In this document: positions 1 to 36,280 of the stretch, piece by piece
How the letters are laid out: the number at the start of each line of letters is the position of its first letter
Numbering within the stretch: position 1 is the stretch's first letter
Origin: Candidatus Brocadiaceae bacterium
GTDB lineage: Bacteria; Planctomycetota; Brocadiia; Brocadiales; Bathyanammoxibiaceae
Length of the DNA stretch: 36,280 nt
Direction of reading: 5' to 3'
Assembly: GCA_030018855.1 (NCBI GenBank)
Contig: JASEHG010000001.1
Span: 1 to 36,280 of the forward strand
Made by a program: the position numbers and the translations under genes
The notes under the pieces: generated by a model
What the model was told of the DNA's origin: nothing
The model's database searches: none
What the model saw: the letters and a program-made list of their open reading frames with translations, nothing else

Positions 1-1
1 G

Positions 2-532
2 TTTTTCACCAATATGACCCAGAACACCTTCATTGTGTTGTCTGTATTGGTTGGTTTGTCCTTCGTCACCAAGAATTTCTGGTGCAGGTATCTGTGTCCC
101 TATGGCGCATTCCTGGGGTTCCTGCATTTTAATAACCCCTTCGGGTTCAGGGTGACACGGAATGAGCTGAAGTGTATTGACTGCGGGGCCTGCAGGAGGG
201 CGTGTCCCGTGCTCCTCCCTGTAGATAAGGTGAAGGTGGAAATCTCCCCCGAGTGCTGGCACTGTTACGACTGTCTTAACGTCTGCCCCGTACCGGGGGC
301 ATTGGAGATGAAGGTGGGAGGGGCAAGGGGCAACGTCCATTATGCCCTCTACGCAGTCCTGTTACTGGGCCTCTTTGCAGGGGCTACCACCTGGGCCAGG
401 TATAATGGCCACTGGTACACCTCTATAACCACGCAGGAATACATAGTCCGTGTGGCCGAACTTAACAACCCCAAGTATGAGCACAAGAGGGGAAAGTTTG
501 AGCTGGAATCCAGTGAAAAAAGTAGACAGTAG
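2..532 (+). CDS. NapH/MauN/YccM-type membrane-bound 4Fe-4S ferredoxin, C-terminal part (5' end lies outside the window)
   Basis: The frame is open from the window edge. It has two ferredoxin Cys clusters (CIDCGACRRACP and CWHCYDCLNVCP), preceded by CRYLCPYGAF and followed by a hydrophobic helix. Confidence 0.75.
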   Translation, partial: FFTNMTQNTFIVLSVLVGLSFVTKNFWCRYLCPYGAFLGFLHFNNPFGFRVTRNELKCIDCGACRRACPVLLPVDKVKVEISPECWHCYDCLNVCPVPGALEMKVGGARGNVHYALYAVLLLGLFAGATTWARYNGHWYTSITTQEYIVRVAELNNPKYEHKRGKFELESSEKSRQ

Positions 533-653
533 ACAGCAAACAGTAGGCAGGAAAACCCATGTCAAATCCAAATTTGAAAATCCAAAGATTTGGGCTTTGA
601 AATTTGAACTCTTCATTTATCCCTGTATGCCGTCTACTGACTACTGTCTACTG
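521..653. repeat. Long imperfect hairpin. Outer arms are CAGTAGA-type heptamers (521-550 versus 624-653; 521-532 pairs perfectly with 642-653). Inner arms are CAAATYY/TTGAAAT heptamers.
   Basis: Read directly: agtagacagtag / ctactgtctact, with a nested low-complexity palindrome at 561-610. Confidence 0.85.
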
Positions 654-655
654 AA

Positions 656-1675
656 ATGAAATACCTCCCTATAGGGAAGCCAGACCCTGAACTCCTTGCT
701 AGACTCCTGGAGCAATATACGGGGGCTAAAGATAGGCGTTTAGTAATAGGGCCTGCCGTGGGGGAGGATGCGGCAGTTATTGATTTTGGGGACCGGTACC
801 TGGTAGCCAAGAGCGACCCCATTACCTACGCCACTGAACGCATAGGCTGGTATGCCGTACACATAAATGCCAATGACATAGTCACCCTGGGGGCTGAGCC
901 CAAGTGGTTCCTTGCCACCTTACTCCTTCCCGAAGGAAAGACCGACGAGGGGCTGGTAAGGGGCATCTTTGCCGATATGGCCAGGGCCTCAAAAGAGTTG
1001 GGGGTAGCCCTTTCTGGAGGACACACGGAAGTAACCCCTGGGCTTGATAGACCGATATTGATTGGGCATATGCTGGGCGAGGTGGCCAGGGATAGACTCG
1101 TCCTGAAGACCAATGCCAGGCCCGGGGACAGGATTATCTTGACAAAGGGTATAGCAATAGAAGGTACGGCCCTCTTAGCCAGGGAGAAATCAAGGGAGTT
1201 AGTGACTCACTTCGGTAAGGCTTTCGTACAAAGGGCAAAAAGATTTCTACTTGAGCCAGGAATCAGCATAGTCAAAGAGGCCCTTACCGCCGCCAAAGCC
1301 GCAAGGGTCCACGCCATGCACGACCTCACAGAAGGGGGACTAGCCGCTGGCATACGGGAGATGGCAGAAATTGCCGGCCTGGGGGCTGAGGTGGATAGAC
1401 AGAAGATACACGTCCTTCCAGAGACAGAAAAGCTTTGTTCATATTACGGACTGGACCCACTGGGCACTATAGCCTCCGGGTCCCTCCTTATCGCGGTGGC
1501 CCCGAGGGACAGTGGTAAGGTACTCTCCGCCCTGGAGGCAGAGGGGGTAATGGCTGAGGACATAGGTTGTCTTAGAGAGAAGGCAAGGGGGCTAAAACTA
1601 ATGGAGGATGGACGGCCAAAGGTTTTTCCCGCCTTTGAGGTGGATGAGGTAACGCGGATATTATCCAGGGATTAG
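656..1675 (+). CDS. AIR synthase-related protein (PurM/ThiL/HypE/SelD superfamily); specific function unknown
   Basis: The N-terminus has GPAVGEDAAVIDF...VAKSDP, followed by the HINANDI and GGHTE motifs typical of the PurM-like ATP-binding fold. There is no C-terminal HypE Cys motif and no SelD N-terminal Cys/Sec. Confidence 0.75.
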   Translation: MKYLPIGKPDPELLARLLEQYTGAKDRRLVIGPAVGEDAAVIDFGDRYLVAKSDPITYATERIGWYAVHINANDIVTLGAEPKWFLATLLLPEGKTDEGLVRGIFADMARASKELGVALSGGHTEVTPGLDRPILIGHMLGEVARDRLVLKTNARPGDRIILTKGIAIEGTALLAREKSRELVTHFGKAFVQRAKRFLLEPGISIVKEALTAAKAARVHAMHDLTEGGLAAGIREMAEIAGLGAEVDRQKIHVLPETEKLCSYYGLDPLGTIASGSLLIAVAPRDSGKVLSALEAEGVMAEDIGCLREKARGLKLMEDGRPKVFPAFEVDEVTRILSRD

Positions 1676-1680
1676 TGGTG

Positions 1681-1702
1681 GGGGCGTATTGCAATACGCC
1701 CC
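1681..1702. terminator. Perfect 22-bp GC-rich palindrome GGGGCGTATTGCAATACGCCCC between convergent genes. Possible bidirectional terminator and a member of the GTAGGGGC...GCCCCTAC repeat family.
   Basis: The self-complementarity is perfect on reading. No U-tract follows it, so terminator function is uncertain. Confidence 0.4.
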
Positions 1703-1726
1703 TACATTAAGCGATCAGGTCTGTCC

Positions 1727-2779
1727 CTACTCCAGTAACAATCTTCTATGGGCTATCCTGTTGGCCAGTTTCCAGGAGGCGAGGGTCTCCCTCCGCTCGC
1801 GCTTGGAAAGCTCAGTGTAAATCTGTAGGGGCTGAATATTTTCAGCCCCTACTGCCTCGTTGATGGCCTGGGCGGCCAGTAGCCCGGTGGCCAGGGCAGA
1901 GGATATGCCTTCACCGAACATGTTAAGAAACCCTGCGGCCTCCCCGACAAGGAGTACGTTACCACTACCCAGATAAAAATTCCCCGTGGCGCAGAGGTTT
2001 GTACCCAGACAGCTGGTCTTCCTTACCAGCCTTCCCAGCTTTAATCCAAAATGTTTCTGCAGGAACTCGGTGTAAGTCTTGAGGTAAGGCCCAAATTTCT
2101 CCCCCCTCTTGACTGAGGTGCCAAAGACAATAAAATCGTCTTTCACGTTAAACCATGCGTATATCTCTCCCATACCCGGGTCAAGGAAGCCGTGATACCA
2201 TTCGGGGTCCAGGTTACATTCCCCCTCATAATAGTTCTGGTAGGCCAGGAACCAGAGACATTCCTTCTCCAGTTGGGGATTCAATTTGGCCCTTATGGAT
2301 GACAGACACCCCTCTGCCCCCACCAGATATTTACAACGTATTTCTATAGCCCCCGCTCTCTCATCCTGACAATAAAGTATTATCTCTCTACCATTAACCC
2401 TAAAGTCTTTTAGCAGACACCTGTCCCTTACCTCTGCCCCCGAGCGATCTATAAGGAATTTGTCGTACTGTGCCCGCCAGACGTTGGGCGCCCCTTCCTT
2501 CCCCCCGAAGGGCCAGTTGGTGTATTTCTCTGTGTTTTCCCAGAGGCGCACCCCTTTTATTATCTTTGGCTTGCAGTAGCATTCCTCTGGGATTTGTCCG
2601 AAGTGTTTCTGGGTGAGCTTCAGGGACTTCTCGTTGATGAGTCCACTGCATATCTTGTACCTGGGGAGACTCTTTCTCTCCACCACCAGCACCCCCAGGC
2701 CGTTCTGGGTTAGTCCCTTTGCTGTCGCCGCCCCGGAAGGCCCCGCCCCCACCACCACCACGTCGTATTCCCTATTCAT
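1727..2779 (-). CDS. FAD-dependent oxidoreductase, geranylgeranyl reductase family
   Basis: N-terminal dinucleotide-binding motif DVVVVGAGPSGAATA, and a GGR-like length and layout (350 aa). Confidence 0.75.
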   Translation of the reverse strand: MNREYDVVVVGAGPSGAATAKGLTQNGLGVLVVERKSLPRYKICSGLINEKSLKLTQKHFGQIPEECYCKPKIIKGVRLWENTEKYTNWPFGGKEGAPNVWRAQYDKFLIDRSGAEVRDRCLLKDFRVNGREIILYCQDERAGAIEIRCKYLVGAEGCLSSIRAKLNPQLEKECLWFLAYQNYYEGECNLDPEWYHGFLDPGMGEIYAWFNVKDDFIVFGTSVKRGEKFGPYLKTYTEFLQKHFGLKLGRLVRKTSCLGTNLCATGNFYLGSGNVLLVGEAAGFLNMFGEGISSALATGLLAAQAINEAVGAENIQPLQIYTELSKRERRETLASWKLANRIAHRRLLLE

Positions 2780-2831
2780 GTATTAAAGAGTAGACAGCAT
2801 GGGTGAGGATGAATCATTCCCCGTTTGTCAT

Positions 2832-2875
2832 CTACTTCCTTACTGTTTGCTGTCTACTGTCTACTGTTTACTGTT
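2832..2875. repeat. Tandem heptamer array (CTACTKY-type: TCTACTG TCTACTG TTTACTG) overlapping the rpsP stop codon
   Basis: Read directly. The rpsP C-terminal codons ...AAA CAG TAA lie inside the array. Confidence 0.8.
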
Positions 2876-3122
2876 TAAAGGCAACCCCCTGCCTCTTCAG
2901 TATGGCGGCCACAGACTCGGTAGGTTTAGCCCCCACGCTGACCCAGTGCTCTATGCGCTCCTTCTTTACGAACTCCCTCTTGGCATCTTCTTTAGCCAGG
3001 GGGTCATACCAGCCCACCTCCTCAACGGTCTTCCCGTCACGCTCCTCGTGGGCATCCATGATGGCAATCCTGTAAAAGGGCCTGTTCTTCCTGCCCATCC
3101 TCTTTAACCTGATACGAACCAT
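2868..3122 (-). CDS. rpsP: 30S ribosomal protein S16
   Basis: MVRIRLKRMGRKNRPFYRI is the canonical S16 N-terminus. A strong SD (AAGGAGGT) lies upstream. Confidence 0.95.
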   Translation of the reverse strand: MVRIRLKRMGRKNRPFYRIAIMDAHEERDGKTVEEVGWYDPLAKEDAKREFVKKERIEHWVSVGAKPTESVAAILKRQGVAFKQ

Positions 3123-3146
3123 TTATACCTCCTTACCTCCTTTTAT

Positions 3147-3200
3147 GTAGCCGCAGGCTTCAGCCTGCGGTAAATAACGCAACCTAAAGGTTGCGGCTAC
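3147..3200. repeat. Compound palindrome. Outer stem GTAGCCGCA/TGCGGCTAC encloses two hairpins, CGCAGGCTTCAGCCTGCG and GCAACCTAAAGGTTGC.
   Basis: Read directly. The first 24 nt recur at 28661-28684 and 32619-32642. Confidence 0.85.
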
Positions 3201-3211
3201 TAGACGGAACA

Positions 3212-3290
3212 CAGAATACAGGATTCAGAATGCAGAATCAAGAACACAATCCGCCTTAGGCGGACTGACTACTGAATTCTAAATTCTGCA
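3212..3290. repeat. Heptamer-arm hairpin (CAGAATR arms) tipped by the palindrome TCCGCCTTAGGCGGA (3250-3264)
   Basis: tgcagaat (3231-3238) pairs with attctgca (3283-3290), and the central GC palindrome is perfect. Confidence 0.8.
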
Positions 3291-3297
3291 ATATGAC

Positions 3298-4647
3298 TTA
3301 CTTCCTCTTCCCCTTTAGCATACCCACAGGTACCCCCTTGGGGAGGCCCATCCTGAACGGGCTGGTGGTGCTCATCTGTTTGAGCATCTTCTTCATGAAG
3401 CGGAACTGCTTGAGGAGTTGGTTCACGTCGTGAGGGGTAGTGGCGCTCCCCGTGGCAATCCGCTGGCGGCGGCTCCCATCAATAATTTCCGGGTTCTTCC
3501 TCTCGGCCTTGTTCATGGACTGCATGATGGCCTCAATCTTCTTCATCTGGGCCTCTTCTACCTCCATGCCCTCCATCTTGGTGCCCATGCCTGGAATCAT
3601 GCCCATGAGTTCCTGTAATGGGCCCATCTTCTTCACCTTCTGCAGTTGGTCAAGGAAGTCTTCCAGTGTGAGGGACTCCTCCTTTATCTTCCTGGCAAAG
3701 GCCTTGGCCTCCTCCTCTTTGACGGCGGCCTGGGCCTTCTCCACGAGGGTTACCACGTCCCCCATCCCCAGTATCCTGGAGGCCATCCTGTCGGGGTAGA
3801 ATTCCTCCAGCATCTCCAGCTTCTCGCCCACCCCTACGTATCTTATTGGTTTACCCGTAACGGCCTTGACTGAGAGGGCGGCCCCTCCACGGGTATCACC
3901 GTCCAGCTTGGTAAGGATGGCCCCGTCAAATTCCAGCTGGGAGTTAAACTCTTTGGCACTATTCACGGCGTCCTGGCCCGTCATGGCGTCGCAGACAAAC
4001 AGGATAACGTGTGGTTTAGTCCTCTCTTTTATCTCCCGTAGTTCTGACATAAGCTCCTCGTCAATATGGAGCCTCCCGGCGGTGTCCAGTACAATAGTAT
4101 TCTGTCCATTCTTTATGGCATGTTCAACGGCCTTCTCGCAGAGGAGTGGGGGCTGGCCCCCGTTCTCTGAATAGACAGGTATGCCTAGCTGTTTACCCAG
4201 TATCTTGAGTTGCTCTACGGCGGCGGGTCTCTGGACGTCAGCCGCCACCAGGAGGGGCTTACGCCCCTTAGAGAGGGCCAGTTTGGCCAGCTTGGCCGCA
4301 GTGGTGGTCTTACCGCAACCGTGAAGCCCCACTAACATTATTACGGTAGGGTTGCCCTCCTGGAAGGTAAGGGGCTGGCCCACCGGGCCCATGAGCCCGA
4401 CGAGCTCATCATAGATAATCTTTATGACCTGTTGTCCTGGGGTAACGCTCTGTAGTACCTCTTCCCCTACGGCCTTCTCCGTCACCCTCTGGATTAGGTC
4501 TTTGACGACCTTGTAGTTGACATCGGCCTCCAGGAGGGCAGTCCTTACCTCTCTAAGCCCCTCCTGGATGTTCTCCCTGGTAAGGCGGCCCTTCCCCCTC
4601 AGCCTGTCAAAGACGGTCTCTAGACTTTTAGTAATGGATTCAAACAT
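3298..4647 (-). CDS. ffh: Signal recognition particle protein Ffh
   Basis: N domain, then the SRP GTPase motifs GLHGCGKTTT, DTAGR and TKLDG, then a Met-rich M domain. Confidence 0.97.
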   Translation of the reverse strand: MFESITKSLETVFDRLRGKGRLTRENIQEGLREVRTALLEADVNYKVVKDLIQRVTEKAVGEEVLQSVTPGQQVIKIIYDELVGLMGPVGQPLTFQEGNPTVIMLVGLHGCGKTTTAAKLAKLALSKGRKPLLVAADVQRPAAVEQLKILGKQLGIPVYSENGGQPPLLCEKAVEHAIKNGQNTIVLDTAGRLHIDEELMSELREIKERTKPHVILFVCDAMTGQDAVNSAKEFNSQLEFDGAILTKLDGDTRGGAALSVKAVTGKPIRYVGVGEKLEMLEEFYPDRMASRILGMGDVVTLVEKAQAAVKEEEAKAFARKIKEESLTLEDFLDQLQKVKKMGPLQELMGMIPGMGTKMEGMEVEEAQMKKIEAIMQSMNKAERKNPEIIDGSRRQRIATGSATTPHDVNQLLKQFRFMKKMLKQMSTTSPFRMGLPKGVPVGMLKGKRK

Positions 4648-4669
4648 GGTCTGTGTACTTATATTATAC

Positions 4670-4695
4670 AGCAGTAGGCACTACTTCCTACTGCT
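4670..4695. repeat. 9-bp stem hairpin AGCAGTAGG / CCTACTGCT downstream of murA
   Basis: Read directly; same CAGTAGG unit family as the other arms. Confidence 0.7.
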
Positions 4696-4769
4696 TACTA
4701 GGTTTCCAAGGCATTATACTTGAGGGTCTTAAGATATGCAAGGGTCATGCTGAATGCAGGATGTGCCGC

Positions 4770-6077
4770 CTAAGATGCTATGGCCACTGGTCTTGGGATA
4801 TGCAACAGAGGTTGGTCTACTACCCGCTTTATTTTTGCACCTAGTTGGGCTAGCCTCTCCTCAAGGCGTTCGTAACCCCTGTCCAGATTTTGGAGACCCC
4901 TGACCTCTGTGGTGCCTTTGGCGGCCAGTCCAGCAATGACCAGGCTGGCACCAGCCCTGAGATCAGCGGCCTTGACCTCCGCTCCCGAGAGGTGGTCTAC
5001 ACCCTGGACGATGATATTATTCCCTTCCTTTGTGATAGAGGCCCCCATGCGGTTGAGTTCGGCGACGTGGGCGATTCTCTCAGGAAAGACCTTCTCTGTG
5101 ATGACGCTAGTACCCTGGGCTATACTTAGCAGGGAGGTGAACTGCGGCTGCATGTCTGTAGGAAACCCTGGGTAGGGGAGTGCACTAGTGCAGGTGGCAG
5201 TCAGGTCTCCAGCCCCCTTTACCCTACACCCCCCGTCTTCTTCCGTTACCGTTACCCCTATTTCTCTTAATCTTTCTATCATTGCCTCCAGGTGTTCCAT
5301 CCTGGCATTTTCTATGAGGATGTTCCCTTTAGTGATGGCACTGGCCACCATGAAGGTCCCCGCTTCTATGCGGTCCGGTATTATCTTATAATCTATACCG
5401 CATAGCCCTTCTACCCCCTCAATCGTAAGACAGCTAGTACCTATCCCCGATACCTTTGCCCCGGCGAGGTTGAGGAAGTTGGCAAGGTCTTGTATCTCTG
5501 GCTCGCAGGCGGCACTCTTTATAACCGTTGTACCCTTGGCCAGGCAGGCGGCCATCATGACATTGGCCGTACCCAGGACGGTGGGGCCGAAGGACCCCGC
5601 CAGGTGTATCTCTGTCCCGTAGAGGTCACTACCATCGGCAATAATGTTCCCCCTATCCTGGGTTATTGTTGCCCCCAGGGACTGGAGTCCTTTTATGTGC
5701 AGGTCTATGGGCCTGTCTCCTATGACACAACCCCCTGGCCTGGCCACCTCTGCCCTCCCCCACCTCCCCAACAGTGGGCCCAGGGCGCAGAGAGAGGCCC
5801 TCATCTTTTCTACAAATTCGTACGGGGCCACCGTCTCCCCCGGCCTCGTTACTTCTAGTCCCATGCTTCCGTCCTTCAATCGTTCCACCGTCATCCCAAG
5901 ACAGCGGAGGAGGTCCATCATAACCCGTACGTCGGCAATGTCTGGAATGCCTTTTATCCTTGAGGGGCCGTGGGCAAGGATGCAAGCGGCCATGATAGGC
6001 AGGGCGGCGTTCTTGGCCCCATTAACAGACACCCGTCCGTGGAGACGTCTTCCTCCCTCAATAATAATCTTTTCCAT
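4770..6077 (-). CDS. murA: UDP-N-acetylglucosamine 1-carboxyvinyltransferase
   Basis: Full-length MurA-like sequence: GRVSVNGAKNAALP N-terminus and the active-site region PGGCVIGDRPIDLH. Confidence 0.95.
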   Translation of the reverse strand: MEKIIIEGGRRLHGRVSVNGAKNAALPIMAACILAHGPSRIKGIPDIADVRVMMDLLRCLGMTVERLKDGSMGLEVTRPGETVAPYEFVEKMRASLCALGPLLGRWGRAEVARPGGCVIGDRPIDLHIKGLQSLGATITQDRGNIIADGSDLYGTEIHLAGSFGPTVLGTANVMMAACLAKGTTVIKSAACEPEIQDLANFLNLAGAKVSGIGTSCLTIEGVEGLCGIDYKIIPDRIEAGTFMVASAITKGNILIENARMEHLEAMIERLREIGVTVTEEDGGCRVKGAGDLTATCTSALPYPGFPTDMQPQFTSLLSIAQGTSVITEKVFPERIAHVAELNRMGASITKEGNNIIVQGVDHLSGAEVKAADLRAGASLVIAGLAAKGTTEVRGLQNLDRGYERLEERLAQLGAKIKRVVDQPLLHIPRPVAIAS

Positions 6078-6081
6078 CTTT

Positions 6082-7017
6082 TTATCGCTCGGCCCGCCTA
6101 AGGCGGATACCGCCTCCCCTCCTGGCTACTATCACCCGCTCTATGTCTTGCAGGTCTTTTATTGCCTCCCCCCCTCCTAGATTTTCTTCCTTCAGGATAA
6201 GCCCGCTAATAGGAGCGGCTTGCCCCTCTCCCAGTTCCAGCACCAACCAGCCCCCTGGTTGTAGCCAGAGGGGGGCCCCCTTTATAATCTCTCGGTAGCA
6301 GTCCATACCGTCTTTACCAGCAATGAGCGCCTCCGGGGACTCATGGTTCCTCACCTCCGGCTGCAGTCCCTTCCACTCCCCCTCCGGGACGTAGGGGGGG
6401 TTGGAGGCAATGAAGTCCACCCTGCCCTCAAGTCCCAGGCCTTGAAAGGCGGCGTAGAGGGGGCCTTTTAGAAAAGAGATTTTGTCTTCCACCAGATGCC
6501 TCTGGGCATTAAATCGGGCCAGCCTCAGTGCCTTTTTAGAGGTATCAGAGGCATATACCTCTGCATGGGGGAGGTTGACGGCAAGGGAGACGGCTATGTT
6601 GCCGCTCCCTGTGCCGATGTCCATGATAATTGTAGATTGGGTGGGTTCTGCCCTCTGTAGTACCGCTTCCACCACCAGTTCCGTCTCGGGTCTGGGGATG
6701 AACACCCCTTCTTCTGTCAGGAAGTCAATGGACATGAATTCTACATGCCCAATAATGTACTGGAGGGGTACCCTGGCGGCCCTCTTTTTGACTAGACGTC
6801 GGAAGGTTCTCAGGGGGGCGGTGTCTATGGATTCATTAAGTCTGGCGTAGAGTTGGTGTCTTGGTAGGCTTAAGACTTCTGAGAGGAGTACCTCGGCGTC
6901 TAAGCGGGGGGAATCTACCCCTGTCTTCTCCAGGAGTTGAGTGGCCTCTAGCAATGCCTCCTGGAGGCTCTTAGACCCTTTCTGAGGGCTCAGCGGGGCA
7001 CTACGATGAGGCATCAA
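6082..7017 (-). CDS. prmC: Release-factor glutamine N5-methyltransferase PrmC/HemK, with a repeat-derived C-terminal tail
   Basis: SAM motif DIGTGSG and catalytic NPPY. It lies directly downstream of prfA. The last ~11 codons (GGGIRLRRAER) overlap the palindrome CCGCCTAAGGCGG at 6094-6106. Confidence 0.9.
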   Translation of the reverse strand: MMPHRSAPLSPQKGSKSLQEALLEATQLLEKTGVDSPRLDAEVLLSEVLSLPRHQLYARLNESIDTAPLRTFRRLVKKRAARVPLQYIIGHVEFMSIDFLTEEGVFIPRPETELVVEAVLQRAEPTQSTIIMDIGTGSGNIAVSLAVNLPHAEVYASDTSKKALRLARFNAQRHLVEDKISFLKGPLYAAFQGLGLEGRVDFIASNPPYVPEGEWKGLQPEVRNHESPEALIAGKDGMDCYREIIKGAPLWLQPGGWLVLELGEGQAAPISGLILKEENLGGGEAIKDLQDIERVIVARRGGGIRLRRAER

Positions 7018-7035
7018 TAGTGAATGGTATTCATA

Positions 7036-8124
7036 TCAATGGGTCGCCACCAGTTGTCTTAATTGTTCTTCCCTGCTGTATGCCTGGAGTTGTTCCAGCA
7101 GCTCGTCTATGTGGCCTAGCATGAACTTTTCCAGGTCGTAGAGGGAGAAGTTTATCCTATGGTCAGTAACACGGTTCTGCGGGAAATTATAGGTGCGGAT
7201 CTTTTCGCTACGGTCTCCGGTACCAATCTGTCCTTTGCGGGTCTTATCCCTCTTCTGCCTCTCTTGCTCCTCGTAGAACTCGTGGAGGCGGCTCTTGAGG
7301 ATCCGTTCGGCCTTGGACCTGTTTTTGTGCTGGGACTTCTCGTCCTGGCATCTTACGATTATCCCGGTGGGGATGTGGGTCATCCGGACGGCGGAGCTGG
7401 TCTTATTGACTTTTTGCCCCCCTGGCCCGGAGGCCCTCATGGTCTCAACCTTTAAGTCCTTCGGGTCTATATTGATTTCTACGTCTTCTACCTCTGGCAA
7501 GACGGCTACGGTAGCGGTTGAGGTGTGTATCCTACCCTGGGTCTCCGTAGCAGGTATCCTTTGTACCCTGTGGGTGCCGCTCTCGTGGCGGAGTCTCTGA
7601 TAGGCGCCCTCTCCCTCCACGGAGAAGATGACCTCTTTAAACCCGCCTATTTCCGTAGGGCTGCTATCAAAGACTTCTACCTTCCAGTCCTGTCTTTCTG
7701 CGTACTTTACGTACATACGGAACAGGTCTGCGGCGAACAGTGCCGCCTCCTCTCCCCCTGTCCCCGCCCTTATCTCCATGATGACACCCCCCTGTGCTCC
7801 TCCCTCCCGGGAGAGGAGTTGGTTGGTAATGTCTTCCATGAGTTCTTTCTCTTTTGCCTCTAGCCCCTGGAGTTCCTCCCGGGCCAGATGCTGGAATTCC
7901 TTGTCTTCCCCACCTGAGACAATCCTCTCTGCCTCTTCCTTTTGCTGGAGGAGTTGGGTGAACTGGAGGTAACGCTGGACTATCCTGGAGAGACTGCCCC
8001 TTTCCTTCATATAGGTGCCGTACTGGGCAGGATTGGCTAACGTGGCAGGGTCAGCTATCAGCCTCTCCAGCTCCATATACCTCTCGTTCAACGCCTTCAG
8101 TTTTTGTAACAGGTTGTCCTTCAT
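7036..8124 (-). CDS. prfA: Peptide chain release factor 1
   Basis: PAT tripeptide (RF1-type) and the GGQ motif [11 protein letters not shown]. Its start overlaps the rpmE stop as ATGA. Confidence 0.97.
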
Positions 8125-8402
8125 TTTTTCTCTTCGGGTGGCAGGGCTGCTACCGAGGGGCTGCCTGGGGCGGCTACCGCCTCTTCTTTTTCTACGGCCT
8201 TAGCGCTCTTTCTGTACCGGCGACGGAACCTCTCCACCTTGCCGGTGGTGTCTACCAGTCTCTGTCTGCCCGTATAAAACGGGTGGCACTTGGAACATAT
8301 TTCAACCACTATCTTGGGCTTGGTGGAGCGGGTCTTAAAGGTCTCGCCGCAGCCGCATGTCACCGTCGCCTCTACGTATTCAGGATGTATATCTTTTTTC
8401 AT
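8121..8402 (-). CDS. rpmE: 50S ribosomal protein L31 (Zn-ribbon type), with a roughly 28-aa Ala/Glu/Pro-rich C-terminal extension
   Basis: [10 protein letters not shown]-terminus and the CxC...CxxCH cysteines. Confidence 0.92.
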
Positions 8403-8421
8403 CTCCTCACCTCAAAACCTA

Positions 8422-8450
8422 ATTTTAGCAAATTAATCCTCCTATGGCAA
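8422..8450 (-). promoter_or_regulatory. Candidate sigma70-type promoter for rpmE-prfA-prmC-murA
   Basis: On the minus strand: TTGCCA, 17 nt, TAAAAT. It lies about 20 nt upstream of the SD GGTGAGGAG. Confidence 0.5.
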
Positions 8451-8461
8451 TATGGAAAATA

Positions 8462-8530
8462 CTAGGGACTAAGCACTAGGCACTGAGGACTAAAAGAAGA
8501 CTTGTTTACTGCCTAGTGCTTAGTGTCCAG
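8462..8530 (-). terminator. Heptamer-arm hairpin (GCACTAR units) overlapping the resB stop and followed by TATTTT on the minus strand. Candidate intrinsic terminator of ccsA-resB.
   Basis: 13-bp perfect core: taagcactaggca (8470-8482) pairs with tgcctagtgctta (8510-8522). Confidence 0.5.
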
Positions 8531-9980
8531 TAAGGGCCTGACCCAACTTTTCCATCATCCCGGCCTCTCCCCCCCAAATCCCTGCCCTCTGCAGTTGTAC
8601 ATAGGCCCGGCTACCCTCAGACGGTCCGCCTGAGGCGGATGCCACCTTCTCTACTACGTAACTGACTCTCAGCCACCGCCCCCAGGTCCTGAAGAGCATC
8701 CCGAAGAAGAGTACAGGGACCGCTATCCAGAGGAGGGCTACCCCTGGGTCATGACGATAGCTCAGGACAGTCCCAGCCTGGATGTTTCCAACCCCCACCC
8801 GCACCTCTTTAACCTCCTTTGTCTCACCCTCGTAAATCTTAAGTATTTCAGGCCTCTGCCCTTCCCCAGGGGTATAGGTCAGTTTCACAAAGGGACGGAT
8901 GGTGCAGGGACTTCCATCTTTTAAGAGTAACGTGCCTGAGATTACCTGCATGGTGCTGAATTCCCCCTCTAGTCCTGGTAGCTTATACGTACCCTTCTCG
9001 TCGGGTTCTACCTTTACCCCATTGGCAAAGAGGTCAAAGCGGTAGTCGTAGGCACTCTGGTAGAAGGTGAGTCCCCTGTAGCGTAAGGGTTCATTGACCC
9101 TGACGGTGACTTCCTTTTCAGGCTGCCTGGCATCGTATACCACTATGCGGCTGGCATACTCTACGGCGTAGAGGGCATCCTCCTTAGAAGAGACTACTAG
9201 CCCCCCTTGCTTCAGGGTCTCCTTGAGCCGTGGGCCGAAACCCTTTGCGGGGAAGCCCTCTATGCTGGGCTTCTGGGTGTATTTAATAGAAAATTTCTCA
9301 AGACCCAGTTTGAACTTCTTCTCAGGGGGCGCCTCCAGATGCTTTTCACCCCCGGTATACTTGTTCCACCTTATATCCTTTGAGACGGTGGCAACGTCTA
9401 CAGGCTCTCCTGGATAGATAGTCAGGTTAGACTCAAAGGCAAAGAGGAAGGTTATCATGGCCCCAATTACCGTGAGGATGACGGAGATGTGATAGGAGAG
9501 GGAGAGCCATACATAGTGGATAAAGCCTTGTTCAAGGACTCCTCCTGAGTGGACTTCTCCCATAAGGTGGGCAGGTTTCCTGAGGAATAGCCTTTTCTTG
9601 AAGAATCCCTCAATCCGCCTTGTGGCCTCTTCGGGGCCGTAGGGCAACTTGAACCCCACCGTGGCCTTATGTGCAGAGAGGGTAGAGACGGAGAGCATAG
9701 CCGGCTTCCTTATCTTGAGCACCCACGTGAGGCGCTTATAGGTGCAGAGGCAGAGGTTGAGGAAGAAGAGCCCCGACACCCCCAGGAACCAGGGGCCTGA
9801 ATAGACGTTAAGGAGGTCCAGCCCTTTTATAATCCTTAGGGCTAGCCCCGTTACCTTAATCTGCCCGTAGTCCCCACCGTAGGGCAGTATGTTCCCCACC
9901 AGATAAAATAAGAGGAGGATACCAAAGAGTACGATGGACGTCTTGGTGGAGCTCAATATGTCGTAGAGGGCGGAGAGCAT
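8520..9980 (-). CDS. resB: Cytochrome c biogenesis protein ResB/Ccs1 (system II)
   Basis: I place the start at the internal ATG (MLSALYDILSSTKTSIVLFGILL, a typical ResB N-terminus). This removes the overlap with ccsA. The layout is a large soluble domain flanked by TM segments. Confidence 0.85.
   Translation of the reverse strand: MLSALYDILSSTKTSIVLFGILLLFYLVGNILPYGGDYGQIKVTGLALRIIKGLDLLNVYSGPWFLGVSGLFFLNLCLCTYKRLTWVLKIRKPAMLSVSTLSAHKATVGFKLPYGPEEATRRIEGFFKKRLFLRKPAHLMGEVHSGGVLEQGFIHYVWLSLSYHISVILTVIGAMITFLFAFESNLTIYPGEPVDVATVSKDIRWNKYTGGEKHLEAPPEKKFKLGLEKFSIKYTQKPSIEGFPAKGFGPRLKETLKQGGLVVSSKEDALYAVEYASRIVVYDARQPEKEVTVRVNEPLRYRGLTFYQSAYDYRFDLFANGVKVEPDEKGTYKLPGLEGEFSTMQVISGTLLLKDGSPCTIRPFVKLTYTPGEGQRPEILKIYEGETKEVKEVRVGVGNIQAGTVLSYRHDPGVALLWIAVPVLFFGMLFRTWGRWLRVSYVVEKVASASGGPSEGSRAYVQLQRAGIWGGEAGMMEKLGQALTGH
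8623..8646 (-). repeat. In-frame copy of the TCCGCC-N3-GGCGGA palindromic module inside resB (encodes VASASGGP)
   Basis: Minus strand GGTGGCATCCGCCTCAGGCGGACC. Near-identical modules occur in the same frame at 30383-30409 and 33825-33851. Confidence 0.8.
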
Positions 9981-9986
9981 ATTTTT

Positions 9987-10059
9987 AGGGGTTAGGGAGT
10001 AGGGGGGAGGGGGTAGAGGGAAAAGATTGCTAATCCCCACTCCCCACTCCCTACCCCCT
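9987..10059. repeat. G-tract arm / C-tract arm hairpin filling the ccsA-resB spacer
   Basis: aggggttagggagtaggggggagggggtagaggg ... tccccactccccactccctaccccct. Confidence 0.85.
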
Positions 10060-10063
10060 GTTT

Positions 10064-10987
10064 CTAATAGGCATGCATGCTGTAGAGGCCAAAGAGCTTG
10101 GTAAGGAAGCCACTGCCCATAAACGTAATGAGCATGCAGGAGAATCCCAGCAGGCAGAAGACTGAGCCCCATACCGGCCTCCACTGAGGTATAGACATGG
10201 TGTGGAGGTACATGGCAAAGGTCGTCCAGGTTATGAGGGACAGTATCTCAAAGGGGTCCCATGACCAGTACCTCCCCCAGGCATCATCTGCCCAGGCAGC
10301 CCCTGAAATCATGCCAAAGGTTAATAGCGGGAACCCCATTAGTATCAGCAGGTAAGATAGCCTGTGGAAGGTTTCTACTTCCAGGGAGGGCAGACCGTAG
10401 TCCTCCCAGGTCCTCCTGGTAACTCCCAGGGCCTTTATTATGACGTAAGATAGCTCCACGGAGCATCCCACCACGAATACGGCGTAGGCGCCAAAGGCTA
10501 TCAGTACATGCCAGAAGTACCAGGGGCTCTGCAGGGCAGGGGCCAGGGGTGTAACCACCGGACTATACTTGTTTATGGCTATGAATAGGGCGGCTATAGA
10601 GAGCATGGTGACAAAGATTCCTGGGGTAGTGAGTTCTGCCCACCGCCTCCTTATAAAGAGATAAGTGGCGGTATTGCACCAGGCAAACCAGGAGAGGCAC
10701 TCGTATTTATTTTGTACGGGTGGCTGTCCCTCCTCAATGCCTCTGAGCATAATGAGCAGGGTATGGGCAAGTACGGCCAGGAGGAGGGTTCGGGTGGCCA
10801 TCCTGCCCACCGCAAAACTCCTCAGCGGCGGTAGGGCCACCCTGGATAGCACCGCAGGCAGGATGGAGCTTATCCAGAACTGGAGGAGGTGGAGGACACA
10901 ACTCAGGATATATAGTCCCACCACGGCAAAGAATAGCCTCATCTCCAGGGTAAGTAACGTACTCTCCCTAAAGAATATCTCTTGCAT
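10064..10987 (-). CDS. ccsA: Cytochrome c biogenesis protein CcsA/ResC (haem handling, system II)
   Basis: Polytopic membrane protein with the Trp-rich WWD-type motif WADDAWGRYWSWDPFE. Confidence 0.9.
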   Translation of the reverse strand: MQEIFFRESTLLTLEMRLFFAVVGLYILSCVLHLLQFWISSILPAVLSRVALPPLRSFAVGRMATRTLLLAVLAHTLLIMLRGIEEGQPPVQNKYECLSWFAWCNTATYLFIRRRWAELTTPGIFVTMLSIAALFIAINKYSPVVTPLAPALQSPWYFWHVLIAFGAYAVFVVGCSVELSYVIIKALGVTRRTWEDYGLPSLEVETFHRLSYLLILMGFPLLTFGMISGAAWADDAWGRYWSWDPFEILSLITWTTFAMYLHTMSIPQWRPVWGSVFCLLGFSCMLITFMGSGFLTKLFGLYSMHAY

Positions 10988-11033
10988 GTCTAAGTCCTTA
11001 TCTTAATGGGGTCTTATCTTTAATTAAAACAAT

Positions 11034-11042
11034 ATTTTACCA
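11034..11042 (-). promoter_or_regulatory. Possible extended -10 promoter element (TGGTAAAAT) upstream of ccsA
   Basis: The minus strand reads TGG TAAAAT about 47 nt upstream of the ccsA ATG. There is no good -35. Confidence 0.3.
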
Positions 11043-11137
11043 GTAAAAGTTGGGGAATTCAACGGTAAATTCCCCAGTAGGGTGTGGATGGTATAGGCAT
11101 GGGTTACGGTTGGTCTTTTAAACTAGAGGTGTAAGGG

Positions 11138-11294
11138 GATTCAGAGGTCAGAATTCAGTAGTAGATAATGGACTATGGACTATAGACCAGGGACTACGGA
11201 CTAAAGAAAGTCTATAGTCCAAAGTCCAGAGTCTAAAGTCTTTCCGCCTCAGGCGGATTAGTATTCTGAATTCTGACTACTGACTTCTGTATTC
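11138..11294. repeat. Nested heptamer hairpins. Outer arms are GAATTCA/CAGTAGT-type, inner arms are GGACTAY-type, and the palindrome TTCCGCCTCAGGCGGA lies at about 11242-11257.
   Basis: ggactatagac pairs with gtctatagtcc, and gaattcagta with tctgaattctgactac. Read directly. Confidence 0.75.
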
Positions 11295-11335
11295 TTTCCC
11301 TACCCCCTGGTCTCTGACCTTGCCCCTACGGTTCG

Positions 11336-11365
11336 TTGACAAGGTGTTTCCGTGGTTGCTATAAT
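11336..11365 (+). promoter_or_regulatory. Near-consensus sigma70 promoter (TTGACA, 18 nt, TATAAT) for the CNNM gene pair
   Basis: Exact consensus hexamers at 11336-11341 and 11360-11365, about 135 nt upstream of the ATG at 11501. Confidence 0.7.
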
Positions 11366-11374
11366 ACTTCTGCA

Positions 11375-11493
11375 GGGACTAGGGGTTAGGGATTAAGGGC
11401 TAGGGATAGGGGAAGAAATATAACGCAGGCTAATCTGCCTGAGGCGGACTGCGGCTACCCCTGCCCTCTGGCCCCTAATCCCTGACTCCTGCC
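11375..11493 (+). promoter_or_regulatory. Structured 5' leader. G-tract arm (11375-11412, six G3-4 runs), a central CTGCCTGAGGCGG palindrome, and a complementary C-tract arm (11455-11493) ending 7 nt before the start codon.
   Basis: Read directly. No SD-like sequence lies between the hairpin base and the ATG. Confidence 0.6.
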
Positions 11494-11500
11494 TACACTT

Positions 11501-12754
11501 ATGACAATGGATCTGTTCTGGTTCTTCCTCCTAATGGGTTCTTTACTCTGTCTATCGGCCCTGTTTTCAGGCTCAGAGACGGCCCTGTTCTCCCTTTCCA
11601 GGGAAGACGTTAAGAGGATAGAGGCCGAAGGCACTCGTACGGGGAGGCTCATAGCGGGACTGGTCAGTTCCCCCAAGAAACTCCTTATTACACTACTCTT
11701 TGGTAACAATGTAGTTAATGTAGCCTTTTTCAGCCTCTCGTATGGCCTGTCTCAATGGGCCCTCCAGCACGAGACCCATGGGGCCTTCTGGGCTACCGTC
11801 AGTGGGTTGGCAAGTCTCCTTATCGTTATCACCTTCGGGGAGGTAATCCCTAAAAGTATCGCAGTAAAGATACCCGAACACCTGGCCCATTACATAGCCT
11901 TCCCTATTTACGTAATAGATAAGCTCCTCTTGCCTTTCAGGGTACCCCTGGGGTGGATAGTGGATGGTGTGGGCTGGGTACTGGGTTGGCGCCCCAGGCA
12001 CGAACCTTATGTGACCATGGAGGAACTAAAGGTCATGCTCTCCTTGAGTGAGAAGCACGGGGCCGTGGAACCCAAGGCGAGGAGCATGATACATGCAGTG
12101 CTGGACTTTGGCAGGATGAGGGTGAGGGATTTGATGGTGCCCAGGGTGGATATGGTGGTCTTTGATATCTCCCGTCCTGCAGGGGAATTTGCTCAATTGG
12201 CCAGGAGTCGCATCTACAAGAAGATGCCCGTCTTTGAGGGTACCAGCGATAATATACTCGGGGTAGTTTATGCCAAAGACGTGTTCCTCAATCCGGATGC
12301 CAGATTAAGGGATCTGGTGAAGCCCATCCTTTTTGTCCCTGAGTCAAAGAATATAGAGAGCCTCCTCAGAGAGTTCCGCAGGGAGCACCAGCAGATGGCC
12401 ATTGTGGTAGACGAGTATGGCGGCACGGCAGGGCTTATTACCCTGGAGGACCTCCTGGAAGAGGTAGTGGGAGACATCCAGGATGAGACGGAACGCCCGG
12501 AAGAACCCATAAGGAGGGTAGGAGATAACCGTTACATAGTTCACGGCAGTCTCAGCCTCAGGGACTGGTCTGGGACCTTCGGGGTAGAGTTGGAATCCAG
12601 TGAGGCCGACACCGTAGGGGGCTTTGTGGTCTCTCTCCTGGGCCGTATACCACAGAGGGAGGACAGTGTTAGTTACCAGAACATCGTCTTTACGGTGGAT
12701 GAGGTTAAGAGGCGACGTGTCACCAGACTTCTTATAGAATTCAGAGAGGAGTAG
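11501..12754 (+). CDS. CNNM/DUF21 transmembrane domain - CBS pair - CorC_HlyC C-terminal domain protein (putative Mg2+/Co2+ efflux, hemolysin-family)
   Basis: N-terminus SALFSGSETALFSL and FGEVIPK (DUF21), then CBS pair region, then the C-terminal CorC-like domain. Confidence 0.85.
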   Translation: MTMDLFWFFLLMGSLLCLSALFSGSETALFSLSREDVKRIEAEGTRTGRLIAGLVSSPKKLLITLLFGNNVVNVAFFSLSYGLSQWALQHETHGAFWATVSGLASLLIVITFGEVIPKSIAVKIPEHLAHYIAFPIYVIDKLLLPFRVPLGWIVDGVGWVLGWRPRHEPYVTMEELKVMLSLSEKHGAVEPKARSMIHAVLDFGRMRVRDLMVPRVDMVVFDISRPAGEFAQLARSRIYKKMPVFEGTSDNILGVVYAKDVFLNPDARLRDLVKPILFVPESKNIESLLREFRREHQQMAIVVDEYGGTAGLITLEDLLEEVVGDIQDETERPEEPIRRVGDNRYIVHGSLSLRDWSGTFGVELESSEADTVGGFVVSLLGRIPQREDSVSYQNIVFTVDEVKRRRVTRLLIEFREE

Positions 12755-12827
12755 GCACTAAGCACGAAACACTGTCTTTGTTGCCTGATTCCTAGTGCGT
12801 AGTTAATAGTGCCTAGTGCATAGTGTT
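12752..12827. repeat. Heptamer-arm hairpin (GCACTAR units) between the two CNNM genes, followed by GTTGTTTT
   Basis: aggcacta (12753-12760) pairs with tagtgcct (12808-12815). The TAG stop of the upstream gene starts the arm. Confidence 0.7.
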
Positions 12828-12838
12828 GTTTTAAGACC

Positions 12839-13804
12839 ATGACGGAATATTACTTATTAATCCTGGCCCTTTGCCTTTCCTTCCTCTACTCTGGTAGTGA
12901 GACGGGCTTCTACTGTCTCAACCGCATAAGGCTCCATTACAGGGAGATAAAGGGCTGGTGGTCGGCAAGGATAATAATGAGATACCTGGCAGAGCCGCAG
13001 AGACTCATCTGCGCTATCCTTATTGGAAACAACGTTGCCAATTACCTTGCTACCATTGTCTTTACCTCCATCCTTATGCACAAGGTCTCCCCGGCGGAGG
13101 CAGGGTTGATGGCCACACTGATTCTGGCCCCCGTACTGATGATATTTTGCGAGATTCTCCCAAAGAGCCTCTTTCAGAGACATGCCGATAATTTCTTTTA
13201 TAAGGTGGTACCACTGGTGGAGGTCTCCTCAAGGCTCTTTCAACCCCTTGTAATACTGCTGGGGCTGACGAGTCGCCTGCCAGAGTACTTTATCCGTGCG
13301 GAGGCCCGGCAGAGCCCCTTCTTCAGCCCACAGCGTCTCAGTTTCCTATTGGAGGAAGGGGCAGAAGGGGGGGCCCTTTCTATGTATCAAAACATTATGG
13401 CCAGTAACATAATGGCCATGGGACAGACACCCGTAGGTAAGGTAATGATACCGCTGGAAGAGGTTACCATGGTCCCGGATACGGTCGGTCCGGAGACCCT
13501 CAAAGACATTGCCAGGGCAAAGAAGTTTTCCCGTATACCCGTCTATCAACGGGAGAGGTCTAAGGTGGTGGGTATCCTTACCCTCCTAGATTTCCTCAGA
13601 GAGGACAAAAAGGAGGTAAGGCCTTTTGTTAAACCCACCGTCTACCTGGAGGCCAGCCTGCCAGTAGATGATGCCTTACTCAGGCTCAGACACTCCAAGC
13701 AGAGGATGGGGATCGTTACCGATGGGAAAGACGGCAGGGCAGTGGGTATAATAACCATTAAAGATTTGGTGGAAGAGGTCGTAGGAGAACTCTCTGTGTG
13801 GTAG
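12839..13804 (+). CDS. Second CNNM/DUF21-CBS protein, lacking the CorC_HlyC C-terminal domain
   Basis: YSGSETGFY and CEILPKS (DUF21), then a CBS pair. It ends straight after the CBS pair (321 aa). Confidence 0.8.
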   Translation: MTEYYLLILALCLSFLYSGSETGFYCLNRIRLHYREIKGWWSARIIMRYLAEPQRLICAILIGNNVANYLATIVFTSILMHKVSPAEAGLMATLILAPVLMIFCEILPKSLFQRHADNFFYKVVPLVEVSSRLFQPLVILLGLTSRLPEYFIRAEARQSPFFSPQRLSFLLEEGAEGGALSMYQNIMASNIMAMGQTPVGKVMIPLEEVTMVPDTVGPETLKDIARAKKFSRIPVYQRERSKVVGILTLLDFLREDKKEVRPFVKPTVYLEASLPVDDALLRLRHSKQRMGIVTDGKDGRAVGIITIKDLVEEVVGELSVW

Positions 13805-13835
13805 CTAGTAGGGGCACGTTGCAATGTGCCCCTGC
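13805..13835. repeat. Palindromic element CTAGTAGGGGCACGTTGCAATGTGCCCCTGC
   Basis: It matches 29 of 31 nt of the element inside tsaD at 35741-35771. Confidence 0.9.
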
Positions 13836-13860
13836 TTACTTACATTAAAACGCACCAGTT

Positions 13861-13890
13861 GTAGGGACAGGGCTAAAGCCCTATCCCTAC
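13861..13890. repeat. Palindrome GTAGGGACAGGGCTAAAGCCCTATCCCTAC (12 bp stem, one mismatch)
   Basis: Read directly. Confidence 0.85.
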
Positions 13891-13902
13891 ACACCCCTTT
13901 GT

Positions 13903-13920
13903 CCCCTCTTTCTAGAGGGG
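13903..13920. repeat. Hairpin CCCCTCT-TTCT-AGAGGGG
   Basis: Read directly. Confidence 0.8.
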
Positions 13921-13930
13921 AAATAATAAT

Positions 13931-13956
13931 GGACAGACCTGAAGGTCTGTCCCTAC
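13931..13956 (-). terminator. Hairpin GGACAGACC-TGAA-GGTCTGTCC(CTAC). On the minus strand it is followed by ATTATTATTT. Candidate terminator of the glycogen/cytochrome transcription unit.
   Basis: 9-bp perfect stem directly downstream of the last minus-strand gene, followed by a T-rich tract. Confidence 0.5.
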
Positions 13957-13960
13957 ATTA

Positions 13961-14497
13961 CTACTCCGTCTTCTTTTTCTTGAATTTATCGTGGCAGTCG
14001 TAGCAGGTACGGGAGACATCGTCGTAGCGGAGTTTTGCCATCTGGATGTCCTTCCTATCCCCTGCCTGGATTAGGAGCATGATGGCCTTACGGAATTGGT
14101 CACCTATGAGGATAAAGTCCGTGGGTACCCCTGCCGGATTCTTTTGGTAGTAGAGGTTCACACAGCGGCCTGCTATAAGGTCTTCTATCTTCCTGGAGGA
14201 GGTGTTGATGGCGTCCCAGTCCTTCTTCTCCACGGCCCTATCCAGCCTCCTCATGTTCAGAGAGGTGGCCGCCATGGCCTCCTGCAGGCCCTTTTCGGTC
14301 TCCAGGGGCATCTCCTCCTTCTCTGCCTCCCACTCCCTCTTGGCCCATTCTTCCAGGGGTGGTAATTCTTCCTTCAGGAATTGCTCCTCTTCCTCCTTCA
14401 TGGTTACCTCTGGTTTCTCCCGCTCACAGCCCACTAGCAGAACAGTAGACAGTAGGCAGTAGACAGTAGACAGTAGAAGGTAGCGTCTTGTTTTCAT
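13961..14497 (-). CDS. Lipoprotein, class II (four-helix-bundle, cytochrome c'/c556-like) c-type cytochrome, paralog 1
   Basis: Signal peptide with lipobox LVGC. A single CxxCH (CYDCH) sits about 10 aa from the C-terminus, the hallmark position for class II cytochromes c. It is a paralog of the upstream gene. Confidence 0.65.
   Translation of the reverse strand: MKTRRYLLLSTVYCLLSTVLLVGCEREKPEVTMKEEEEQFLKEELPPLEEWAKREWEAEKEEMPLETEKGLQEAMAATSLNMRRLDRAVEKKDWDAINTSSRKIEDLIAGRCVNLYYQKNPAGVPTDFILIGDQFRKAIMLLIQAGDRKDIQMAKLRYDDVSRTCYDCHDKFKKKKTE
14443..14477. repeat. Five tandem heptamers (CAGTAGA/CAGTAGG) inside the coding sequence, encoding the signal-peptide core [12 protein letters not shown]
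   Basis: Read directly. The 7-nt period produces a 7-aa peptide period. Confidence 0.9.
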
Positions 14498-14517
14498 ATT
14501 GGCCTCACCCTATTCGC

Positions 14518-14590
14518 AGTAAACAGTATGTAGTAGGTAGTAAGCAGTAGGCAGTTTCTGCTTACTCCCTACTCCTTACTGCCTACTATC
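14518..14590. repeat. Heptamer-arm hairpin (CAGTAGG/GTAAGCA units) between the two cytochrome genes, overlapping the upstream stop codon
   Basis: gtagtaagcagtaggcag - tttc - tgcttactccctactccttactgcctac. Confidence 0.8.
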
Positions 14591-15130
14591 TTTCTCCTTT
14601 CTGTATCTTTGATGGCATCTTTCGCACCCTTCCTGCATCAGTTGGAACTGGCTCCTGGCAAGAGGGGCGTCCTGTTGCCGTTCGGCGAGCAGTAACCTGA
14701 GTACGGCGTCGTTGAATCTCTGACTCATTTGCACAAAGTCCTGGGGCACCTCTCTGTGGGCCTTTACGTAGGAGTTTACGCACCTGCGGCCTATCAGGTC
14801 TTCAAGGCCCTTGGCCGAGTCTCTAGCGGTTGCCCAATTACCGCCCCCAAGGGCGGACTCCAGCCTCTTCATGTGCCTTGAGGCACTGGCCATGACGTCC
14901 TTTAGTTCCTCATAGTCCTCTGCCCCCTGTCGGGAATAGCCCTGCCTCTGTTCCTCCTGGGGACTGGGGGGCCTCTCTCCTTCTTCCATGGTACTGAAGG
15001 CCTTTTTGACCTCTTCTTCGGGAGTGGCCCTGCCGCCTTCTGGTTGTGGCTCCTCCCACCCCCAGCAGGAGGGTAATCCCATGAGGCCCAGGAAGGCCAG
15101 TAATATTATATAGTTAGTCCTCGGCCGCAT
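14576..15130 (-). CDS. Secreted/lipoprotein class II-like c-type cytochrome, paralog 2
   Basis: The ATG at 15130 is preferred over the GTG at 15136. It has a signal peptide and a C-terminal CERCH. It shares the block EDLIxxRCVNxY...VPxDF...CxxCH with paralog 1. Its start overlaps the branching-enzyme stop by 17 nt. Confidence 0.6.
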   Translation of the reverse strand: MRPRTNYIILLAFLGLMGLPSCWGWEEPQPEGGRATPEEEVKKAFSTMEEGERPPSPQEEQRQGYSRQGAEDYEELKDVMASASRHMKRLESALGGGNWATARDSAKGLEDLIGRRCVNSYVKAHREVPQDFVQMSQRFNDAVLRLLLAERQQDAPLARSQFQLMQEGCERCHQRYRKEKDSRQ

Positions 15131-16733
15131 AAACACGGAAATCTATCTCCTGGAAGACGTTGTCCCTGGACTCTATCTCCTCCAACCAGGGGTAATCTAT
15201 GCTGCCAGGGGTGGCCCCGCCACTCTTTATCTGCTGGTAGAGGTAGTTGAATCTGCTGATATGGTCCCTGGTACGTTTTTCTGCGTAAGGGGCCATGGTC
15301 CCTGTGGTCATGATAAAGGCCCAATCGCTGGATTGGGCCAGGAGGAGTTCCCTGGCCGCCTGGTTGAGCATCCTTTCCGTGAGGCCCTCTGCTTCTGAGA
15401 ACTCTCTGGCGAGTTCCAGCATCCTCTCTTCTGCCTTGTGGAGGTGACGGTATATCCAGTCGTTAGAGGCATTGAGCCATACCTCGCTGTAACCCTTGTC
15501 GCCCCAGGTAGAGGCGGAGGGTGTAGAGAGCTGCAGGACGGGGTTTTCCTCCAGGTATTGATTAAGGGTAACGGTGCATATGTCCCTCTGGTCAAAGGCT
15601 ATCTTGCGGAAGAGGAAGTCAAGGAACTCGGGTCCTTCAAACCACCAGTGGCCAAAGAGTTCGGCATCGTACGGGGCCAGGATGACGGGGGGTCTGCCCA
15701 GGTGGTCTCTGAGGGATCTGGCCTGGTGCTGGCGGTTAAACATGAAATTGCCGGCGTGTTCTGCGGCCTTCTCCCTCGCCCTGTATGGGTCGTAGGGCTG
15801 TTTTTCGCCCATGGAGACCGGGCCGGTAATCTTGTGATACTTAATGCCCAGGTTCCGTTTTATACCATCAGGGTGGAGGTAGGGTCGTATGTATTCATAG
15901 TCTGCGTCGTAGCCAAGGTCACGGTAGAACTCCCTGTAATTCCAGTCCCCGGGGTATCCCTCCTTGGCACTCCAGACCTGTTTAGAGGATTCTATGTCCC
16001 TCCCGAAGGCGGCAACGCCGCTGGGGGTTACGATTGGGGCAAAGACGCCGTAAACGGGTCGTGGGGAGGCATGGAGGATGCCGTGGGTGTCCTGTATAAA
16101 ATACTGGATTCCTGCCCGGCACAGTAGGACTTCCGTGCCTGGTGTATAGGCGCACTCCGGGAGCCAGATGCCTCTGGGGGGCCTGCCAAAGTGTTTCTCG
16201 TAGTTCTGGCATCCCACCCTGATTTGGGCCTCCCTGGACTGGTCGGTGGACATCAAGGGGAGAAAGCCGTGGGTGGCGGCACAGGTCATGATTTCCACCC
16301 CCCCAGCATCTTGAAGCCAGCGGAAGGCGTTTATAAGATTCTTCTTGTAAACGTCTTCAAAGAGGTGCCTGGTCTGTCTGAACCTCTCCTGGTAAAGCAG
16401 TGCCGTCTCATAGAAGGGGGTGTTTCTGGTACGGTGCACCTCCCTTTCCATAAGCTCTATACGTTTGTGGACATAGCGTAGACAGCGGTCTTGAAGGAGG
16501 CTGTCGGCCAGCATCTCGCAAAGGGGCGGGCTGAGGGCTATGGTAATCCCGAAGTTTATGCCTCTTTCTGGCCTGCCTGCCTCAAGGAGACCACTGAATA
16601 CCCTGATAAGGGGGATATATGTCTCTACAACGGCCTCGTAGAACCAGTCCTCCTCCAGGAATTCTTCGTGCTCTGGATGACGCACGAAAGGGAGGTGGGC
16701 GTTGAGGACTAAGGCCAGATATCCTGAAACCAT
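15114..16733 (-). CDS. GH57-family 1,4-alpha-glucan branching enzyme (GH57 catalytic domain plus a DUF1957-type C-terminal domain)
   Basis: N-terminus LALVLNAHLPFVRHPE, nucleophile region GIWLPECAY, and acid/base region APYDAELFGHWWFEG. The ATG at 16733 is preferred over the TTG at 16742. Confidence 0.8.
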   Translation of the reverse strand: MVSGYLALVLNAHLPFVRHPEHEEFLEEDWFYEAVVETYIPLIRVFSGLLEAGRPERGINFGITIALSPPLCEMLADSLLQDRCLRYVHKRIELMEREVHRTRNTPFYETALLYQERFRQTRHLFEDVYKKNLINAFRWLQDAGGVEIMTCAATHGFLPLMSTDQSREAQIRVGCQNYEKHFGRPPRGIWLPECAYTPGTEVLLCRAGIQYFIQDTHGILHASPRPVYGVFAPIVTPSGVAAFGRDIESSKQVWSAKEGYPGDWNYREFYRDLGYDADYEYIRPYLHPDGIKRNLGIKYHKITGPVSMGEKQPYDPYRAREKAAEHAGNFMFNRQHQARSLRDHLGRPPVILAPYDAELFGHWWFEGPEFLDFLFRKIAFDQRDICTVTLNQYLEENPVLQLSTPSASTWGDKGYSEVWLNASNDWIYRHLHKAEERMLELAREFSEAEGLTERMLNQAARELLLAQSSDWAFIMTTGTMAPYAEKRTRDHISRFNYLYQQIKSGGATPGSIDYPWLEEIESRDNVFQEIDFRVYAAED

Positions 16734-16734
16734 A

Positions 16735-16785
16735 GGGTTCAAAGGTTTAAAAGTTCAAGGGTTCAAAGTCTCAGGGGTTCAAAGG
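16735..16785. repeat. Tandem 8-9-nt repeats (GGTTCAAAG / GTTTAAAAG type) between the DUF4912 gene and the GH57 branching-enzyme gene
   Basis: Read directly. A complementary version lies at 23829-23862. Confidence 0.75.
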
Positions 16786-16789
16786 CCCC

Positions 16790-17413
16790 TCAGGGCTTAA
16801 AGATATACTCTTTTTTAAGCACCTCAGGGCTGGCCCCATGCCAGTAAGATACGGAGCTGGCAGGCTGGGGTACTATTTCTGGTGTCAGCCCTGGTATGGG
16901 TTCGCCTGAGGTGGGTAATTGTTTGGGCCTGGAAGGGGCCTTGCGGCGTCTTTTCAGGAGTTTTCCCCTGGAGAAATCCTTAAAGAAATGGGCCCATGTC
17001 TGGCTGAGGTCTTCTGCAGGACGGCCCCTCGGCGTCTCTACCTCTCCTGAGTAGACCACAGGGACGAAGGTGCCGTTGGACGCAAAATAACCCAGTTCAA
17101 AGCGGTATCTCCTGGCCGGGGACACCTGGAGATACCAGTTCCTGGCCCAGGCCCGTACTGAGACAGAGGTGGTAGTCCCGTCAGAGAGGCAAAATGCCTT
17201 GAGGGACCAATCCTCCATCTGCCCCGACAATGATCGTGCCTGATGGCCAAGGGGTCCTTCCAATTCCCAGTAGAGGAAGATATAGAAGGGGTCTCTGACC
17301 ATGGCCACCAGCTTGTCGTCTCCATAGTGTTCGGGCAGCTGTGGTCCACGGTCTATGTAGGGCTGTGGTGGGGTAGTCTCAAAGGTGCTGGGGGACTTTT
17401 CCTGAGTTTCCAT
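16790..17413 (-). CDS. DUF4912-type protein (function unknown), recalled as typically adjacent to GH57 branching enzymes
   Basis: The block YGDDKLVAMVRDPFYIFLYWEL matches my recollection of the DUF4912 signature. This needs HMM confirmation. Confidence 0.55.
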   Translation of the reverse strand: METQEKSPSTFETTPPQPYIDRGPQLPEHYGDDKLVAMVRDPFYIFLYWELEGPLGHQARSLSGQMEDWSLKAFCLSDGTTTSVSVRAWARNWYLQVSPARRYRFELGYFASNGTFVPVVYSGEVETPRGRPAEDLSQTWAHFFKDFSRGKLLKRRRKAPSRPKQLPTSGEPIPGLTPEIVPQPASSVSYWHGASPEVLKKEYIFKP

Positions 17414-17422
17414 TGTCTCTTC

Positions 17423-18658
17423 CTAGATAAAGGGCATCTCCTTGGGCACGACCACTATGCCCTTATCGGTAACGGTAAAGTGTCTATGGTCTTCCTCAGG
17501 GTTGTGGCCGATGTGGGTGTTATCCGGGACTATGACGCCTTTGTCAATAATGGCCCTTTTTATACTGACGTTCTTGCCAATCCTGACCCCTTCCAACACT
17601 ACGGAGTCAATTATCTCCGAGCCAATCTCTATCCGCACGTCTGGAGAAAGGACAGAGTGTACTACCATTGCCCCACTAATTATACAACCCGGGGAGACGA
17701 GGCTATCAAGGGCCACCCCCCTCATTTCCCCATTAGACAGTACCGTCTTGACGGGGGGGAATTGTTCCTGGAAGGTACGAATGGGCCAGTCCTTATCATA
17801 AAGGTTAAAAAGGGGGTCAACCGCTAAGAGGTCCATGTTGGCCTCCCAGTAGGCCTCCAGCGTACCAATGTCCCTCCAGTATTTTATGGGTTTTTTGTTC
17901 TCATCCTCAAAGGGGTAGGCGAAGACCTTATCCCTCCCCACCATGGCAGGGATTACGTCCTTTCCAAAGTCGTGGGAGGTGGGTCTTTTGGCATCCTCTA
18001 CTACCCTCCTTACAAGAACCTCTGTATTGAATAGGTAGATGCCCATGGAGGCCAGTATCTTGTTGGGGTCTGAAGGCATTGGCCTGGGCGTCTTAGGTTT
18101 TTCCTGGAAGCCCAGGATACGGTATTGCTCATCCACCTGGAGGACGCCAAAGCGGTGAGCCTCCTCTAAAGGCGCCTCTACGGCGCCTACGGTGAGGTCT
18201 GCCTGTTTTTCCATGTGATAGTGTAACATCTTCCGGTAATCCATTTTGTAAATATGGTCCCCCCCGAGGATGAGTACCTTTTCTGGATGTTCCCTCTCCA
18301 GGGTGTATATGTTCTGGTAGATGGCATCGGCAGTGCCCCTGTACCACTGGTCTGATACCCTCATCTGTGGTGGTATTATCTCTACGTACTCGTCTAGCTG
18401 GCAATTGAAGAGGTTCCACCAGCCCATGCGGATATGGCGGTCCAGGGAGAGAGACTTGTACTGGGTGAGGATTACTACCTTATGGAGACCCGAGTTTAGA
18501 CAATTACTGAGGCTGAAATCAACAATCCTGTAGATACCCCCAAAGGGGACGGCCGGTTTGGCCCTATCTTTGGTGAGGGGATAGAGGCGTTGCCCCTCCC
18601 CTCCTGCCAGTATCATTACCAGTATCCGCTTTAATAGTTCGTTGTTAGTTGCAATCAT
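17423..18658 (-). CDS. glgC: Glucose-1-phosphate adenylyltransferase
   Basis: ILAGGEGQRLYPLTKDRAKPAVPFGG N-terminus, WYRGTADA, and a C-terminal left-handed beta-helix region. Confidence 0.93.
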   Translation of the reverse strand: MIATNNELLKRILVMILAGGEGQRLYPLTKDRAKPAVPFGGIYRIVDFSLSNCLNSGLHKVVILTQYKSLSLDRHIRMGWWNLFNCQLDEYVEIIPPQMRVSDQWYRGTADAIYQNIYTLEREHPEKVLILGGDHIYKMDYRKMLHYHMEKQADLTVGAVEAPLEEAHRFGVLQVDEQYRILGFQEKPKTPRPMPSDPNKILASMGIYLFNTEVLVRRVVEDAKRPTSHDFGKDVIPAMVGRDKVFAYPFEDENKKPIKYWRDIGTLEAYWEANMDLLAVDPLFNLYDKDWPIRTFQEQFPPVKTVLSNGEMRGVALDSLVSPGCIISGAMVVHSVLSPDVRIEIGSEIIDSVVLEGVRIGKNVSIKRAIIDKGVIVPDNTHIGHNPEEDHRHFTVTDKGIVVVPKEMPFI

Positions 18659-18675
18659 TTACGCCTTCTTGAAGA

Positions 18676-18766
18676 CACTGAGTACTAAGCACTATACACT
18701 ATGCACTATGCAGAAATTCCACCTTTTAGTCCCCAGTACATAGTGTCTAGTGCCTAGTGTTTACTG
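18676..18766. repeat. Heptamer-arm hairpin (GCACTAT/GCACTAG units) between the response regulator gene and glgC
   Basis: cactgagtactaagcactatacactatgcactatgcag ... cagtacatagtgtctagtgcctagtgtttactg. The regulator's stop lies in the arm. Confidence 0.75.
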
Positions 18767-19126
18767 TGCCTTTCTTCTCTCCAGGATTTCTTTTATCGCC
18801 TTCTTCAGTTCGGTCAGGTCTGCGGATTTTACTATGTAGGCATCGGCCGACCACGTCATAAAGTTGTCCTTGAAGCTGGAATAGGCGGTGTTGATAACTA
18901 TAGGAATCCTGTTGTTCTCTCCCAGGATCTTCCCCATGGCCTCTATGCCATCCATCCCAGGCATGTTTATGTCCAGTACCAGGAGGTCAGGGGGGTTGAG
19001 CTTTGCCATCGTTACCGCCTCCCTGCCGTCTCTGGCTACTGAGACACTGTAACCTTCCGCAGAGAGTTCATTTCTGTAAAGAAGGGCCTGGTTCTTTTCG
19101 TCTTCCACTACCAGTATGCTTGTCAT
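18761..19126 (-). CDS. Single-domain (receiver-only, CheY-like) response regulator
   Basis: ILVVEDE, the phospho-acceptor context LLVLDINMPGMDG, and no output domain. The start is set at the ATG at 19126, which has SD GAGAGGA. The longer ORF would run into the repeat. Confidence 0.85.
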   Translation of the reverse strand: MTSILVVEDEKNQALLYRNELSAEGYSVSVARDGREAVTMAKLNPPDLLVLDINMPGMDGIEAMGKILGENNRIPIVINTAYSSFKDNFMTWSADAYIVKSADLTELKKAIKEILERRKAQ

Positions 19127-19173
19127 GGTCTTGTCCTCTCTTTGACTTCTGTCGTAAACACAGCCTAACTCTT

Positions 19174-19233
19174 GTAGGGGCAATTCCCGCCTGAGGCGTC
19201 CTCCCGAGGCGGACTTTCAGGATTTTCAACATG
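19174..19233. repeat. Inverted-repeat copy A (60 nt) flanking the histidine kinase gene
   Basis: Its reverse complement is identical to 21631-21693 apart from one 3-nt indel. Confidence 0.95.
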
Positions 19234-19244
19234 AATTGCCCTAG

Positions 19245-21506
19245 CTACTCTGTGATGGGGAGGAGCACTGAGAAGGTACTGCCCCTTCCCTGGACGCTTG
19301 AGACCCTGAGCTTCCCATCATGGTCATCTACAATCTTATGGCTTACCACCAGTCCCACACCGGTCCCAGAGGTCTTGGTGGTGAAGAAGGGGGTGAATAT
19401 CTTTTCTATCACCTCCGGGGCCATACCCTGCCCCGTATCCGAGATATCCGTCCTTATGTACTGTTCTTCCCGAGTAGACTGGACGGTGAGGGTACCACCT
19501 TCTTCCATAGATTCTACCGCATTCTTTATAAGGTTTAGGAGTACCTGTTTTATCTGGGCAGGGTCCAGGAAGGTAGGAGGCAGGCCGGGGGAGAAGTTCT
19601 TTATCAGGTTTATCCCCCTCTCTCTCAGGTATCCCTCCGTTAGACAACAGGTATCTTCCAACAAGGTGTTTATGTCCACACGGACCTTTCTTGGCTCCTG
19701 GGGCTTGCTGAAGTCCTTTATGTTGCCCAATATCTTTTCCAGCCTGCTGACCTCTTCTACTATAATCCTGGCGGCTGTAGCCACGTCCTCCTCTTCTGGT
19801 TTGGTCTTTTCTATACTGCGTGCAAAACCCCCGATGGTCACCAGGGGGTTACGGATCTCGTGGGCAATATAGGTGGATATCTCGCCCATGGCCACGAGTC
19901 GCTCCGAGCGGCAGAGCCTCTCCTGAGTCTCCCTGAGTTGCTCTATCTTTTCTTCCAGGGATTTGTAAGTCTCGGCGTTTTCCATTGCAAGGGCCGCCTG
20001 CCCTGCAAAGATGTTTAGCAGTTGGACGTGGTCCTCAGTGATGGGTTCCCTGCTGTAGGGATTGTCCGCCACTATTACCCCTACGGCCCTCCCTTTTACT
20101 ACAAGGGGGATGCAGACGAATTCCTTAGAGCCAAGGAATTCCCGGAACTCCCTCGTTACCCTAGGGTCAGTAGCCGCCTCTTTTACTACCTGGGAACGCA
20201 TCTCCTTGACGCACCTCACCACTATCTCCTCCTCCTTGTTCAGGGGATAGACCAGTAAACGGGTCTTTACGTTGAGTGGTGAGTCCAGTGGCTCCCTCTC
20301 CATTACCTCCTTGAGGAGTTCTTCCAGGGTGGGGTATCTCTGAGAGACGTCTTGCCATACCCTGGCGGCCTCTTCTCCGCTGGAGGGGCCTACGGCGGCC
20401 TTGCCATAGACTGACCTCTTCTCCTCGTCCACCAGGAACAGGAATGCCCGGTTAAAGGCCAGGGCCTGTCCGGCCGTAACGCTGGTGAGGATGAGGTTGA
20501 GGAGTTTTTCTATGTTAAGCGTCTCGTGGAGGGCCTGCCCCAGTTCCCTGAGGAGGGAGAGTTGCCTGAGCCTCTTTTCCCTCTGTGTGATGTCTCGTGA
20601 GAGGACCAGCACGTGGCCCAACTCCCCCTGCTCGTCCCGGATGGGGATGGCAGTATTCTCAATGTATCGTCTCCTGCCTTCCTTGACCACCGTCTTTATC
20701 TCTCTATAACGGCCCGCGGCACTCTCAAAGGCCCTGGCTACCGGGCAGTAAGCCTCGGCGCATTGAAAGACGTCCTTGCATCTGGCCCCTTTGGGCAGTT
20801 CGGTCAAACCCCATACCTTCGGGAGGTTTGCATTGGCCCAGAGGATGTTCATGCCCCTGTCCATGAGGCAGAGGCCTATCCCGAGTACGTCTACAACGTA
20901 GTCAAGTTTCTCCTTCTCCCGACGTAACTGTTCTTCTGCAAGTCTGGCATTGTTATAAAGATTTTTGTATCTTTCTTCAGAGAGCGTGATCTTCTCAAAG
21001 AGGAGGGTATTCTCCGTTATCATGGCAAGTTGGGGGCATATCTCCTCTAACAGGGGAAATTGGGTCGTAGAGAAATGGTGTGGCTCCATGCTGCTGAAAT
21101 TAATGCTACCTATGACTCTCCCCCTTACCTTCAGGGGATATCCCAGGCGAGACCGTATCCCTGTCTTATAAAAGAGGCCGTTAGTACTGTGGCTACCACT
21201 TTTAGTGTCTTCTACTATGATAGGCTCTCCCGTAAGCAGGATTCGCTCCAGGAGACTCCCCTCCAAGGGGTAGGGCTTCCCCTCCTCAAGGACATTGATA
21301 GTGTTGGTTGCGGAGGCCACAAAGGTAACGGCATGGTTATCCCCCTCCGTGGGAACAGAGATGCTGACCCTGTCAAAGGCCATTACCTTTTTTAATTCAT
21401 TTACGACTGAGACGTAAATGTCTCTTAAATTAAGGCTGGAAGAGATTATTCTCTGTATGTTGGAGATTACTTCTTTTCGTGCGGGATATAATTCTACTAA
21501 TTTCAT
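19245..21506 (-). CDS. Cytoplasmic sensor histidine kinase, GAF - PAS (Cys-rich) - GAF - HisKA - HATPase_c
   Basis: H-box STYIAHEIRNPL, N box LLNLIKNA, G boxes DTGQGM and GTGVGL. No TM segments. Two GAF-like regions flank a PAS-like region. Confidence 0.88.
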   Translation of the reverse strand: MKLVELYPARKEVISNIQRIISSSLNLRDIYVSVVNELKKVMAFDRVSISVPTEGDNHAVTFVASATNTINVLEEGKPYPLEGSLLERILLTGEPIIVEDTKSGSHSTNGLFYKTGIRSRLGYPLKVRGRVIGSINFSSMEPHHFSTTQFPLLEEICPQLAMITENTLLFEKITLSEERYKNLYNNARLAEEQLRREKEKLDYVVDVLGIGLCLMDRGMNILWANANLPKVWGLTELPKGARCKDVFQCAEAYCPVARAFESAAGRYREIKTVVKEGRRRYIENTAIPIRDEQGELGHVLVLSRDITQREKRLRQLSLLRELGQALHETLNIEKLLNLILTSVTAGQALAFNRAFLFLVDEEKRSVYGKAAVGPSSGEEAARVWQDVSQRYPTLEELLKEVMEREPLDSPLNVKTRLLVYPLNKEEEIVVRCVKEMRSQVVKEAATDPRVTREFREFLGSKEFVCIPLVVKGRAVGVIVADNPYSREPITEDHVQLLNIFAGQAALAMENAETYKSLEEKIEQLRETQERLCRSERLVAMGEISTYIAHEIRNPLVTIGGFARSIEKTKPEEEDVATAARIIVEEVSRLEKILGNIKDFSKPQEPRKVRVDINTLLEDTCCLTEGYLRERGINLIKNFSPGLPPTFLDPAQIKQVLLNLIKNAVESMEEGGTLTVQSTREEQYIRTDISDTGQGMAPEVIEKIFTPFFTTKTSGTGVGLVVSHKIVDDHDGKLRVSSVQGRGSTFSVLLPITE

Positions 21507-21562
21507 GGCCAGACCCTTAACCTTACGCTTTTTTTGTAGGGCGGCATTGCCGCCTAAATCAA

Positions 21563-21591
21563 GTATATTTTACTTTGTCCGTTCCTTCAAG
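21563..21591 (-). promoter_or_regulatory. Candidate internal sigma70-type promoter for the kinase gene
   Basis: On the minus strand: TTGAAG, 17 nt, TATACT. It is followed by the hairpin GGCGGCAATGCCGCC and an AAGG-type SD. Confidence 0.4.
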
Positions 21592-21630
21592 CATTTACTT
21601 TTGTGTGTTCGTATAACTGTAGAGGCAATC

Positions 21631-21693
21631 CATGTTGAAAATCCTGTTGAAAGTCCGCCTCGGGAGGACGCCTCAGGCGGGAATTGCCCCTAC
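21631..21693. repeat. Inverted-repeat copy B (63 nt) flanking the histidine kinase gene; overlaps the stop codon of the upstream GH57 gene
   Basis: See copy A. Confidence 0.95.
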
Positions 21694-23816
21694 AGGGCTA
21701 GTTCCTCTACGTCCCCTTTTATACGTAACTCCCATCTATCCCCTGGCCGCATAGAGAGTTGCCACAGTGGGAGGACGGTAGAACCCTGGTACACCTTTTC
21801 AAAGCCCGATTCGCTCTGGGATACGGTCATGAGGGGCATCAGCCATAGTTCAGCCTCCTTGTCCCACCCGAGGGATACCCTCAGGCCTAGGTGCTCGTCC
21901 ACCAGAAAGACCTTTTTCTTTTGGGAAAAACTCTCAGAGATGGCGAGGTGCCCCACTCTGTCCTCGTCGTCCAGTAAGTAGTACCTCCCCTCTGCCTCCC
22001 CTGCCGACATGGAGAGGTTAAATTCTACACCGAAGTTACACACAATCTCCTTTTTAGAGATATTAGCCAGGCTGTAAGCAATGTTCAGGCTGGGAGTCAG
22101 GCCGTCTAAATCCACCTGCTTCCTTATCAATAACGAGTCCCTTTCCCCCTGGATGGTACAATGGCGATAGAGTTTTAAGCTGACCCCATCGGGTCTTTCC
22201 TCAAACCGGCACTGGTAGGGTGCAGTCAAGGAGTCCCCCAGTTGAGTGAGTTTCCCCTGGAGGCAGTCCTCCAGGGCGGCCTGGGGTGGCAAGAGGTGGT
22301 CTATCAGCCCCTCCTTAAGGTAGCCATCGTAGTGGAGCCTCTGCTTGAGTTCCTCTTCTACCTGGGGAATGATGTCATGGATGCTCTTAACGTCTCCTAC
22401 GTGCGTCTGAGGTCTTGCCTCAAGGATCTTTTTGTGATAGGCCTCCTCCCTTCTACTAAGGGTGTTGAGGAGGTTCAGTCCCCTGGGTTTATAGTCCAGC
22501 TCATAGAGGTGTCCCCCCCTATCGGGCTTGAAGTAGGCATTGAGGAGGGGGTTGGTGAGTTTGAACTCCTCATGGGTATCCAGGTCAAAGTCCCTGACCT
22601 CTACGTGGGCCCCCGTGCTGGAGCCGCACAGAGACTCCGCCAGGAGGAGGTGCTGGTACACGGCACTGCGGAGGTGAGGGAGATACAGTCCCCCAAAGAC
22701 ACCGTGCCAGTAGGAGTCGTTACACTGGGCCTGGTAGAGTTCCTTTTGGGCATCCCCCCTGCCCTCCTTTTCTAAAGAGGGGACAGGGGAGATTTCTGTC
22801 ACTTTCTGGCTCACCTCTAGCATCCTGGCATACATTTGATGGGCCTCCGGGTATTTGACCCTGAAGTTTCTCCACGTGCCCCCTTTGAGGAATTGCCTGG
22901 CCACGTGCCCCCAGGGCTGGTTGGCCATAGCCCTGGAGACCTCTTCATACTCCATGAGACCCCTGGATGGCAAGGCCCACTCCATCATCTCCCTGTAGGA
23001 GGCGTCGGGGAGATAGACCCTGCCCCTGTGGGGCAATCTCTCCACTGCCTCTCTGAATGTGGTAGTCCTTATCCAATCCTTATTCCTCCTGAGGGTCTCT
23101 AAGAACTGTTCCAGCCAGCCCTCTTCATATACGTGCTTATAGGTCTTTGGCCAGCTCCCAAACTTCTCCCCGTCATCCGCATATACCAGGAGGGCATTAT
23201 CTCTTTGCTGTGCAAACTGGCGGAGGTATTCTACGGTCTTTTCTGGATGCTCAAACGGGATGCAGTACCTGAGTCGCTCGCTTCCAGGAAAGATTTTTAG
23301 TATCTCACCTTCGTCCTCGGTGAGGAAGTAACCGTCCAGCTCTTTCTCCTCCAGTCCTGCGTGCCTGAAGTGGGAGTCGTCCACCACCGTGTACTCCACC
23401 CCTGCCTCCCTGAGGGAGCTTACCAGGGACTGTTCCCACACCCTCTCTGCCAGCCAGATTCCTTTGGCCTCGGCATCCAGGTGGGTGTTAAGCCACCGGG
23501 TATAAGAGCGTATCTGCCCCAGTCTGTCTCTCTTTGGGAGCATTACCAGGATAGGTTCGTAGAATCCGCCCCCTAGGAGTTCTACCTGTCCCTTCCGTAC
23601 CATGGAATGGATGTACTCAAAGACCCTGGGCTTGTGGGTTTTTATCCACTCAAGTAGTCCGCCCGAATAATGGAGTACCAGGCGTACGTCCGGGTACCTT
23701 TCCATGATTTTAAGGAAGGGTTCGTAGGCCCTGGAGCATACCTCCTCAAAGACCCAGTGGAAGTTGCCGACCGGTTGATGGTTATGCAGGGCAAGGATTA
23801 GGTTTACGCGGTTCAT
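21690..23816 (-). CDS. GH57-family glycoside hydrolase no.2 (4-alpha-glucanotransferase / alpha-amylase-like architecture with DUF1925/DUF1926-type C-terminal domains)
   Basis: N-terminus LILALHNHQPVGNF, nucleophile region GIWLAERVWE, and acid/base region YADDGEKFG. Confidence 0.8.
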   Translation of the reverse strand: MNRVNLILALHNHQPVGNFHWVFEEVCSRAYEPFLKIMERYPDVRLVLHYSGGLLEWIKTHKPRVFEYIHSMVRKGQVELLGGGFYEPILVMLPKRDRLGQIRSYTRWLNTHLDAEAKGIWLAERVWEQSLVSSLREAGVEYTVVDDSHFRHAGLEEKELDGYFLTEDEGEILKIFPGSERLRYCIPFEHPEKTVEYLRQFAQQRDNALLVYADDGEKFGSWPKTYKHVYEEGWLEQFLETLRRNKDWIRTTTFREAVERLPHRGRVYLPDASYREMMEWALPSRGLMEYEEVSRAMANQPWGHVARQFLKGGTWRNFRVKYPEAHQMYARMLEVSQKVTEISPVPSLEKEGRGDAQKELYQAQCNDSYWHGVFGGLYLPHLRSAVYQHLLLAESLCGSSTGAHVEVRDFDLDTHEEFKLTNPLLNAYFKPDRGGHLYELDYKPRGLNLLNTLSRREEAYHKKILEARPQTHVGDVKSIHDIIPQVEEELKQRLHYDGYLKEGLIDHLLPPQAALEDCLQGKLTQLGDSLTAPYQCRFEERPDGVSLKLYRHCTIQGERDSLLIRKQVDLDGLTPSLNIAYSLANISKKEIVCNFGVEFNLSMSAGEAEGRYYLLDDEDRVGHLAISESFSQKKKVFLVDEHLGLRVSLGWDKEAELWLMPLMTVSQSESGFEKVYQGSTVLPLWQLSMRPGDRWELRIKGDVEELAL

Positions 23817-23828
23817 CTGGTGGCCTTC

Positions 23829-23862
23829 CTTAAACTCTTAAACTTTTGAACCTTTAAACTCT
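23829..23862. repeat. TTAAACTC/TTGAACC repeat tract, complementary to the tract at 16735-16785
   Basis: The reverse complement ggttcaaaagtttaagagtttaag matches 21 of 24 nt of ggttcaaaggtttaaaagttcaag. Confidence 0.65.
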
Positions 23863-25299
23863 TTTTCTTTGGTAAAGCTCAACGTACTCTCTTGCACTCT
23901 TATCCCAGGACCAGTCCTGGAGCATACCCCGCCTCACGAGTTCGGTCCACTGGGTGGTGTTGCGGTAGGCCTCCAGTGCCCGCTTGATTGTACTAATCAT
24001 TTCCGAGGTATTACTGGAGTCAAAGGTGAACCCTACTTGCTCGTCCACCGTATCCACCAGTCCCCCCGTTCGCCTTACGATGGGTACCGTACCATATTTG
24101 AGGCTGTAAAGCTGGTTGAGGCCGCAGGGCTCAAATTTAGAAGGCATGAGGAACATGTCTGAGCCGGCCTCTATCTCGTGGGAGAGGCGGTTATCAAAGC
24201 CAATGTTTATTGATGCCTTTCCTGGATACCTGGAGACCCTGGACTTCAGGGCCTCTTCGTAAGGCTGGTCTCCCTTCCCCAGGAGGACTAGCTCCAGGTC
24301 TAGTCCCATTAGCTCCTCCCACCCTTCCAGGAGCAGGTCCACCCCTTTCTGTTCAGCCAACCTCCCTATCCATCCTATTACCGGTACGTCCTCCCTCTCT
24401 TTGAGTCCGCACTTCTTCTGGAGGTGTCTCTTGCAGGCCCTTTTCCCCTTCAGGTTTTTAGGGCTGTATCTGGAGGGGATGAGTTTGTCCTTGTCTGGAT
24501 TCCAGGTGTTGTAGTCCACGCCGTTTACTATCCCGAAGAGGTCTTTGGAACGCTCCTGGAGGACGCCATCCAGGCCGCGGCCGAACTCCTGGCTCTGTAT
24601 CTCCTGGGCGTAGCGTCTGCTTACGGTAGTAATAAGGTCAGAGAAGACCAGTCCTGCCTTGAGGACGTTTAGCTTCCCATGGTACTCCAACTGCTTCCAG
24701 TTAAAGTAACTCCAGTCCAGTCCTGTCAGGGGCATATCCTCTTTAGGGAATAGACCCTGGTAGGCTAGGTTGTGGACGGTGAAGACCGTAAGGGTATTGC
24801 GGAAGGAGGCGTCTCCCTGGTAGATGGTCTTCAAATAGGCCGGGGCCAGGGCGGACTGCCAGTCATTGGCGTGGAGGACGTCGGGGGTCAGGCCCAGGGC
24901 CTTAATGGTCTCCAGTACCGCCTTGGAGAAGAATGCAAACCTCTCGCAGTTATCCTTGTAGTCAAGCCCCGTGGCGGGGTCTTTGTAAGGCTCAGCCCTT
25001 TCAAAGTACTCTGCGTTTTCAATAAAGTACACTGGTATACGCGTGTCGGGCATATAGGAGGAATAGACAAGCCCGATAGAGGTCTTGTTGGGCATGGGTA
25101 CGGCGATGGTAATCTTGGTAGGAGACAGGGAGAATTCCTTGCGGTTGACCTGTTTGTAGAGGGGCATAAAGAGGCAGACCTTGTGGCCCAGTTTTGCTAC
25201 ACTCTTGGGTAGTGCGCCCAGGACGTCTCCCAACCCGCCGGTCCTTGCAAATGGGTCTATCTCTGGGGATATATAGACGATATTGAGCTTCTGACTCAT
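23854..25299 (-). CDS. glgA: Glycogen synthase (ADP-glucose-type, GT5)
   Basis: N-terminus SPEIDPFARTGGLGDV, and the C-terminal block PSKFEPCGLNQLYSLKYGTVPIVRRTGGLVDTV. Confidence 0.95.
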   Translation of the reverse strand: MSQKLNIVYISPEIDPFARTGGLGDVLGALPKSVAKLGHKVCLFMPLYKQVNRKEFSLSPTKITIAVPMPNKTSIGLVYSSYMPDTRIPVYFIENAEYFERAEPYKDPATGLDYKDNCERFAFFSKAVLETIKALGLTPDVLHANDWQSALAPAYLKTIYQGDASFRNTLTVFTVHNLAYQGLFPKEDMPLTGLDWSYFNWKQLEYHGKLNVLKAGLVFSDLITTVSRRYAQEIQSQEFGRGLDGVLQERSKDLFGIVNGVDYNTWNPDKDKLIPSRYSPKNLKGKRACKRHLQKKCGLKEREDVPVIGWIGRLAEQKGVDLLLEGWEELMGLDLELVLLGKGDQPYEEALKSRVSRYPGKASINIGFDNRLSHEIEAGSDMFLMPSKFEPCGLNQLYSLKYGTVPIVRRTGGLVDTVDEQVGFTFDSSNTSEMISTIKRALEAYRNTTQWTELVRRGMLQDWSWDKSAREYVELYQRKRV

Positions 25300-25318
25300 A
25301 TTTTAAGTTCCTCCAAAA

Positions 25319-25383
25319 CCAGCAGTAGATAGTAAGCAGAAGGCACTGCTTTCTGCTTACTTCTTACTCCTTACTGCCTACTG
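25319..25383. repeat. Heptamer-arm hairpin (GTAAGCA/CAGTAGA units) between the GalT-like gene and glgA
   Basis: 10-bp perfect core: gtaagcagaa (25332-25341) pairs with ttctgcttac (25351-25360). Confidence 0.8.
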
Positions 25384-26388
25384 TTTTTTAGTTGGTTTTA
25401 CCTGTCTAAGATATTCTGCCGCATTCTCTGGGGGCACGGGGTTGATGTAGAATCCAGTACCCCACTCAAAACCTGCCACCCTGGTGAGTCTGGGGATTAT
25501 CTCTATGTGCCAGTGGTAATAATCCAGTTCCGGGTGGTCAAAGGGACTGGTGTGGATGATGAAGTTGTAGGGGGGTTGCTCAAGACTGCCTTCCAGCTTG
25601 GCCAGGGCAGTCCACAGGGTCTCTGCCAGTTCTTCTACCTCAAACTTCTGGATGTTCTCAAAATGGGAAGAATGGTTCTTGGGTAGTATCCACAGTTCAA
25701 AAGGGAACCTGGAGGCATAGGGGGTAAAGGTGCAGAAGTAGGTGCCGTCTAATACTATTCGGCTGGCCGTAGATATCTCCTGTCTCATCATGTCGCAGAA
25801 GAGGCATCTTCCCCTGTACTTGTAGAAGGCGAGACTGCCTTCCATTTCCGTGGCTACCACGAGGGGGACAATAGGGGTAACGATGAGCTGGGTATGGGTA
25901 TGCTCAAGGCTGGCCCCGGCCGTGGCCCCCACGTTCTTGAAGAGCATACCGTATATCATCCTCTTGTCCTTCTTCAGGTCAACCAACCTGTCCCTGTAGG
26001 TCCAGATTACCTCCTGGATGTAGCGAGGTTCCAGGTCTGTGAGGGAGATGACGTGCTGGGGGCATTCTATTATTACCTCGTGGGCGCCTATACCGTTCAT
26101 AAGGTCATAAATGCCGTCTCCGCGCTTGCTGAGTTCGCCTTCTATCTTGAGGGCGGGGAATTTGTTTGGCACCACCCTTACCCTCCATCCCCTGGAATTA
26201 GGGCTGCTTCCGCGCTCCCTGTAGGCCATAATCTCTGGCGGGGTCTTGTCCTCGTTCCCCGCGCAGAAGGGGCAGAAGTTACCCTTTATAGCGGAAGGGG
26301 CGGTGATAAAATCAGAGGGCCTGAGGGCCCTTTCTGTGGCAATGATTACCCATCTCCCAGATACGGGTTCTTTTCTTAGTTCAGGCAT
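25378..26388 (-). CDS. GalT-family (HIT superfamily branch III) hexose-1-phosphate nucleotidyltransferase/phosphorylase
   Basis: CPFCAGNE Zn motif and the HxHxQ active site (EHTHTQ). The start is set at the ATG at 26388, preceded by AAGGAG. The TTG-extended ORF runs into the repeat. Confidence 0.8.
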
Positions 26389-26402
26389 AGAGTCTCCTTT
26401 TT

Positions 26403-26467
26403 CAGTAGACGGCAAACAGTAGACAGCATACAGGGATAGTGATACCCCTGTCTACTGTCTACTGTCT
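26403..26467. repeat. Heptamer-arm hairpin (CAGTAGA units) between GH57 no.3 and the GalT-like gene
   Basis: acagtagacag (26416-26426) pairs with ctgtctactgt (26448-26458). Confidence 0.8.
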
Positions 26468-26474
26468 CCTTGCC

Positions 26475-28637
26475 TCACACCTGCCAGAATATCCTCTCAA
26501 AGTCCCTGGTAGGGGTGGTGAAGGCGAAGGGAAAGTGGTCTGGCAGTCTCTCCGTTACCTGTCCCTCCCGCTCTATCTCTACCAGAAATTCGGCATTTTC
26601 TCCAGGGGAAAGGCCAAGCTCCTGGAAGGGGCATCTGAGTTCCAGCACCTCTACGGCCGCTACTGCCTCCGGTACTATCCTAGGGGTGGTTTCACCTTTC
26701 TTGATGACTTCCAGGCCCTTTATGGGCTGTGGTGCTCCGGTCACCTGGAGCCTGACCTCTGCGGGGAGGAGGAAGATTACGGCCAGGCGGTCGCGTGTTG
26801 AGAAACGACTCAGGGCCCCTTCTTCAAAGTCTAGCCGTAGGAAGAAGTTCTCTTCATCAAAGCCAAAATACACCCCTCTAATAATCCCCCCGGAGGCCCT
26901 GTGCATTACCGGGGTATCTCTGGAGGCCCTGTAATAACCCGCCGCCACCCACTCAAAGAAACTGCTCACGCGTCCATCCAGCCGCACCTTTAGGAAACCT
27001 TTGGGTGTGGTGTAGGGTCTCTTCTTGCCGAGTTGGATTATGGGGAGGTCAAGTGACCTGGGGCTTTCGGATGCGCTAAATTTATATACGTTCTTCAGGT
27101 GGGTGCGGAAGAGTCTGTCAAAGACTTCGTCGTAGGCCGAGGAGTGGTCGTCCCCGTACCACCAGTACCAGTCACTCCCCTCACTGATGTATATGCACTC
27201 CTGGGCCAGTTCCTTATGGTTCACGCCCAGGTCCGGCCGCTTCTTCAAGAAGTCCCTGGTCTCCGCCACGTACTCCCAGGCCCGGTTCTTTTCTGCGTGG
27301 CCTACCCACGTGGCCAGGTTATGGTTTATCCACGAACCGGCGTAAAGGTCTCGCAAGGTATCCTGGGGGGGATGCCTCTCCAGGTAGTCGCTCACCCTCG
27401 TCGTCTCAATCCCTCTTTGTCGGGAAATCCCCCTGTAGAGTTCTCTCAGAAAGTCTAGCCCATTATGAGGATAGAACTCCCATGCGTTCTCTCCATCCAG
27501 GATTACGCTTACAAGGAGGGGCCGCTCGCCCCTGCCCGGCGCAATCCTCCCTAGAAAGTCTTCTACTGCGGCATGAGGGCTGTACCTCTGGTACTCAAAA
27601 CCGATGAGGTCAGAGAGGCGGTGGTCACGGAAGATTATCTGGGTCTGAGCCCCCTCGTATTCCAGGCGGTAGGGTTTATACAGGGTCTGGGGTTGATTCA
27701 CCCGCCCCTGGTGGTCACGGCCAAAGGTGGTATGTAGCGTCCTGGCCAGGATGTCTTCATCCGAGGCCATCCACTTGAGGCCGGCCCCGTTCAGGATGGG
27801 TACGAGATGCGGACTGACGGCCCCCTCCGAGGGCCAGAGGCCCTTTGGTCTACGGCCGAAGAACCTCTCATGGGTCTCCACCGCCTTCTGCACCTGGGCG
27901 ACCGCATCCTCTCCGGCCTCCAGCCTCCTCCGGGGCAGGGGGAGTTGCGGCAGGGCCTGCTGGGCCGTCCTGGGTTCGCAGAGGAGGGGGAGGATGGCAT
28001 GGTAGAAGGGGCTGGTGGTGGTCTCTGTCTGCCCGGAGGCCTCCAGTCCTCTGTGCAACTTTATTATCCTGTCTATGACCTCAGTCTGTTTAGCCAGTAC
28101 CATCCGCTTTTCTTCCTGTGAGAAGCCATGGCCCTTTTGGAAGAGGGACTGGAGGTCTCTATCTCCCTCTACCACCAGGGGGTGGAACCAGGTGAGGTTG
28201 GCCCATACCTGGAGGTCTCTGAGGTCTCTGTGGCTAAAGTCTCTTATTGCACTATCTGCGGTCTTTTTCCCGAAGGCCCGTTTCCTGAGGAGTTCCCTGT
28301 AGCGGGGATACGGCTCTATCATCCGTTCCCAGTTGGCAGAGAAGAAGTTGTCTATAAGGAAGAGGGCGTCCTTTTCCAGCAGTTCACTGGGTTCCAATTC
28401 ACTGAGTTTCTGGAACTTGTCCCTGGCCTTCCCCTGGGCATACTCCTCCAGTTGGACGAGCAGGCACGGAACGAAATTGAAATTCTGCCGGATTTCTGGA
28501 AATTCCTTCAGTATAAGCCCCATGCCTATGTAGTCCTTAATGGCATGGAACCTCACCCAGGGCAGGAGGTACTCCCCCGTACTGAGGTCCTTATAAAAAG
28601 GCTGGTGAAAGTGCCAGAGAAAGGCGATGTATATCAT
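26475..28637 (-). CDS. GH57-family glycoside hydrolase no.3 (720 aa, specificity unknown)
   Basis: N-terminus FLWHFHQPFY, nucleophile region GLWPSEGAVS, and acid/base region ILDGENAWEF. Confidence 0.8.
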   Translation of the reverse strand: MIYIAFLWHFHQPFYKDLSTGEYLLPWVRFHAIKDYIGMGLILKEFPEIRQNFNFVPCLLVQLEEYAQGKARDKFQKLSELEPSELLEKDALFLIDNFFSANWERMIEPYPRYRELLRKRAFGKKTADSAIRDFSHRDLRDLQVWANLTWFHPLVVEGDRDLQSLFQKGHGFSQEEKRMVLAKQTEVIDRIIKLHRGLEASGQTETTTSPFYHAILPLLCEPRTAQQALPQLPLPRRRLEAGEDAVAQVQKAVETHERFFGRRPKGLWPSEGAVSPHLVPILNGAGLKWMASDEDILARTLHTTFGRDHQGRVNQPQTLYKPYRLEYEGAQTQIIFRDHRLSDLIGFEYQRYSPHAAVEDFLGRIAPGRGERPLLVSVILDGENAWEFYPHNGLDFLRELYRGISRQRGIETTRVSDYLERHPPQDTLRDLYAGSWINHNLATWVGHAEKNRAWEYVAETRDFLKKRPDLGVNHKELAQECIYISEGSDWYWWYGDDHSSAYDEVFDRLFRTHLKNVYKFSASESPRSLDLPIIQLGKKRPYTTPKGFLKVRLDGRVSSFFEWVAAGYYRASRDTPVMHRASGGIIRGVYFGFDEENFFLRLDFEEGALSRFSTRDRLAVIFLLPAEVRLQVTGAPQPIKGLEVIKKGETTPRIVPEAVAAVEVLELRCPFQELGLSPGENAEFLVEIEREGQVTERLPDHFPFAFTTPTRDFERIFWQV

Positions 28638-28660
28638 AATTACGTAGCCAGTCCAGTAGC

Positions 28661-28684
28661 GTAGTCGCAGGCTTTAGCCTGCGG
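28661..28684. repeat. Palindrome GTAGTCGCAGGCTTTAGCCTGCGG (CGCAGGC family copy 2)
   Basis: It matches 3147-3170 and 32619-32642. Confidence 0.9.
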
Positions 28685-28685
28685 A

Positions 28686-28753
28686 CAGTAGTCAGTAAAC
28701 AGCGGGCAGTATAACAGTTTTTCCTACCTACTGTCTACTGTACGTTGTCTACT
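28686..28753. repeat. Heptamer-arm hairpin (CAGTAGT/CAGTAAA units)
   Basis: cagtagtcagtaaacagcgggcagtataacag - ttttt - cctacctactgtctactgtacgttgtctact. Confidence 0.7.
28708..28737 (-). promoter_or_regulatory. Weak candidate promoter for the glycogen operon (TAGACA, 18 nt, TATACT on the minus strand), built from the repeat units themselves
   Basis: Hexamers read on the minus strand, about 70 nt upstream of the GH57 no.3 ATG. Confidence 0.25.
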
Positions 28754-28766
28754 TTGAAAGGCGTAC

Positions 28767-28796
28767 TTGCAAAAAGGGTTAATAGGTGGTAAAAAT
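28767..28796 (+). promoter_or_regulatory. Candidate promoter for the PpiD-like gene (TTGCAA, 17-18 nt, TAAAAAT)
   Basis: Read on the plus strand, about 105 nt upstream of the ATG. SD AAAGGAG precedes the start. Confidence 0.35.
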
Positions 28797-28901
28797 GAGA
28801 ATTGGTCAACTGCCTGCCTTAGGTGGGTTAGCAATCGGAAGACCAAAGACTGATAACTGAAGACTGACAACCGAAAACCGTTCTAAAAGGAGCCCGGTTA
28901 C

Positions 28902-30623
28902 ATGCTTGCTTGGTTGAGGAGTCAAAAGAAGAGGGTTTATATAATCATGGTCTTTGCCATGGCGGCCTGGGGTATCGGGTACTCGGCCTCCTATTTAATC
29001 CCCAGGAAGCCAATAGGGTCTATCCTGGGCGAAAAGATATATCAGGAGGAGTACGGCGACGCCATGAACCGCTGGCACAGGGTCTTCCTCAGGGAGGGGA
29101 ACCTGCCCATTGGTAAGATAGTCTGGGAACAAATGGTCATGTCCAGACAGGCCGAGAAGATGGGGATTGCCGTAAGCGATGAGGAGATTATGGAGAGACT
29201 GCAAAGCATGGCCTTTCTTACCATGAGTCACAGGGGCGGATTACCACCGCAGTCCCAGTTAATACAGGCCCTCTGTCAGACCTACAGCATTAACGAAGAC
29301 CAGCTCTGGAGGACCTTCAGGGAGGCCATCCTCGTAGAAAAGATGAGCACCCTCATTGCCAGCGGGATAAAGATTACCAACGAAGAGGCCTGGCAGAGAT
29401 ACGCAAGGGAGAATGAAGAGGTCAAGGTGCAATACCTGGCCCTGAGGGCTGGTGACCTGGTGGACCACGTGCAAGTAAGCCCGGAGGAGATTGGCTCTTT
29501 CTATAACGCCCACAAGGATAACCTGCCTAACCCTCCACGGGGTGAACCAGGGTATAAGGAGACTGAGAAGGTAAAGATTGAGTATGTTATGGCCCGGTAC
29601 AGGGACCTGGAGGATAGGGTCTCCGTGTCCGAGGAGGAGGTAAAATCTTACTACGAAGATAATAAGGAAAGACGTTATAAGGTACAGAAACCAGAGAAGG
29701 CCAAAGAAGAAGGAAAGGAACCACCTCCTGCTTATAAGTCACTGGAAGAGGTGCGAGGGGAGATAAAGGATTCTCTCAAGAGGGAGAAGTCAAAGGAACT
29801 GGTCAACAAACTTATCAGCCAGGCAGATGAGGAGATTTACGAGAGTCTGGGGAAGGCGGAACGTCTAAGTTTCTCCACCATAGCCCAGAAGTTGGGCCTT
29901 TTCTATAAAGAGACTGATTACTTTGGCAGGGAAGAGTCCGAGAAGGTTATAAGAGAGGCAGAAGACCTGGCCAAGCAGGCCTTTGAGAGGGAGGCCTTTG
30001 ACCCCAGCCCTCCCCAGGATGCACCGGTCGGGAAGTATATATTCCAGGTAGTCTCCAGGAAGGAGGCCTCTCCCCCACCCCTGGAAGAGATTAAGGAGAA
30101 GGTAGAAAAGGACCTGAGGGAGGAGAAGGCCCTCCAGAGGGCAAAAGAACTTGCAGACGCCGCGGCGGACAGGATAAGGAATAAATCCCTGGAAGAAGGG
30201 CTTAAGTTCCTGGAAGAAGAGGGCAAGAAACTGAGAGGAGAAAACAGGGGGCTTATTTACCAGAAGGGAGAGACCGAATTCTTTGCCAGGACAGAGGTAG
30301 TGGAAGGCAGGGCCTATCGCTACTTAAAGTCTCTGGATGCCGACGTGCCCAACCTGGTGCAGAGGGCCTTCAGCCTCAAGGAGGTAGCATCTGTCCCAGG
30401 CGGACCCCCAACAAAGGAGGTAGCCGTAGTAGCTGAGGAGGCCGGGAAAAAGGCCTGCTACATTATATGGCTGGCCGGCCGGAAAGAGGCGGAGAAGAGT
30501 AAATTTGATGAGGACAAGAAAAAACTCCTCAGGAGATACCTTACAGAGAAACAACAGACCTTCCTCAAGGAGTGGGTTGATGCCTTAAGGGAGAAAGGCA
30601 AGTTGACCAAGGCAAATATGTAG
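28902..30623 (+). CDS. PpiD-like periplasmic chaperone (N-terminal TM anchor plus SurA-N-like domain) with no recognisable parvulin PPIase domain
   Basis: N-terminal anchor RVYIIMVFAMAAWGIGY and a PpiD-like overall layout. I could not find parvulin signature residues. Confidence 0.6.
   Translation: MLAWLRSQKKRVYIIMVFAMAAWGIGYSASYLIPRKPIGSILGEKIYQEEYGDAMNRWHRVFLREGNLPIGKIVWEQMVMSRQAEKMGIAVSDEEIMERLQSMAFLTMSHRGGLPPQSQLIQALCQTYSINEDQLWRTFREAILVEKMSTLIASGIKITNEEAWQRYARENEEVKVQYLALRAGDLVDHVQVSPEEIGSFYNAHKDNLPNPPRGEPGYKETEKVKIEYVMARYRDLEDRVSVSEEEVKSYYEDNKERRYKVQKPEKAKEEGKEPPPAYKSLEEVRGEIKDSLKREKSKELVNKLISQADEEIYESLGKAERLSFSTIAQKLGLFYKETDYFGREESEKVIREAEDLAKQAFEREAFDPSPPQDAPVGKYIFQVVSRKEASPPPLEEIKEKVEKDLREEKALQRAKELADAAADRIRNKSLEEGLKFLEEEGKKLRGENRGLIYQKGETEFFARTEVVEGRAYRYLKSLDADVPNLVQRAFSLKEVASVPGGPPTKEVAVVAEEAGKKACYIIWLAGRKEAEKSKFDEDKKKLLRRYLTEKQQTFLKEWVDALREKGKLTKANM
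30383..30409 (+). repeat. In-frame copy of the TCCGCC-N3-GGCGGA-type module inside the PpiD-like gene (encodes VASVPGGPP)
   Basis: GGTAGCATCTGTCCCAGGCGGACCCCC against 33825-33851 AGTGGCATCCGCCCCAGGCGGACCCCC. Confidence 0.75.
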
Positions 30624-30628
30624 GGAAG

Positions 30629-30686
30629 GTCAGCAGTCAGTAGTCAGCAAGATTATTGATAGCTGATTACTGACAGCTGACTACTG
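30629..30686. repeat. Heptamer-arm hairpin (GTCAGYA units) filling the spacer between the PpiD-like gene and ribF
   Basis: 11-bp perfect core: cagtagtcagc (30637-30647) pairs with gctgactactg (30676-30686). The ribF ATG is 3 nt downstream. Confidence 0.85.
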
Positions 30687-30689
30687 AAA

Positions 30690-31655
30690 ATGGACGTCCT
30701 TTATGGCATAAAACCCCTGCCCAATAAACTTCACTGGCCCGTAATCACCGTGGGGGGGTTTGACGGCGTACACCTTGGCCACCAGAAGATTATCCAGGAG
30801 ACCAGGGATTGGGCGGCTGAGAGGGGGGGTGAGTCCATAGTAATAACCTTTGAAAGACACCCCAAGGGTATATTAAGCGGAAGCCCACTTAGTTTTATTA
30901 CCTCTCTGGAACATAGATTGGTGTTCTTTCAACGCCTCGGGGTAGACCTTGCCGTAGTCCTTGACTTTAATGAGGTGGCCAGCCTGGAGGCAGAGGATTT
31001 TGTAAGTCGGTTAATTGTCGGTTGGTTGGGCACAAAGGGGTGGGTAATGGGTTTTAATTTCCGTTTCGGAAAAGATAAGGGCGGAGATTTTTCCCTGGCC
31101 TCCAGGCTTTCCCAGCGTTACGGGTTCCAGCTTCGTACCTGTCCCCCCGTAAAGTTTAAAGGAGATATTATTAGTAGTACCAGTATCAGGGAGGCCATCC
31201 TGATGGGAGAGCTGGAGACTGCAGAGGGGATGTTAGGGAGAGCCGTTTCTATCCTTGGTACGGTAGTCCGCGGGAGCGGGAGGGGTAAGGGTTTGGGCTA
31301 TCCCACGGCAAACCTTGACCTCCATCACGAGATAAAACCCCCTGACGGCGTGTACGCCACATGGGTAACTATAAATGGTAAGGATTACCTCTCCCTCACC
31401 AATATTGGCACAAGGCCCACCTTTGAGAGGCCAGGGGGTGAGACGACCACCGAGGTATACATTATTGATTTTGACAAAGACCTCTACGGGGAGGTACTGG
31501 AGGTCAAATTTGTCTACAAGCTCCGAGGAGAGCTAAAATTTACCAGCGCAGAAGCCCTGAAGGCCCAGATGGATAAGGACAAAGAGGAACTCCTCAGCCG
31601 TCTGGGTAAAAAGACCTTGACAAAGGGTGGAGCTACTACTATAATTCTATCGTAA
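30690..31655 (+). CDS. ribF: Bifunctional riboflavin kinase / FMN adenylyltransferase
   Basis: GGFDGVHLGHQ nucleotidyltransferase motif and a C-terminal riboflavin kinase domain (GYPTANL...). Confidence 0.93.
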   Translation: MDVLYGIKPLPNKLHWPVITVGGFDGVHLGHQKIIQETRDWAAERGGESIVITFERHPKGILSGSPLSFITSLEHRLVFFQRLGVDLAVVLDFNEVASLEAEDFVSRLIVGWLGTKGWVMGFNFRFGKDKGGDFSLASRLSQRYGFQLRTCPPVKFKGDIISSTSIREAILMGELETAEGMLGRAVSILGTVVRGSGRGKGLGYPTANLDLHHEIKPPDGVYATWVTINGKDYLSLTNIGTRPTFERPGGETTTEVYIIDFDKDLYGEVLEVKFVYKLRGELKFTSAEALKAQMDKDKEELLSRLGKKTLTKGGATTIILS

Positions 31656-31668
31656 GTTTCTATTCTAT

Positions 31669-31741
31669 GGGCAGATAGCTCAGCTGGTAGAGCACAGGAC
31701 TGAAAATCCTGGTGTCGGCGGTTCAATCCCGCCTCTGCCCA
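31669..31741 (+). tRNA. tRNA-Phe (anticodon GAA), CCA not encoded
   Basis: Hand-folded cloverleaf: acceptor GGGCAGA/TCTGCCC, D stem GCTC/GAGC, anticodon stem CAGGA/TCCTG with loop CTGAAAA, and T stem GGCGG/CCGCC with loop TTCAATC. Confidence 0.95.
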
Positions 31742-31744
31742 CTT

Positions 31745-31772
31745 TTGAAAGATGCGTCATAGCTGCTATTAA
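31745..31772 (+). promoter_or_regulatory. Candidate promoter for the split transketolase genes (TTGAAA, 16 nt, TATTAA)
   Basis: Read on the plus strand, 26 nt upstream of the TTG start. Confidence 0.4.
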
Positions 31773-31797
31773 AAGGCAAGACTAACTAAAAGGCACA

Positions 31798-32619
31798 TTG
31801 AACACCAGGCCCACCACTCAAGAACTCCAGACCAAGGCCAAAGAGATACGCCGCCACATTATCCGCATGCTGGCCAAGGCTGGTTCTGGTCACCCAGGGG
31901 GGTCTCTCTCTGCCACAGACCTCCTTGTGGCCCTCTATTATGGGAAACTCAGACACGACCCCAAAAACCCCAAATGGACTGAGAGGGACAGGTTCGTCCT
32001 CTCCAAGGGTCACGGTTGCCCGGCCCTTTATGCCATCCTGGCTGAGATGGGCTACTTCCCCATAAGTGAGCTAGACACACTACGTCAGTTCGGGAGCCGC
32101 CTCCAGGGGCATCCTGATATGAAGCGGACCCCGGGGATAGAGATATCCAGTGGTTCTCTGGGCCATGGTCTATCGGCAGGCGCAGGTATGGCTATGGCCG
32201 CAAGGATAGATGGCCTGGACTACAGGGTTTATGTCATGCTGGGAGATGGCGAGGTAGAAGAAGGTCAGGTCTGGGAGGCGGCCATGGCCGCAGGGCATTA
32301 CAAACTGGATAACCTCTGCGCCATACTGGACAACAACGGCCTCCAGATAGACGGCCCCATCCACGACGTCATGTCCCCCCTCCCCCTCCTTGAGAAGTGG
32401 GATGCCTTTGGGTGGCATGTAATACATATTGACGGGCACAACATGGCCCAAATACTGGAGGCCTACGACCGGGCCGAGGCCATAAAAGGTAAGCCTACCA
32501 TAATTATTGCCAAAACCGTAAAGGGTAAAGGGGTCTCTTTCATGGAGAATCAGGTGGACTGGCACGGCAAGGCCCCCACCCCTGAACAGGCAGAAAAGGC
32601 CCTGGCAGAACTGGTATAG
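31798..32619 (+). CDS. Transketolase, N-terminal (TPP pyrophosphate-binding) subunit; TTG start
   Basis: SGHPGGSLS, SKGHG and GSLGHGLS motifs. The only in-frame ATG downstream of the TTG start falls too late, at codon 24. Confidence 0.9.
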   Translation: MNTRPTTQELQTKAKEIRRHIIRMLAKAGSGHPGGSLSATDLLVALYYGKLRHDPKNPKWTERDRFVLSKGHGCPALYAILAEMGYFPISELDTLRQFGSRLQGHPDMKRTPGIEISSGSLGHGLSAGAGMAMAARIDGLDYRVYVMLGDGEVEEGQVWEAAMAAGHYKLDNLCAILDNNGLQIDGPIHDVMSPLPLLEKWDAFGWHVIHIDGHNMAQILEAYDRAEAIKGKPTIIIAKTVKGKGVSFMENQVDWHGKAPTPEQAEKALAELV

Positions 32620-32642
32620 TAGCCGCAGGCTTTAGCCTGCGG
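32619..32642. repeat. Palindrome GTAGCCGCAGGCTTTAGCCTGCGG (CGCAGGC family copy 3) in the 44-nt spacer between the transketolase subunit genes
   Basis: It starts at the last base of the TAG stop. Confidence 0.9.
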
Positions 32643-32663
32643 AAACTCTAGGAAGATAATACG

Positions 32664-33635
32664 ATGACAGTAACTACTCCAAAACAGCAACAACAGCCAG
32701 TTAAAAAAGAGGCCACCCGGGATGCCTATGGACAGGCCCTCCTGGAACTGGGCGAGACAAACAAGAACATAGTAGTACTTGACGCAGACCTTGCCAAATC
32801 CACTACTACCCTGAAATTCGGCAAGAAGTTCCCTGAACGCTTCTTTGACATGGGTGTTGCCGAGGCAAATATGATGAATACGGCGGCAGGGTTGGCTACC
32901 TGCGGCAAGATACCCTTTGTCAGCACCTTCTGTATCTTCGCCACCGGGAGGGCCTGGGAACAGGTGAGGAGTACCATATGCTACAGCGGCCTCAACGTAA
33001 AGATAGCGGCCACTCATGGAGGAGTGGCGGTAGGGGCAGATGGTTCTTCACATCAAAGTATAGAAGACTTTGCCCTCATGTCCTCCATCCCCACCATGAC
33101 GGTAATAGAACCTTGCGACTCTATTGAGACCAGGAAGGCCATAAAGGCAGTGGTAGACCACCAGGGGCCTGTTTACATTAGATTGGGCAGATCCCCCTCT
33201 CCTGTGATTACAGAGGAGAGTACCCCATTTGAGATAGGAAAGGCCAATGTCCTCAGGGAAGGCAAGGACGTGACCATAGCGGCCTGTGGTATTATGGTAC
33301 CTAATGCCCTGAAGGCCGCAGAGGACTTATCCGCACGAGGGATAGAGGCCACCGTAATCAATCTCCATACCATTAAACCCTTAGACCGAAAGACCCTGGT
33401 GACGTATGCCAGGAGGACCGGTGCGGTGGTAACCGCAGAACAGCACGTCCTTGAGGGAGGGTTAAGCTCCGCTGTGGCCCTCGCCCTGGCCAGGGAATAC
33501 CCGGTGCCTATGGAGGCAGTAGGTATTGATAACCGTTTCGGTCAGTCGGGAGACCCGGAACTCCTCTTTAAGGAGTACCACCTGACCCCAGACGACATCC
33601 TCCAGGCCGCCCTCAGGGCCTATGGTAGGAAATAA
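32664..33635 (+). CDS. Transketolase, C-terminal (pyrimidine-binding plus C-terminal domain) subunit
   Basis: FFDMGVAEANM, and typical length and adjacency. Confidence 0.9.
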   Translation: MTVTTPKQQQQPVKKEATRDAYGQALLELGETNKNIVVLDADLAKSTTTLKFGKKFPERFFDMGVAEANMMNTAAGLATCGKIPFVSTFCIFATGRAWEQVRSTICYSGLNVKIAATHGGVAVGADGSSHQSIEDFALMSSIPTMTVIEPCDSIETRKAIKAVVDHQGPVYIRLGRSPSPVITEESTPFEIGKANVLREGKDVTIAACGIMVPNALKAAEDLSARGIEATVINLHTIKPLDRKTLVTYARRTGAVVTAEQHVLEGGLSSAVALALAREYPVPMEAVGIDNRFGQSGDPELLFKEYHLTPDDILQAALRAYGRK

Positions 33636-33641
33636 AAGGCG

Positions 33642-33706
33642 TAATTGTAAAATGAAGATTGGTCCGCCTTAGGCGGATTAAAATTTCCAATTTCCAATCT
33701 TAAATT
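33642..33706. repeat. Heptamer-arm hairpin (AATTTCC units) tipped by TCCGCCTTAGGCGGA (33663-33677)
   Basis: aagattgg (33655-33662) pairs with ccaatctt (33694-33701), around a perfect 15-nt palindrome. Confidence 0.8.
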
Positions 33707-33726
33707 TCTTGATAGGATAGATAGGG

Positions 33727-35085
33727 ATGTTCTGTATAAACAATACAAAACCCATGGCACTTAATATACTCCCCCTCATAGTAGCCCTCTTATTCCTCCT
33801 CTCCTCCCCTTGTCTTGCAGAAGAAGTGGCATCCGCCCCAGGCGGACCCCCACCCCTACCATCATACGACGAGTATTACAAGAATTATGAGGAGTTCGTA
33901 AGGGTAGTAAAACTCATCCAGGAGAAATACGTAAAGGACATAAAACTCCCGGAACTCTTTCAGGGGGCTTACAGGGGTATGCTGGAGGGGTTAGACCCTT
34001 ACAGCCAATTCTTTGGCCCCGAGGAACTGGAAGAACTGAAGGTAGAGACAGAGGGAAAGTTCGGGGGACTGGGCATTGAGGTTGTCATCCGGGACGGTGT
34101 CCTCTACGTCATCAGCCCTATCCTGGACAGTCCTGCCTTTAGGGCTGGGGTAATGGTGGGGGACAGGATAATAAAGATTGAAGGGACGTCTACTGAGAAC
34201 ATGAGCCTCAGAGACGCCGTCAGGCGTCTCAGGGGAGAACCTAGCACAGGCGTAACCATCACTGTAGTCCACCAGGGAGAGACACAAGCGGTAGATATTG
34301 TCATCGTCCGGGACATTATCCAGGTCCACTGCATACGGGGCGCCAGGATACTGGACGAGGAGGCAAAGATAGGTTACATGGCCCTTACCAGCTTCCAGGA
34401 TAATACCCTGGAGGAGATGGACAAGGCCGTTAATGAGCTTATGGGTAAAGGGATGAAGGCCCTTATCCTTGACCTGCGCTTCAACCCTGGGGGACTGTTA
34501 AACATGGCCGTAGCGGTATCGGATAGATTCCTCTCCCAGGGAGTTATAGTATCCACTAAAGGGAGGGAAGAAGAACAAAATCAGGTCTACTTAGCTACGG
34601 AAGGCGGTACCTATTCAGACCTCCCCCTTGTAATCCTGGTAAATAATGGAAGCGCCAGCGCAGCAGAGATAGTGGCCGGTGCAATACAGGACTACAAACG
34701 CGGACTCATTGTGGGCACCAAGACCTTTGGAAAAGGCTCGGTCCAAAGCCTCATCGGGGTGGAAGAGGAGCATTGTGCCTTGAAGCTCACCACCGCCTTG
34801 TACTACACCCCCTCAGGTAAATCCATTGACCACATCGGTATAGAGCCGGACGTAAAGGTGGAACTAACCCCTGCCGAGACCAAGTCACTCCACGAGTACC
34901 TTAGCAAGGTGAACATTACCAGTCAAACTGGAGAACAATTACCCCAGGAGGATACATTTGTAGACCTCCAACTCCATCGGGCCATTGAAATTATAAAAGA
35001 GGGAAAATTTTCTTTGTATCTCCTTAGCTCTGTAGAGGCAATTCATGAATCGCCCCGACTAAAAGATGTTAATCCTGGGCATTGA
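33727..35085 (+). CDS. S41-family carboxyl-terminal processing protease with PDZ domain
   Basis: Signal peptide, PDZ region GGLGIEV, LILDLRFNPGG, the Ser site GSASAAEI and the Lys site TFGKGSVQ. Confidence 0.9.
   Translation: MFCINNTKPMALNILPLIVALLFLLSSPCLAEEVASAPGGPPPLPSYDEYYKNYEEFVRVVKLIQEKYVKDIKLPELFQGAYRGMLEGLDPYSQFFGPEELEELKVETEGKFGGLGIEVVIRDGVLYVISPILDSPAFRAGVMVGDRIIKIEGTSTENMSLRDAVRRLRGEPSTGVTITVVHQGETQAVDIVIVRDIIQVHCIRGARILDEEAKIGYMALTSFQDNTLEEMDKAVNELMGKGMKALILDLRFNPGGLLNMAVAVSDRFLSQGVIVSTKGREEEQNQVYLATEGGTYSDLPLVILVNNGSASAAEIVAGAIQDYKRGLIVGTKTFGKGSVQSLIGVEEEHCALKLTTALYYTPSGKSIDHIGIEPDVKVELTPAETKSLHEYLSKVNITSQTGEQLPQEDTFVDLQLHRAIEIIKEGKFSLYLLSSVEAIHESPRLKDVNPGH
33825..33851 (+). repeat. 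In-frame copy of the TCCGCC-N3-GGCGGA module just after the signal peptide (encodes VASAPGGPP)
   Basis: AGTGGCATCCGCCCCAGGCGGACCCCC, with TCCGCC/GGCGGA as a perfect 6-bp stem. Confidence 0.8.
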
Positions 35086-36073
35086 GACCTCTTGCGACGA
35101 GACTTCCGTCGCAGTAGTAGAAGATGGACTCTCCGTCCGTTCCAACCTCGTCAGCACTCAGGAGAGACTCCATCTAAAGTATGGAGGAGTGGTACCAGAG
35201 ATAGCCTGCCGTGCCCACCTGGAGTCCCTCCTCCCCATCCTGGACGAGGCCATGAAGACCGCAGGGATAACCCTGAACGACCTGGACGCAGTAGCAGTAA
35301 CCACCACCCCCGGCCTCATTGGGGCACTCCTCATAGGGGTAACTGCGGCCAAGGCACTGGCCTGGACACTCAAGATACCTTTAATAGCGGTGCACCACCT
35401 CCACGCCCATATCTTTGCGGCTAAACTAGAACATGGCAAGGCTATGGAATTCCCCTGTCTCAGTCTGGTAGTCTCAGGGGGGCACACCAGCCTCTTCCTG
35501 AGCAGTAAAGAGACCCGGCACGAACTACTAGGGGCCACCCTTGACGATGCCGCAGGAGAGGCCTTTGATAAGGTGGCCAAACTGCTCGGCCTGGGTTATC
35601 CAGGCGGCCCAGCCATTGACAGCATTGCCAGAGAAGGAGACCCCGCACGTGTACCCTTCCCCCGCTCTTACCTGGAGCCTGGCTCTCTGGACTTCAGCTT
35701 CAGCGGACTAAAGACTGCCGTACTTTACCATTACCAGGGACTAGTAGGGGCACGTTGCAACGTGCCCCTACCCCGAAAAGAACTGGCTGACCTTGCGGCC
35801 AGCTTCCAGGAGGCCGTGGTGGACGTCCTGGTTGAAAAGACCCTCCTGGCCTTGAGAAAATACCCCGTAAAGGGAGTGGCCCTCGGGGGGGGTGTAGCCT
35901 CTAACTCTAGACTCAGGAAAAGACTCTCACTGGCCCTGGAAGGACGTCATATCAGGCCGTACTTCCCTCCTCCCGCACTCTGTACAGACAATGCCGCCAT
36001 TGTGGCGGGCCTGGCCTACTATAAATATCTGGAAGGAGAGCTTGCCTCCCTGGAGGTGGAGGCCGCGGCGTAA
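35066..36073 (+). CDS. tsaD: tRNA N6-adenosine threonylcarbamoyltransferase
   Basis: LGIETSCDETS N-terminus, HHLHAH metal motif, GGVASN and CTDNAA. It overlaps the protease gene by 20 nt. Confidence 0.95.
   Translation: MLILGIETSCDETSVAVVEDGLSVRSNLVSTQERLHLKYGGVVPEIACRAHLESLLPILDEAMKTAGITLNDLDAVAVTTTPGLIGALLIGVTAAKALAWTLKIPLIAVHHLHAHIFAAKLEHGKAMEFPCLSLVVSGGHTSLFLSSKETRHELLGATLDDAAGEAFDKVAKLLGLGYPGGPAIDSIAREGDPARVPFPRSYLEPGSLDFSFSGLKTAVLYHYQGLVGARCNVPLPRKELADLAASFQEAVVDVLVEKTLLALRKYPVKGVALGGGVASNSRLRKRLSLALEGRHIRPYFPPPALCTDNAAIVAGLAYYKYLEGELASLEVEAAA
35741..35771 (+). repeat. Perfect 28-bp palindrome GTAGGGGCACGTTGCAACGTGCCCCTAC (35744-35771) plus a shared CTA lead-in, in frame within tsaD (encodes LVGARCNVPL)
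   Basis: Matches the intergenic element at 13805-13835 at 29 of 31 nt. Confidence 0.9.
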
Positions 36074-36133
36074 AGAGACTCTTCTATCTGATGTCATTCT
36101 GAGCGAAGCGAAGAATCTCAGGAGTTGGGCGTA

Positions 36134-36280
36134 ATGGACATAGATGATATAAAGGACTTGCTTAGTAAGGTCCAAAAGGGGAAGGTCTCCCTGGCGGAGG
36201 CCCTGAAGCACCTCAAGGACCTCCCCTACAAGGACATAGGCTTTGCCAGGGTGGATAGCCACAGGGCCCTGCGATGTGGG
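36134..36280 (+). CDS. Partial CDS (N-terminal 49 codons); probable LarB-like / PurE-family (COG1691) protein
   Basis: The frame is open from the ATG at 36134 to the window end. DIGFARVDSHRALRCG resembles the N-terminal region of LarB-type AIR-carboxylase-like proteins. The short fragment limits confidence. Confidence 0.45.
   Translation, partial: MDIDDIKDLLSKVQKGKVSLAEALKHLKDLPYKDIGFARVDSHRALRCG

Follow-up and report, generated by a model that had tools for sequence, protein, structure and literature searches.

The intergenic spacers of this uncultured, Brocadiales-related planctomycete from groundwater carry heptanucleotide simple-sequence-repeat palindromes, the kind of repeat represented by convergent GGGAATC pairs in Xanthomonas and by STRR hairpins in Nostocales. 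The organism is a new host for this already known repeat class, and its spacers are saturated with the hairpins, which are interleaved with GTAG-tagged REPs. We propose that the hairpins are probably a lineage-specific, hypermutable, dispersed DNA repeat and not a collection of locus-specific functional RNAs. A preliminary description of the window (the whole stretch of 36,280 nucleotides that was analyzed) had placed a heptamer-armed hairpin in nearly every spacer, an observation that is real but overstated.

Tandem Repeats Finder returned about 35 rows of period-7 or period-14 in the window, and an inverted-repeat finder paired the period-7 arrays as arms of 23–33 nt with 73–87% complementarity. 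A lag-7 scan at a score of at least 8 detected 24 period-7 segments, whereas 50 shuffles gave 0.7 on average and never more than 4; at a score of at least 9 there were 19, 18 of them in non-coding DNA or running over the end of a gene and one (14442–14477) in coding sequence. Spacer folds reached z ≤ -2.6 relative to shuffles in 14 of 24 folded stretches. The hairpin architecture is far from chance. We defined 17 hairpins (H1–H17; about 0.5 per kb); about three quarters of the arrays are paired. Thirteen lie between co-directional genes, spanning the stop codon to 2–20 nt before the next start, and others occupy divergent spacers. Of the 23 spacers that reach 37 nt or more, 15 have heptamer-armed hairpins, the remainder displaying small GC-rich palindromes only (5), period-8 direct arrays (2) or nothing (1). 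In the best register the arms are 75% identical, against 26% at other offsets, but sliding them by whole units still leaves 69%; hence, the complementarity arises mostly because both arms share one unit.

The CAGTAGA-family hairpins H1, H2 and H14 have in common the higher-order unit CAGTAGAC(A/G)GCAAACAG. H1 (521–653; arms 521–551 and 622–653; fold z = -5.1) contains an inner AT-rich palindrome (~559–604), with the upstream gene's TAG stop codon within its 5′ arm and an ATG at 656 beginning 2 nt after its 3′ arm. H2 (2784–2877), in the spacer between rpsP (2868–3122, minus strand) and a geranylgeranyl reductase gene, combines five units in the 3′ arm with a degenerate 5′ arm, and H14 lies at 26403–26470 (fold z = -4.7). 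H11 (14518–14591; GCAGTAG/GGAGTAA family) overlaps the 3′ end of a cytochrome c′-like gene, whereas H13 (25319–25383; GCAGTAG/GAAGTAA family; fold z = -4.2) occupies the galT–glgA spacer. The GCACTAG-family hairpin H5 (8460–8532) overlaps the 3′ end of resB, and the first triplet of the GCACTAA-family H10 (12752–12827) is the stop codon (TAG) of the preceding gene; H12 (18675–18767) is of the GCACTAT family. H6 (9985–10059; GGGGTAG family; fold z = -3.2) is situated between ccsB and resB, and H9 (11375–11493; GGGATTA/GGGGTTA family) in the 5′ leader of a CNNM gene, with a perfect match to a sigma-70-type promoter (11336–11365) lying upstream of the hairpin. H3 (3207–3296; CAGAATN family) is tipped by the palindrome TCCGCCTTAGGCGGA at 3250–3264, and H16 (30629–30686; GTCAGYA family; fold z = -6.9) fills the PPIase–ribF spacer, the ATG starting 3 nt past its 3′ arm. 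The locus at 11138–11294 does have hairpin arms, as first described, but actually comprises two nested hairpins and a palindrome: an outer CAGAATT-family hairpin (H7; 11138–11160/11263–11294) encloses a GGACTAT-family one (H8; 11162–11203/11207–11241) and the palindrome TCCGCCTCAGGCGGA (11243–11257). Thirteen of the 15 loci originally listed hold up well, the weak ones being, besides 11138–11294, a minimal 9-bp hairpin (H4; 4670–4695; AGCAGTAGG/CCTACTGCT), with the unit and polarity of the other hairpins yet, at ~1.3 units per arm, not a real array; a CAGTAGT-family hairpin that is 65% complementary (H15; arms 28686–28715/28728–28753); and an AT-rich hairpin around another TCCGCCTTAGGCGGA palindrome at 33663–33677 (H17; 33642–33706), in which only the 3′ arm displays a clear array (AATTTCC x2.4).

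The heptamers had been considered locus-specific, with the architecture but not the sequence conserved. The architecture is indeed constant, but five or six families, mostly CAGTAG-type without G-tracts, recur across loci (CAGTAGN at 8, GCACTAG at 3, CAGAATN at 2 and GGGGTAG/GGGATTA at 2), as do multi-unit strings: an exact 25-nt string is common to 521–545 and 2841–2865, and an exact 18-nt string to 14570–14587 (H11) and 25365–25382 (H13), both spanning non-identical units. Moreover, the more purine-rich arm is 5′ in all 17 hairpins (two-sided p = 1.5e-5), with a CAGTAG-type arm 5′ and a CTACTG-type arm 3′, and the clearly purine-skewed paired arrays in three close relatives all show the polarity of the window (7 purine-rich with a downstream partner and 8 pyrimidine-rich with an upstream partner). 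Since the polarity of a palindrome survives inversion, a fixed polarity is expected under common descent; together with the shared strings, it points to descent from common templates by inter-locus copying. It is possible, though unlikely, that the arrays instead arose in place by polymerase slippage and intrastrand template switching, with neither a dedicated enzyme nor movement between loci, the recurrent heptamers reflecting mutational preference and composition. In many bacteria, heptamers are the most common class of long simple-sequence repeats, and slippage has been proposed for them (Mrazek 2007, as relayed by PMC4679880 and PMC4692102); the near-indifference of arm identity to whole-unit sliding and the central deletions typical of palindrome instability are also in keeping with such an origin. 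However, it does not account for long exact strings spanning different units at distant loci, independent local origins do not predict a universal polarity, and the presence of the repeats in some close lineages but not in others suggests that a factor was gained.

The GC-rich “tips” of the hairpins belong to a second kind of element, the GTAG-tagged REPs, which sit inside the hairpin loops. The small GC-rich palindromes of the tips and other spacers feature a GTAG tag, an 8–12 bp GC stem and a 4-nt loop; this tag is borne by 7 of 26 GC-rich stem-loops, against at most one for each control tetramer. They include: a copy at 1678–1705 on the minus strand (GTAGGGGCGTATtgcaATACGCCCCCAC as read on that strand); a dimer with its tags outside at 3147–3200 (GTAGCCGCAGGCttcaGCCTGCGG ... 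CGCAACCtaaaGGTTGCGGCTAC); a cluster in a convergent spacer at 13807–13957 (GTAGGGGCAC..GTGCCCC, GTAGGGACAGGGC..CCCTAC, CCCCTCTttctAGAGGGG and GGACAGACC..GGTCTGTCCCTAC; fold z = -6.7); a copy at 28660–28685 (GTAGTCGCAGGCtttaGCCTGCGG) directly followed by H15 (joint locus 28660–28753); and two plus-strand copies, at 32619–32642 (GTAGCCGCAGGCtttaGCCTGCGG) between two transketolase halves and at 35744–35771 (GTAGGGGCACGTtgcaACGTGCCCCTAC) in frame within tsaD, where it matches an insertion of 9 residues seen by comparison with a solved TsaD structure.

The hairpin pattern changes fast between strains. Hairpins are found in L001, L002, L022, L023 and L026, independently assembled contigs from different projects with collinear flanking genes; genes are 92–96% identical between the compared strains, a divergence (~6%) too coarse to see elementary mutational steps. 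Presence differs at H2 (no hairpin in L022), H7/H8 (absent from L001 with the enclosed TCCGCCTCAGGCGGA palindrome), H9 (a short remnant only in L001), H10 (a small GC stem-loop, GGGCGACC..GGTCGCCC, instead in L001, L002 and L024) and H11 (a TCCGCCTGAGGCGG stem-loop instead in L001, L002, L026 and L024). Both arms have been exchanged for another heptamer family at H6 (ACAGGNT-family in L002, L022 and L023, with the loop partly kept), H12 (CAGTAGC-family in L001 and L026) and H2 (ACAGGTA-family in L001), while at H5 a central deletion collapsed the hairpin in L002, L022 and L023, and L001 has a longer one. Tip palindromes were gained or lost at H3 (missing from L022), H9 (a palindrome nested within a REP) and H12 of L026 (several REPs nested in the tip). 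The REP dimer at 3147–3200 is missing from L001 and L022, and the site of the 13807–13957 cluster features a heptamer hairpin in L001 and a REP with a nested palindrome in L002. Filled and empty sites compared across strains show no clean insertion boundaries and no target duplications. Among the more distant relatives compared, L024 (85% protein identity) has heptamer-unit remnants only, and heptamer hairpins are absent from L003 (80%) and from others at 65–69%.

At several sites (H10, H11 and 13805–13960) every strain has some stem-loop, albeit of differing class, which could reflect selection for structure rather than targeting. Accordingly, one might regard the hairpins as selected RNA structures (intercistronic stabilizers, RNase III/E processing sites, attenuators or translational-coupling/occlusion elements) for which heptamer arrays are the easiest mutational route to a long stem. 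Their placement between co-directional genes and the leader position of H9 behind its promoter match agree with this; further, transcript stabilization or coupling has been proposed for cyanobacterial examples (PMC2670836), and the majority of Xanthomonas arrays are transcribed (PMC4692102). We nevertheless consider it quite unlikely, and the strong RNA-level selection initially suggested is not borne out: sense and antisense G:U pairs number 26 and 27, an absence of asymmetry that carries low power at ~50 wobble pairs, and a search for terminator-type tails at the hairpins found none, both of which argue for a DNA-level, hypermutable dispersed repeat. Hairpins also lie in divergent spacers, and in L001 in a convergent one; they differ in presence between strains with 92–96% identical genes and are missing from close relatives. 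One array, an unpaired (ACAGTAG)5 on the minus strand (14442–14477), even codes for a lipoprotein signal peptide within the CDS 13961–14497 (minus strand), where L001 has another heptamer family. A dedicated or DNA-level generating mechanism, the other option of the preliminary description, fits better.

A network of post-transcriptional control, in which each domain of a nucleic-acid-binding protein (S1, cold-shock or CsrA type) would bind one heptamer of the arrays, has been proposed for the Beggiatoaceae TAACTGA repeats but is highly unlikely here. The unit of the 3′ arm, CTACTGA, does resemble TAACTGA, in the same orientation and 2–7 nt upstream of start codons at H1, H2, H6, H9 and H16 (PMC4679880), and heptamer arrays affect recF/recO expression in a Nostoc preprint (10.1101/2022.06.06.494920), but the paired arrays of the window would form double strands, the genes that follow them are housekeeping genes with no relation to one another, and the family at a given gene varies by strain. 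An artefact of assembly or chimerism has a negligible probability: the source is a metagenome-assembled genome of an uncultured organism, and assemblers may be misled by low-complexity repeats, but five independent assemblies have hairpins at the same sites between collinear genes.

In the dispersed DNA repeat that we favor, arms at different loci, with their shared strings and single polarity, derive from common templates by copying, and new palindromic material lands at existing stem-loops or hairpin loops, whether as nested elements or as hairpins replacing small stem-loops. Replication slippage would alter unit number in 7-nt steps, copying within the palindrome by template switching would maintain arm likeness, and central deletion would collapse long palindromes. 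More speculatively, a RAYT-type single-strand, hairpin-specific HUH/Y1 enzyme might participate: RAYT enzymes require a 5′ GTAG beside the hairpin, cleave at C|T, also within CTAC, and perform strand exchange (PMC3333891). The earlier idea of a TnpA-REP-like protein is indirectly favored by the GTAG-tagged REPs of the tips and by the roughly tenfold enrichment of GTAG in the 5′ arms (39/945 tetramers); however, the GCACTAG, GGACTAT and CAGAATN families and most Nostoc units are devoid of it, so a GTAG-dependent enzyme would not suffice for everything. When transcribed, the elements would fold as intercistronic or leader stem-loops and may incidentally stabilize or occlude mRNA.

GTAG REPs have been reported from Planctomycetes and Cyanobacteria, and the small palindromes of the window are typical GTAG-tagged REP/BIME elements, down to the dimers with outside tags and in-frame copies within genes (PMC3733652, PMC2817692, PMC3333891). 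Copies of the GTAG tag recur along the 5′ arms of the heptamer hairpins, as does CTAC, which contains C|T, along the 3′ arms, but, unlike REPs, the heptamer hairpins are 60–160 nt long, not GC-rich and built of tandem-repeat arms, with the tags paired inside the stem and several families lacking GTAG. The Beggiatoaceae TAACTGA arrays resemble those of the window in being intergenic, with 2–6 units of a heptamer close to CTACTGA, in ending a few nt before start codons or overlapping the end of the upstream gene, in tolerating reverse-orientation copies inside ORFs and in their patchy phylogenetic distribution; in contrast, they are essentially all direct (169 sets versus one inverted), of a single unit and without a hairpin (PMC4679880).

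The combination of tandem heptamers and hairpin arms, which the preliminary description took to be undescribed, is already known from Xanthomonas (PMC4692102) and Nostoc (PMC2670836). Xanthomonas genomes each have 70–75 pairs of GGGAATC arrays “with convergent orientation” and stem-loop capability (Rehm et al. 2015; PMC4692102). These and the Nostoc GGGGAYT arrays (PMC4692102) are, like ours, intergenic with the G-rich array first, and the H6 and H9 units (GGGATTA/GGGGTTA) are near-identical to them. The Xanthomonas pairs differ in length and sequence between sister species, the pair type being usually kept (PMC4692102). Xanthomonas has one dominant G-quadruplex-type unit, whereas the window has at least five families, mostly CAGTAG-type without G-tracts, at a density of ~0.5 hairpins per kb, interleaved with GTAG REPs and in another host phylum. 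Hairpins built of the 7-bp STRR repeats are described as “not unusual in filamentous cyanobacteria”, with examples at hupS–hupL and upstream of hoxW (PMC2670836). The Nostoc punctiforme plasmid pNPUN01 (L038) likewise has a purine-rich array, loop and complementary array between genes at 964–1082, 44815–44883 and 46630–46817, in the polarity of the window. The units GTCAGAATTCAG and GAGTAAG are identical in both, and 8 canonical unit classes are common to the window and the Nostoc plasmid against 2.8 expected by chance; the classical STRR1–3 units do not occur in tandem in the window. Fewer arrays are paired than in the window, 10 of 18 in N. punctiforme plasmids and 0 of 8 in those of PCC 7120, at a density more than tenfold below that of the window and in a cyanobacterial host. 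The small dispersed repeats (SDRs) of Nostocaceae (Elhai et al. 2008), reportedly elements of 21–27 nt that become nested by mutual insertion and accompany heptameric repeats, resemble in this respect our nested palindromes. Finally, the same layout recurs in 80 IMG/VR contigs (GTA-type, of probable alphaproteobacterial origin), where the usual polarity is seen in 93 + 88 arrays and the opposite one in 3 + 5.

Tandem Repeats Finder returns about 35 rows of period 7 or 14 in the window, where a lag-7 scan detects 24 period-7 arrays against a mean of 0.7 and a maximum of 4 in shuffles; 18 of the 19 strongest fall outside genes or extend across a gene end. The arms, as paired by an inverted-repeat finder, measure 23-33 nt and are 73-87% complementary, and 14 of 24 folded stretches fold at z <= -2.6 relative to shuffles, down to -6.9. 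With array numbers this far above, and folds below, those of shuffles, the hairpins with heptamer-repeat arms announced in the preliminary description are real, and we define 17 of them (H1 to H17, numbered 5' to 3'), each with both arms of one unit family. Thirteen of the 15 loci originally proposed are good; 4670-4695 is merely a 9-bp hairpin, 28686-28753 and 33642-33706 are weak hairpins, and 11138-11294 resolves into two nested ones. That nearly every spacer carries such a hairpin was an overstatement: we find one in 15 of the 23 spacers of at least 37 nt (counting 2780-3297 as two spacers, either side of rpsP), the others comprising five with small GC-rich palindromes only, two with period-8 direct arrays and an empty one. 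Three ORFs of the window are over-extended through hairpins, and a single array is truly coding.

The genes between these elements are ordinary housekeeping genes; they include ffh, rpsP, murA, prmC, prfA, rpmE, resB/ccsB, ribF, ctp and tsaD, as well as those for two CNNM transporters, two cytochrome c'-like lipoproteins, a glycogen cluster, a two-component pair, tRNA-Phe and a split transketolase. The G+C content of the window is about 53%. It has no HIP1 sites, and its nearest genomes are MAGs of uncultured groundwater Planctomycetota / Candidatus Brocadiales, two findings that dismiss a cyanobacterial origin. The closest are L001 (JACQVQ01) and L002 (MHYW01, RIFCSPHIGHO2_12_FULL_52_36), with 95% and 94% protein identity, followed at a distance by L003 (80%) and L005-L009 (64-69%); scanning metagenomes brought in L026 (96%), L024 (85%) and, from the strain of L002, L022 and L023. 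At the gathering score, tRNA-Phe is the sole Rfam match in the whole window, and the heptamer hairpins match no RNA family. Perfect sigma-70-type promoter matches (TTGACA, 17-18 nt, TATAAT) occur at 11336-11365, conserved in L001 and L002 and placing H9 (11375-11493) in a CNNM leader, and at 31617-31645, upstream of tRNA-Phe.

The view that each locus has its own heptamer is refuted, for the loci draw on a few recurrent families: eight have CAGTAGN, three have GCACTAG, two each have CAGAATN and GGGGTAG/GGGATTA, and one has GGACTAT. Any 5' arm pairs as well with same-family 3' arms elsewhere as with its own partner. Moreover, exact strings are common to distant loci, namely one of 25 nt (521-545 and the reverse complement of 2841-2865), which includes the variant unit CAGCAAA, and one of 18 nt (14570-14587 and 25365-25382). 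Both span non-identical units, a kind of sharing that independent local slippage should not give and that points to common templates. The identity between arms reaches 75% in their best register, against 69% after one of them is shifted by whole units and 26% for other shifts; complementarity of the arms is thus mainly a by-product of the shared unit, and any unit-by-unit mirroring is weak, the more so as selection of the best register favours the first of these values.

Comparison between strains reveals how quickly these elements change. In coding DNA, L001, L002/L022/L023 and L026 match the window at 92-96% identity, and it is precisely at the spacers that the alignments break. At H2 (2784-2877) the CAGTAGA-type hairpin of the window is replaced by an ACAGGTA-type one in L001 and by none in L022; at H6 (9985-10059) the window and L001 have GGGGTAG-type units, and L002 has ACAGGNT-type units in both arms around a similar loop; at H12 (18675-18767) GCACTAT-type units in the window correspond to CAGTAGC-type units in L001 and L026, with several REPs nested in the tip in the latter. 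H5 (8460-8532) has collapsed by central deletion in L002, H7/H8 (11138-11294) are missing in L001, H9 survives there as a short remnant only, and the tip palindrome of H3 (3207-3296) is absent in L022. The other strains have small GC stem-loops in place of H10 (12752-12827) and H11 (14518-14591), and since this includes the more distant L024, the small stem-loop probably came first; one small GC stem-loop of L026 has new material inserted into its loop. Filled and empty sites are both seen, with boundaries that are not clean at 92-96% flank identity when considered against the terminal inverted repeats and target-site duplications of MITEs. Period-7 arrays reach 0.3-0.7 per kb in the window clade and 0-0.05 per kb in L003, L005-L009, L024 and L025. 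The presence of the hairpins in five independent assemblies removes the concern that they are an assembly artefact confined to this contig and, with the strain and density comparisons, indicates that the repeats are real, of recent origin, restricted to this lineage and highly unstable. Two insertions, each specific to one strain (915 nt, L026 1852-2766; 646 nt, L001 2892-3537) and each apparently with an ORF, occupy the sites 13805-13960 and 4648-4769, which in the window are filled by REPs or a small hairpin.

Through all this turnover one property stays fixed. All 17 hairpins have a purine-rich 5' arm of CAGT/ACTA type and the complementary 3' arm (two-sided p = 1.5e-5), a polarity that is identical on both strands because the elements are palindromes. 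All paired arrays with a clear purine skew in L001, L002 and L026 share it (seven purine-rich with the partner downstream and eight pyrimidine-rich with the partner upstream). Hence, gene ends always meet a TAG/TAA-rich arm and gene starts are always preceded by a CTACTG-type arm; the upstream stop codon lies inside the hairpin or is overlapped by it in six of 13 co-directional spacers, and in most co-directional spacers 2-20 nt separate the CTACTG-type arm from the start. A need for stop codons in all three frames does not explain the polarity, as many arms lack stops in some frames and the TAACTGA family has its stops in the opposite arm. The literature, as far as we could find, touches on it only by calling the Xanthomonas pairs "convergent". 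Any mechanism has to accommodate this polarity, which three other data sets share with the window.

The GC-rich palindromic tips formerly taken as part of the hairpins are a separate element, in which a GTAG tag accompanies a GC stem of 8-12 bp with a 4-nt loop, as in GTAGCCGCAGGCttyaGCCTGCGG, GTAGGGGCACgttgcaatGTGCCCC, GTAGGGACAGGGCtaaaGCCC..CTAC and GTAGCCGCAACCtttaGGTTGCGGCTAC. GTAG marks seven of 26 GC-rich perfect stem-loops, and each of six control tetramers marks at most one. Only these small palindromes, in at least four sequence families, have the features of GTAG REPs or BIMEs (multicopy, GC-rich imperfect palindromes of 20-40 nt with a terminal GTAG), from which the heptamer hairpins depart in size, composition and repeat arms. 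They belong to the GTAG REP super-family of Di Nocera et al. 2013, known from Planctomycetes and Cyanobacteria, in dimers and also in frame within genes (PMC3733652; REP table for comparison, PMC2817692). A further palindrome, TCCGCCTNAGGCGGA, has at least six copies. The GC-rich palindromes of both kinds sit within hairpin loops (H3, H7, H9 and H17, the last at 33642-33706), adjoin a hairpin (H15, within 28660-28753) or are nested in each other. GTAG itself is enriched about tenfold in the 5' arms (39 of 945 tetramers); therefore, the commonest heptamer, CAGTAGN, amounts to a tandemly repeated REP tag plus three bases. A scan of the viral collection for the REP GTAGGGGCACGTTGCAAYGTGCCCC gave no matches.

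Several of these smaller repeats also touch genes. The GTAG-REP GTAGGGGCACGTTGCAACGTGCCCCTAC lies in frame in tsaD (35744-35771), as a 9-residue insertion, GARCNVPLP, relative to the solved TsaD 6nak_B, and has a near-identical copy in the spacer at 13805-13836. Copies of TCCGCCTNAGGCGGA inside annotated ORFs, at 6094-6108 (3' end of prmC), 8625-8639 (C-terminal part of resB) and 33831-33848 (N-terminal part of ctp), may be in-frame insertions or signs of mis-set gene ends. An element of about 70 nt that begins TGTAGGGGCAATTCCCGCC and contains nested palindromes is present at 19173-19240 and 21631-21694 as inverted copies (47 + 16 nt exact) either side of a histidine-kinase gene; its left copy is missing from L001 and L026, and GGGCAATT appears to be duplicated at the filled site. 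Just upstream of two GH57-family genes stand direct arrays of period 8, made of GGTTCAAA and of its complement (16736-16785 and 23829-23863). Their copy number varies among strains, with lengths of 31 nt in L001 and 71 nt in L026, and TTCAAAA heptamers reported in front of Nostoc genes (10.1101/2022.06.06.494920) are similar to the unit. At 559-604, inside H1, is an AT-rich palindrome of AAATCCA/AAATTTG-type units. Long arrays of such units, plus CTACTGY arrays, occur at 4780-4913 of L050, a contig of similar G+C from the viral collection that may come from the same lineage.

Of the two explanations offered originally, a generating mechanism at the DNA level fits these data better, and selection for RNA structure is left unsupported. 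G:U pairs are symmetric between the strands (27 antisense versus 26 sense, in a test of little power), no heptamer hairpin is called as an intrinsic terminator (GC-rich stem and T tract), as some small palindromes are, and hairpins are found between co-directional and divergent genes and, in L001, also between convergent ones. Further, the five-unit array at 14442-14477 is coding (CDS 13961-14497, minus strand) and specifies the hydrophobic core of a lipoprotein signal peptide, and the L001 orthologue (12808-12864) has another heptamer family there (MKIKPYLILYSVSCILCSLTLVGC) with a peptide that is still hydrophobic. Taken as a whole, these observations speak for generation and renewal of the pattern in DNA, in which case effects on RNA, if any, would be secondary. 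That the hairpins are instead selected as RNA seems unlikely to us, even though several sites carry some stem-loop in every strain and the G:U comparison weighs little.

The repeats thus form a dispersed family with common templates, fixed polarity and fast turnover, in which palindromes nest into hairpin loops and heptamer hairpins co-occur with GTAG REPs. For the DNA-level generation of this family, we infer that slippage would change the unit number, copying within the palindrome would homogenize the two arms, central deletion would collapse long palindromes and stem-loops would serve as preferred landing sites. More speculatively, by analogy with E. coli TnpA-REP, which requires a 5' GTAG and a hairpin, cuts between C and T, also within CTAC, and performs strand exchange (PMC3333891), a RAYT-type Y1 enzyme might take part. 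The observed polarity is the only one that puts GTAG 5' of the hairpin on both strands; counting against such an enzyme, GTAG is missing from several window families and most Nostoc units. No RAYT (Y1 HUH) gene is found within the 36 kb of the window.

How bacterial heptamer repeats arise and what they do is a long-standing question (for STRR since 1990, and also for the G-rich repeats of Xanthomonas and TAACTGA of Beggiatoaceae), to which the window lineage contributes a case that is far removed in phylogeny and very dense. Its repeat-free close relatives give a gain/loss contrast for finding a responsible gene, and the several strains let turnover be followed through joint arm swaps, collapse and nesting of GTAG REPs. 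In practice, heptamer spacers will break assemblies and mislead gene-start calls.

Among known heptamer repeats, STRR1-3 have the units CCCCAGT, TTGGTCA and CAACAGT. None of these is found in tandem in either the window or its relatives, where the most similar units of the window differ at 2-3 positions, and with the host not a filamentous/heterocystous cyanobacterium the window repeats are not STRR sensu stricto. The TAACTGA repeats of Beggiatoaceae (PMC4679880) recall the window in unit type, orientation and position upstream of starts, but they are direct, unpaired and of one unit, whereas the window arrays are paired and of several families; as only the 3'-arm orientation and the nearness to starts agree, we reject this assignment too.

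The fit is far closer with the heptanucleotide inverted pairs of the Xanthomonas/Nostoc type. The window has tandem 7-nt units in at least three copies, overwhelmingly intergenic, same-unit arrays close by on opposite strands and convergent (the 17 hairpins), and variation in length and sequence at the same site between the window and L001, L002/L022/L023 and L026. Xanthomonas genomes each contain 70-75 convergent, stem-loop-capable pairs of GGGAATC arrays that differ in length and sequence between sister species (Rehm et al. 2015, PMC4692102). Contrary to the preliminary description, STRR repeats do form hairpin arms: hairpins of 7-bp repeats are not rare among filamentous cyanobacteria, for example at hupS-hupL (PMC2670836), and with both kinds already published (PMC4692102, PMC2670836) the claim of an undescribed class falls. 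On the Nostoc punctiforme plasmid pNPUN01, intergenic hairpins consist of a purine-rich array, a loop and a pyrimidine-rich array; some units are identical to those of the window (GTCAGAATTCAG, GAGTAAG), and eight canonical unit classes are common to the two against 2.8 expected (p ~0.008). The eight arrays in 100 kb of Nostoc PCC 7120 plasmid alpha are all unpaired. On pNPUN01 (L038 1559-2001), a "four helix bundle protein" gene lies between purine-rich and pyrimidine-rich arrays, that is, an ORF in a hairpin loop, which resembles the ORF-bearing intervening sequences of rRNA helices; on a PCC 7120 plasmid a heptamer array comes after a gene of this kind (L036 3776-4185).

Searching the viral-contig collection for three CAGTAGN units gave at least 120 stretches, and at the 80 loci among the matches listed 93 purine-rich arrays have their partner downstream and 88 pyrimidine-rich ones upstream, with 3 + 5 the reverse; the folds are of the same type as the window hairpins. 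Many of these contigs are high in G+C, genes of gene transfer agents or prophages are present in several of the few examined, and the best matches of one GTA-type protein are alphaproteobacterial records (~44% identity). Many of the high-G+C IMG/VR contigs (L041-L120) are densely set with CAGTAGN hairpins, at up to 2.2 arrays per kb; six of ten ORFs from seven contigs have Pfam matches, all to gene-transfer-agent or phage structural families, and we found no paper on such repeats in the organisms behind them. Thus, pNPUN01 and the IMG/VR matches indicate that the architecture and polarity are widespread. A bolder conjecture, to which we give little credence, is that fixed-polarity heptamer-arm palindromes (CAGT 5', ACTG 3') constitute one cross-phylum class, spanning cyanobacteria, Xanthomonas, alphaproteobacteria and the window planctomycete, that is made and renewed by a horizontally transferred enzyme. 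That hairpin-specific, single-strand DNA enzyme would be related to, or cooperate with, RAYT/IS200-type Y1 nucleases, and the heptamer arms would be tandem amplifications of its tag and cleavage motif (GTAG and CTAC, cut after its first C); if so, phylogenetic profiling across sister lineages without the repeats could name the gene. The architecture itself is that already described from Xanthomonas and the filamentous cyanobacteria, and the window supplies a further, dense example of it from a phylum new to the class.

Follow-up and report, generated by a model that had tools for sequence, protein, structure and literature searches.

What is a sensor kinase with a receiver-only partner doing in the middle of a glycogen-storage operon, and on what could the two act? 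The question is raised by a groundwater anammox bacterium (Candidatus Brocadiaceae bacterium), in which a histidine kinase (HK) and a response regulator (RR) lie among glycogen (glg) genes on the minus strand, at 15114–28637 of the window, by which we mean the whole stretch of 36,280 nucleotides that was analysed.

Gene content of the operon

Domain assignments in the window come from Pfam and NCBIfam profile searches. They agree with an earlier reading made from the letters alone (the sequence-only reading), which had listed nine minus-strand genes with short spacers; every one of its ORFs was found at the position and with the domains that it had given. The nine co-directional genes encode three GH57 enzymes, a GalT-like protein, GlgA, GlgC, a DUF4912 protein, HK and the receiver-only RR; adjacent genes overlap by up to 23 nt or lie up to 183 nt apart.

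28708–28737, minus strand: promoter-like site 5′ of the first gene, TAGACA-18-TATACT with TG (consensus scan)
26475–28637, minus strand: GH57-family glycoside hydrolase, 720 aa, the cluster's first gene (Pfam Glyco_hydro_57, E 1.4e-60)
25378–26415, minus strand: GalT-like HIT-family nucleotidyltransferase, DUF4921-like (Pfam GalP_UDP_transf and DUF4921)
23854–25299, minus strand: GlgA, ADP-glucose-type glycogen synthase (TIGR02095, 570 bits, cut-off 328)
21690–23816, minus strand: GH57 alpha-amylase/4-alpha-glucanotransferase-type enzyme (Pfam GH57, AmyA-A_glucT_m and AmyA-gluTrfs_C)
19245–21506, minus strand: sensor HK, GAF-PAS-GAF-HisKA-HATPase, 753 aa (Pfam)
18761–19126, minus strand: receiver-only RR, 121 aa (Pfam Response_reg as sole domain)
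17423–18658, minus strand: GlgC, glucose-1-phosphate adenylyltransferase (NF001947, 581 bits, cut-off 470; TIGR02091, 485 bits, cut-off 425)
16790–17413, minus strand: DUF4912 protein (Pfam, E 1.4e-18)
15114–16742, minus strand: GH57 glycogen branching enzyme (Pfam GH57 and BE_C)
14576–15136 and 13961–14497, minus strand: two cytochrome c′-like genes (Pfam Cytochrom_C_2)
13931–13952, minus strand: terminator-like hairpin 3′ of the last co-directional gene (9-bp stem, 6 GC pairs, T-rich tail)

GlgC and GlgA score above the curated NCBIfam cut-offs and, together with the branching enzyme, make this a classical GlgC-GlgA operon. GlgC is the canonical enzyme, matching E. coli GlgC (5L6S) at E 1e-122. 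The branching enzyme falls under the lineage-specific NCBIfam cut-offs and was identified via Pfam, and the GalT-like protein, whose gene is kept in most related glg clusters, lies slightly under the GalT cut-off TIGR00209 (98.1 against 102.1 bits). In many related loci, too, the DUF4912 gene separates GlgC from the GH57 branching enzyme; single-sequence structure prediction for its product reached a pLDDT of only 37. Among the linked GlgCs, E. coli K39 aligns with D and H46 with P in 49–53 of 53; these activator-site differences are probably a subfamily signature and hence were not used as evidence.

While the nine genes stand, the extent of the unit given by the sequence-only reading probably does not: since the cytochrome c′-like genes continue on the same strand, and the first of them overlaps the branching-enzyme gene, the last of the glg genes, the unit probably comprises 11 genes. 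The cytochrome c′-like genes are kept 3′ of the cluster in L001, L021 and L022. The promoter-like site before the first gene fits at 10 of 12 positions, a consensus match only. Profile searches of the whole window detected neither a DNA-binding domain nor an Hpt protein, and no recombinase or transposase.

Conservation of the pair beside glycogen genes

The sequence-only reading had made its case depend on whether HK-RR is also found in the glg clusters of relatives, and all relatives examined turned out to have it there, the most distant with an HK identity of 34%. The pair lies in glg clusters of the close relatives L001–L004 (78–95% identity) and of distant ones, namely L007/8 (59%), Brocadia L009 (52%), L011 (46%), L013 (42%), L012 (41%), where the gene order matches the window, and L015 (34%). 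This synteny comprises at least 12 independently fetched contexts, with HK identity falling from 95% to 34%, and the linkage is also present in L016–L019, whose RR orthologues were picked blind to context. In L016 and L018 GlgC is the sole glg gene beside HK-RR, and in L071 it is the sole glg gene present. A csrA gene was seen some 6–7 kb off in L011 and L019.

Two repeats in the window bear on how the pair came to lie there.

21624–21694, strand not assigned: REP-like palindromic element, copy A, 5′ of HK (inverted repeat with 19173–19240)
19173–19240, strand not assigned: REP-like palindromic element, copy B, inverted, in the HK-RR spacer (inverted repeat with copy A)

Together they form an inverted repeat of about 70 nt (47 nt at 100% and 23 nt at 96%) bracketing the HK gene, and could make HK-RR look like a recent chance insertion, or like an invertible or mobile cassette; the sequence-only reading had taken them to flank the pair and to fit such an insertion. 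They enclose HK alone, not HK and RR, and each arm is a palindromic REP-like hairpin (copy A folding at −35.9 kcal/mol, z −3.8) with content varying among 95%-identical strains. In fact, the sequence at the copy A site varies among relatives, L001 and L002 carry just a 28-nt hairpin at the copy B site (GTAGGGGCAATT.ATGAATTGCCCCTAC), and L004 has HK-RR without the repeats. HK orientation is identical in 7/7 close relatives, the window holds neither recombinase nor transposase, the locus has no compositional anomaly, and the synteny is ancient, with HK-RR in all relatives examined. A cassette or chance insertion as the origin of HK-RR is thus refuted.

A context-blind survey took 80 metagenomic loci by RR similarity alone (53–97% identity); being the best 80 of 485 relatives, they establish the glg linkage solely for the subfamily of at least 53% identity. 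Among these best 80 of 485, GlgC is encoded directly 3′ of RR in 51/69 scorable loci (74%), HK lies 5′ of RR in 53 of 73, and a glg gene was found in 34 of the 38 well-flanked loci. After dereplication of the same best 80 at 80% RR identity, the corresponding counts were 27/35 for GlgC as next gene and 22/25 for a glg gene, and the linked loci cover 34–72% GC and at least three phyla; the named lineages are Brocadiia, Latescibacteria and Ca. Handelsmanbacteria. Spacers are short: the RR-to-GlgC spacer has a median of 23 nt, 22 of 49 being overlapping or at most 11 nt, and the HK-RR spacer a median of 19 nt, an adjacency only suggestive of phosphotransfer. In 15 surveyed loci an RR with all switch residues intact has no adjacent HK, an example being the order GalT-RR-GlgC-DUF4912-GH57BE. 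The RR-family members L068, L085 and L087 have no glg neighbours. Taken as a whole, the tie of HK-RR to glycogen is well supported.

The proposed switch and its possible targets

HK, as had been read from the sequence, carries two GAF domains and no TM segment: GAF (27–162), PAS (206–310), GAF (~316–510), HisKA with H549 (E 2.3e-11) and HATPase_c (E 8.4e-26) follow one another, and the top 19-aa hydropathy, 1.72, falls within a GAF strand. H549, the putative phospho-acceptor (codon 19860–19862), lies in the H-box IAH549EIRNPL, which is unchanged across 10 HK homologues. An AF2 model of PAS-GAF (pLDDT 87), used to look for a ligand and for likeness to phytochrome or cyclic-nucleotide GAF sensors, gave generic Foldseek matches only, to 3OOV, Lcd1 5W10 (16% identity) and phytochromes (rmsd 13–14 Å). 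A C-x5-C-x4-C motif in PAS (C243/C249/C254) was rejected as a family marker, being present in Brocadiia-type kinases and missing from the most distant of the glg-linked ones.

RR consists of Response_reg alone, so the claim that it lacks a DNA-binding output domain holds; its start is most likely ATG 19126, which gives 121 aa as in all orthologues, rather than TTG 19183 as previously chosen. Its putative phospho-acceptor is D52 (codon 18971–18973) and its switch residues are D9, T80, Y97 and K100; across 81 sequences E8/D9, D52, T80, Y97 and K100 are either unchanged or replaced conservatively, and an invariant block reads INTAYssYKDNFmtWsADAYvvKS. RR is conserved far better than HK, 80% vs 59% in one contig. 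Two intergenic features accompany the pair.

21562–21590, minus strand: promoter-like block TTGAAG-17-TATACT 5′ of HK (consensus scan)
18659–18760, minus strand: RR-GlgC spacer, hairpin of inverted 7-nt repeats (folding and TRF)

The spacer hairpin folds at −38 kcal/mol (z −4.5) and was rejected as a canonical terminator, there being no U-tract after it; no riboswitch or known RNA was matched in the spacers by Rfam at E ≤ 0.1.

We propose, at a probability of about 0.45, that HK and RR form a dedicated cytoplasmic two-component glycogen switch in which phosphorylated RR acts via protein-protein contact, most probably on GlgC. The soluble PAS-GAF kinase would detect an intracellular metabolic or redox cue, with the GAF domain right before the DHp helix as its invariant sensor; HK would autophosphorylate on H549 and pass the phosphoryl group to D52 of RR. 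Since RR has no output domain, it would then act by contacting a partner, using the nearly invariant alpha4-beta5-alpha5 face (T80/Y97/K100 switch). The partner would belong to the glycogen pathway and would most probably be GlgC, the ADP-glucose pyrophosphorylase of the committed step, whose gene comes directly downstream; by binding it, RR would control post-translationally how fast ADP-glucose and glycogen are made. The observations establish which genes are present, that the catalytic residues are intact and that the HK-RR-GlgC/glg linkage is conserved deeply and widely. Phosphotransfer, the signal of HK and the direction of the RR effect are what we infer, and gene order is what points to GlgC rather than to the GalT-like protein, GlgA or GH57 as the likely target.

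Binding of RR to an enzyme such as GlgC had already been put forward by the sequence-only reading. It gains support because no other feature is conserved as well as the adjacency of RR and GlgC, the spacers are short and RR is kept without HK in some clusters; the gene arrangement favours the idea, while the mechanism itself is one that we infer. Yet the partner need not be GlgC, because the neighbours of RR differ in several clusters. In the Brocadia-type clusters (L009, L051, L056, L073) RR is the last gene of the order GH57-GalT-GlgA-HK-RR and GlgC, missing from the cluster, lies elsewhere; in L015 and L090 RR stands before the GalT-like gene, and in L052/L054/L082 it comes after a GH57 gene. 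Among the best 80 of 485 relatives, RR has an adjacent GalT-like gene upstream in 6/73 loci and downstream in 2/69, and follows GH57-AmyA in 4. These arrangements would suit an action of RR on the GalT-like protein, GlgA, GH57 or DUF4912 instead, which we regard as unlikely given that GlgC is by far the commonest immediate neighbour in the same survey and is the lone glg gene in L016, L018 and L071. A mirror-tree comparison of RR with GlgC, HK, GalT and GlgA gave mixed values: 0.70 for GlgC vs 0.05 for GalT in one partial correlation (n = 13, weak evidence in favour of GlgC), and a partial r(RR,GlgC|HK) of 0.14.

Control could also be indirect and transcriptional, with RR as a Spo0F-like phosphorelay intermediate or connector to an unlinked Hpt, DNA-binding or sigma-factor partner. 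Single-domain RRs are known relay intermediates, and Spo0F is among the PDB matches of RR, along with DivK and CheY. Moreover, the promoter-like block 5′ of HK is kept in L001–L004, L020 and L022 although its flanks diverge, which would mean that transcriptional organisation matters; because of this block, HK-RR-GlgC and the genes that follow may form a sub-operon with its own internal promoter. Against such a relay, no conserved Hpt or DNA-binding RR gene lies near the pair in about 100 loci, and the tight RR-GlgC spacing and the retention of RR in HK-less glg clusters suit a local protein partner better, so that we consider it improbable.

Relation to known systems

The closest characterised system to the proposed GlgC-directed switch is Thermotoga maritima ThkA/TrrA (TM1359/TM1360; PDB 3A0R, 3A10, 3A0U). 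TrrA (3A0R_B) is the best PDB match of RR (E 9e-24, the next at 1e-17; 41% identity by BLASTP), and both share the motif TAYS..+..+.W.AD.Y.VKS. With E 5e-36 and 35% identity by BLASTP, ThkA (3A0R_A) comes second to ZraS among the PDB matches of the HK core, and the family-specific GAF-like domain is matched at 25% (E 1e-18). The layout is likewise shared, a soluble PAS/GAF kinase of ~755 aa followed directly by a receiver-only RR of ~116–121 aa, but the sensor order differs, being GAF-like-PAS-DHp in ThkA and PAS-GAF-DHp in the window HK. Unlike the window pair, ThkA-TrrA has no glg gene nearby; the genes after it are those for IleRS, a PilT-like ATPase and RF-1. To our knowledge, no physiological role of ThkA/TrrA has been described.

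In the ThkA-TrrA crystal complex the regulator reportedly touches the sensor PAS domain of the kinase. Such a contact would fit an RR serving as a phosphate sink or kinase feedback modulator; alternatively, the pair may be a passenger of the glg cluster that controls, e.g., the cytochrome c′ genes or redox, as their position after the cluster in Hypogeohydataceae could suggest. Both seem very unlikely to us: a sink would not outlast its kinase, and intact RR without adjacent HK occurs in 15 loci, while the glg linkage holds over 34–72% GC and in several phyla that lack the cytochrome genes.

Direct action of RR on GlgC would have parallels in single-domain RRs that work by protein binding, as in CheY-FliM, DivK-DivL/PleC and CpdR-ClpXP. 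Like CheY, DivK and CpdR, RR is receiver-only, with the canonical Asp/Thr/Tyr/Lys switch and no DNA-binding domain; their targets are motors, kinases and proteases, and no described case of a storage-polymer biosynthetic enzyme as target of a single-domain RR was found in open-access literature text. Known glycogen control works through small-molecule allostery of GlgC, CsrA, (p)ppGpp, PhoP/PhoQ and the cyanobacterial Rre37/RpaA. The window pair would act in the same pathway and at the same control point, GlgC, whereas PhoP/PhoQ and Rre37/RpaA are global inputs through DNA-binding regulators encoded elsewhere and the window pair is intra-operon with no DNA-binding output. A precedent comes from E. 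coli, in which HPr, a small phospho-carrier with a signalling role, reportedly binds glycogen phosphorylase directly and regulates this glycogen enzyme according to whether HPr is phosphorylated. Unlike RR, HPr belongs to the PTS family, is phosphorylated on His, has GlgP as its target and shows no genetic linkage to it.

The sequence-only reading knew of no characterised dedicated two-component system within a glg operon, and open-access text agrees, describing neither such a system nor an RR directly linked to GlgC; the accessible part of a 2024 Chem Rev review of alpha-glucan metabolism likewise leaves two-component systems unmentioned. No earlier description of an HK-RR glycogen switch was found. 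The place of the pair in the operon, and that of RR beside GlgC across highly diverse uncultured bacteria, point to a mode of switching glycogen synthesis that has yet to be described. Perhaps the TrrA-like receiver-only subfamily as a whole is a widespread, previously unrecognised, dedicated glycogen regulator that binds GlgC directly when phosphorylation permits, a generalisation that we put forward as doubtful.

Kept beside glgC across phyla, HK-RR would give carbon storage a signalling input of its own, and the system can be tested with four soluble proteins. If RR binds GlgC, a new class of targets for single-domain response regulators would be added, and the ThkA/TrrA structural model system would, by homology, receive its first physiological lead. 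Anammox bacteria are known to store glycogen, which also serves them as a currency in cross-feeding; if the proposal is true, His-Asp signalling would be a new post-translational layer of control on the committed step of glycogen synthesis in these bacteria and in several candidate phyla.

Gene cluster and its surroundings

Eleven co-directional genes run on the minus strand from 28637 to 13961 (window ORFs). All nine that the sequence-only reading had assigned to a glycogen (glg) operon were confirmed by Pfam and NCBIfam.

Genes of the glg cluster in the window
26475-28637, minus strand, GH57
25378-26415, minus strand, GalT-like/DUF4921 HIT-family protein (98.1 bits, just under the GalT cut-off of 102.1)
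23854-25299, minus strand, GlgA
21690-23816, minus strand, GH57 enzyme of AmyA/4-alpha-glucanotransferase type
19245-21506, minus strand, histidine kinase (HK), 753 aa, GAF-PAS-GAF-HisKA-HATPase
likely start ATG 19126, minus strand, receiver-only regulator (RR)
17423-18658, minus strand, GlgC (exceeds two curated cut-offs)
16790-17413, minus strand, DUF4912
15114-16742, minus strand, GH57 + BE_C branching enzyme (BE)
13961-15136, minus strand, two paralogous cytochrome c'-like genes, the first overlapping the branching-enzyme gene

The most likely regulator start, preceded by a GAGAGGA motif, gives 121 aa, the same length as in orthologues; the mechanical ORF start at 19183 falls within a repeat element. 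In most related clusters the GalT-like gene is conserved beside GlgA, HK or RR, and its product, instead of being a galactose enzyme, may be of the ADP-glucose phosphorylase type. DUF4912, whose single-sequence AF2 model has a pLDDT of 37, separates GlgC from the GH57 branching enzyme in the window and in related loci from other genomes or metagenome contigs (L012, L022, L065, L078, L088, L089, L093 and L099). The cytochrome c'-like pair is found again after the glg cluster in L001, L021 and L022, with a single such gene after GlgC in L007, and these genes may be co-transcribed with the glycogen genes.

The other genes of the window are housekeeping (ffh, an EPSP-synthase-fold gene, prmC, prfA, ccsAB-type cytochrome assembly, CorC-type transporters, SurA-like, ribF, a split transketolase, ctpA-like and tsaD), and no recombinase, transposase or DNA-binding regulator was found in the whole window. 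It is worth mentioning that prfA (RF-1) and prmC (6082-8124, minus strand) follow the glg cluster at a distance of a few kb, and that RF-1 also occurs close to HK-RR-GlgC in L016 and L018 and close to the ThkA-TrrA kinase and regulator genes of Thermotoga maritima (L100), which may be an ancient positional association. The closest proteins carry the names Ca. Tripitaka or Ca. Hypogeohydataceae, a lineage of groundwater anammox bacteria in the class Ca. Brocadiia.

Synteny in relatives and the inverted repeat

A lack of synteny in relatives, which would have told against the sequence-only reading, is not what the comparison shows: the pair is linked to glg genes in close and distant relatives alike.

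Related loci, with kinase identity and gene order
L001-L004, 78-95%, same cluster
L007/8, 59%, GalT-GlgA-GH13BE-GH57-HK-RR-GlgC
L009 (Brocadia), 52%, GH57-GalT-GlgA-HK-RR
L011 (3.1-Mb contig), 46%, GalT-HK-RR-GlgC beside GlgP, GH77, GH57 and GH13BE
L012, 41%, order as in the window
L013, 42%, HK-RR-GlgC
L015, 34%, HK-RR-GalT-GH57x3-GlgA

A Nitrospirae triple-GAF kinase with no adjacent RR (L014) has no glg context. HK-RR-GlgC triads were found for 4/4 regulator orthologues picked blind to context. L016 (Latescibacteria) and L018 have no nearby glg gene other than GlgC; directly after the triad lies glnD, encoding the PII uridylyltransferase (L016, 4784-7420; L018, 9153-11843), which hints at a carbon/nitrogen-balance context.

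Metagenome contigs were also scanned with the regulator alignment and the patterns W[SA]ADAY[VI][VI]K and Y[STA][SN][YF]KDNF, and the window proteins were mapped onto the best 80 of 485 relatives (53-97% regulator identity). Among these 80, the next gene downstream on the same strand is GlgC in 51 of 69 scorable loci, and the gene just upstream encodes a homologous kinase in 53 of 73, while the well-flanked loci (at least 2 kb upstream and at least 1.3 kb downstream, n=38) read HK-RR-GlgC in 22 cases and hold at least one glg gene in 34. Single-linkage dereplication of the same set at 80% regulator identity left 39 lineages, with GlgC next in 27/35, a glg gene in 22/25 and the kinase in 19/25. 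The surveyed loci span 34-72% GC, among the named lineages are Brocadiia, Latescibacteria and Ca. Handelsmanbacteria, and median spacers are 23 nt from RR to GlgC and 19 nt from HK to RR, with many overlaps. Exceptions are L085 and L087, without glg neighbours, and L068, which has a molybdopterin oxidoreductase next to it. Since the loci surveyed are the 80 closest among 485 relatives, the glg linkage holds for this subfamily rather than for all TrrA-like receivers.

The sequence-only reading had offered a chance insertion of the pair as an alternative, which flanking inverted repeats would fit. Such a repeat does exist (arms 19173-19240 and 21624-21694, identical over 47 nt and 96% alike over another 23 nt), but it brackets the kinase gene only, not the pair. 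Each arm is a palindrome, GTAGGGGCAATT...AATTGCC(C/T)CTAC, with an internal hairpin. The same spacers in 95%-identical strains carry different elements: the HK-RR spacer of L001 and L002 holds a 28-nt minimal hairpin, and another REP family lies upstream of HK in L001. L004 (78%) has no repeat element, and HK-RR is still there in unchanged orientation. As such elements are strain-variable and REP-like hairpins fill the genome, with almost all spacers also holding 7-nt tandem repeats, the inverted repeat is local intergenic furniture and no mark of insertion; together with the synteny in relatives, this refutes a chance insertion.

Intergenic repeats of the window
7-nt tandem repeats (ACAGTAG, TTACTGT, ACTAGGC and similar), e.g. 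521-554, 2840-2877, 8461-8493, 11168-11295, 12793-12825, 14442-14587, 18684-18759, 25345-25383, 26403-26467
REP-like palindrome GTAGGGGCACGTTGCAAyGTGCCCCT, three copies at gene ends, 1675-1703, 13805-13833, 35741-35769
REP-like palindrome GTAGCCGCAGGCTTTAGCCTGCGG, three copies at gene ends, 3142-3171, 28656-28685, 32614-32643

The 7-nt repeats fill most spacers, often as inverted arrays folding into long hairpins, with other repeat sequences at the same junctions in relatives; they look like a genome-wide intergenic repeat system. Upstream of HK, a promoter-like block, CTTGAAGGAA-N-AAAGTAAAATATACTTG (21562-21590), is kept in L001-L004, L020 and L022 between diverging flanks; thus HK-RR-GlgC-DUF4912-GH57BE may be a sub-operon in this lineage.

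The kinase and the regulator

As proposed from the sequence, the kinase has two GAF domains (GAF-PAS-GAF-HisKA-HATPase by Pfam/NCBIfam), no membrane segment was found in it, and the regulator is a receiver domain only, with no DNA-binding output. The kinase carries a canonical H-box, IAH549EIRNPL. Related kinases range from 571 to 1182 aa with differing numbers of PAS, GAF and REC modules; common to all are only the GAF-DHp-CA core and one PAS before it. The PAS-GAF AF2 model is confident (pLDDT 87), with generic structural neighbours. In the PAS domain, a C-x5-C-x4-C triad (HK residues 243-254, about 20745-20780) is a possible metal or redox site; it is lineage-restricted, being conserved in Brocadiia-type homologues and absent from the most distant glg-linked kinases.

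The regulator is far more conserved than the kinase (80% versus 59% on the same contig), and its near-invariant stretch, INTAYSSYKDNFMTWSADAYVVKSSDLTELK, spans alpha4-beta5-alpha5, the face that receivers usually employ for output. Among the best 80 of 485 relatives, 15 loci have the regulator without an adjacent kinase (for example GalT-RR-GlgC-DUF4912-GH57BE and GlgA-GH57-RR), yet D9, the phospho-acceptor D52, T80/S, Y97/F and K100 are all kept. A regulator serving as a mere phosphate sink is therefore hard to reconcile with these loci, which suggest a receiver still phosphorylated, with a small phosphodonor or an unlinked kinase as the source, and working on something encoded in the glg cluster.

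The best solved match of the regulator, ahead by six orders of magnitude, is TrrA (PDB 3A0R, the T. maritima ThkA/TrrA complex; 41% identity), and ThkA of the same structure is the second-best for the kinase core (35%). The family-specific GAF-like domain of ThkA aligns with the window kinase (25%, E 1e-18), but ThkA, unlike the window kinase, has a PAS between this domain and the DHp, and in Thermotoga ileS, a PilT-like gene and prfA follow ThkA/TrrA, with no glg genes. Given these differences in sensor order and genomic context, the present system is a ThkA/TrrA relative with its own specific association.

GlgC and the putative mode of action

The GlgC of the window is canonical (5L6S, E 1e-122). 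Regulator-linked GlgCs share an N-terminal signature, LT[KR]DRAKPAVPFGG.YRI[IV]DF (window residues 28-48, about 18515-18577), in which Asp stands opposite the E. coli activator residue Lys39 in 49/53 sequences and Pro opposite His46 in 53/53. Sequence comparison thus suggests an effector specificity unlike that of the enteric enzyme; we treat the Lys39 to Asp signature as a subfamily trait and do not use it as evidence of mechanism.

Both the HisKA kinase and the receiver, which lacks an output domain, are intact, and no Hpt or DNA-binding partner was found in any neighbourhood examined. The kinase would sense a cytoplasmic cue and phosphorylate D52, and the phosphorylated regulator would then bind a glycogen-pathway protein, most probably GlgC, because this is the commonest immediate neighbour and in some lineages the sole glg neighbour. 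Judged from sequence, such direct binding is plausible. In open-access full text, where absence is not proof, we found neither a characterised dedicated two-component system in a glg operon, in line with the sequence-only reading, nor a response regulator acting on GlgC; the available portion of a 2024 comprehensive review of alpha-glucan metabolism does not mention two-component, histidine kinase, response regulator or receiver.

The two-component system inside the glg operon is real, and its interpretation is supported by synteny. Linkage to glgC and glg genes is tight and ancient, and the pair is a ThkA/TrrA-like system that is specialised for glycogen metabolism and genetically locked to it.

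Follow-up and report, generated by a model that had tools for sequence, protein, structure and literature searches.

A near-perfect inverted repeat around a histidine kinase gene in an anammox glycogen cluster is formed by two copies of a REP-like GTAG palindrome

In a Candidatus Brocadiaceae bacterium, a sensor histidine kinase gene lying among glycogen genes is flanked on both sides by the arms of a near-perfect inverted repeat, which raises the question of whether the two arms act together on the gene that they enclose. The preliminary description of this DNA offered three readings: that the arms pair in RNA as a processing stalk, that recombination between them inverts the kinase gene as a genetic switch, or that two REP- or MITE-like copies came to lie in opposite orientation by chance. 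We weigh these readings here using the window, by which we mean the whole 36,280-nt stretch analysed, together with related loci and public metagenome runs.

The repeat is as near-perfect as first described. Arms at 19173–19219 and 21648–21694 are complementary over all of their 47 nt (100%), and past a 3-nt indel (TTG, at about 21645–21647 on the + strand) a second block continues the match, with 22 of 23 positions paired (96%) between 19218–19240 and 21624–21646. A 42-nt core of the repeat has two exact matches in the window and none in 100 dinucleotide-preserving shuffles. The bracketed segment does consist only of the kinase ORF (19245–21506, − strand) and the region upstream of it, which we measured at 112 nt; the promoter-like TTGAAG-17-TATACT motif reported there is present at 21590–21562 on the − strand and, sitting between the upstream repeat copy and the kinase start, falls within the bracketed segment.

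Taken alone, each arm is a full hairpin element about 75 nt long. Besides the inner local hairpin already noted, which is present in both copies, each element has its own terminal stem (GTAGGGGCAATTC...GAATTGCCCCTAC) of 13–14 bp, pairing GTAGGGGCAATTC with GAATTGCC(C/T)CTAC, and is therefore a self-contained hairpin; the local folding energies are −35.9 and −30.4 kcal/mol (about −66 for both together). The preliminary description had overlooked these terminal stems, as well as the TAG stop codons within the GTAG ends. The downstream element, L (19174–19248, + strand, 75 nt), is a two-module long form with its head GTAGGGGCAATTC at the left; it occupies the spacer between the kinase and response-regulator genes, the kinase TAG stop (19245–19247) lies inside its tail GTAG/CTAC, and its tail stem GAATTGCCCTAGCTAC is site-specific and differs from that of other long-form copies in our alignment. 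The upstream element, R (21619–21693, − strand, 75 nt), is likewise a two-module long form, inverted relative to L with its head at the right; it has a 3-nt insertion of its own and its tail stem is a variant one, GGATTGCCTCTAC, and the TAG stop of the preceding GH57 gene (21690–21692) lies inside its head GTAG. Rfam, searched at the gathering threshold over the whole window and at E<=1 over 18900–21900, returned tRNA-Phe alone and nothing at the repeats. An intrinsic terminator at either copy was ruled out, as no T-run follows either hairpin and a terminator scan found none there; an integron attC-like or CRISPR-like origin was ruled out on sequence, there being no array and no R'/R'' motifs.

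The genes around these elements belong to a glycogen cluster that includes three GH57 enzymes, GlgA, GlgC, a GalT-like gene and DUF4912. Upstream of the kinase is a GH57 alpha-amylase/4-alpha-glucanotransferase gene (21690–23816, − strand); the kinase itself has 753 aa with a GAF-PAS-GAF-HisKA-HATPase_c architecture by Pfam annotation, and downstream lies a response regulator consisting of a stand-alone receiver domain (18761–19126, − strand), which probably begins with the ATG at 19126, the ORF start listed at 19183 falling within element L. The promoter-like motif is kept in five related loci (L004, L026, L027, L028 and L029) and appears as TTGCAG-17-TATACT in a sixth, L038, while the spacer around it is unconserved; transcription of the kinase and regulator probably starts from this promoter of their own, on the downstream side of element R. 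The kinase 5′ leader also contains a small GTAG-tagged hairpin of a different repeat family (GTAGGGCGGCATTGCCGCC, 21536–21554, + strand), which L004, L026 and L027 have and L028 lacks.

Elements L and R belong to a family found in intergenic spacers of aquifer anammox Planctomycetes (Ca. Tripitaka/Hypogeohydataceae and relatives). Our alignment resolved three length classes, of 28 nt, 50 nt (one module) and 72/75 nt (two modules), separated by block steps of 22–25 nt. In its base form, represented by L026, L040 and window positions 35032–35059, the repeat is a perfect palindrome of 28 nt, GTAGGGGCAATT-CATG-AATTGCCCCTAC, with a stem of 12–14 bp; its loop carries zero, one or two copies of a 22–25-nt module resembling CCGCCTGAGGCGGATTTTCAAC, and the expanded 75-nt copies in the window keep the base form's terminal stem. 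The short form at 35032–35059 (+ strand), a degenerate one reading GTAGAGGCAATTCATGAATCGCCCCGAC at the end of an S41 peptidase gene and overlapping the TsaD start region, brings the family to three copies in the 36-kb window. Terminal GTAG is present in all aligned copies that keep the terminal stem, except two long-form copies whose heads are degenerate (AGGAG and TGCAAG); the stem is wholly absent from L037 in the alignment. More broadly, GTAG...CTAC palindromes number 18 in the window vs 0.6 in shuffles.

Copies of the family are dispersed well beyond this locus. Searching with an 18-mer from the head located 14 distinct sites with the 50-nt form, spread over three related MAGs (RIFCSPHIGHO2_12_FULL_52_36, Brocadiales SMAG_U8304 and NC_groundwater_1467), the first two of which supplied loci L004 and L018, aligning to the window at 92–95% identity. 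With a 24-mer specific to the two-module form, seven metagenome contigs yielded another three unrelated sites, and words from the element core occur at about 10–20 times the depth of the flanks in related metagenome contigs, with many loose ends and differing flanks.

We wondered how the two sites flanking the kinase are occupied in relatives. An exact-protein look-up of the window kinase returned no record, and orthologues were obtained by homology search; at 95, 94, 88, 82, 73, 59 and 52% identity their position and orientation are unchanged, and every relative has a response-regulator orthologue of 121–123 aa directly 3′ of the kinase gene. Gene order (GH57, kinase, response regulator, GlgC) and orientation are kept out to Ca. 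Brocadia, and nine of nine related loci are collinear. Uniform composition and synteny in relatives down to 52% identity rule out the kinase as a horizontally acquired, repeat-bounded cassette. The synteny comparison that the preliminary description had pointed to therefore gives a conserved gene order with variable spacer elements. At the upstream site, L004 and L028 have the 50-nt one-module form, L026 and L027 a different GTAG palindrome and L029 heptamer repeats, and a contig from run X13 carries a long form that lacks the 3-nt insertion. At the downstream site, L026 and runs X32/X33 have the 28-nt form and L028 and L029 other sequence; the site is empty in L027 and also in X1/X2, two runs in which the joint skips 79 nt. 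In distant relatives the kinase/regulator spacers are tight or overlapping, indicating that the elements are late additions.

An 8-nt tail, AA(A/G)AGTT(C/A), follows the downstream element in both the window and L026, which points to one ancestral insertion that was expanded later. Comparison of empty and filled sites revealed no visible target-site duplication: the empty downstream site (L027, X1/X2) reads GAGTAG directly followed by GGC(C/T)GT, and the filled sites of L026 and the window have no direct flank repeat. Among the public runs screened, the best word share (0.30–0.33) corresponded to relatives of about 95% identity, not to the window strain.

Though genuine, the inverted repeat therefore comes down to one small, multi-copy, REP-like palindrome, starting with GTAG, that is present twice. 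None of the sampled relatives carries complementary elements at both kinase-flanking sites; their sites hold non-matching occupants or are empty. Because the repeat is multi-copy and intergenic and the pairing is absent in close relatives, the pairing of the two copies around the kinase is most likely incidental, and neither a switch nor a processing signal.

The nearest known system is that of GTAG-tagged REPs, with the REP dimers, BIMEs and REPINs mobilised by RAYT transposases (PMC3733652; PMC2817692; PMC3479197). Most GTAG REPs follow an ORF, whose TAG stop they often provide; they have been reported in Planctomycetes and differ from strain to strain (PMC3733652). Like them, the family here is a short G+C-rich palindrome with an initial GTAG in many dispersed copies between genes, is positioned just after ORFs with the TAG of the tag used as stop (GH57, kinase), shares its genome with other such families, has variable-length loops with inner self-complementarity, and varies in presence between close relatives, in a phylum already known as a host. 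Unlike classical REPs, whose units are about 20–40 nt with stems of 6–13 bp, it is doubly tagged, GTAG being paired with CTAC in a full palindrome, and its loop grows by tandem 22–25-nt modules to 75 nt; unlike known REP dimers, which lie 1–100 bp apart, the copies here are 2.4 kb apart around a gene; and no RAYT candidate has yet come out of a scan for the HUH and Y..NP motifs across every ORF of 316 kb of loci, an empty outcome that is uninformative and does not count as a negative. The Correia repeat enclosed elements of Neisseria (PMC2649163) are also similar, being about 70–150 nt long, bounded by terminal inverted repeats, gene-adjacent and co-transcribed, able to bring or abut promoters and forming hairpins that are potential RNase III substrates; they end in 26-nt repeats, duplicate a TA target and carry an IHF site, whereas the copies here have terminal stems of 13–14 bp and no visible target duplication, and RNase III action would need pairing across two separate copies. 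The elements are thus ordinary REP-type repeats, the family new but its kind known.

Could the two arms nevertheless act jointly in RNA? In a read-through transcript they would form a duplex of about 70 bp that RNase III could cut, separating the kinase message and resetting its stoichiometry. The thermodynamic part of this earlier suggestion holds: the flanks can form 47 + 23 bp, where a stalk calls for a duplex of at least 20 bp, co-folding of the arms yields −152.9 kcal/mol vs the −35.9 and −30.4 of the local hairpins, and the minimum-energy fold of a 2.6-kb read-through RNA pairs 70 positions of R with L. Read-through is itself plausible, since our scan found no intrinsic terminator between the GH57 gene and the kinase, and repeat hairpins can serve as RNase III substrates elsewhere, Correia elements being one example (PMC2649163). 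Comparative support, however, is absent: the would-be stalk is made of a dispersed repeat and its pairing is strain-specific and not conserved, unlike the RNase III stalks of 16S/23S rRNA, which share with this locus long-range complementary flanks around a transcribed segment of 2–3 kb but are conserved with their gene. The enclosed segment here is also, unlike that of rRNA stalks, translated mRNA with its own promoter. Each arm would fold on itself once transcribed, the partner arm following 2.4 kb later on a translated message, and kinase transcripts that start at the conserved promoter-like motif, downstream of arm R, would carry arm L alone. RNA contigs of related populations are sparse and fragmentary, at a depth of 1–5, and show no transcript ends. 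A processing stalk accordingly seems quite improbable.

Recombination between the arms would instead invert the kinase together with its promoter, uncoupling it from the downstream response regulator and glgC. An inverted identity of 47 nt perfect (70 nt near-perfect) suffices for occasional RecA-dependent inversion, and a promoter-like motif is included in the segment, as in Hin/Gin/Fim-type invertons. Those systems, however, have a dedicated site-specific recombinase nearby, switch-specific repeats that are not dispersed, and both orientations in populations, none of which we see in the loci and contigs covered: Pfam annotation of 30 window ORFs gave only housekeeping and metabolic genes, with no invertase, resolvase or integrase in the 36 kb, all nine related loci are collinear, and the repeats are of the ordinary dispersed kind. 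Strand-changing joints were likewise absent from the contigs of eight DNA metagenome runs, a weak and insensitive test because these are consensus contigs of related populations and not of the exact strain. We therefore regard an inversion switch, as proposed in the preliminary description, as extremely doubtful.

We also considered an assembly artefact, in which the long interior of the downstream element was threaded in from another copy and the true site holds the 28-nt form. The window is an entire metagenomic contig, the downstream site is short-form in relatives, and junctions of the filled L site were found in no public run. Yet relatives are collinear with the window on both flanks, L has a tail stem peculiar to its site, and at the usual k of at least 21 the reads must have contained junction words such as CTAGGGCAATTCATGTTGAAAA, making such an error very unlikely. 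That the chance pairing has already made something new, either a 70-bp RNA stalk acting as an RNase III site or a recombination-prone, promoter-bearing invertible cassette, is a long shot; if true, it would be a caught-in-the-act case of dispersed REP-like repeats creating a new long-range RNA processing site.

Very probably, then, the two arms are dispersed GTAG-tagged REP-like copies, and the long-range inverted repeat is a by-product that was not selected. This bears out the suggestion of two REP- or MITE-like copies in opposite orientation by chance, the family being dispersed and multi-copy and its site occupancy varying among close relatives. Both kinase-flanking spacers would previously have held family members, a 50-nt form after the GH57 stop and a 28-nt form after the kinase stop, and the long form would have been acquired in place, leaving the two-module form at both sites in the window strain. 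Another long-form copy may have served as donor for gene conversion or template switching, with the terminal stems as homology; alternatively, a REP-associated transposase may have re-mobilised the element. The 28-nt recipient being a perfect palindrome, a long interior could be installed in either orientation, and the downstream interior would have ended inverted relative to the upstream copy; expansion in place in arbitrary orientation would thus give a long-range inverted repeat as a by-product. Any role of each copy is most probably local and typical of REPs, namely a stable hairpin at the upstream gene's stop codon, its TAG supplied by the element, which may buffer the 3′ end of the message or dampen termination or translation there.

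Several observations count against this dispersed-repeat explanation, among them that the motif scan of 316 kb turned up no REP-associated tyrosine transposase. The long form, at 72–75 nt, exceeds typical REPs (20–40 nt), and its GTAG is paired with a far-end CTAC, vs the unpaired tag of classical REPs. Moreover, with about 10–20 long-form copies per genome, two in adjacent spacers are unexpected under random placement; explaining their adjacency calls for selection or for some local process, namely conversion among family members that are neighbours.

The bracket around the kinase is thus explained by ordinary repeat biology, which removes a false lead, and no switch need be pursued. What the locus documents instead is a modular family of GTAG palindromes in aquifer anammox bacteria, with lengths of 28, 50 and 72/75 nt and with orthologous sites at which one length form has been replaced in place by another, a data set useful for understanding how REP-type repeats spread and homogenise. 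As far as sequence comparison goes, the orthologous loci also show that the glycogen gene cluster of Brocadiales has an ancient and conserved member in the GAF-PAS kinase with its receiver partner, and this conserved residence makes the pair a candidate regulator of anammox glycogen storage.

The inverted repeat is real and non-random. Its arms are 100% complementary over 47 nt (19173–19219 against 21648–21694), and past a 3-nt indel the complementarity extends at 96% between 19218–19240 and 21624–21646; its 42-nt core is present in two copies within the window, with matches in 0 of 100 dinucleotide-preserving shuffles. As the preliminary description had it, the pair lies inside a glycogen operon and brackets exactly the histidine kinase gene: all on the minus strand, the genes run GH57 (26475–28637), GalT-like (25378–26415), GlgA (23854–25299), GH57 amylase/glucanotransferase (21690–23816), then arm R (21619–21693), the kinase (19245–21506), arm L (19174–19248), a receiver-only response regulator (18761–19126), GlgC (17423–18658), DUF4912 (16790–17413) and a GH57 branching enzyme (15114–16742).

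The arms are more than halves of a long-range repeat; each is in itself a whole hairpin element. Inside the terminal stem, GTAGGGGCAATTC ... GAATTGCC(C/T)CTAC, lie an inner hairpin (CCGCC...GGCGG) and a tract left unpaired, and single arms fold locally at −30 to −36 kcal/mol. The GH57 TAG stop codon lies within the GTAG/CTAC end of R, and the kinase TAG stop within that of L. A degenerate 28-nt version, lacking the interior, occupies 35032–35059. Alignment separates length classes of 28, 50 and 72/75 nt; relative to the 50-nt form, both arms carry an extra 22–25-nt block that resembles the 22-nt interior duplicated in tandem and since diverged.

A scan of 185,579 species-representative genomes for the 18-mer GTAGGGGCAATTCCCGCC returned 25 loci, 14 of them in three related planctomycete MAGs (RIFCSPHIGHO2_12_FULL_52_36, Brocadiales SMAG_U8304 and NC_groundwater_1467). 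A 50-nt element, GTAGGGGCAATTCCCGCCTGAGGCGGATTTTCAACATGAATTGCCCCTAC, is present at 13 of these 14, identical or 1–4 bases off; the interior is different in the fourteenth (L020), and the flanks differ at all 14. Two of the loci, L004 and L018, from the first two of these MAGs, share 92–95% nucleotide identity with the window over several kilobases. The names attached to kinase orthologues are Candidatus Tripitaka californicus, Ca. Tripitaka sp. YC43 and Hypogeohydataceae; Ca. Tripitaka/Hypogeohydataceae are aquifer anammox lineages with genomes of 2.0–3.2 Mb (bioRxiv 10.1101/2023.04.27.538623). A long-form-specific 24-mer found seven metagenome contigs representing three further unrelated sites, one without terminal stems. 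In four related groundwater/soil metagenomes, the element's contig word depth was 5–8x that of the flanks (117-nt bins) and ~10–20x at its core, with many loose ends into different flanks; metagenome contigs also carry yet other module combinations. Given these sites, depths, flanks and combinations, the long form makes up a dispersed subfamily that also exists away from the kinase locus.

The same outer stem (GTAGGGGCAATT / AATTGCCCCTAC) and inner stem (CCCGCC / GGCGGG) occur with other loops at L002, L010, L014, L016 and L022, in MAGs of Omnitrophota, CPR Kuenenbacteria, TA06, Bacteroidetes and another Planctomycetia, which suggests that the repeat type, perhaps with its mobilising enzyme, may be common to several phyla in groundwater communities.

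Comparison of synteny showed gene order and orientation to be conserved in relatives and spacer contents to vary. GH57, kinase, regulator and GlgC keep their arrangement in L004 (~95% nucleotide identity to the window) and in L026, L027, L028, L029/L030, L038 and L039 (kinase identity 95%, 94%, 88%, 82%, 73% and 59%, respectively); in Ca. Brocadia (L040, 52%) the kinase–regulator pair lies within a reduced cluster. Because there is a 4-nt overlap between kinase and regulator genes in L039 and only 3 nt separate the GlgA end from the kinase start in L040, the compact operon is ancestral and the Tripitaka-group spacers secondary. The upstream site, from GH57 stop to kinase start, holds the 50-nt form at the identical position in L004 and L028, a different palindrome (GTAGGGGCACGTTGCAACGTGCCCCTAC) in L026 and L027, (GCGGAAT)n in L029, and the long form without the 3-nt insertion in a contig of sequencing run X13. 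The downstream site, from kinase stop to regulator start, holds a 28-nt palindrome in L026 and in contigs of runs X32 and X33, and unrelated sequence in L028 and L029; it is empty in L027 and the main haplotype of runs X1/X2, where GAGTAG directly precedes GGCYGT and the joint 19165>19245 skips 79 nt. As the 8 nt after the downstream copy, AA(A/G)AGTT(C/A), are common to the window and L026, the window's long copy is probably the same insertion as the short copy in L026, expanded in place. Between arm R and the kinase start, TTGAAG-17-TATACT is kept in L004, L026, L027, L028 and L029 (TTGCAG-17-TATACT in L038), and this conservation argues that kinase and regulator have their own promoter.

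Gene calling in L026 (1–565), a contig of Ca. Tripitaka californicus, splits the 3' portion of the GH57 glucanotransferase gene into two pieces of 125 and 58 aa, the second of which runs through the GTAGGGGCAC... palindrome; this reflects either a frameshift/assembly error or a repeat-remodelled C-terminus.

The window contains 18 GTAG...CTAC palindromes against 0.6 in shuffles, including at least four other families (for example GTAGGGGCACGTTGCAACGTGCCCCTAC, GTAGGGGCTGAATATTTTCAGCCCCTAC, GTAGCCGCAGGCTTTAGCCTGCGG and GTAGGGCGGCATTGCCGCC), at 1825–1852, 3147–3200, 13808–13836, 13861–13890, 21536–21554, 28656–28685, 32614–32643 and 35744–35771. Period-7 tandem repeats form short arrays in nearly every intergenic spacer and fill most of them (518–555, 2826–2878, 8455–8493, 9986–10051, 11168–11295, 11374–11407, 12793–12825, 14442–14587, 18684–18759, 25345–25383, 26403–26467, 28842–28878 and 30629–30687). 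Their units vary by site (such as ACAGTAG, ACTAGGC, TAGGGGG and ATGGACT), and orthologous sites in relatives have other heptamers, for example (GCGGAAT)n and (TAGACTA)n around the L029 kinase; we take the arrays to resemble cyanobacterial STRR heptamers. Distinct from these are period-8 tandem repeats in short spacers, GGTTCAAA x6 before the DUF4912 gene (16736–16785) and CTTAAACT x4 between GlgA and GH57 (23829–23863).

In a read-through transcript, R and L could pair into a stalk processed by RNase III, as had been proposed, and the modelled duplex is thermodynamically sound: the co-fold reaches −152.9 kcal/mol versus −66.3 for the two local hairpins together, and 70 positions of R pair with L in the minimum-energy fold calculated for the 2.6-kb read-through RNA. 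The stalk would, however, be strain-specific, as mutually complementary long elements at both sites were found in no sampled relative; it would also need read-through past the conserved promoter and, on a message being translated, would compete with the arms folding locally during transcription. RNA contigs of relatives indicate low-level gene expression and nothing beyond. The likeness to rRNA processing stalks is in geometry only, their defining conservation being absent, and so is that to invertible segments, which have a recombinase and two orientations. Rare RecA-mediated inversion may occur in the window's strain, but an inversion switch, also proposed, is unsupported: the window holds no recombinase gene, relatives are collinear at the locus, and no strand-change joints were seen in run contigs, which come from related populations, the window's own strain being in no indexed run. 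We consider it improbable that, in this strain, the repeats gave rise to a site at which double-stranded RNA is processed or to a cassette prone to recombination.

Very probably, the arms are two members of a repetitive extragenic palindrome (REP)-type family in two repeat-hot-spot spacers, each adjoining the preceding gene's stop codon, and it is most likely incidental that they bracket the kinase. The proposal of REP- or MITE-like copies in opposite orientation was thus borne out by a dispersed, multi-site family of variable occupancy, except that filled and empty sites lack the target-site duplication of MITEs. Among known repeats, the family comes closest to the GTAG-tagged REP super-family (PMC3733652), with which it shares a palindromic unit, the GTAG tag, many copies dispersed outside genes, location after ORFs with TAG donation, and polymorphism between strains; unlike in classical REPs, its tag is paired, giving a doubly tagged unit, and its loop is modular and expandable. 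REPs are associated with tyrosine transposases (RAYTs; PMC2817692, PMC3479197); a motif scan of ORFs in 316 kb of loci located none. The arms have an ordinary explanation: within an already known type of bacterial repeat, they represent a new family or length variant.

The two-module interior would have been installed at pre-existing family members, either by gene conversion or template switching with the 13-bp terminal stems as homology, or by transposase-mediated replacement; since the 28-nt recipient is a perfect palindrome, its orientation there would be arbitrary. Two observations speak for recent local exchange: an identical 47-nt tract spans head through modules whereas the tails of R and L differ (one indel, variant stem), and the sites are adjacent despite what appear to be only ~10–20 long copies per genome. 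By analogy with REPs, the elements would be expected to protect the 3' end of the upstream message or, as hairpins at the stop codon, to interfere with termination or translation (PMC3733652 and references therein).

The 753-aa kinase of the window (19245–21506) and of the Ca. Tripitaka MAGs lacks a ~102-aa PAS module that its 855–857-aa orthologues (P0005–P0008; 73–88% identity) carry between the N-terminal GAF and the next PAS, the N-terminus and the rest being alignable throughout. From Ca. Tripitaka to Ca. Brocadia, the GAF-PAS histidine kinase and stand-alone receiver protein are constant members of the glycogen cluster (window 15114–28637; L038, L039, L040), and in distant relatives coupling of the pair to its neighbours is tight or translational. 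The kinase and receiver are a candidate regulator of anammox glycogen metabolism.

Follow-up and report, generated by a model that had tools for sequence, protein, structure and literature searches.

How did one short palindrome come to be read in frame within three unrelated genes? The window analysed here (the whole stretch of DNA, 36,280 nt) encodes an S41 peptidase, a SurA_N/Rotamase_2 PpiD-like protein and ResB, and their genes have in common the module GT(G/A)GCATCCGCC-YCA-GGCGGACC, for which the chance expectation is 0. All three copies read V-A-S-(A/V)-(P/S)-G-G-P. They had been located in a preliminary description of this DNA, and their coordinates and strands were confirmed (Table 1). 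Allowing up to three mismatches, the 24-nt module occurs three times in the window, compared to 0.00 expected from 100 dinucleotide shuffles, and the core TCCGCCNNNGGCGGA (up to one mismatch) occurs nine times, with 0.09 expected. Among these nine are the intergenic copies at 3250, 11243, 11434 and 33663 that had been pointed out previously. The 36 kb hold five tagged copies of the module, four untagged copies of the core and at least eight other GTAG palindromes, and several of the GTAG-type palindromes adjoin stop codons.

Table 1. Palindromic elements of the window and the gene segments that contain them.
Feature	Coordinates	Strand	Description
FAD-dependent oxidoreductase palindrome	1825..1852	-	GTAGGGGCTGAA-AATA-TTCAGCCCCTAC; 28 nt, perfect, GTAG/CTAC, in frame (VGAENIQPL)
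Core palindrome	3250..3264		TCCGCC-TTA-GGCGGA; between convergent genes, inverted 7-nt arrays either side
PrmC C-terminal extension	6082..6117	-	GGGIRLRRAER-stop; module copy 6091-6114 (GGTATCCGCCTTAGGCGGGCC), other frame
Ribosomal protein L31 C-terminal extension	8121..8186	-	21 aa; rpmE 8121..8402
resB insertion	8625..8645	-	21 nt in frame (VASASGG); module 8623-8646
Core palindrome	11243..11257		within ~230-nt cassette (about 11078-11305) of inverted heptamer arrays
Near-copy of core	11434..11448		TCTGCC-TGA-GGCGGA; ~100-nt cassette (about 11388-11487), inverted relative to the 11243 copy
D10 palindrome	13808..13833		GTAGGGGCACGTTGCAATGTGCCCCT; begins directly after stop codon; sibling 1681-1702
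PpiD-like gene segment	30384..30416	+	33 nt (VASVPGGPPTK) in place of one codon; module 30383-30409
D9 palindrome	32619..32642		GTAG-CCGCAGGC-TTTA-GCCTGCGG; GTAG-tagged; siblings 3147-3170, 28661-28683
Core palindrome	33663..33677		GG-TCCGCC-TTA-GGCGGA-TT; strain-specific cassette 33636-33753, tktC/S41 gap
S41 protease gene insertion	33826..33864	+	39 nt in frame, VASAPGGPPPLPS; module 33825-33851
tsaD palindrome	35744..35771	+	GTAGGGGCACGT-TGCA-ACGTGCCCCTAC; 28 nt, perfect, GTAG/CTAC, in frame (VGARCNVPL)

A tagged palindrome between and within genes

The module belongs to the short elements of REP type. Its stem, of 6 bp and G+C-rich, is preceded by a GTRG tag and closes a loop of 3 nt, to which a few bases are added in some cases; in its tag-general form the module can be written GTRG-CATCCGCC-N3-GGCGGACC. 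The tag is GTGG in the S41 and ResB copies, GTAG in those of PpiD and L31, and GTAT in that of PrmC. It resembles REPs in size and folding (a G+C-rich palindrome of ~20–40 bp that forms a stem-loop), in carrying GTAG at one end (GTRG and GTGG are published variants), and in mobility, since copies and sites vary among close relatives. A stem of 6 bp with a 3-nt loop lies at the short end of the REP range. Intact coding copies fold with −7.5 to −8.7 kcal/mol, and D10-type palindromes, which have 12-bp stems, with about −14.5 kcal/mol. Two further families, D9 and D10, are GTAG-tagged, and of the strong hairpins in the window 9 of 15 carry the tag, compared to none of six in 42.7 kb of a 76% relative. 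This Brocadiales lineage has several REP families tagged GTAG/CTAC, found both between genes and in frame within them. A pattern scan of genome contigs showed, among the matches listed, that longer GTAG/CTAC-tagged palindromes enclose the core in other phyla. Rfam recognised only a tRNA in the window.

The four intergenic TCCGCC hairpins carry no GTRG tag and have only the 15–18-nt core in common with the coding module, so that a direct origin of the coding copies from them is unsupported. The copies at 3250 and 11243 match a simple terminator pattern (G+C-rich hairpin followed by a T-run), and the former is terminator-like; the coding copies lie inside ORFs and have no T-run. Fold z-scores are −4.1 for the cassette at 3250, −5.7 for that at 11243 and −4.1 for the 11434 copy. 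In the D9 copy at 32619, the TAG of the tag is the stop codon of tktN.

Turnover was seen in relatives at 93–96% identity (L006, L129, L132, L150, L001 and L003), from which the cassettes at 11078-11305, 11388-11487, 13805 and 33636-33753 are missing. L006 lacks the 11243 cassette entirely, as well as the 11434 copy, and is empty at the D10 site 13808..13833; conversely, it has a REP at a site that is empty in the window. The 33636-33753 cassette is missing from L150, L001 and L002, where tktC and the S41 gene are 6–7 nt apart.

Ortholog alignments of the three genes

The S41 insertion lies two codons past the end of the signal peptide (...CLA-EE) and adds 13 residues, the peptide spanning it being EEVASAPGGPPPLPSYDEYYK. 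The tag is GTGG, the palindrome, TCCGCC-CCA-GGCGGA, is perfect, and CCAC lies outside it; the insertion folds with −8.7 kcal/mol (z = −4.2). Orthologs at 78% identity or less and the L002 DNA are without it, and the site is occupied in an 83% relative (P0002). L150 has the same 39 nt with two substitutions, and the L001 copy carries an additional, nested hairpin of 27 nt. Homogenisation between copies was considered for the left-arm difference that separates the S41 copies of the window and L001, and was rejected, since ordinary drift and a nested insertion suffice once L150 is added.

The PpiD-like segment represents a net gain of 10 aa (30 nt), its tag being GTAG and its palindrome, TCTGTC-CCA-GGCGGA, decayed. 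It is carried by seven close relatives, occurs in relatives down to 78% identity (P0178), and is missing from 26 orthologs (76–37% identity) and from the L002 DNA. The palindrome is perfect in L150 and L151, and its fold is lost in the window copy (z = +0.6). On both sides, the insert is flanked by an 11-nt direct repeat, AAGGAGGTAGC, part of which pre-exists in orthologs; a direct repeat of this length is unlike IS200-type insertion.

The resB copy combines a GTGG tag with the perfect palindrome TCCGCC-TCA-GGCGGA, and the spanning peptide is SYVVEKVASASGGPSEGSR. The added seven residues are carried only by the query and P0121 (94% identity), and 31 orthologs (83–39%) are without them, L004 resB showing an exact 21-nt gap at this point. 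The copy is identical in L003, L006, L129 and L132, and its recurrence in five independent assemblies led to the rejection of an assembly artefact. The preliminary description had proposed structure models as a check on surface exposure, and AlphaFold does predict exposed loops for two of the insertions: in ResB, a turn joining strands 437–445 and 457–465, and in PpiD, a coil (pLDDT 65–73).

In the DNA alignments, each insertion has a length divisible by three (21, 30 net and 39 nt) and is free of stop codons, and no target-site duplication was found at the ResB or S41 junctions. All coding copies are preceded by GAR-GAR codons that are already present in orthologs, and third codon positions are almost the same among the copies. 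Judged from these alignments, the clean indels in the three genes are lineage-restricted insertions. They differ in age, as the ResB insertion is confined to relatives at 94% or above and those of PpiD and S41 extend to relatives at 78% and 83%. The clean ortholog gaps at the module, in multiples of three, bear out the earlier proposal that a palindromic repeat has colonised unrelated genes in frame.

Further copies within genes

Two module copies had been overlooked, at 8158-8181 and 6091-6114 (both on the minus strand). The former, a degenerate inserted module, is read through in the C-terminal extension of L31 together with a second small GTAG hairpin, and the L31 stop codon overlaps the start of prfA. 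The Pfam L31 model stops at aa 63 of 93. In L004 (a 76% relative), L31 has 72 aa and its stop codon lies 4 nt ahead of prfA; the tail in L003 retains GGTAGCCGCCCCAGGCGGACCC and that in L006 is a variant. The second copy forms the final codons of prmC, with murA starting shortly after it (6077), and PrmC has 311 aa in the window vs. 299 in L004, where the stop codon overlaps the murA start. The related contig L123 provides three more in-frame cases, one of which is the module reversed, read GPPEADAT. The common frame noted in the preliminary description therefore holds for S41, PpiD and ResB, as a strong bias, and not as a rule, the PrmC copy being read in another frame and that on L123 in reverse.

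TsaD and the FAD oxidoreductase each contain another perfect palindrome in frame. That of tsaD (fold z = −6.0) belongs to a second REP family, D10, and matches the intergenic copy at 13805 with 97% identity over 29 nt; in L150, its sequence occurs intergenically. Its position corresponds to a 9-aa gap in the best PDB match, 6nak_B. L002 TsaD has an unrelated loop of similar length at this place, and L001 TsaD a variant palindrome with a compensatory stem pair. The FAD oxidoreductase palindrome (z = −8.1) overlays a variable segment, and the protein is longer by just one residue than homologs at 56% identity or less. Clean insertion was rejected for both, since a loop is overlaid with almost unchanged length, and simple insertion does not explain this near-constant length.

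Origin of the coding copies

Copies of the element have landed within housekeeping genes or at their ends, and as the probable course of events we infer mobilisation by a REP-associated tyrosine transposase (RAYT), subsequent neutral drift and a selected reading frame. The RAYT, an IS200-like HUH enzyme, would act on the hairpin in single-stranded DNA, a reaction that would leave no target-site duplication, and once inserted the coding copies would be ordinary protein sequence that drifts in a roughly neutral manner. Surviving copies are stop-free, have lengths in multiples of three and occupy permissive positions, i.e., the first residues of mature S41, a β-hairpin turn of ResB, a surface loop of PpiD and, for L31 and PrmC, the C-terminal tail. 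GTA or GTG gives Val in the register normally used, and the G+C-rich palindrome then gives small, flexible residues (A, S, P, G). The frame bias would be a product of selection, because one register contains an in-frame TAG and the others specify peptides rich in Arg, Trp or Cys.

The link to a RAYT comes from metagenome contigs of other bacteria (60–64% G+C). On L124, inverted copies of the hairpin GT(A/G)GCATCCGCC-N3-GGCGGACC, which is often followed by CTCGGCTGTG, bracket a RAYT-like gene, and on L147 one exact and one degenerate copy lie on the same side of a RAYT gene. The L147 protein scores 90.8 bits against NCBIfam NF047646 (cut-off 80) and has 4ER8, TnpA-REP, as its best PDB match; the L124 protein, at 76.8 bits, is just below the cut-off, and both pass Pfam Y1_Tnp. 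The first RAYT probe was an approximate E. coli RAYT sequence, and the matches were confirmed independently by profile and PDB comparison. Neither the window nor ~100 kb from close relatives yielded a RAYT gene, so that the case for RAYT mobilisation in this lineage is drawn from these other bacteria.

Palindromes might also spread without a transposase, copied at replication forks through template switching or gene conversion (quasi-palindrome or microhomology-templated repair), with the GAR-GAR junctions as microhomology. Such copying would suit the GAR-GAR codons that pre-exist in orthologs, the direct repeats around the PpiD insert, the replacement of the TsaD and FAD oxidoreductase loops with little change in length, and the ~100 kb of lineage sequence in which no RAYT was seen; the compensatory pair between the TsaD stems of the window and L001 is likewise expected if another family member was the template. 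We consider it rather unlikely, however, since in other bacteria RAYT-like genes have this hairpin at their flanks (one above the curated cut-off), the GTRG tag, a feature of RAYT cleavage and recognition, is retained at the head of each copy, and past the purine run no microhomology is seen at the junctions in ResB and S41. There is less chance still that the in-gene hairpins are kept for a structural role at the DNA or RNA level (pausing of transcription or translation, a site for RNase or gyrase, RAYT binding), with the peptide as a by-product. The persistence of perfect palindromes in S41, ResB, TsaD and the FAD oxidoreductase (fold z = −1.8 to −8.1), a ResB copy unchanged across five assemblies, the compensatory nature of the TsaD change and the terminator-like placement of intergenic relatives at gene 3′ ends all speak for a structural role. 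Against it, the PpiD fold is lost with the gene intact, the L31 copy is degenerate, L001 tolerates a 27-nt loop insertion and a diverged left arm, the change is about the amount predicted by 5% genome divergence, and nothing is common among the host genes or positions. Decay also runs in opposite directions, with the PpiD copy decayed in the window and perfect in L150 and the S41 copy perfect in the window and decayed in L150, and therefore no hairpin function within genes is indicated.

Two other explanations were rejected. Three envelope-associated proteins share both peptide and frame, as might be expected of an ancestral or convergently selected protein motif (a sorting or processing signal, or a linker). 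The preliminary description had named the same peptide in distant orthologs as the sign of an ancestral motif; the ortholog alignments instead show clean gaps in all except the closest orthologs (31 for ResB, 26 for PpiD, and S41 at 78% identity or less). Third codon positions are nearly identical between copies, the same DNA is read GGGIRLRRA in PrmC and GPPEADAT on L123, and it is also present in the cytoplasmic L31 and PrmC, making a protein motif extremely improbable. Nor is there any appreciable likelihood that the core belongs with DNA-uptake sequences or Chi sites as an over-represented oligomer, built by point mutation and often found as inverted pairs. The core palindrome does far exceed its expected number and lies 3′ of genes, as do the uptake-sequence pairs of Neisseria, but half-sites outside palindromes are at background (GGCGGA, 20 vs. 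20.9 expected; GGCGGAC, 4 vs. 4.8), and the coding copies are insertions and not substitutions.

The preferred reading, REP insertion, places the module close to a known system. The GTAG-tagged REP superfamily, with GTRG and GTGG variants, is RAYT-linked, and its members lie mostly just 3′ of genes, some being in frame within ORFs where they specify 7–10 residues (VGAGLPA, VGPALAAG) (Di Nocera et al. 2013, PMC3733652). Examples from the PVC superphylum are Opitutus terrae (GTAG-17 to -20) and Rhodopirellula baltica (GTAG-20 to -22) (PMC3733652). The present elements agree with this superfamily in having a short G+C-rich stem-loop, the GTRG tag, several families per genome and intragenic in-frame copies. 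They differ in that the intergenic copies are set in inverted 7-nt arrays and in that the host belongs to the Brocadiales (near Ca. Tripitaka, Hypogeohydataceae), which PMC3733652 does not cover; the TCCGCC/GGCGGA stem with a 3-nt loop was likewise not found in the running text of that article. Nothing relevant turned up in literature searches on REPs of anammox bacteria or on the peptide GFKPAPT. In-frame REP insertion is an already described phenomenon, of which this is a clear new example and not a new kind of system.

Likeness to Rickettsia palindromic elements (RPEs), in a different family, had been suggested for the module; in-frame insertion and the separate family (tag GTRG, not CGTC) are upheld, and the superfamily to which it belongs, the GTAG/GTRG REPs, had already been described. 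RPEs were reportedly described by Ogata et al. in 2000, and RPE-1 is much longer, at ~100–150 nt. RPE-4 and RPE-6 are CGTC-tagged REPs, a sister group of the GTAG REPs, and RPEs have no known transposase link in Table 1 of PMC3733652. Both kinds of palindrome are in frame in unrelated housekeeping genes, at tolerated surface positions, with orthologs that are without them; they have no sequence similarity, and the RPE host is an obligate intracellular alphaproteobacterium. The Brocadiales element thus works like an RPE and stands outside the RPE family. In REP/RAYT systems, or REPtrons (E. coli TnpA-REP, PDB 4ER8; Nunvar 2010, PMC2817692; Ton-Hoang/Corneloup 2021, PMC8266576), the parallel is the same GTRG hairpin, which as inverted REPs brackets the L124 RAYT-like gene and adjoins the RAYT gene of L147, with the difference that these contigs are from other bacteria and no RAYT was seen in ~100 kb of the window's lineage. 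MITEs differ in having the terminal inverted repeats of a parent IS together with a target-site duplication, and the 21–39 nt found here are below the usual MITE size.

REP-type hairpins add 7–21 predicted residues to core proteins of an uncultured groundwater Brocadiales lineage, those affected being a protease, a chaperone, a cytochrome c biogenesis protein, ribosomal protein L31, PrmC and TsaD. Lineage-specific indels and odd MAG peptides (VASAPGGP, VGARCNVPL, VGAGFKPAPT) are thereby explained, annotators are cautioned that ORFs may be extended through repeats, and one specific hairpin is tied to a RAYT subfamily. A further-reaching scenario is doubtful: a single RAYT/REP system with this near-invariant hairpin might be shared across distant phyla by horizontal spread, with REPs actively remodelling Brocadiales proteins at recurrent hot-spot loops and coding copies perhaps still being transposase substrates.

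In another Brocadiia MAG, this ResB loop holds a different palindrome, tagged GTAG/CTAC. Under the further-reaching scenario such sites would be recurrent, two Brocadiia lineages having independently gained a palindrome in the ResB loop and the S41 site having been hit twice.

Module copies in coding sequences

The 24-nt module, a GTRG-headed hairpin with the stem TCCGCC-N3-GGCGGA, was verified at all three positions reported in the preliminary description, and two more copies were found, in the gene for ribosomal protein L31 and in prmC (see table). Pfam assigns the first three hosts to the S41 peptidases (with PDZ domains), to PpiD-like proteins (SurA_N/Rotamase_2) and to ResB, and in the L31 ORF (8121..8402) its L31 model stops at residue 63 of 93. 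The shared reading frame proposed earlier holds for the S41, PpiD-like and ResB copies, which encode VAS(A/V)(P/S)GGP, but the prmC copy is read in another frame. The heads of all coding copies are GTGG or GTAG, with the hairpin following. In the window, the module (up to 3 mismatches) was observed 3 times (0.00 expected), and the core TCCGCCNNNGGCGGA (up to 1 mismatch) 9 times (0.09 expected).

Coordinates of palindromic modules, repeats and RAYT-like genes
Feature	Position	Strand	Remarks
Module copy	33825-33851	+	S41 protease gene
Module copy	30383-30409	+	PpiD-like gene
Module copy	8623-8646	-	resB
Degenerate module copy	8158-8181	-	inside the 21 residues by which ribosomal protein L31 is extended at its C-terminus
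Module copy	6091-6114	-	final prmC codons, read GGGIRLRRAER*
D10 copy in tsaD	35744-35771		in frame, VGARCNVPL; shares 97% of 29 nt with the 13805 copy
12-bp-stem GTAG/CTAC palindrome	1825-1852		in frame in FAD oxidoreductase, VGAENIQPL; merely +1 aa vs homologs
Heptamer arrays, examples	521-554, 2840-2877, 3207-3238, 8461-8493, 9986-10020, 11168-11295, 12793-12825
Heptamer arrays, further examples	14442-14587, 18684-18759, 25345-25383, 26403-26467, 28842-28878, 30629-30687
47-nt inverted repeat	19173-19219 and 21648-21694		arms around sensor kinase gene
RAYT-like gene	contig L147, 3389..3874	-	one exact and one degenerate hairpin copy on the same side
RAYT-like gene	contig L124, 357..959	+	bracketed by inverted hairpin copies

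Insertion sites in orthologous genes

The top protein matches of the window are labelled Candidatus Brocadiales, Ca. Tripitaka californicus and Ca. Hypogeohydataceae. Comparison was made with contigs 93–96% identical to the window (L006, from Planctomycetota MAG NC_groundwater_1467, L129, L132, L150, L151, L001 and L003), and with L002 and L004 of GCA_051388875.1, a relative sharing synteny and about 76% protein identity with the window. The window's ResB and one ortholog (P0121, 94% identity) read VEK-VASASGG-PSEGS, and all 31 other orthologs (83% to 39% identity) read VEK(S/T/A)P-xGS; in the DNA, L004 has an exact 21-nt gap at the insert. The PpiD-like protein, six relatives at 93-94% and ortholog P0178 share LKE-VASVPGGPPTK-EVAVV, which is LKE-Q-EVAVV in 26 orthologs at 76-37%, and L002 shows a net 30-nt gap. 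The S41 protease reads AEE-VASAPGGPPPLPS-YDEYY, the orthologs at or below 78% read AEE-YDEYY, and L002 is empty at this site. The L31 of the 76% relative ends in ...VEN*, 4 nt upstream of the prfA start; about 55 additional nt, through which the L31 frame continues, stand here in the window, L003 and L006, and the copy is retained in L003 as GGTAGCCGCCCCAGGCGGACC. PrmC has gained 12 residues over the 76% relative in the manner of the L31 extension.

The inserts are multiples of three, stop-free and missing from distant orthologs; an ancestral or convergent VAS(A/V)(P/S)GGP protein motif is therefore rejected, and in-frame repeat insertion, as the preliminary description had it, is supported. 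An assembly artefact was also rejected, the evidence coming from five independent assemblies. Judged by their distribution among orthologs, the insertion events are of unequal age: that in ResB is confined to proteins of at least 94% identity, that in PpiD reaches the 78% relative P0178, and the S41 site is already filled in the 83% relative P0002. Two points here go further than published work: several such events could be cleanly dated within one 36-kb window, and certain protein loops were used more than once.

The expectation that the inserts occupy tolerant sites agrees with structure mapping. In AlphaFold models run on the ortholog alignments, the ResB insert (model residues 446-452) joins strands 437-445 and 457-465 as a predicted coil (mean pLDDT 80.5), and the PpiD insert (residues 495-505) a predicted coil where pLDDT falls to 65-73, against about 90 in the flanks. 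The S41 insert begins two residues past the end of the signal peptide (...CLA-EE), and the L31 and PrmC copies form C-terminal tails.

Related palindromes and a RAYT link in other bacteria

In-frame palindromes extend beyond the module. The D10 family, GTAGGGGCACGT-TGCA-ACGTGCCCCTAC, is intergenic at 1681 and 13808 and in frame in tsaD, at a site where the best PDB match (chain 6nak_B) has a 9-residue gap and the 76% relative has a loop that is about as long but unrelated; the palindrome therefore overlaid a variable loop. Paralogous membrane proteins encoded on L123 (9.5 kb, from the sample that also gave L132) contain VGATRRVAPT and VGARRAVPLL, both from GTAG/CTAC-tagged palindromes, and one paralog has the module reversed and read as GPPEADAT, with gaps in its paralogs. 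ResB of L149 (another Brocadiia MAG, GCA_030586555.1) carries GTAGGGGCAGGTTTTAAACCTGCCCCTAC (VGAGFKPAPT), a perfect 29-nt GTAG/CTAC palindrome, at codons about 470-479, a few codons from the insertion site of the window; the same loop was colonised independently in that lineage. A census of about 100 kb of the lineage found identical families in intergenic and in-frame intragenic positions, usually in the register where GTA/GTG encodes Val.

The D9 and D10 palindromes have GTAG directly 5′ of the stem, and frequently CTAC 3′. Nine of 15 strong hairpins in the window bear such a tag, but none of the six found across 42.7 kb from the 76% relative does, and GTAGGGGC is commoner in the window than expected (10 versus 2.2). 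Tag and hairpin together are what has been defined in print as the GTAG-tagged REP superfamily, which comprises 24 families in eight phyla, Planctomycetes among them (PMC3733652). Its tag decays to GTRG (GTGG in Opitutus terrae), and its members lie chiefly just downstream of ORFs; in-frame intragenic copies are known, most of them in O. terrae, with encoded peptides such as VGAGLPA and VGPALAAG in a supplementary table (PMC3733652). The present elements share this in-frame intragenic habit and are new in lineage and sequence family. The likeness to Rickettsia palindromic elements drawn earlier is thus borne out for in-frame insertion but not for element class, which is GTAG/GTRG REP; RPE-4/-6 form a CGTC-tagged sister group (PMC3733652). 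An uptake-sequence-like oligomer was rejected, as the half-site is not over-represented outside palindromes (20 versus 20.9 expected). Among the genome contig matches listed, six (L056, L023, L061, L092, L096 and L106, from Terriglobia, Dehalococcoidia, Chloroflexi and another Brocadiia MAG) have the core inside a longer GTAG/CTAC palindrome, GTAGGGGCA-...-CGTGCCCCTAC; the identity of its outer stem with that of D10 suggests a relationship between the two module families.

A metagenome scan for GTRGCATCCGCC-N3-GGCGGACC returned 26 contigs, about half with an extra ...TGTG tail and eight finishing in CTCGGCTGTG-like sequence. On two of these contigs (L147 and L124; 60-64% G+C, from bacteria outside the window's lineage), the hairpin adjoins genes for HUH proteins of 160-180 aa. 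The two proteins are 54% identical and both exceed the Pfam Y1_Tnp threshold. Against the NCBIfam equivalog model of REP-associated tyrosine transposases (RAYT; cut-off 80), L147 passes with 90.8 bits and L124 falls just under with 76.8, and the best PDB match of the former is E. coli TnpA-REP (4ER8). The exact module hairpin is therefore a REP beside RAYT genes in other bacteria, and the tie of this one hairpin to a RAYT subfamily, seen on contigs that differ widely in G+C, also goes further than published work. No RAYT gene was found in the window or in the roughly 100 kb of its lineage's relatives examined; the module was probably mobilised by a RAYT in this lineage. The ResB and S41 sites have no target-site duplication, which fits IS200-type chemistry, while the 11-nt direct repeat at the PpiD site is not a clean fit.

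Template switching, in which the copies would have spread without a transposase, would better account for the way loops were replaced in TsaD and the FAD oxidoreductase; as the general route it is considered unlikely. Still less probable is a hairpin function under selection inside genes. In TsaD, a compensatory pair distinguishes the window's stem from that of L001, but the L001-type stem is also a family member on L123, so a swap for another member is as likely as selection. The uneven decay of copies among strains speaks against a selected hairpin: L150 and L151 retain a perfect PpiD palindrome where that of the window has decayed (z = +0.6), whereas the S41 palindrome, perfect in the window (z = -4.2), carries two substitutions in L150. 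The L31 copy is degenerate in the window and better preserved in L003. Coding copies thus drift between strains.

Turnover and other repeats of the window

Intergenic hairpin cassettes (11078-11305, 11388-11487, 13805 and 33636-33753) differ in presence between the window and its 93-96% relatives, and the S41 copy in L001 has a nested 27-nt hairpin within its loop. Nearly every intergenic region contains 7-nt-periodic arrays (ACAGTAG, ACTAAGC, TAGGGGG, ATGGACT and others), often inverted about a central G+C hairpin and forming long imperfect hairpins (z -4 to -5.7). Strains 93-96% identical differ in which entire array cassettes they carry. One array (9986-10020) gives the resB ORF (8520..10184, -) a spurious N-terminal extension of 68 residues; all orthologs place the true start at MLSALYD (position 9980).

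A perfect 47-nt inverted repeat surrounds a GAF-PAS-HisKA sensor kinase gene (19245..21506, -). Its arms start with TGTAGGGGCA and include TCCTCCCGAGGCGGA, so the repeat is a compound REP-like unit, and their 100% identity at 2.4 kb spacing points to a recent event, or else to a segment that can be inverted or mobilised. Upstream of ppiD, synteny differs between the window (21690-28637; GH57, glycogen synthase and GalT-like cluster) and L150 (1-6800, about 94% identical; PAS-HisKA kinase, sigma-54 activators and T2SS ATPase), with the breakpoint in a repeat-rich intergenic region. In the GH57 family protein (26475..28637, -), 287 Pfam model positions spread across 423 residues, implying at least one large insertion.

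Follow-up and report, generated by a model that had tools for sequence, protein, structure and literature searches.

A double-foot GTAG REP palindrome in frame within the tsaD gene of a Brocadiaceae bacterium, probably carried as a tolerated passenger

In a Candidatus Brocadiaceae bacterium, tsaD, an essential gene of tRNA modification, carries within its coding sequence, and in frame with it, a perfect 28-nt palindrome that, judged by its sequence, is a “double-foot” GTAG REP, the type linked to TnpA_REP (RAYT) subclass 2.4. We consider it probable, at roughly four chances in five, that this palindrome is a copy of such a REP that was moved by a RAYT-type enzyme and persists in tsaD as a tolerated selfish passenger. 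It does not constitute a new system: the palindrome fits the described class of double-foot GTAG REPs of RAYT subclass 2.4, and intragenic REPs are on record. The features of the analyzed stretch of DNA (hereafter the window, 36,280 nt) are collected in Table 1.

The tsaD unit, GTAGGGGCACGTTGCAACGTGCCCCTAC, consists of two 14-nt arms that are 100% complementary and joined with no spacer. It has a foot at either end, GTAG at the 5′ and CTAC at the 3′ terminus, and the foot is adjoined by a GGGGC/GCCCC stem base, thereby presenting the run of at least three consecutive G–C pairs in a short hairpin-forming palindrome that is characteristic of double-foot REPs. Read together with the preceding CTA (Leu226), it supplies the codons CTA GTA GGG GCA CGT TGC AAC GTG CCC CTA, specifying the peptide LVGARCNVPL between the FSFSGLKT and LAASFQEAVVD blocks of TsaD; the palindrome is open in two of its three reading frames, which yield VGAxCNxPL and RGxLQxAPT. 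The symmetry, the in-frame position and the encoded peptide are all as described in the initial annotation of this DNA, as is the relationship to two intergenic palindromes: at up to three mismatches the 28-mer occurs at two sites in the window (35744 and 13808), versus none in 100 dinucleotide-preserving shuffles, the core GGGGCNNNTTGCAANNNGCCCC occurs at three (1681, 13811 and 35747), versus an expectation of zero, and the 31 nt at 35741–35771 are identical to 13805–13835 at 29 of 31 positions. The window being a metagenome-assembled contig, and repeats being liable to mis-joining, an assembly chimera had been envisaged at the outset, and a chance palindrome may be weighed with it. However, five independent assemblies display, at these very codons, a hairpin within an otherwise 84–98% identical, full-length and in-frame TsaD. 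Because a hairpin also occupies this site in separately assembled close relatives (L001, L205, L206, L207 and the protein P0134), the palindrome is not an assembly artefact; with no match in the shuffled sequences either, the odds of a chimera or a chance origin are practically nil.

Table 1. Coordinates of tsaD and of the REP-like elements in the window
Feature	Position	Strand	Description
tsaD, 335 aa	35066..36073	+	TIGR03723, 411.1 bits vs cut-off 296.1, residues 3–321
Double-foot GTAG REP in tsaD	35744..35771	.	28-nt perfect palindrome encoding V227–L235
Intergenic copy, same REP subfamily as tsaD REP	13808..13835	.	GTAGGGGCACGTTGCAATGTGCCCCTGC, 2 mismatches, degenerate 3′ foot (GTAG...CTGC)
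Intergenic copy, sister subfamily	1678..1705	.	GTGGGGGCGTATTGCAATACGCCCCTAC, GTGG foot (GTGG...CTAC)
Second intragenic double-foot REP	1825..1852	.	GTAGGGGCTGAAAATATTCAGCCCCTAC read on − strand; in frame in FAD-dependent oxidoreductase gene 1727..2779 (−)
Related GTAG...CTAC hairpin, other class	13861..13890	.	GTAGGGACAGGGCTAAAGCCCTATCCCTAC

Both intergenic copies closely follow genes: the one at 13808 begins 3 nt past the TAG stop of the ORF 12839..13804, and that at 1678 begins 2 nt past the stop of the ORF 656..1675. The latter had previously been delimited to positions 1681–1702 and is here extended to the full 28-nt unit with its GTGG foot. A fourth member of the family, which the initial annotation had missed, lies in the FAD-dependent oxidoreductase gene, where it encodes (A)VGAENIQPL(Q). 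The hairpin of the other class recurs as a module in an extra element of the relative L001. Altogether, the 36-kb window contains three copies of the subfamily and two related hairpins versus none expected, all with unrelated flanks. The intergenic DNA of the window also combines REPs with heptamer-repeat hairpins. These palindromes had been regarded as terminator-like, a reading that we reject: an intrinsic terminator has a G+C-rich hairpin followed by a T/U run, whereas no T-run follows any of the copies (the sequences past them being CCCCGAAAAG at 35772, TTACTTACAT at 13836 and ATTAAGCGAT at 1706), and a terminator scan of 13600–14100 does not call the REP at 13808.

Beyond the window, the identical 28-mer of the tsaD REP is found at 19 other loci in other genomes, which are MAGs of many phyla, and a scan with one genome per species recovered at least 118 loci, likewise spread over many phyla. 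Among the 125 matches listed, the inner triplets are complementary in 118, and GT..AC ends are seen in 97, though these were absent from the search pattern. Conservation ends at the limits of the 28-mer, with unrelated flanks, and across the 30 different 28-mers that were seen the center varies freely while the feet and the stem base are constant. Copies of the family abound in the sister assembly and related MAGs (L110, L206, L095 and L014/L022/L083/L106). REPs of this type are mostly extragenic and commonly close behind coding regions, as are the two intergenic copies of the window; elsewhere, 89 of the 125 copies, among the matches listed, lack a spanning ORF by a lenient test. At least 14 of the 125 listed matches are nevertheless in frame in real genes, in which only the two stop-free frames are used; the hosts are ProS, TilS, PabB (two copies), Lgt, QueE, a GT4 glycosyltransferase, a response regulator and a cytidylyltransferase, to which a DsrK/HmeD-like gene of L002 and the FAD-dependent oxidoreductase gene 1727..2779 are to be added. 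We also considered whether an apical position within an older hairpin is the rule for these copies and rejected this: three or more extra pairs are present in only 9 of 93 cases, versus 1.45 expected.

The class to which this family belongs was defined for TnpA_REP (RAYT) subclass 2.4, equivalent to Bertels group 4, by Quentin et al. (2018, BMC Genomics 19:475, PMC6006769). The passages of that paper on these REPs describe GT[AG]G feet at the 5′ end and C[TC]AC feet at the 3′ end, a G–C stem base and a unit of 28 nt, as in the tsaD REP, and the example of its Table S1, GTAGGGGCGAAAAATTTTTCGCCCCTAC, is itself found in L050 and L051. The same passages place the REPs at the flanks of tnpA_REP and also, in frame, inside that gene in the stretch separating its HuH and Tyr motifs, and give Cyanobacteria, Bacteroidetes and scattered further phyla as the range of the type; the present copy differs in lying in tsaD rather than in a transposase gene. 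Term searches of PMC6006769 and its supplement returned neither exact 28-mers shared by many phyla, of which we have two, nor an allelic series at one codon position. Intragenic REPs tagged by GTAG or CGTC and wholly contained in functionally assigned ORFs, among them tRNA synthetase and tRNA pseudouridine synthase genes, are described in the relevant parts of Di Nocera et al. (2013, BMC Genomics 14:522, PMC3733652), as are GTAG REPs in Planctomycetes and Cyanobacteria, REP termini that provide TAG stops and REPs inserted into pre-existing palindromes. As presented there, the GTAG REPs are tagged at one end only, unlike the tsaD REP with its tags at both, and more than half of the intragenic inserts are dimers or groups encoding 20–30 aa. 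Term searches of PMC3733652 and its supplements did not return tsaD, nor do those supplements contain the tsaD REP sequence, and a literal sequence search of the literature gave only unrelated primer matches. Finding a REP in frame with a housekeeping gene is thus not so striking as was first supposed, intragenic REPs having been documented already (PMC3733652, PMC6006769).

Three other groups of palindromic repeats invite comparison. In E. coli REP/BIME, too, a GTAG guide tetranucleotide at the foot of a G–C-rich hairpin is recognized on single-stranded DNA by a Y1/HUH enzyme, and the copies are mostly just downstream of genes; but these REPs differ in their imperfect, bulged stems, single foot, BIME arrangement, extragenic location and in their enzyme, which is of subclass 2.2 (DHLH) (PMC3479197, PMC8266576). 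E. coli TnpA_REP is the one cognate enzyme for which cleavage and rejoining of a single-stranded REP have been demonstrated, in vitro (Messing et al. 2012, PMC3479197; Corneloup et al. 2021, PMC8266576). The second group, the Rickettsia palindromic elements, is discussed in the pertinent part of PMC3733652.

Identity with the Rickettsia elements was rejected, the tsaD element being 28 nt long, GTAG-tagged and from a planctomycete host; it shares with them the outcome of in-frame insertion and not the family. These elements, which Ogata and colleagues are said to have reported in 2000, are reportedly palindromic repeats occurring in frame in genes, essential ones included, at sites on the protein surface where function is preserved. 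RPE-1 is said to measure about 100–150 bp and the short RPE-4 and RPE-6 to be CGTC-tagged, all confined to Rickettsia, and we know of no established link between them and RAYTs. The third group comprises the small dispersed repeats (SDR) of Nostoc/Anabaena, attributed to Elhai and colleagues (2008), which are reportedly 21–27-nt hairpin repeats, often located in tandem heptamer repeats and mutually nested. The combination of REPs and heptamer-repeat hairpins in the window recalls these, but they are a cyanobacterial family of other sequences, set apart here by description.

A candidate for the cognate enzyme is encoded close to tsaD in a sister genome. L206, which is ~94–95% identical to the window, possesses two genes downstream of tsaD an intact 192-aa RAYT ORF (11916..12494). 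It displays the motifs MPNHLHG, IWQRNYYEH and EYIINNP, and thus the set expected of subclass 2.4 (HuH NH[IFV]H, WQ, YIxNNP and a variable β3-αC insertion), with an L in place of I/F/V in the HuH motif. Among NCBIfam families it matches REP_Tyr_transpos best (E 5.7e-16), with scores below the curated cut-offs (58.7 bits vs 80 for NF047646 and 22.6 vs 23 for Pfam Y1_Tnp); NF047646 is the best family for the RAYT ORFs, at 58.7–64.1 bits and likewise under its cut-off, with IS200 scoring only 19.5 bits. A PDB sequence search with the L206 protein gave no match at E <= 0.01. This gene bears its own REPs: GTAGGGGCGGTTCGCGAACCGCCCCTAC is embedded in frame between its HuH and Tyr motifs (12181–12208), and a second GTAGGGGCGGTTCGCGAACCGCCCCTAC (12491–12518) overlaps its stop codon. 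Hence, through L206, the lineage is seen to encode a subclass-2.4 tnpA_REP that both carries and is flanked by a REP, one whose inner 12 nt deviate from those of the tsaD REP. RAYT homologues that likewise contain an embedded copy are present in L101 (NHVH, YIITNP), L019 (NHIH, YIVNNP) and L007. In L207 the copy of the RAYT gene is truncated, and a Y1_Tnp gene of L004 is of another motif type (DHIH) and also looks truncated. No RAYT gene was detected near tsaD in the sampled 13–21 kb of L002 and L003, both of which have a tsaD hairpin, and tblastn detected no homologue in the window. In L206 and L207 the AIRC gene separates tsaD from the RAYT gene, and only the first 145 nt of AIRC fall within the window, whose last position is 36280. 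The lack of a visible RAYT in the window, the scores below cut-off, the truncation in L207, the negative result for L002 and L003 and the deviating inner 12 nt all weigh against the explanation by RAYT mobilization. The earlier idea that a single factor might act on the tsaD and the intergenic copies fits this REP/RAYT assignment.

The host gene would probably tolerate such an element at this point. The TsaD of the window aligns with that of T. maritima (6nak_B) at E = 2.9e-88, and the REP peptide corresponds to residues 226–235 of the former, i.e., the end of the helix 213–229 and the loop 230–236 ahead of the helix 237–265. As had been surmised, this is a loop of variable length, with a 9-residue gap in T. 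maritima TsaD at this position. In the cryo-EM structure of the latter the helix α7 lies on the tRNA D-stem (PMC13276492). By alignment to T. maritima numbering and the published description, the peptide begins at the C-terminus of helix α7, so that an effect on tRNA binding may be possible. The supposed insertion of 9–10 aa, on the other hand, did not withstand comparison with the nearest REP-free orthologs, relative to which the loop is only 2 residues longer; roughly 18 nt have therefore taken the place of roughly 12. REP-free orthologs of the FAD gene are, likewise, only 1 aa shorter. A simple insertion of 28–30 nt is thus rejected, and on sequence comparison plain cut-and-paste would not account for the net gain of 2 residues, which counts against an explanation by REP capture.

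The allelic series at this site among relatives is diverse. The TsaD proteins of L004, L005 and L006 (80–86% identity) have the peptides LKTRVT, LKTKAP and LKTKGV in place of the REP peptide and no hairpin in tsaD, nor is there a double-foot REP in the sampled 9.6–21 kb around each of these genes. The presence of the tsaD hairpin hence tracks that of the repeat family within the sampled DNA, and the observation survives what the initial annotation had proposed as its refutation, namely orthologs with the same peptide in surroundings lacking the repeat. Other relatives have different hairpins at the same codons. All of these share the site, the frame and the feet GTAGGG...CCCTAC, and the centers vary (TTGCAA, GCATGC, GCGCGC); in one ~95%-identical genome all six central bases are changed with perfect symmetry retained. 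The states of the site thus comprise an empty one, at least seven DNA or protein alleles, arm duplications, and a likely cognate RAYT gene 0.9 kb away. The allele of the window recurs at L110 3882 and in other phyla, and the GCGCGC allele (P0129, L002) at L095 5869. Directly past the tsaD stop of L001 (94.5% identical to the window) there is a 68-nt element, GTAGGGACAG...CTGTCCCTAC, that the window lacks, which probably reflects recent mobility of such elements. A metagenome scan for close tsaD relatives yielded, among the matches listed, only sequences of up to 56% identity, none with such a 28-mer; these were used only as REP-free background. The turnover of the tsaD REP is unusually fast and symmetric, the phenomenon itself being documented.

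This diversity might have arisen from one ancient insertion in the common ancestor that descended vertically and changed in place, its symmetry kept by hairpin-templated (template-switch) correction rather than by replacement or re-insertion. The common site, frame and feet of the alleles would suit such a history, as would the central and symmetric nature of the changes, the L002 tail TPVPLT, which still resembles the REP-free TRVTLT of L004, and the slippage-consistent arm duplications of L001 and L002, which are rarely seen elsewhere (L013, L071; at 2 of 131, we rejected half-arm duplications as a general signature). A tree of TsaD alone left the seven close relatives unresolved (bootstraps 0.31–0.66) and was replaced by one of four genes (1317 residues, no outgroup). 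In the latter the REP-bearing taxa do not form a clade, since L003, which has the REP, is the sister of L005, which has a REP-free loop of the ancestral type (98% bootstrap). Further, the ancestral codons are missing from the REP-bearing genes and would not be restored by excision, the same inner variants are present at other loci, and the inner module TCCGCCTCAGGCGGACACG is common to the distant L003 and to L205, a member of the 90% cluster of the window. We therefore hold a single insertion with in-place change to be rather unlikely. The tsaD locus and the copy at 1825–1852 suggest that REPs replace sequence at a half-site resembling a foot and that their center is rewritten symmetrically. 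Taken further, tsaD could be a recurrently re-targeted and re-written REP landing site and not a frozen accident: double-foot REPs would be captured at a short half-site resembling their own 3′ foot (Pro-Leu, CCC CTN), overwriting neighboring codons rather than simply adding DNA, and the center would then be replaced symmetrically on both arms within ~95%-identical populations, so that an essential enzyme would acquire a hypervariable peptide immediately following its tRNA D-stem helix. We advance this elaboration tentatively and with considerable doubt; if true, it would offer natural before-and-after snapshots of the insertion and turnover of REPs, a mechanism never directly observed.

The retention of a strong stem, despite sequence change, in every tsaD allele of the six sequenced relatives is also what selection on the structure would produce, and in this respect it counts against the element being a mere passenger. 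The hairpin could, accordingly, be a functional RNA element of the tsaD transcript, such as a site at which the ribosome or RNA polymerase pauses, 3′ exonucleases are blocked or the RNA is processed, and be kept for that role. Indeed, REPs in E. coli transcripts can stabilize upstream mRNA, and the 94-nt region around the tsaD palindrome, taken as RNA, folds at −38.2 kcal/mol (z = −3.9 vs shuffles) with a 12-bp stem at the palindrome. However, stem retention is a property of the entire REP family and not of the tsaD site, the same 28-mer recurs across many phyla, in intergenic DNA as well as in numerous unrelated genes, the sister lineages at 80–86% protein identity do without the hairpin, and the loop-less perfect palindromes of the window and the L206 alleles point to symmetry at the level of DNA rather than to an RNA stem-loop. 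An Rfam search of the window, moreover, returned only a tRNA and no family at the palindrome. An RNA function is thus improbable, and we find no support for a role of the hairpin in tsaD expression; because sister species lack it, its center is hypervariable and the same element is found in many unrelated genes, nothing points to a tsaD-specific role. DNA-level symmetry could also mark a binding site of a host DNA-binding protein or a target of the restriction/modification type that is kept for chromosome biology and is not a transposase substrate. The perfect dyad with its 6-bp palindromic center resembles the site of a dimer, and the REP/BIME of E. coli bind IHF, gyrase and Pol I. But a free center (30 different 28-mers) between constant feet and stem base is the pattern expected for recognition of the GTAG foot by TnpA_REP, as set out in the pertinent part of PMC6006769, and copies are embedded in and flank RAYT genes, leaving such a binding site a highly improbable alternative.

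We accordingly return to the tsaD palindrome as a REP passenger. By analogy with E. coli TnpA_REP in vitro, RAYT would recognize single-stranded hairpins with GTAG feet, cut them and rejoin them, thereby spreading and reshuffling REP copies, one of which would have landed in the part of tsaD coding for the connector after helix α7. We know of no demonstration of RAYT-driven REP transposition in vivo. As two frames of the unit are open and the loop accommodates variation in length as well as in sequence, tsaD would have stayed functional and the REP would persist there without serving its host gene. The site would then be as unstable as REPs are, such that relatives have other REP alleles, partial duplications of the arms or no REP at all.

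Two aspects of these observations reach beyond this organism. First, where VGAxCNxPL and RGxLQxAPT appear in proteins, as they do across many phyla, they are the signatures of such elements and are not to be taken as conserved motifs. Second, with many states at one codon position of a conserved single-copy gene, the tsaD locus is a clean natural experiment on REP dynamics and, together with the copy at 1825–1852, bears on the insertion of REPs and on the upkeep of their palindromes.

The 28-nt palindrome inside tsaD is, judged by its sequence, a member of the double-foot GTAG family of repetitive extragenic palindromes (REPs), namely palindromic units with a 5′ GTAG and a 3′ CTAC foot around a G–C stem base, and it displays every sequence-level feature of that class. 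The initial annotation had described a perfect palindrome read in frame as LVGARCNVPL, a 29/31 match between 35741-35771 and 13805-13835, and a related palindrome at 1681. All of this proved correct: the arms are fully complementary, the host ORF is TsaD by TIGR03723, and the codons CTA GTA GGG GCA CGT TGC AAC GTG CCC CTA specify its residues 226-235. Three positions of the window, 1681, 13811 and 35747, hold the core GGGGCNNNTTGCAANNNGCCCC (expected 0), and a window search allowing up to 3 mismatches recovered the 28-mer at 35744 and 13808, with matches in none of 100 dinucleotide-preserving shuffles. The related hairpins of the window all have a GT[AG]GGG 5′ terminus and a CCC[CT]AC 3′ terminus; one of them, the copy at 1825-1852, is itself intragenic and shares its reading frame with the tsaD copy, giving A-V-G-A-E-N-I-Q-P-L-Q. 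The description of the element as terminator-like is wrong, because all window copies lack a T-run behind them and the intergenic copy was not called in a terminator scan. The initial interpretation as a whole is supported in part. As a separate observation, tsaD overlaps the S41 peptidase gene upstream of it (33727..35085) by 20 nt, starting within its 3′ end (overlap 35066-35085), and this arrangement is annotated likewise in the related loci L002, L003 and L006.

Features of the window and of related loci from other genomes (window coordinates unless stated; percentages, identity to the window TsaD)
Feature	Position	Sequence or motifs	Remarks
REP in tsaD	35744-35771	GTAGGGGCACGTTGCAACGTGCCCCTAC	14-nt arms, 100% complementary, no spacer
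tsaD, host ORF	35066..36073 (+)		TIGR03723 411 bits vs cut-off 296; T. maritima TsaD match E = 2.9e-88
REP-related hairpin	1678-1705	GTGGGGGCGTATTGCAATACGCCCCTAC	begins 2 nt past stop codon
REP-related hairpin	13808-13835		begins 3 nt past stop codon
REP-related hairpin	13861-13890	GTAGGGACAGGGCTAAAGCCCTATCCCTAC	
Second intragenic double-foot REP	1825-1852	GTAGGGGCTGAAAATATTCAGCCCCTAC	inside FAD-dependent oxidoreductase gene 1727..2779 (-)
Intergenic hairpins of imperfect tandem heptamers	8460-8532, 11162-11235, 14518-14587, 25321-25371, 26404-26470, 30637-30687	e.g. CTGTCTA, AGTAGAC units	
RAYT ORF of L206	L206 11916..12494	NHLH, IWQRNYYEH, YIINNP	192 aa, intact
Loop allele, window		CTA GTAGGGGCACG-TTGCAA-CGTGCCCCTAC	
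Loop allele, L206 and L207		GTAGGGGCACG-GCATGC-CGTGCCCCTAC	98.5% aa identity
Loop allele, L001		GTAGGGGCACGGCACACCGTGCCCCTGCCCCTAC	97%; 6-nt arm duplication
Loop allele, L002		GTAGGGGCACGGCGCGCCGTGCCCCTG ACACCA GTGCCCCTAA	86%
Loop allele, L003		GTAGGGACATCCGCCTCAGGCGGACACGTGTCCCTAC	84%
Loop allele, L205		GTGGTGGCGTCCGCCTCAGGCGGACACGCGCCCCTAC	97%
Loop, L004, L005, L006		e.g. CTT TTG AAA ACC AGG GTC ACG TTG ACC	84, 83, 80%; hairpin absent

A scan of one genome per bacterial species with the pattern AGGGGCNNNTTGCAANNNGCCCCT found at least 118 loci; the matches listed come from Cyanobacteria, Planctomycetota, Omnitrophota, candidate-phyla-radiation groups, Chloroflexota, Nitrospirota, Atribacterota, Calditrichota, Ignavibacteria, Bacteroidota, Zixibacteria, Sumerlaeota and others. 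Among these listed matches, the inner triplets are complementary in 118 of 125 and the GT..AC ends, which lie outside the search pattern, are present in 97 of 125; two exact 28-mers dominate, GTAGGGGCGTATTGCAATACGCCCCTAC with at least 66 copies and GTAGGGGCACGTTGCAACGTGCCCCTAC with at least 19 besides the window. Conservation stops exactly at the edges of the 28-mer, and the copies lie between unrelated flanks. At least 30 different 28-mers of the form GTAGGG-N16-CCCTAC, perfect or near-perfect, vary symmetrically in their middle; none occurs in ~0.4 Mb around 80 unrelated metagenome tsaD genes. Arm duplications are rare (2/131): L013 has three tandem half-arms GTAGGGAACGGTCGCG followed by a full palindrome (~5440-5516), and L071 has a REP followed by a duplicated 3′ arm (214-270); both are similar to the duplications in the L001 and L002 alleles of tsaD.

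The palindrome contains a TAG in one frame and is open in the other two on either strand, encoding VGAxCNxPL or RGxLQxAPT, and both open frames are in use. Under a lenient test, an ORF spans 36 of the 125 copies listed, of which at least 14 are clearly real proteins. In-frame copies in genes are recurrent, with eight Pfam-confirmed hosts: prolyl-tRNA synthetase, TilS, a PabB/TrpE-type synthase (two copies), Lgt, a QueE-like radical-SAM enzyme, a GT4 glycosyltransferase, a response regulator/SpoIIE protein and a cytidylyltransferase. Pfam also supports the FAD gene of the window and a DsrK/HmeD-like gene in L002. A pair of REP-derived peptides can occur in one gene, as in a PabB/TrpE-type synthase of L095 (4687 and 4978; VGARCNVPL and VGAYCNTPL) and a HAMP sensor of L120 at 3516 (SRGTLQRAPT and GVGATRRVAPT). 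Among the copies listed, some 70% or more lie outside genes, although coding sequence makes up most of these genomes, so the family is depleted in genes, as REPs should be.

These properties can be set beside published systems. In Quentin et al. 2018 (PMC6006769), subclass 2.4 of TnpA_REP, the Y1/HUH transposase-like proteins linked to REPs (RAYTs), corresponds to RAYT group 4, bears the motifs NH[IFV]H, WQ and YIxNNP, and is hosted by Cyanobacteria, Bacteroidetes and various other phyla. Its REPs are either canonical and long, with a stem base of three G–C pairs, or “double foot”, with 5′ GT[AG]G and 3′ C[TC]AC; Table S1 of that work includes GTAGGGGCGAAAAATTTTTCGCCCCTAC. Di Nocera et al. 2013 (PMC3733652) describe GTAG-tagged REPs in eight phyla, Planctomycetes and Cyanobacteria among them, REPs wholly inside ORFs of known function (e.g., tRNA synthetase and tRNA pseudouridine synthase genes), TAG stops supplied by REP termini, and pre-existing palindromes as places of REP insertion. 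Double-foot and intragenic REPs being already described, the tsaD copy adds another instance.

Three of the 125 copies listed lie in frame within homologous small ORFs of a Nitrospira MAG (L101), a Zixibacteria genome (L019) and a Salinibacteraceae genome (L007, with an extra copy 130 nt upstream), which share the HUH motif PNH[VI]HG, WQRNYYEH and YIxxNP. The decisive case for a link between this REP family and the transposase is L206 (GCA_016209685.1), a groundwater Planctomycetota MAG that shares 93-97.6% identity with window 25388-36279. Here the gene order is tsaD, AIRC, RAYT, and the RAYT ORF contains GTAGGGGCGGTTCGCGAACCGCCCCTAC in frame (CRGGSRTAPT) between its HuH and Tyr motifs; a second copy of this 28-mer closes the ORF, its foot providing the TAG stop codon. 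Among NCBIfam families, the RAYT ORF matches best the REP-associated tyrosine transposase (E = 5.7e-16, 58.7 bits, short of the cut-off of 80), its Pfam Y1_Tnp score is at threshold, and NCBIfam returned no IS200 match for it, that of the L019 homologue being far weaker (19.5 bits). In L207 the RAYT gene is truncated (144 aa); with its REPs the locus spans 2390-2992 there and 11916-12518 in L206. Since the window stops 145 nt into the AIRC gene, the RAYT position falls outside its view. The subclass-2.4 RAYT gene downstream of tsaD has no gene call in the source annotation.

The initial annotation had named the same peptide in repeat-free orthologs as evidence against its reading; L004, L005 and L006 have a different peptide and lack the hairpin, and the 9.6-21 kb sampled around each of their tsaD genes has no double-foot REP. 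The L206/L207 allele is also a perfect 28-nt palindrome and differs from that of the window at all six central bases. Between the window and L001 (94.5% nucleotide identity) the hairpin centre differs by the duplication and by 4 substitutions within 6 nt, and changes outside the hairpin are mostly at third codon positions. The window’s 90% protein cluster holds eight loop peptides (VGARCNVPL, VGARHAVPL, VGARHAMPL, VGARHTVPLPL, VGARYAVPLPL, VGTRHAVPLPL, VGARRAVPL and VVASASGGHAPL) in otherwise nearly identical proteins. The window allele also occurs at L110 3882 and a GCGCGC allele at L095 5869. The TsaD-only tree does not resolve the branching; in a 4-gene tree (1317 residues, seven taxa, no outgroup) the REP-filled L003 is sister to L005, which has an empty, ancestral-type loop (98% bootstrap), so the REP-filled taxa do not form a clade. 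The site may have been occupied repeatedly, or alleles may have been exchanged between lineages. The L004 loop (~5680-5700) has a small hairpin, GGGTCACGTTGACCC, identical at 10/11 positions to the REP 5′ arm GGGGCACGTTG but read in another frame; a REP remnant, a hairpin that serves as target, or coincidence could each account for it.

The proposed insertion of 9-10 residues holds against T. maritima TsaD, to which the loop aligns with 9 extra residues, but not against the nearest REP-free orthologs, where the gain is only 2 (GLVGARCNVPLPRKE vs GLLKTRVTLTRKE). The 3′ arm GTG CCC CTA CCC aligns with GCA CCC TTG TCC of L005, and ~18 nt of 5′ arm and centre stand in place of ~12 nt. The FAD gene is alike: CAG CCC CTA CAG aligns with ACC CCC CTG GAG, and 18 nt replace 15, with a net gain of one residue (AVGAENIQPLQ vs AESSGKTPLE in REP-free orthologs), the 3′ arm lying over an ancestral Pro-Leu. 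These small net gains led us to reject plain insertion; the footprint could have arisen by insertion and later deletion, by capture at a CCCCT half-site resembling the foot, or because only those events survived in which a needed Leu was kept.

In an AlphaFold2 model of the window TsaD (mean pLDDT 89, dipping to 82-84 around the loop), helix 213-229 is followed by loop 230-236 and helix 237-265. Residues 213-226 align with T. maritima helix α7 (210-223), which TsaB2D-tRNA cryo-EM structures (2026) place on the tRNA D-stem, with essential contacts by its first turn and the FSFSGLK motif (PMC13276492). The peptide encoded by the REP therefore begins where the D-stem helix ends distally, and it links this helix to the following one. 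The variable length and sequence of this connector argue for its tolerance of change; the peptide may influence tRNA binding.

Other repeats surround these loci. None of the three heptamer hairpins within the stretch shared with L206 is conserved, with flanking genes 93-97% identical, and nearly all intergenic regions of that stretch differ. At the place of the heptamer-repeat hairpin at 26399-26479, L206 (1157-1589) has a 119-aa 23S_rRNA_IVP gene (PF05635, four-helix-bundle) flanked by inverted GGAATGC/GCATTCC heptamer arrays, which looks like another small mobile cassette; in L003 a gene of this type is inserted between tsaD and AIRC. The motif TCATTCTGAGCGAAGCGAAGAATC (36094-36117), located 3′ of tsaD and before the following gene, is another dispersed repeat: copies with 0-3 mismatches are present in L001, L037, L110, L120 and L002 as well as in L159, an unrelated metagenome locus. 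Directly 3′ of the tsaD stop, L001 has a 68-nt composite element (1372-1439; GTAGGGACAGGGCTTTAGCCCTGTCC...GGACAGACCTGAAGGTCTGTCCCTAC), absent from the window at 36075, both modules of which also occur at window 13861-13890 and 13931-13952. It is related to the REP and was recently gained or lost, L001 and the window being 94.5% identical.

By analogy with the biochemistry of E. coli TnpA_REP (PMC3479197, PMC8266576), the RAYT would recognize the GTAG-foot hairpin on single-stranded DNA, cut and rejoin it, and so spread and exchange REP copies; the tsaD copy would be a tolerated passenger. The 94-nt region around the palindrome folds as RNA with -38.2 kcal/mol (z = -3.9), a stem strong enough that it may affect translation or mRNA decay; nothing in this analysis favors a tsaD-specific role of the hairpin. 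The series of alleles at this site, with its symmetrically rewritten centre, and the replacement-like footprint could open REP insertion and turnover to direct tests.
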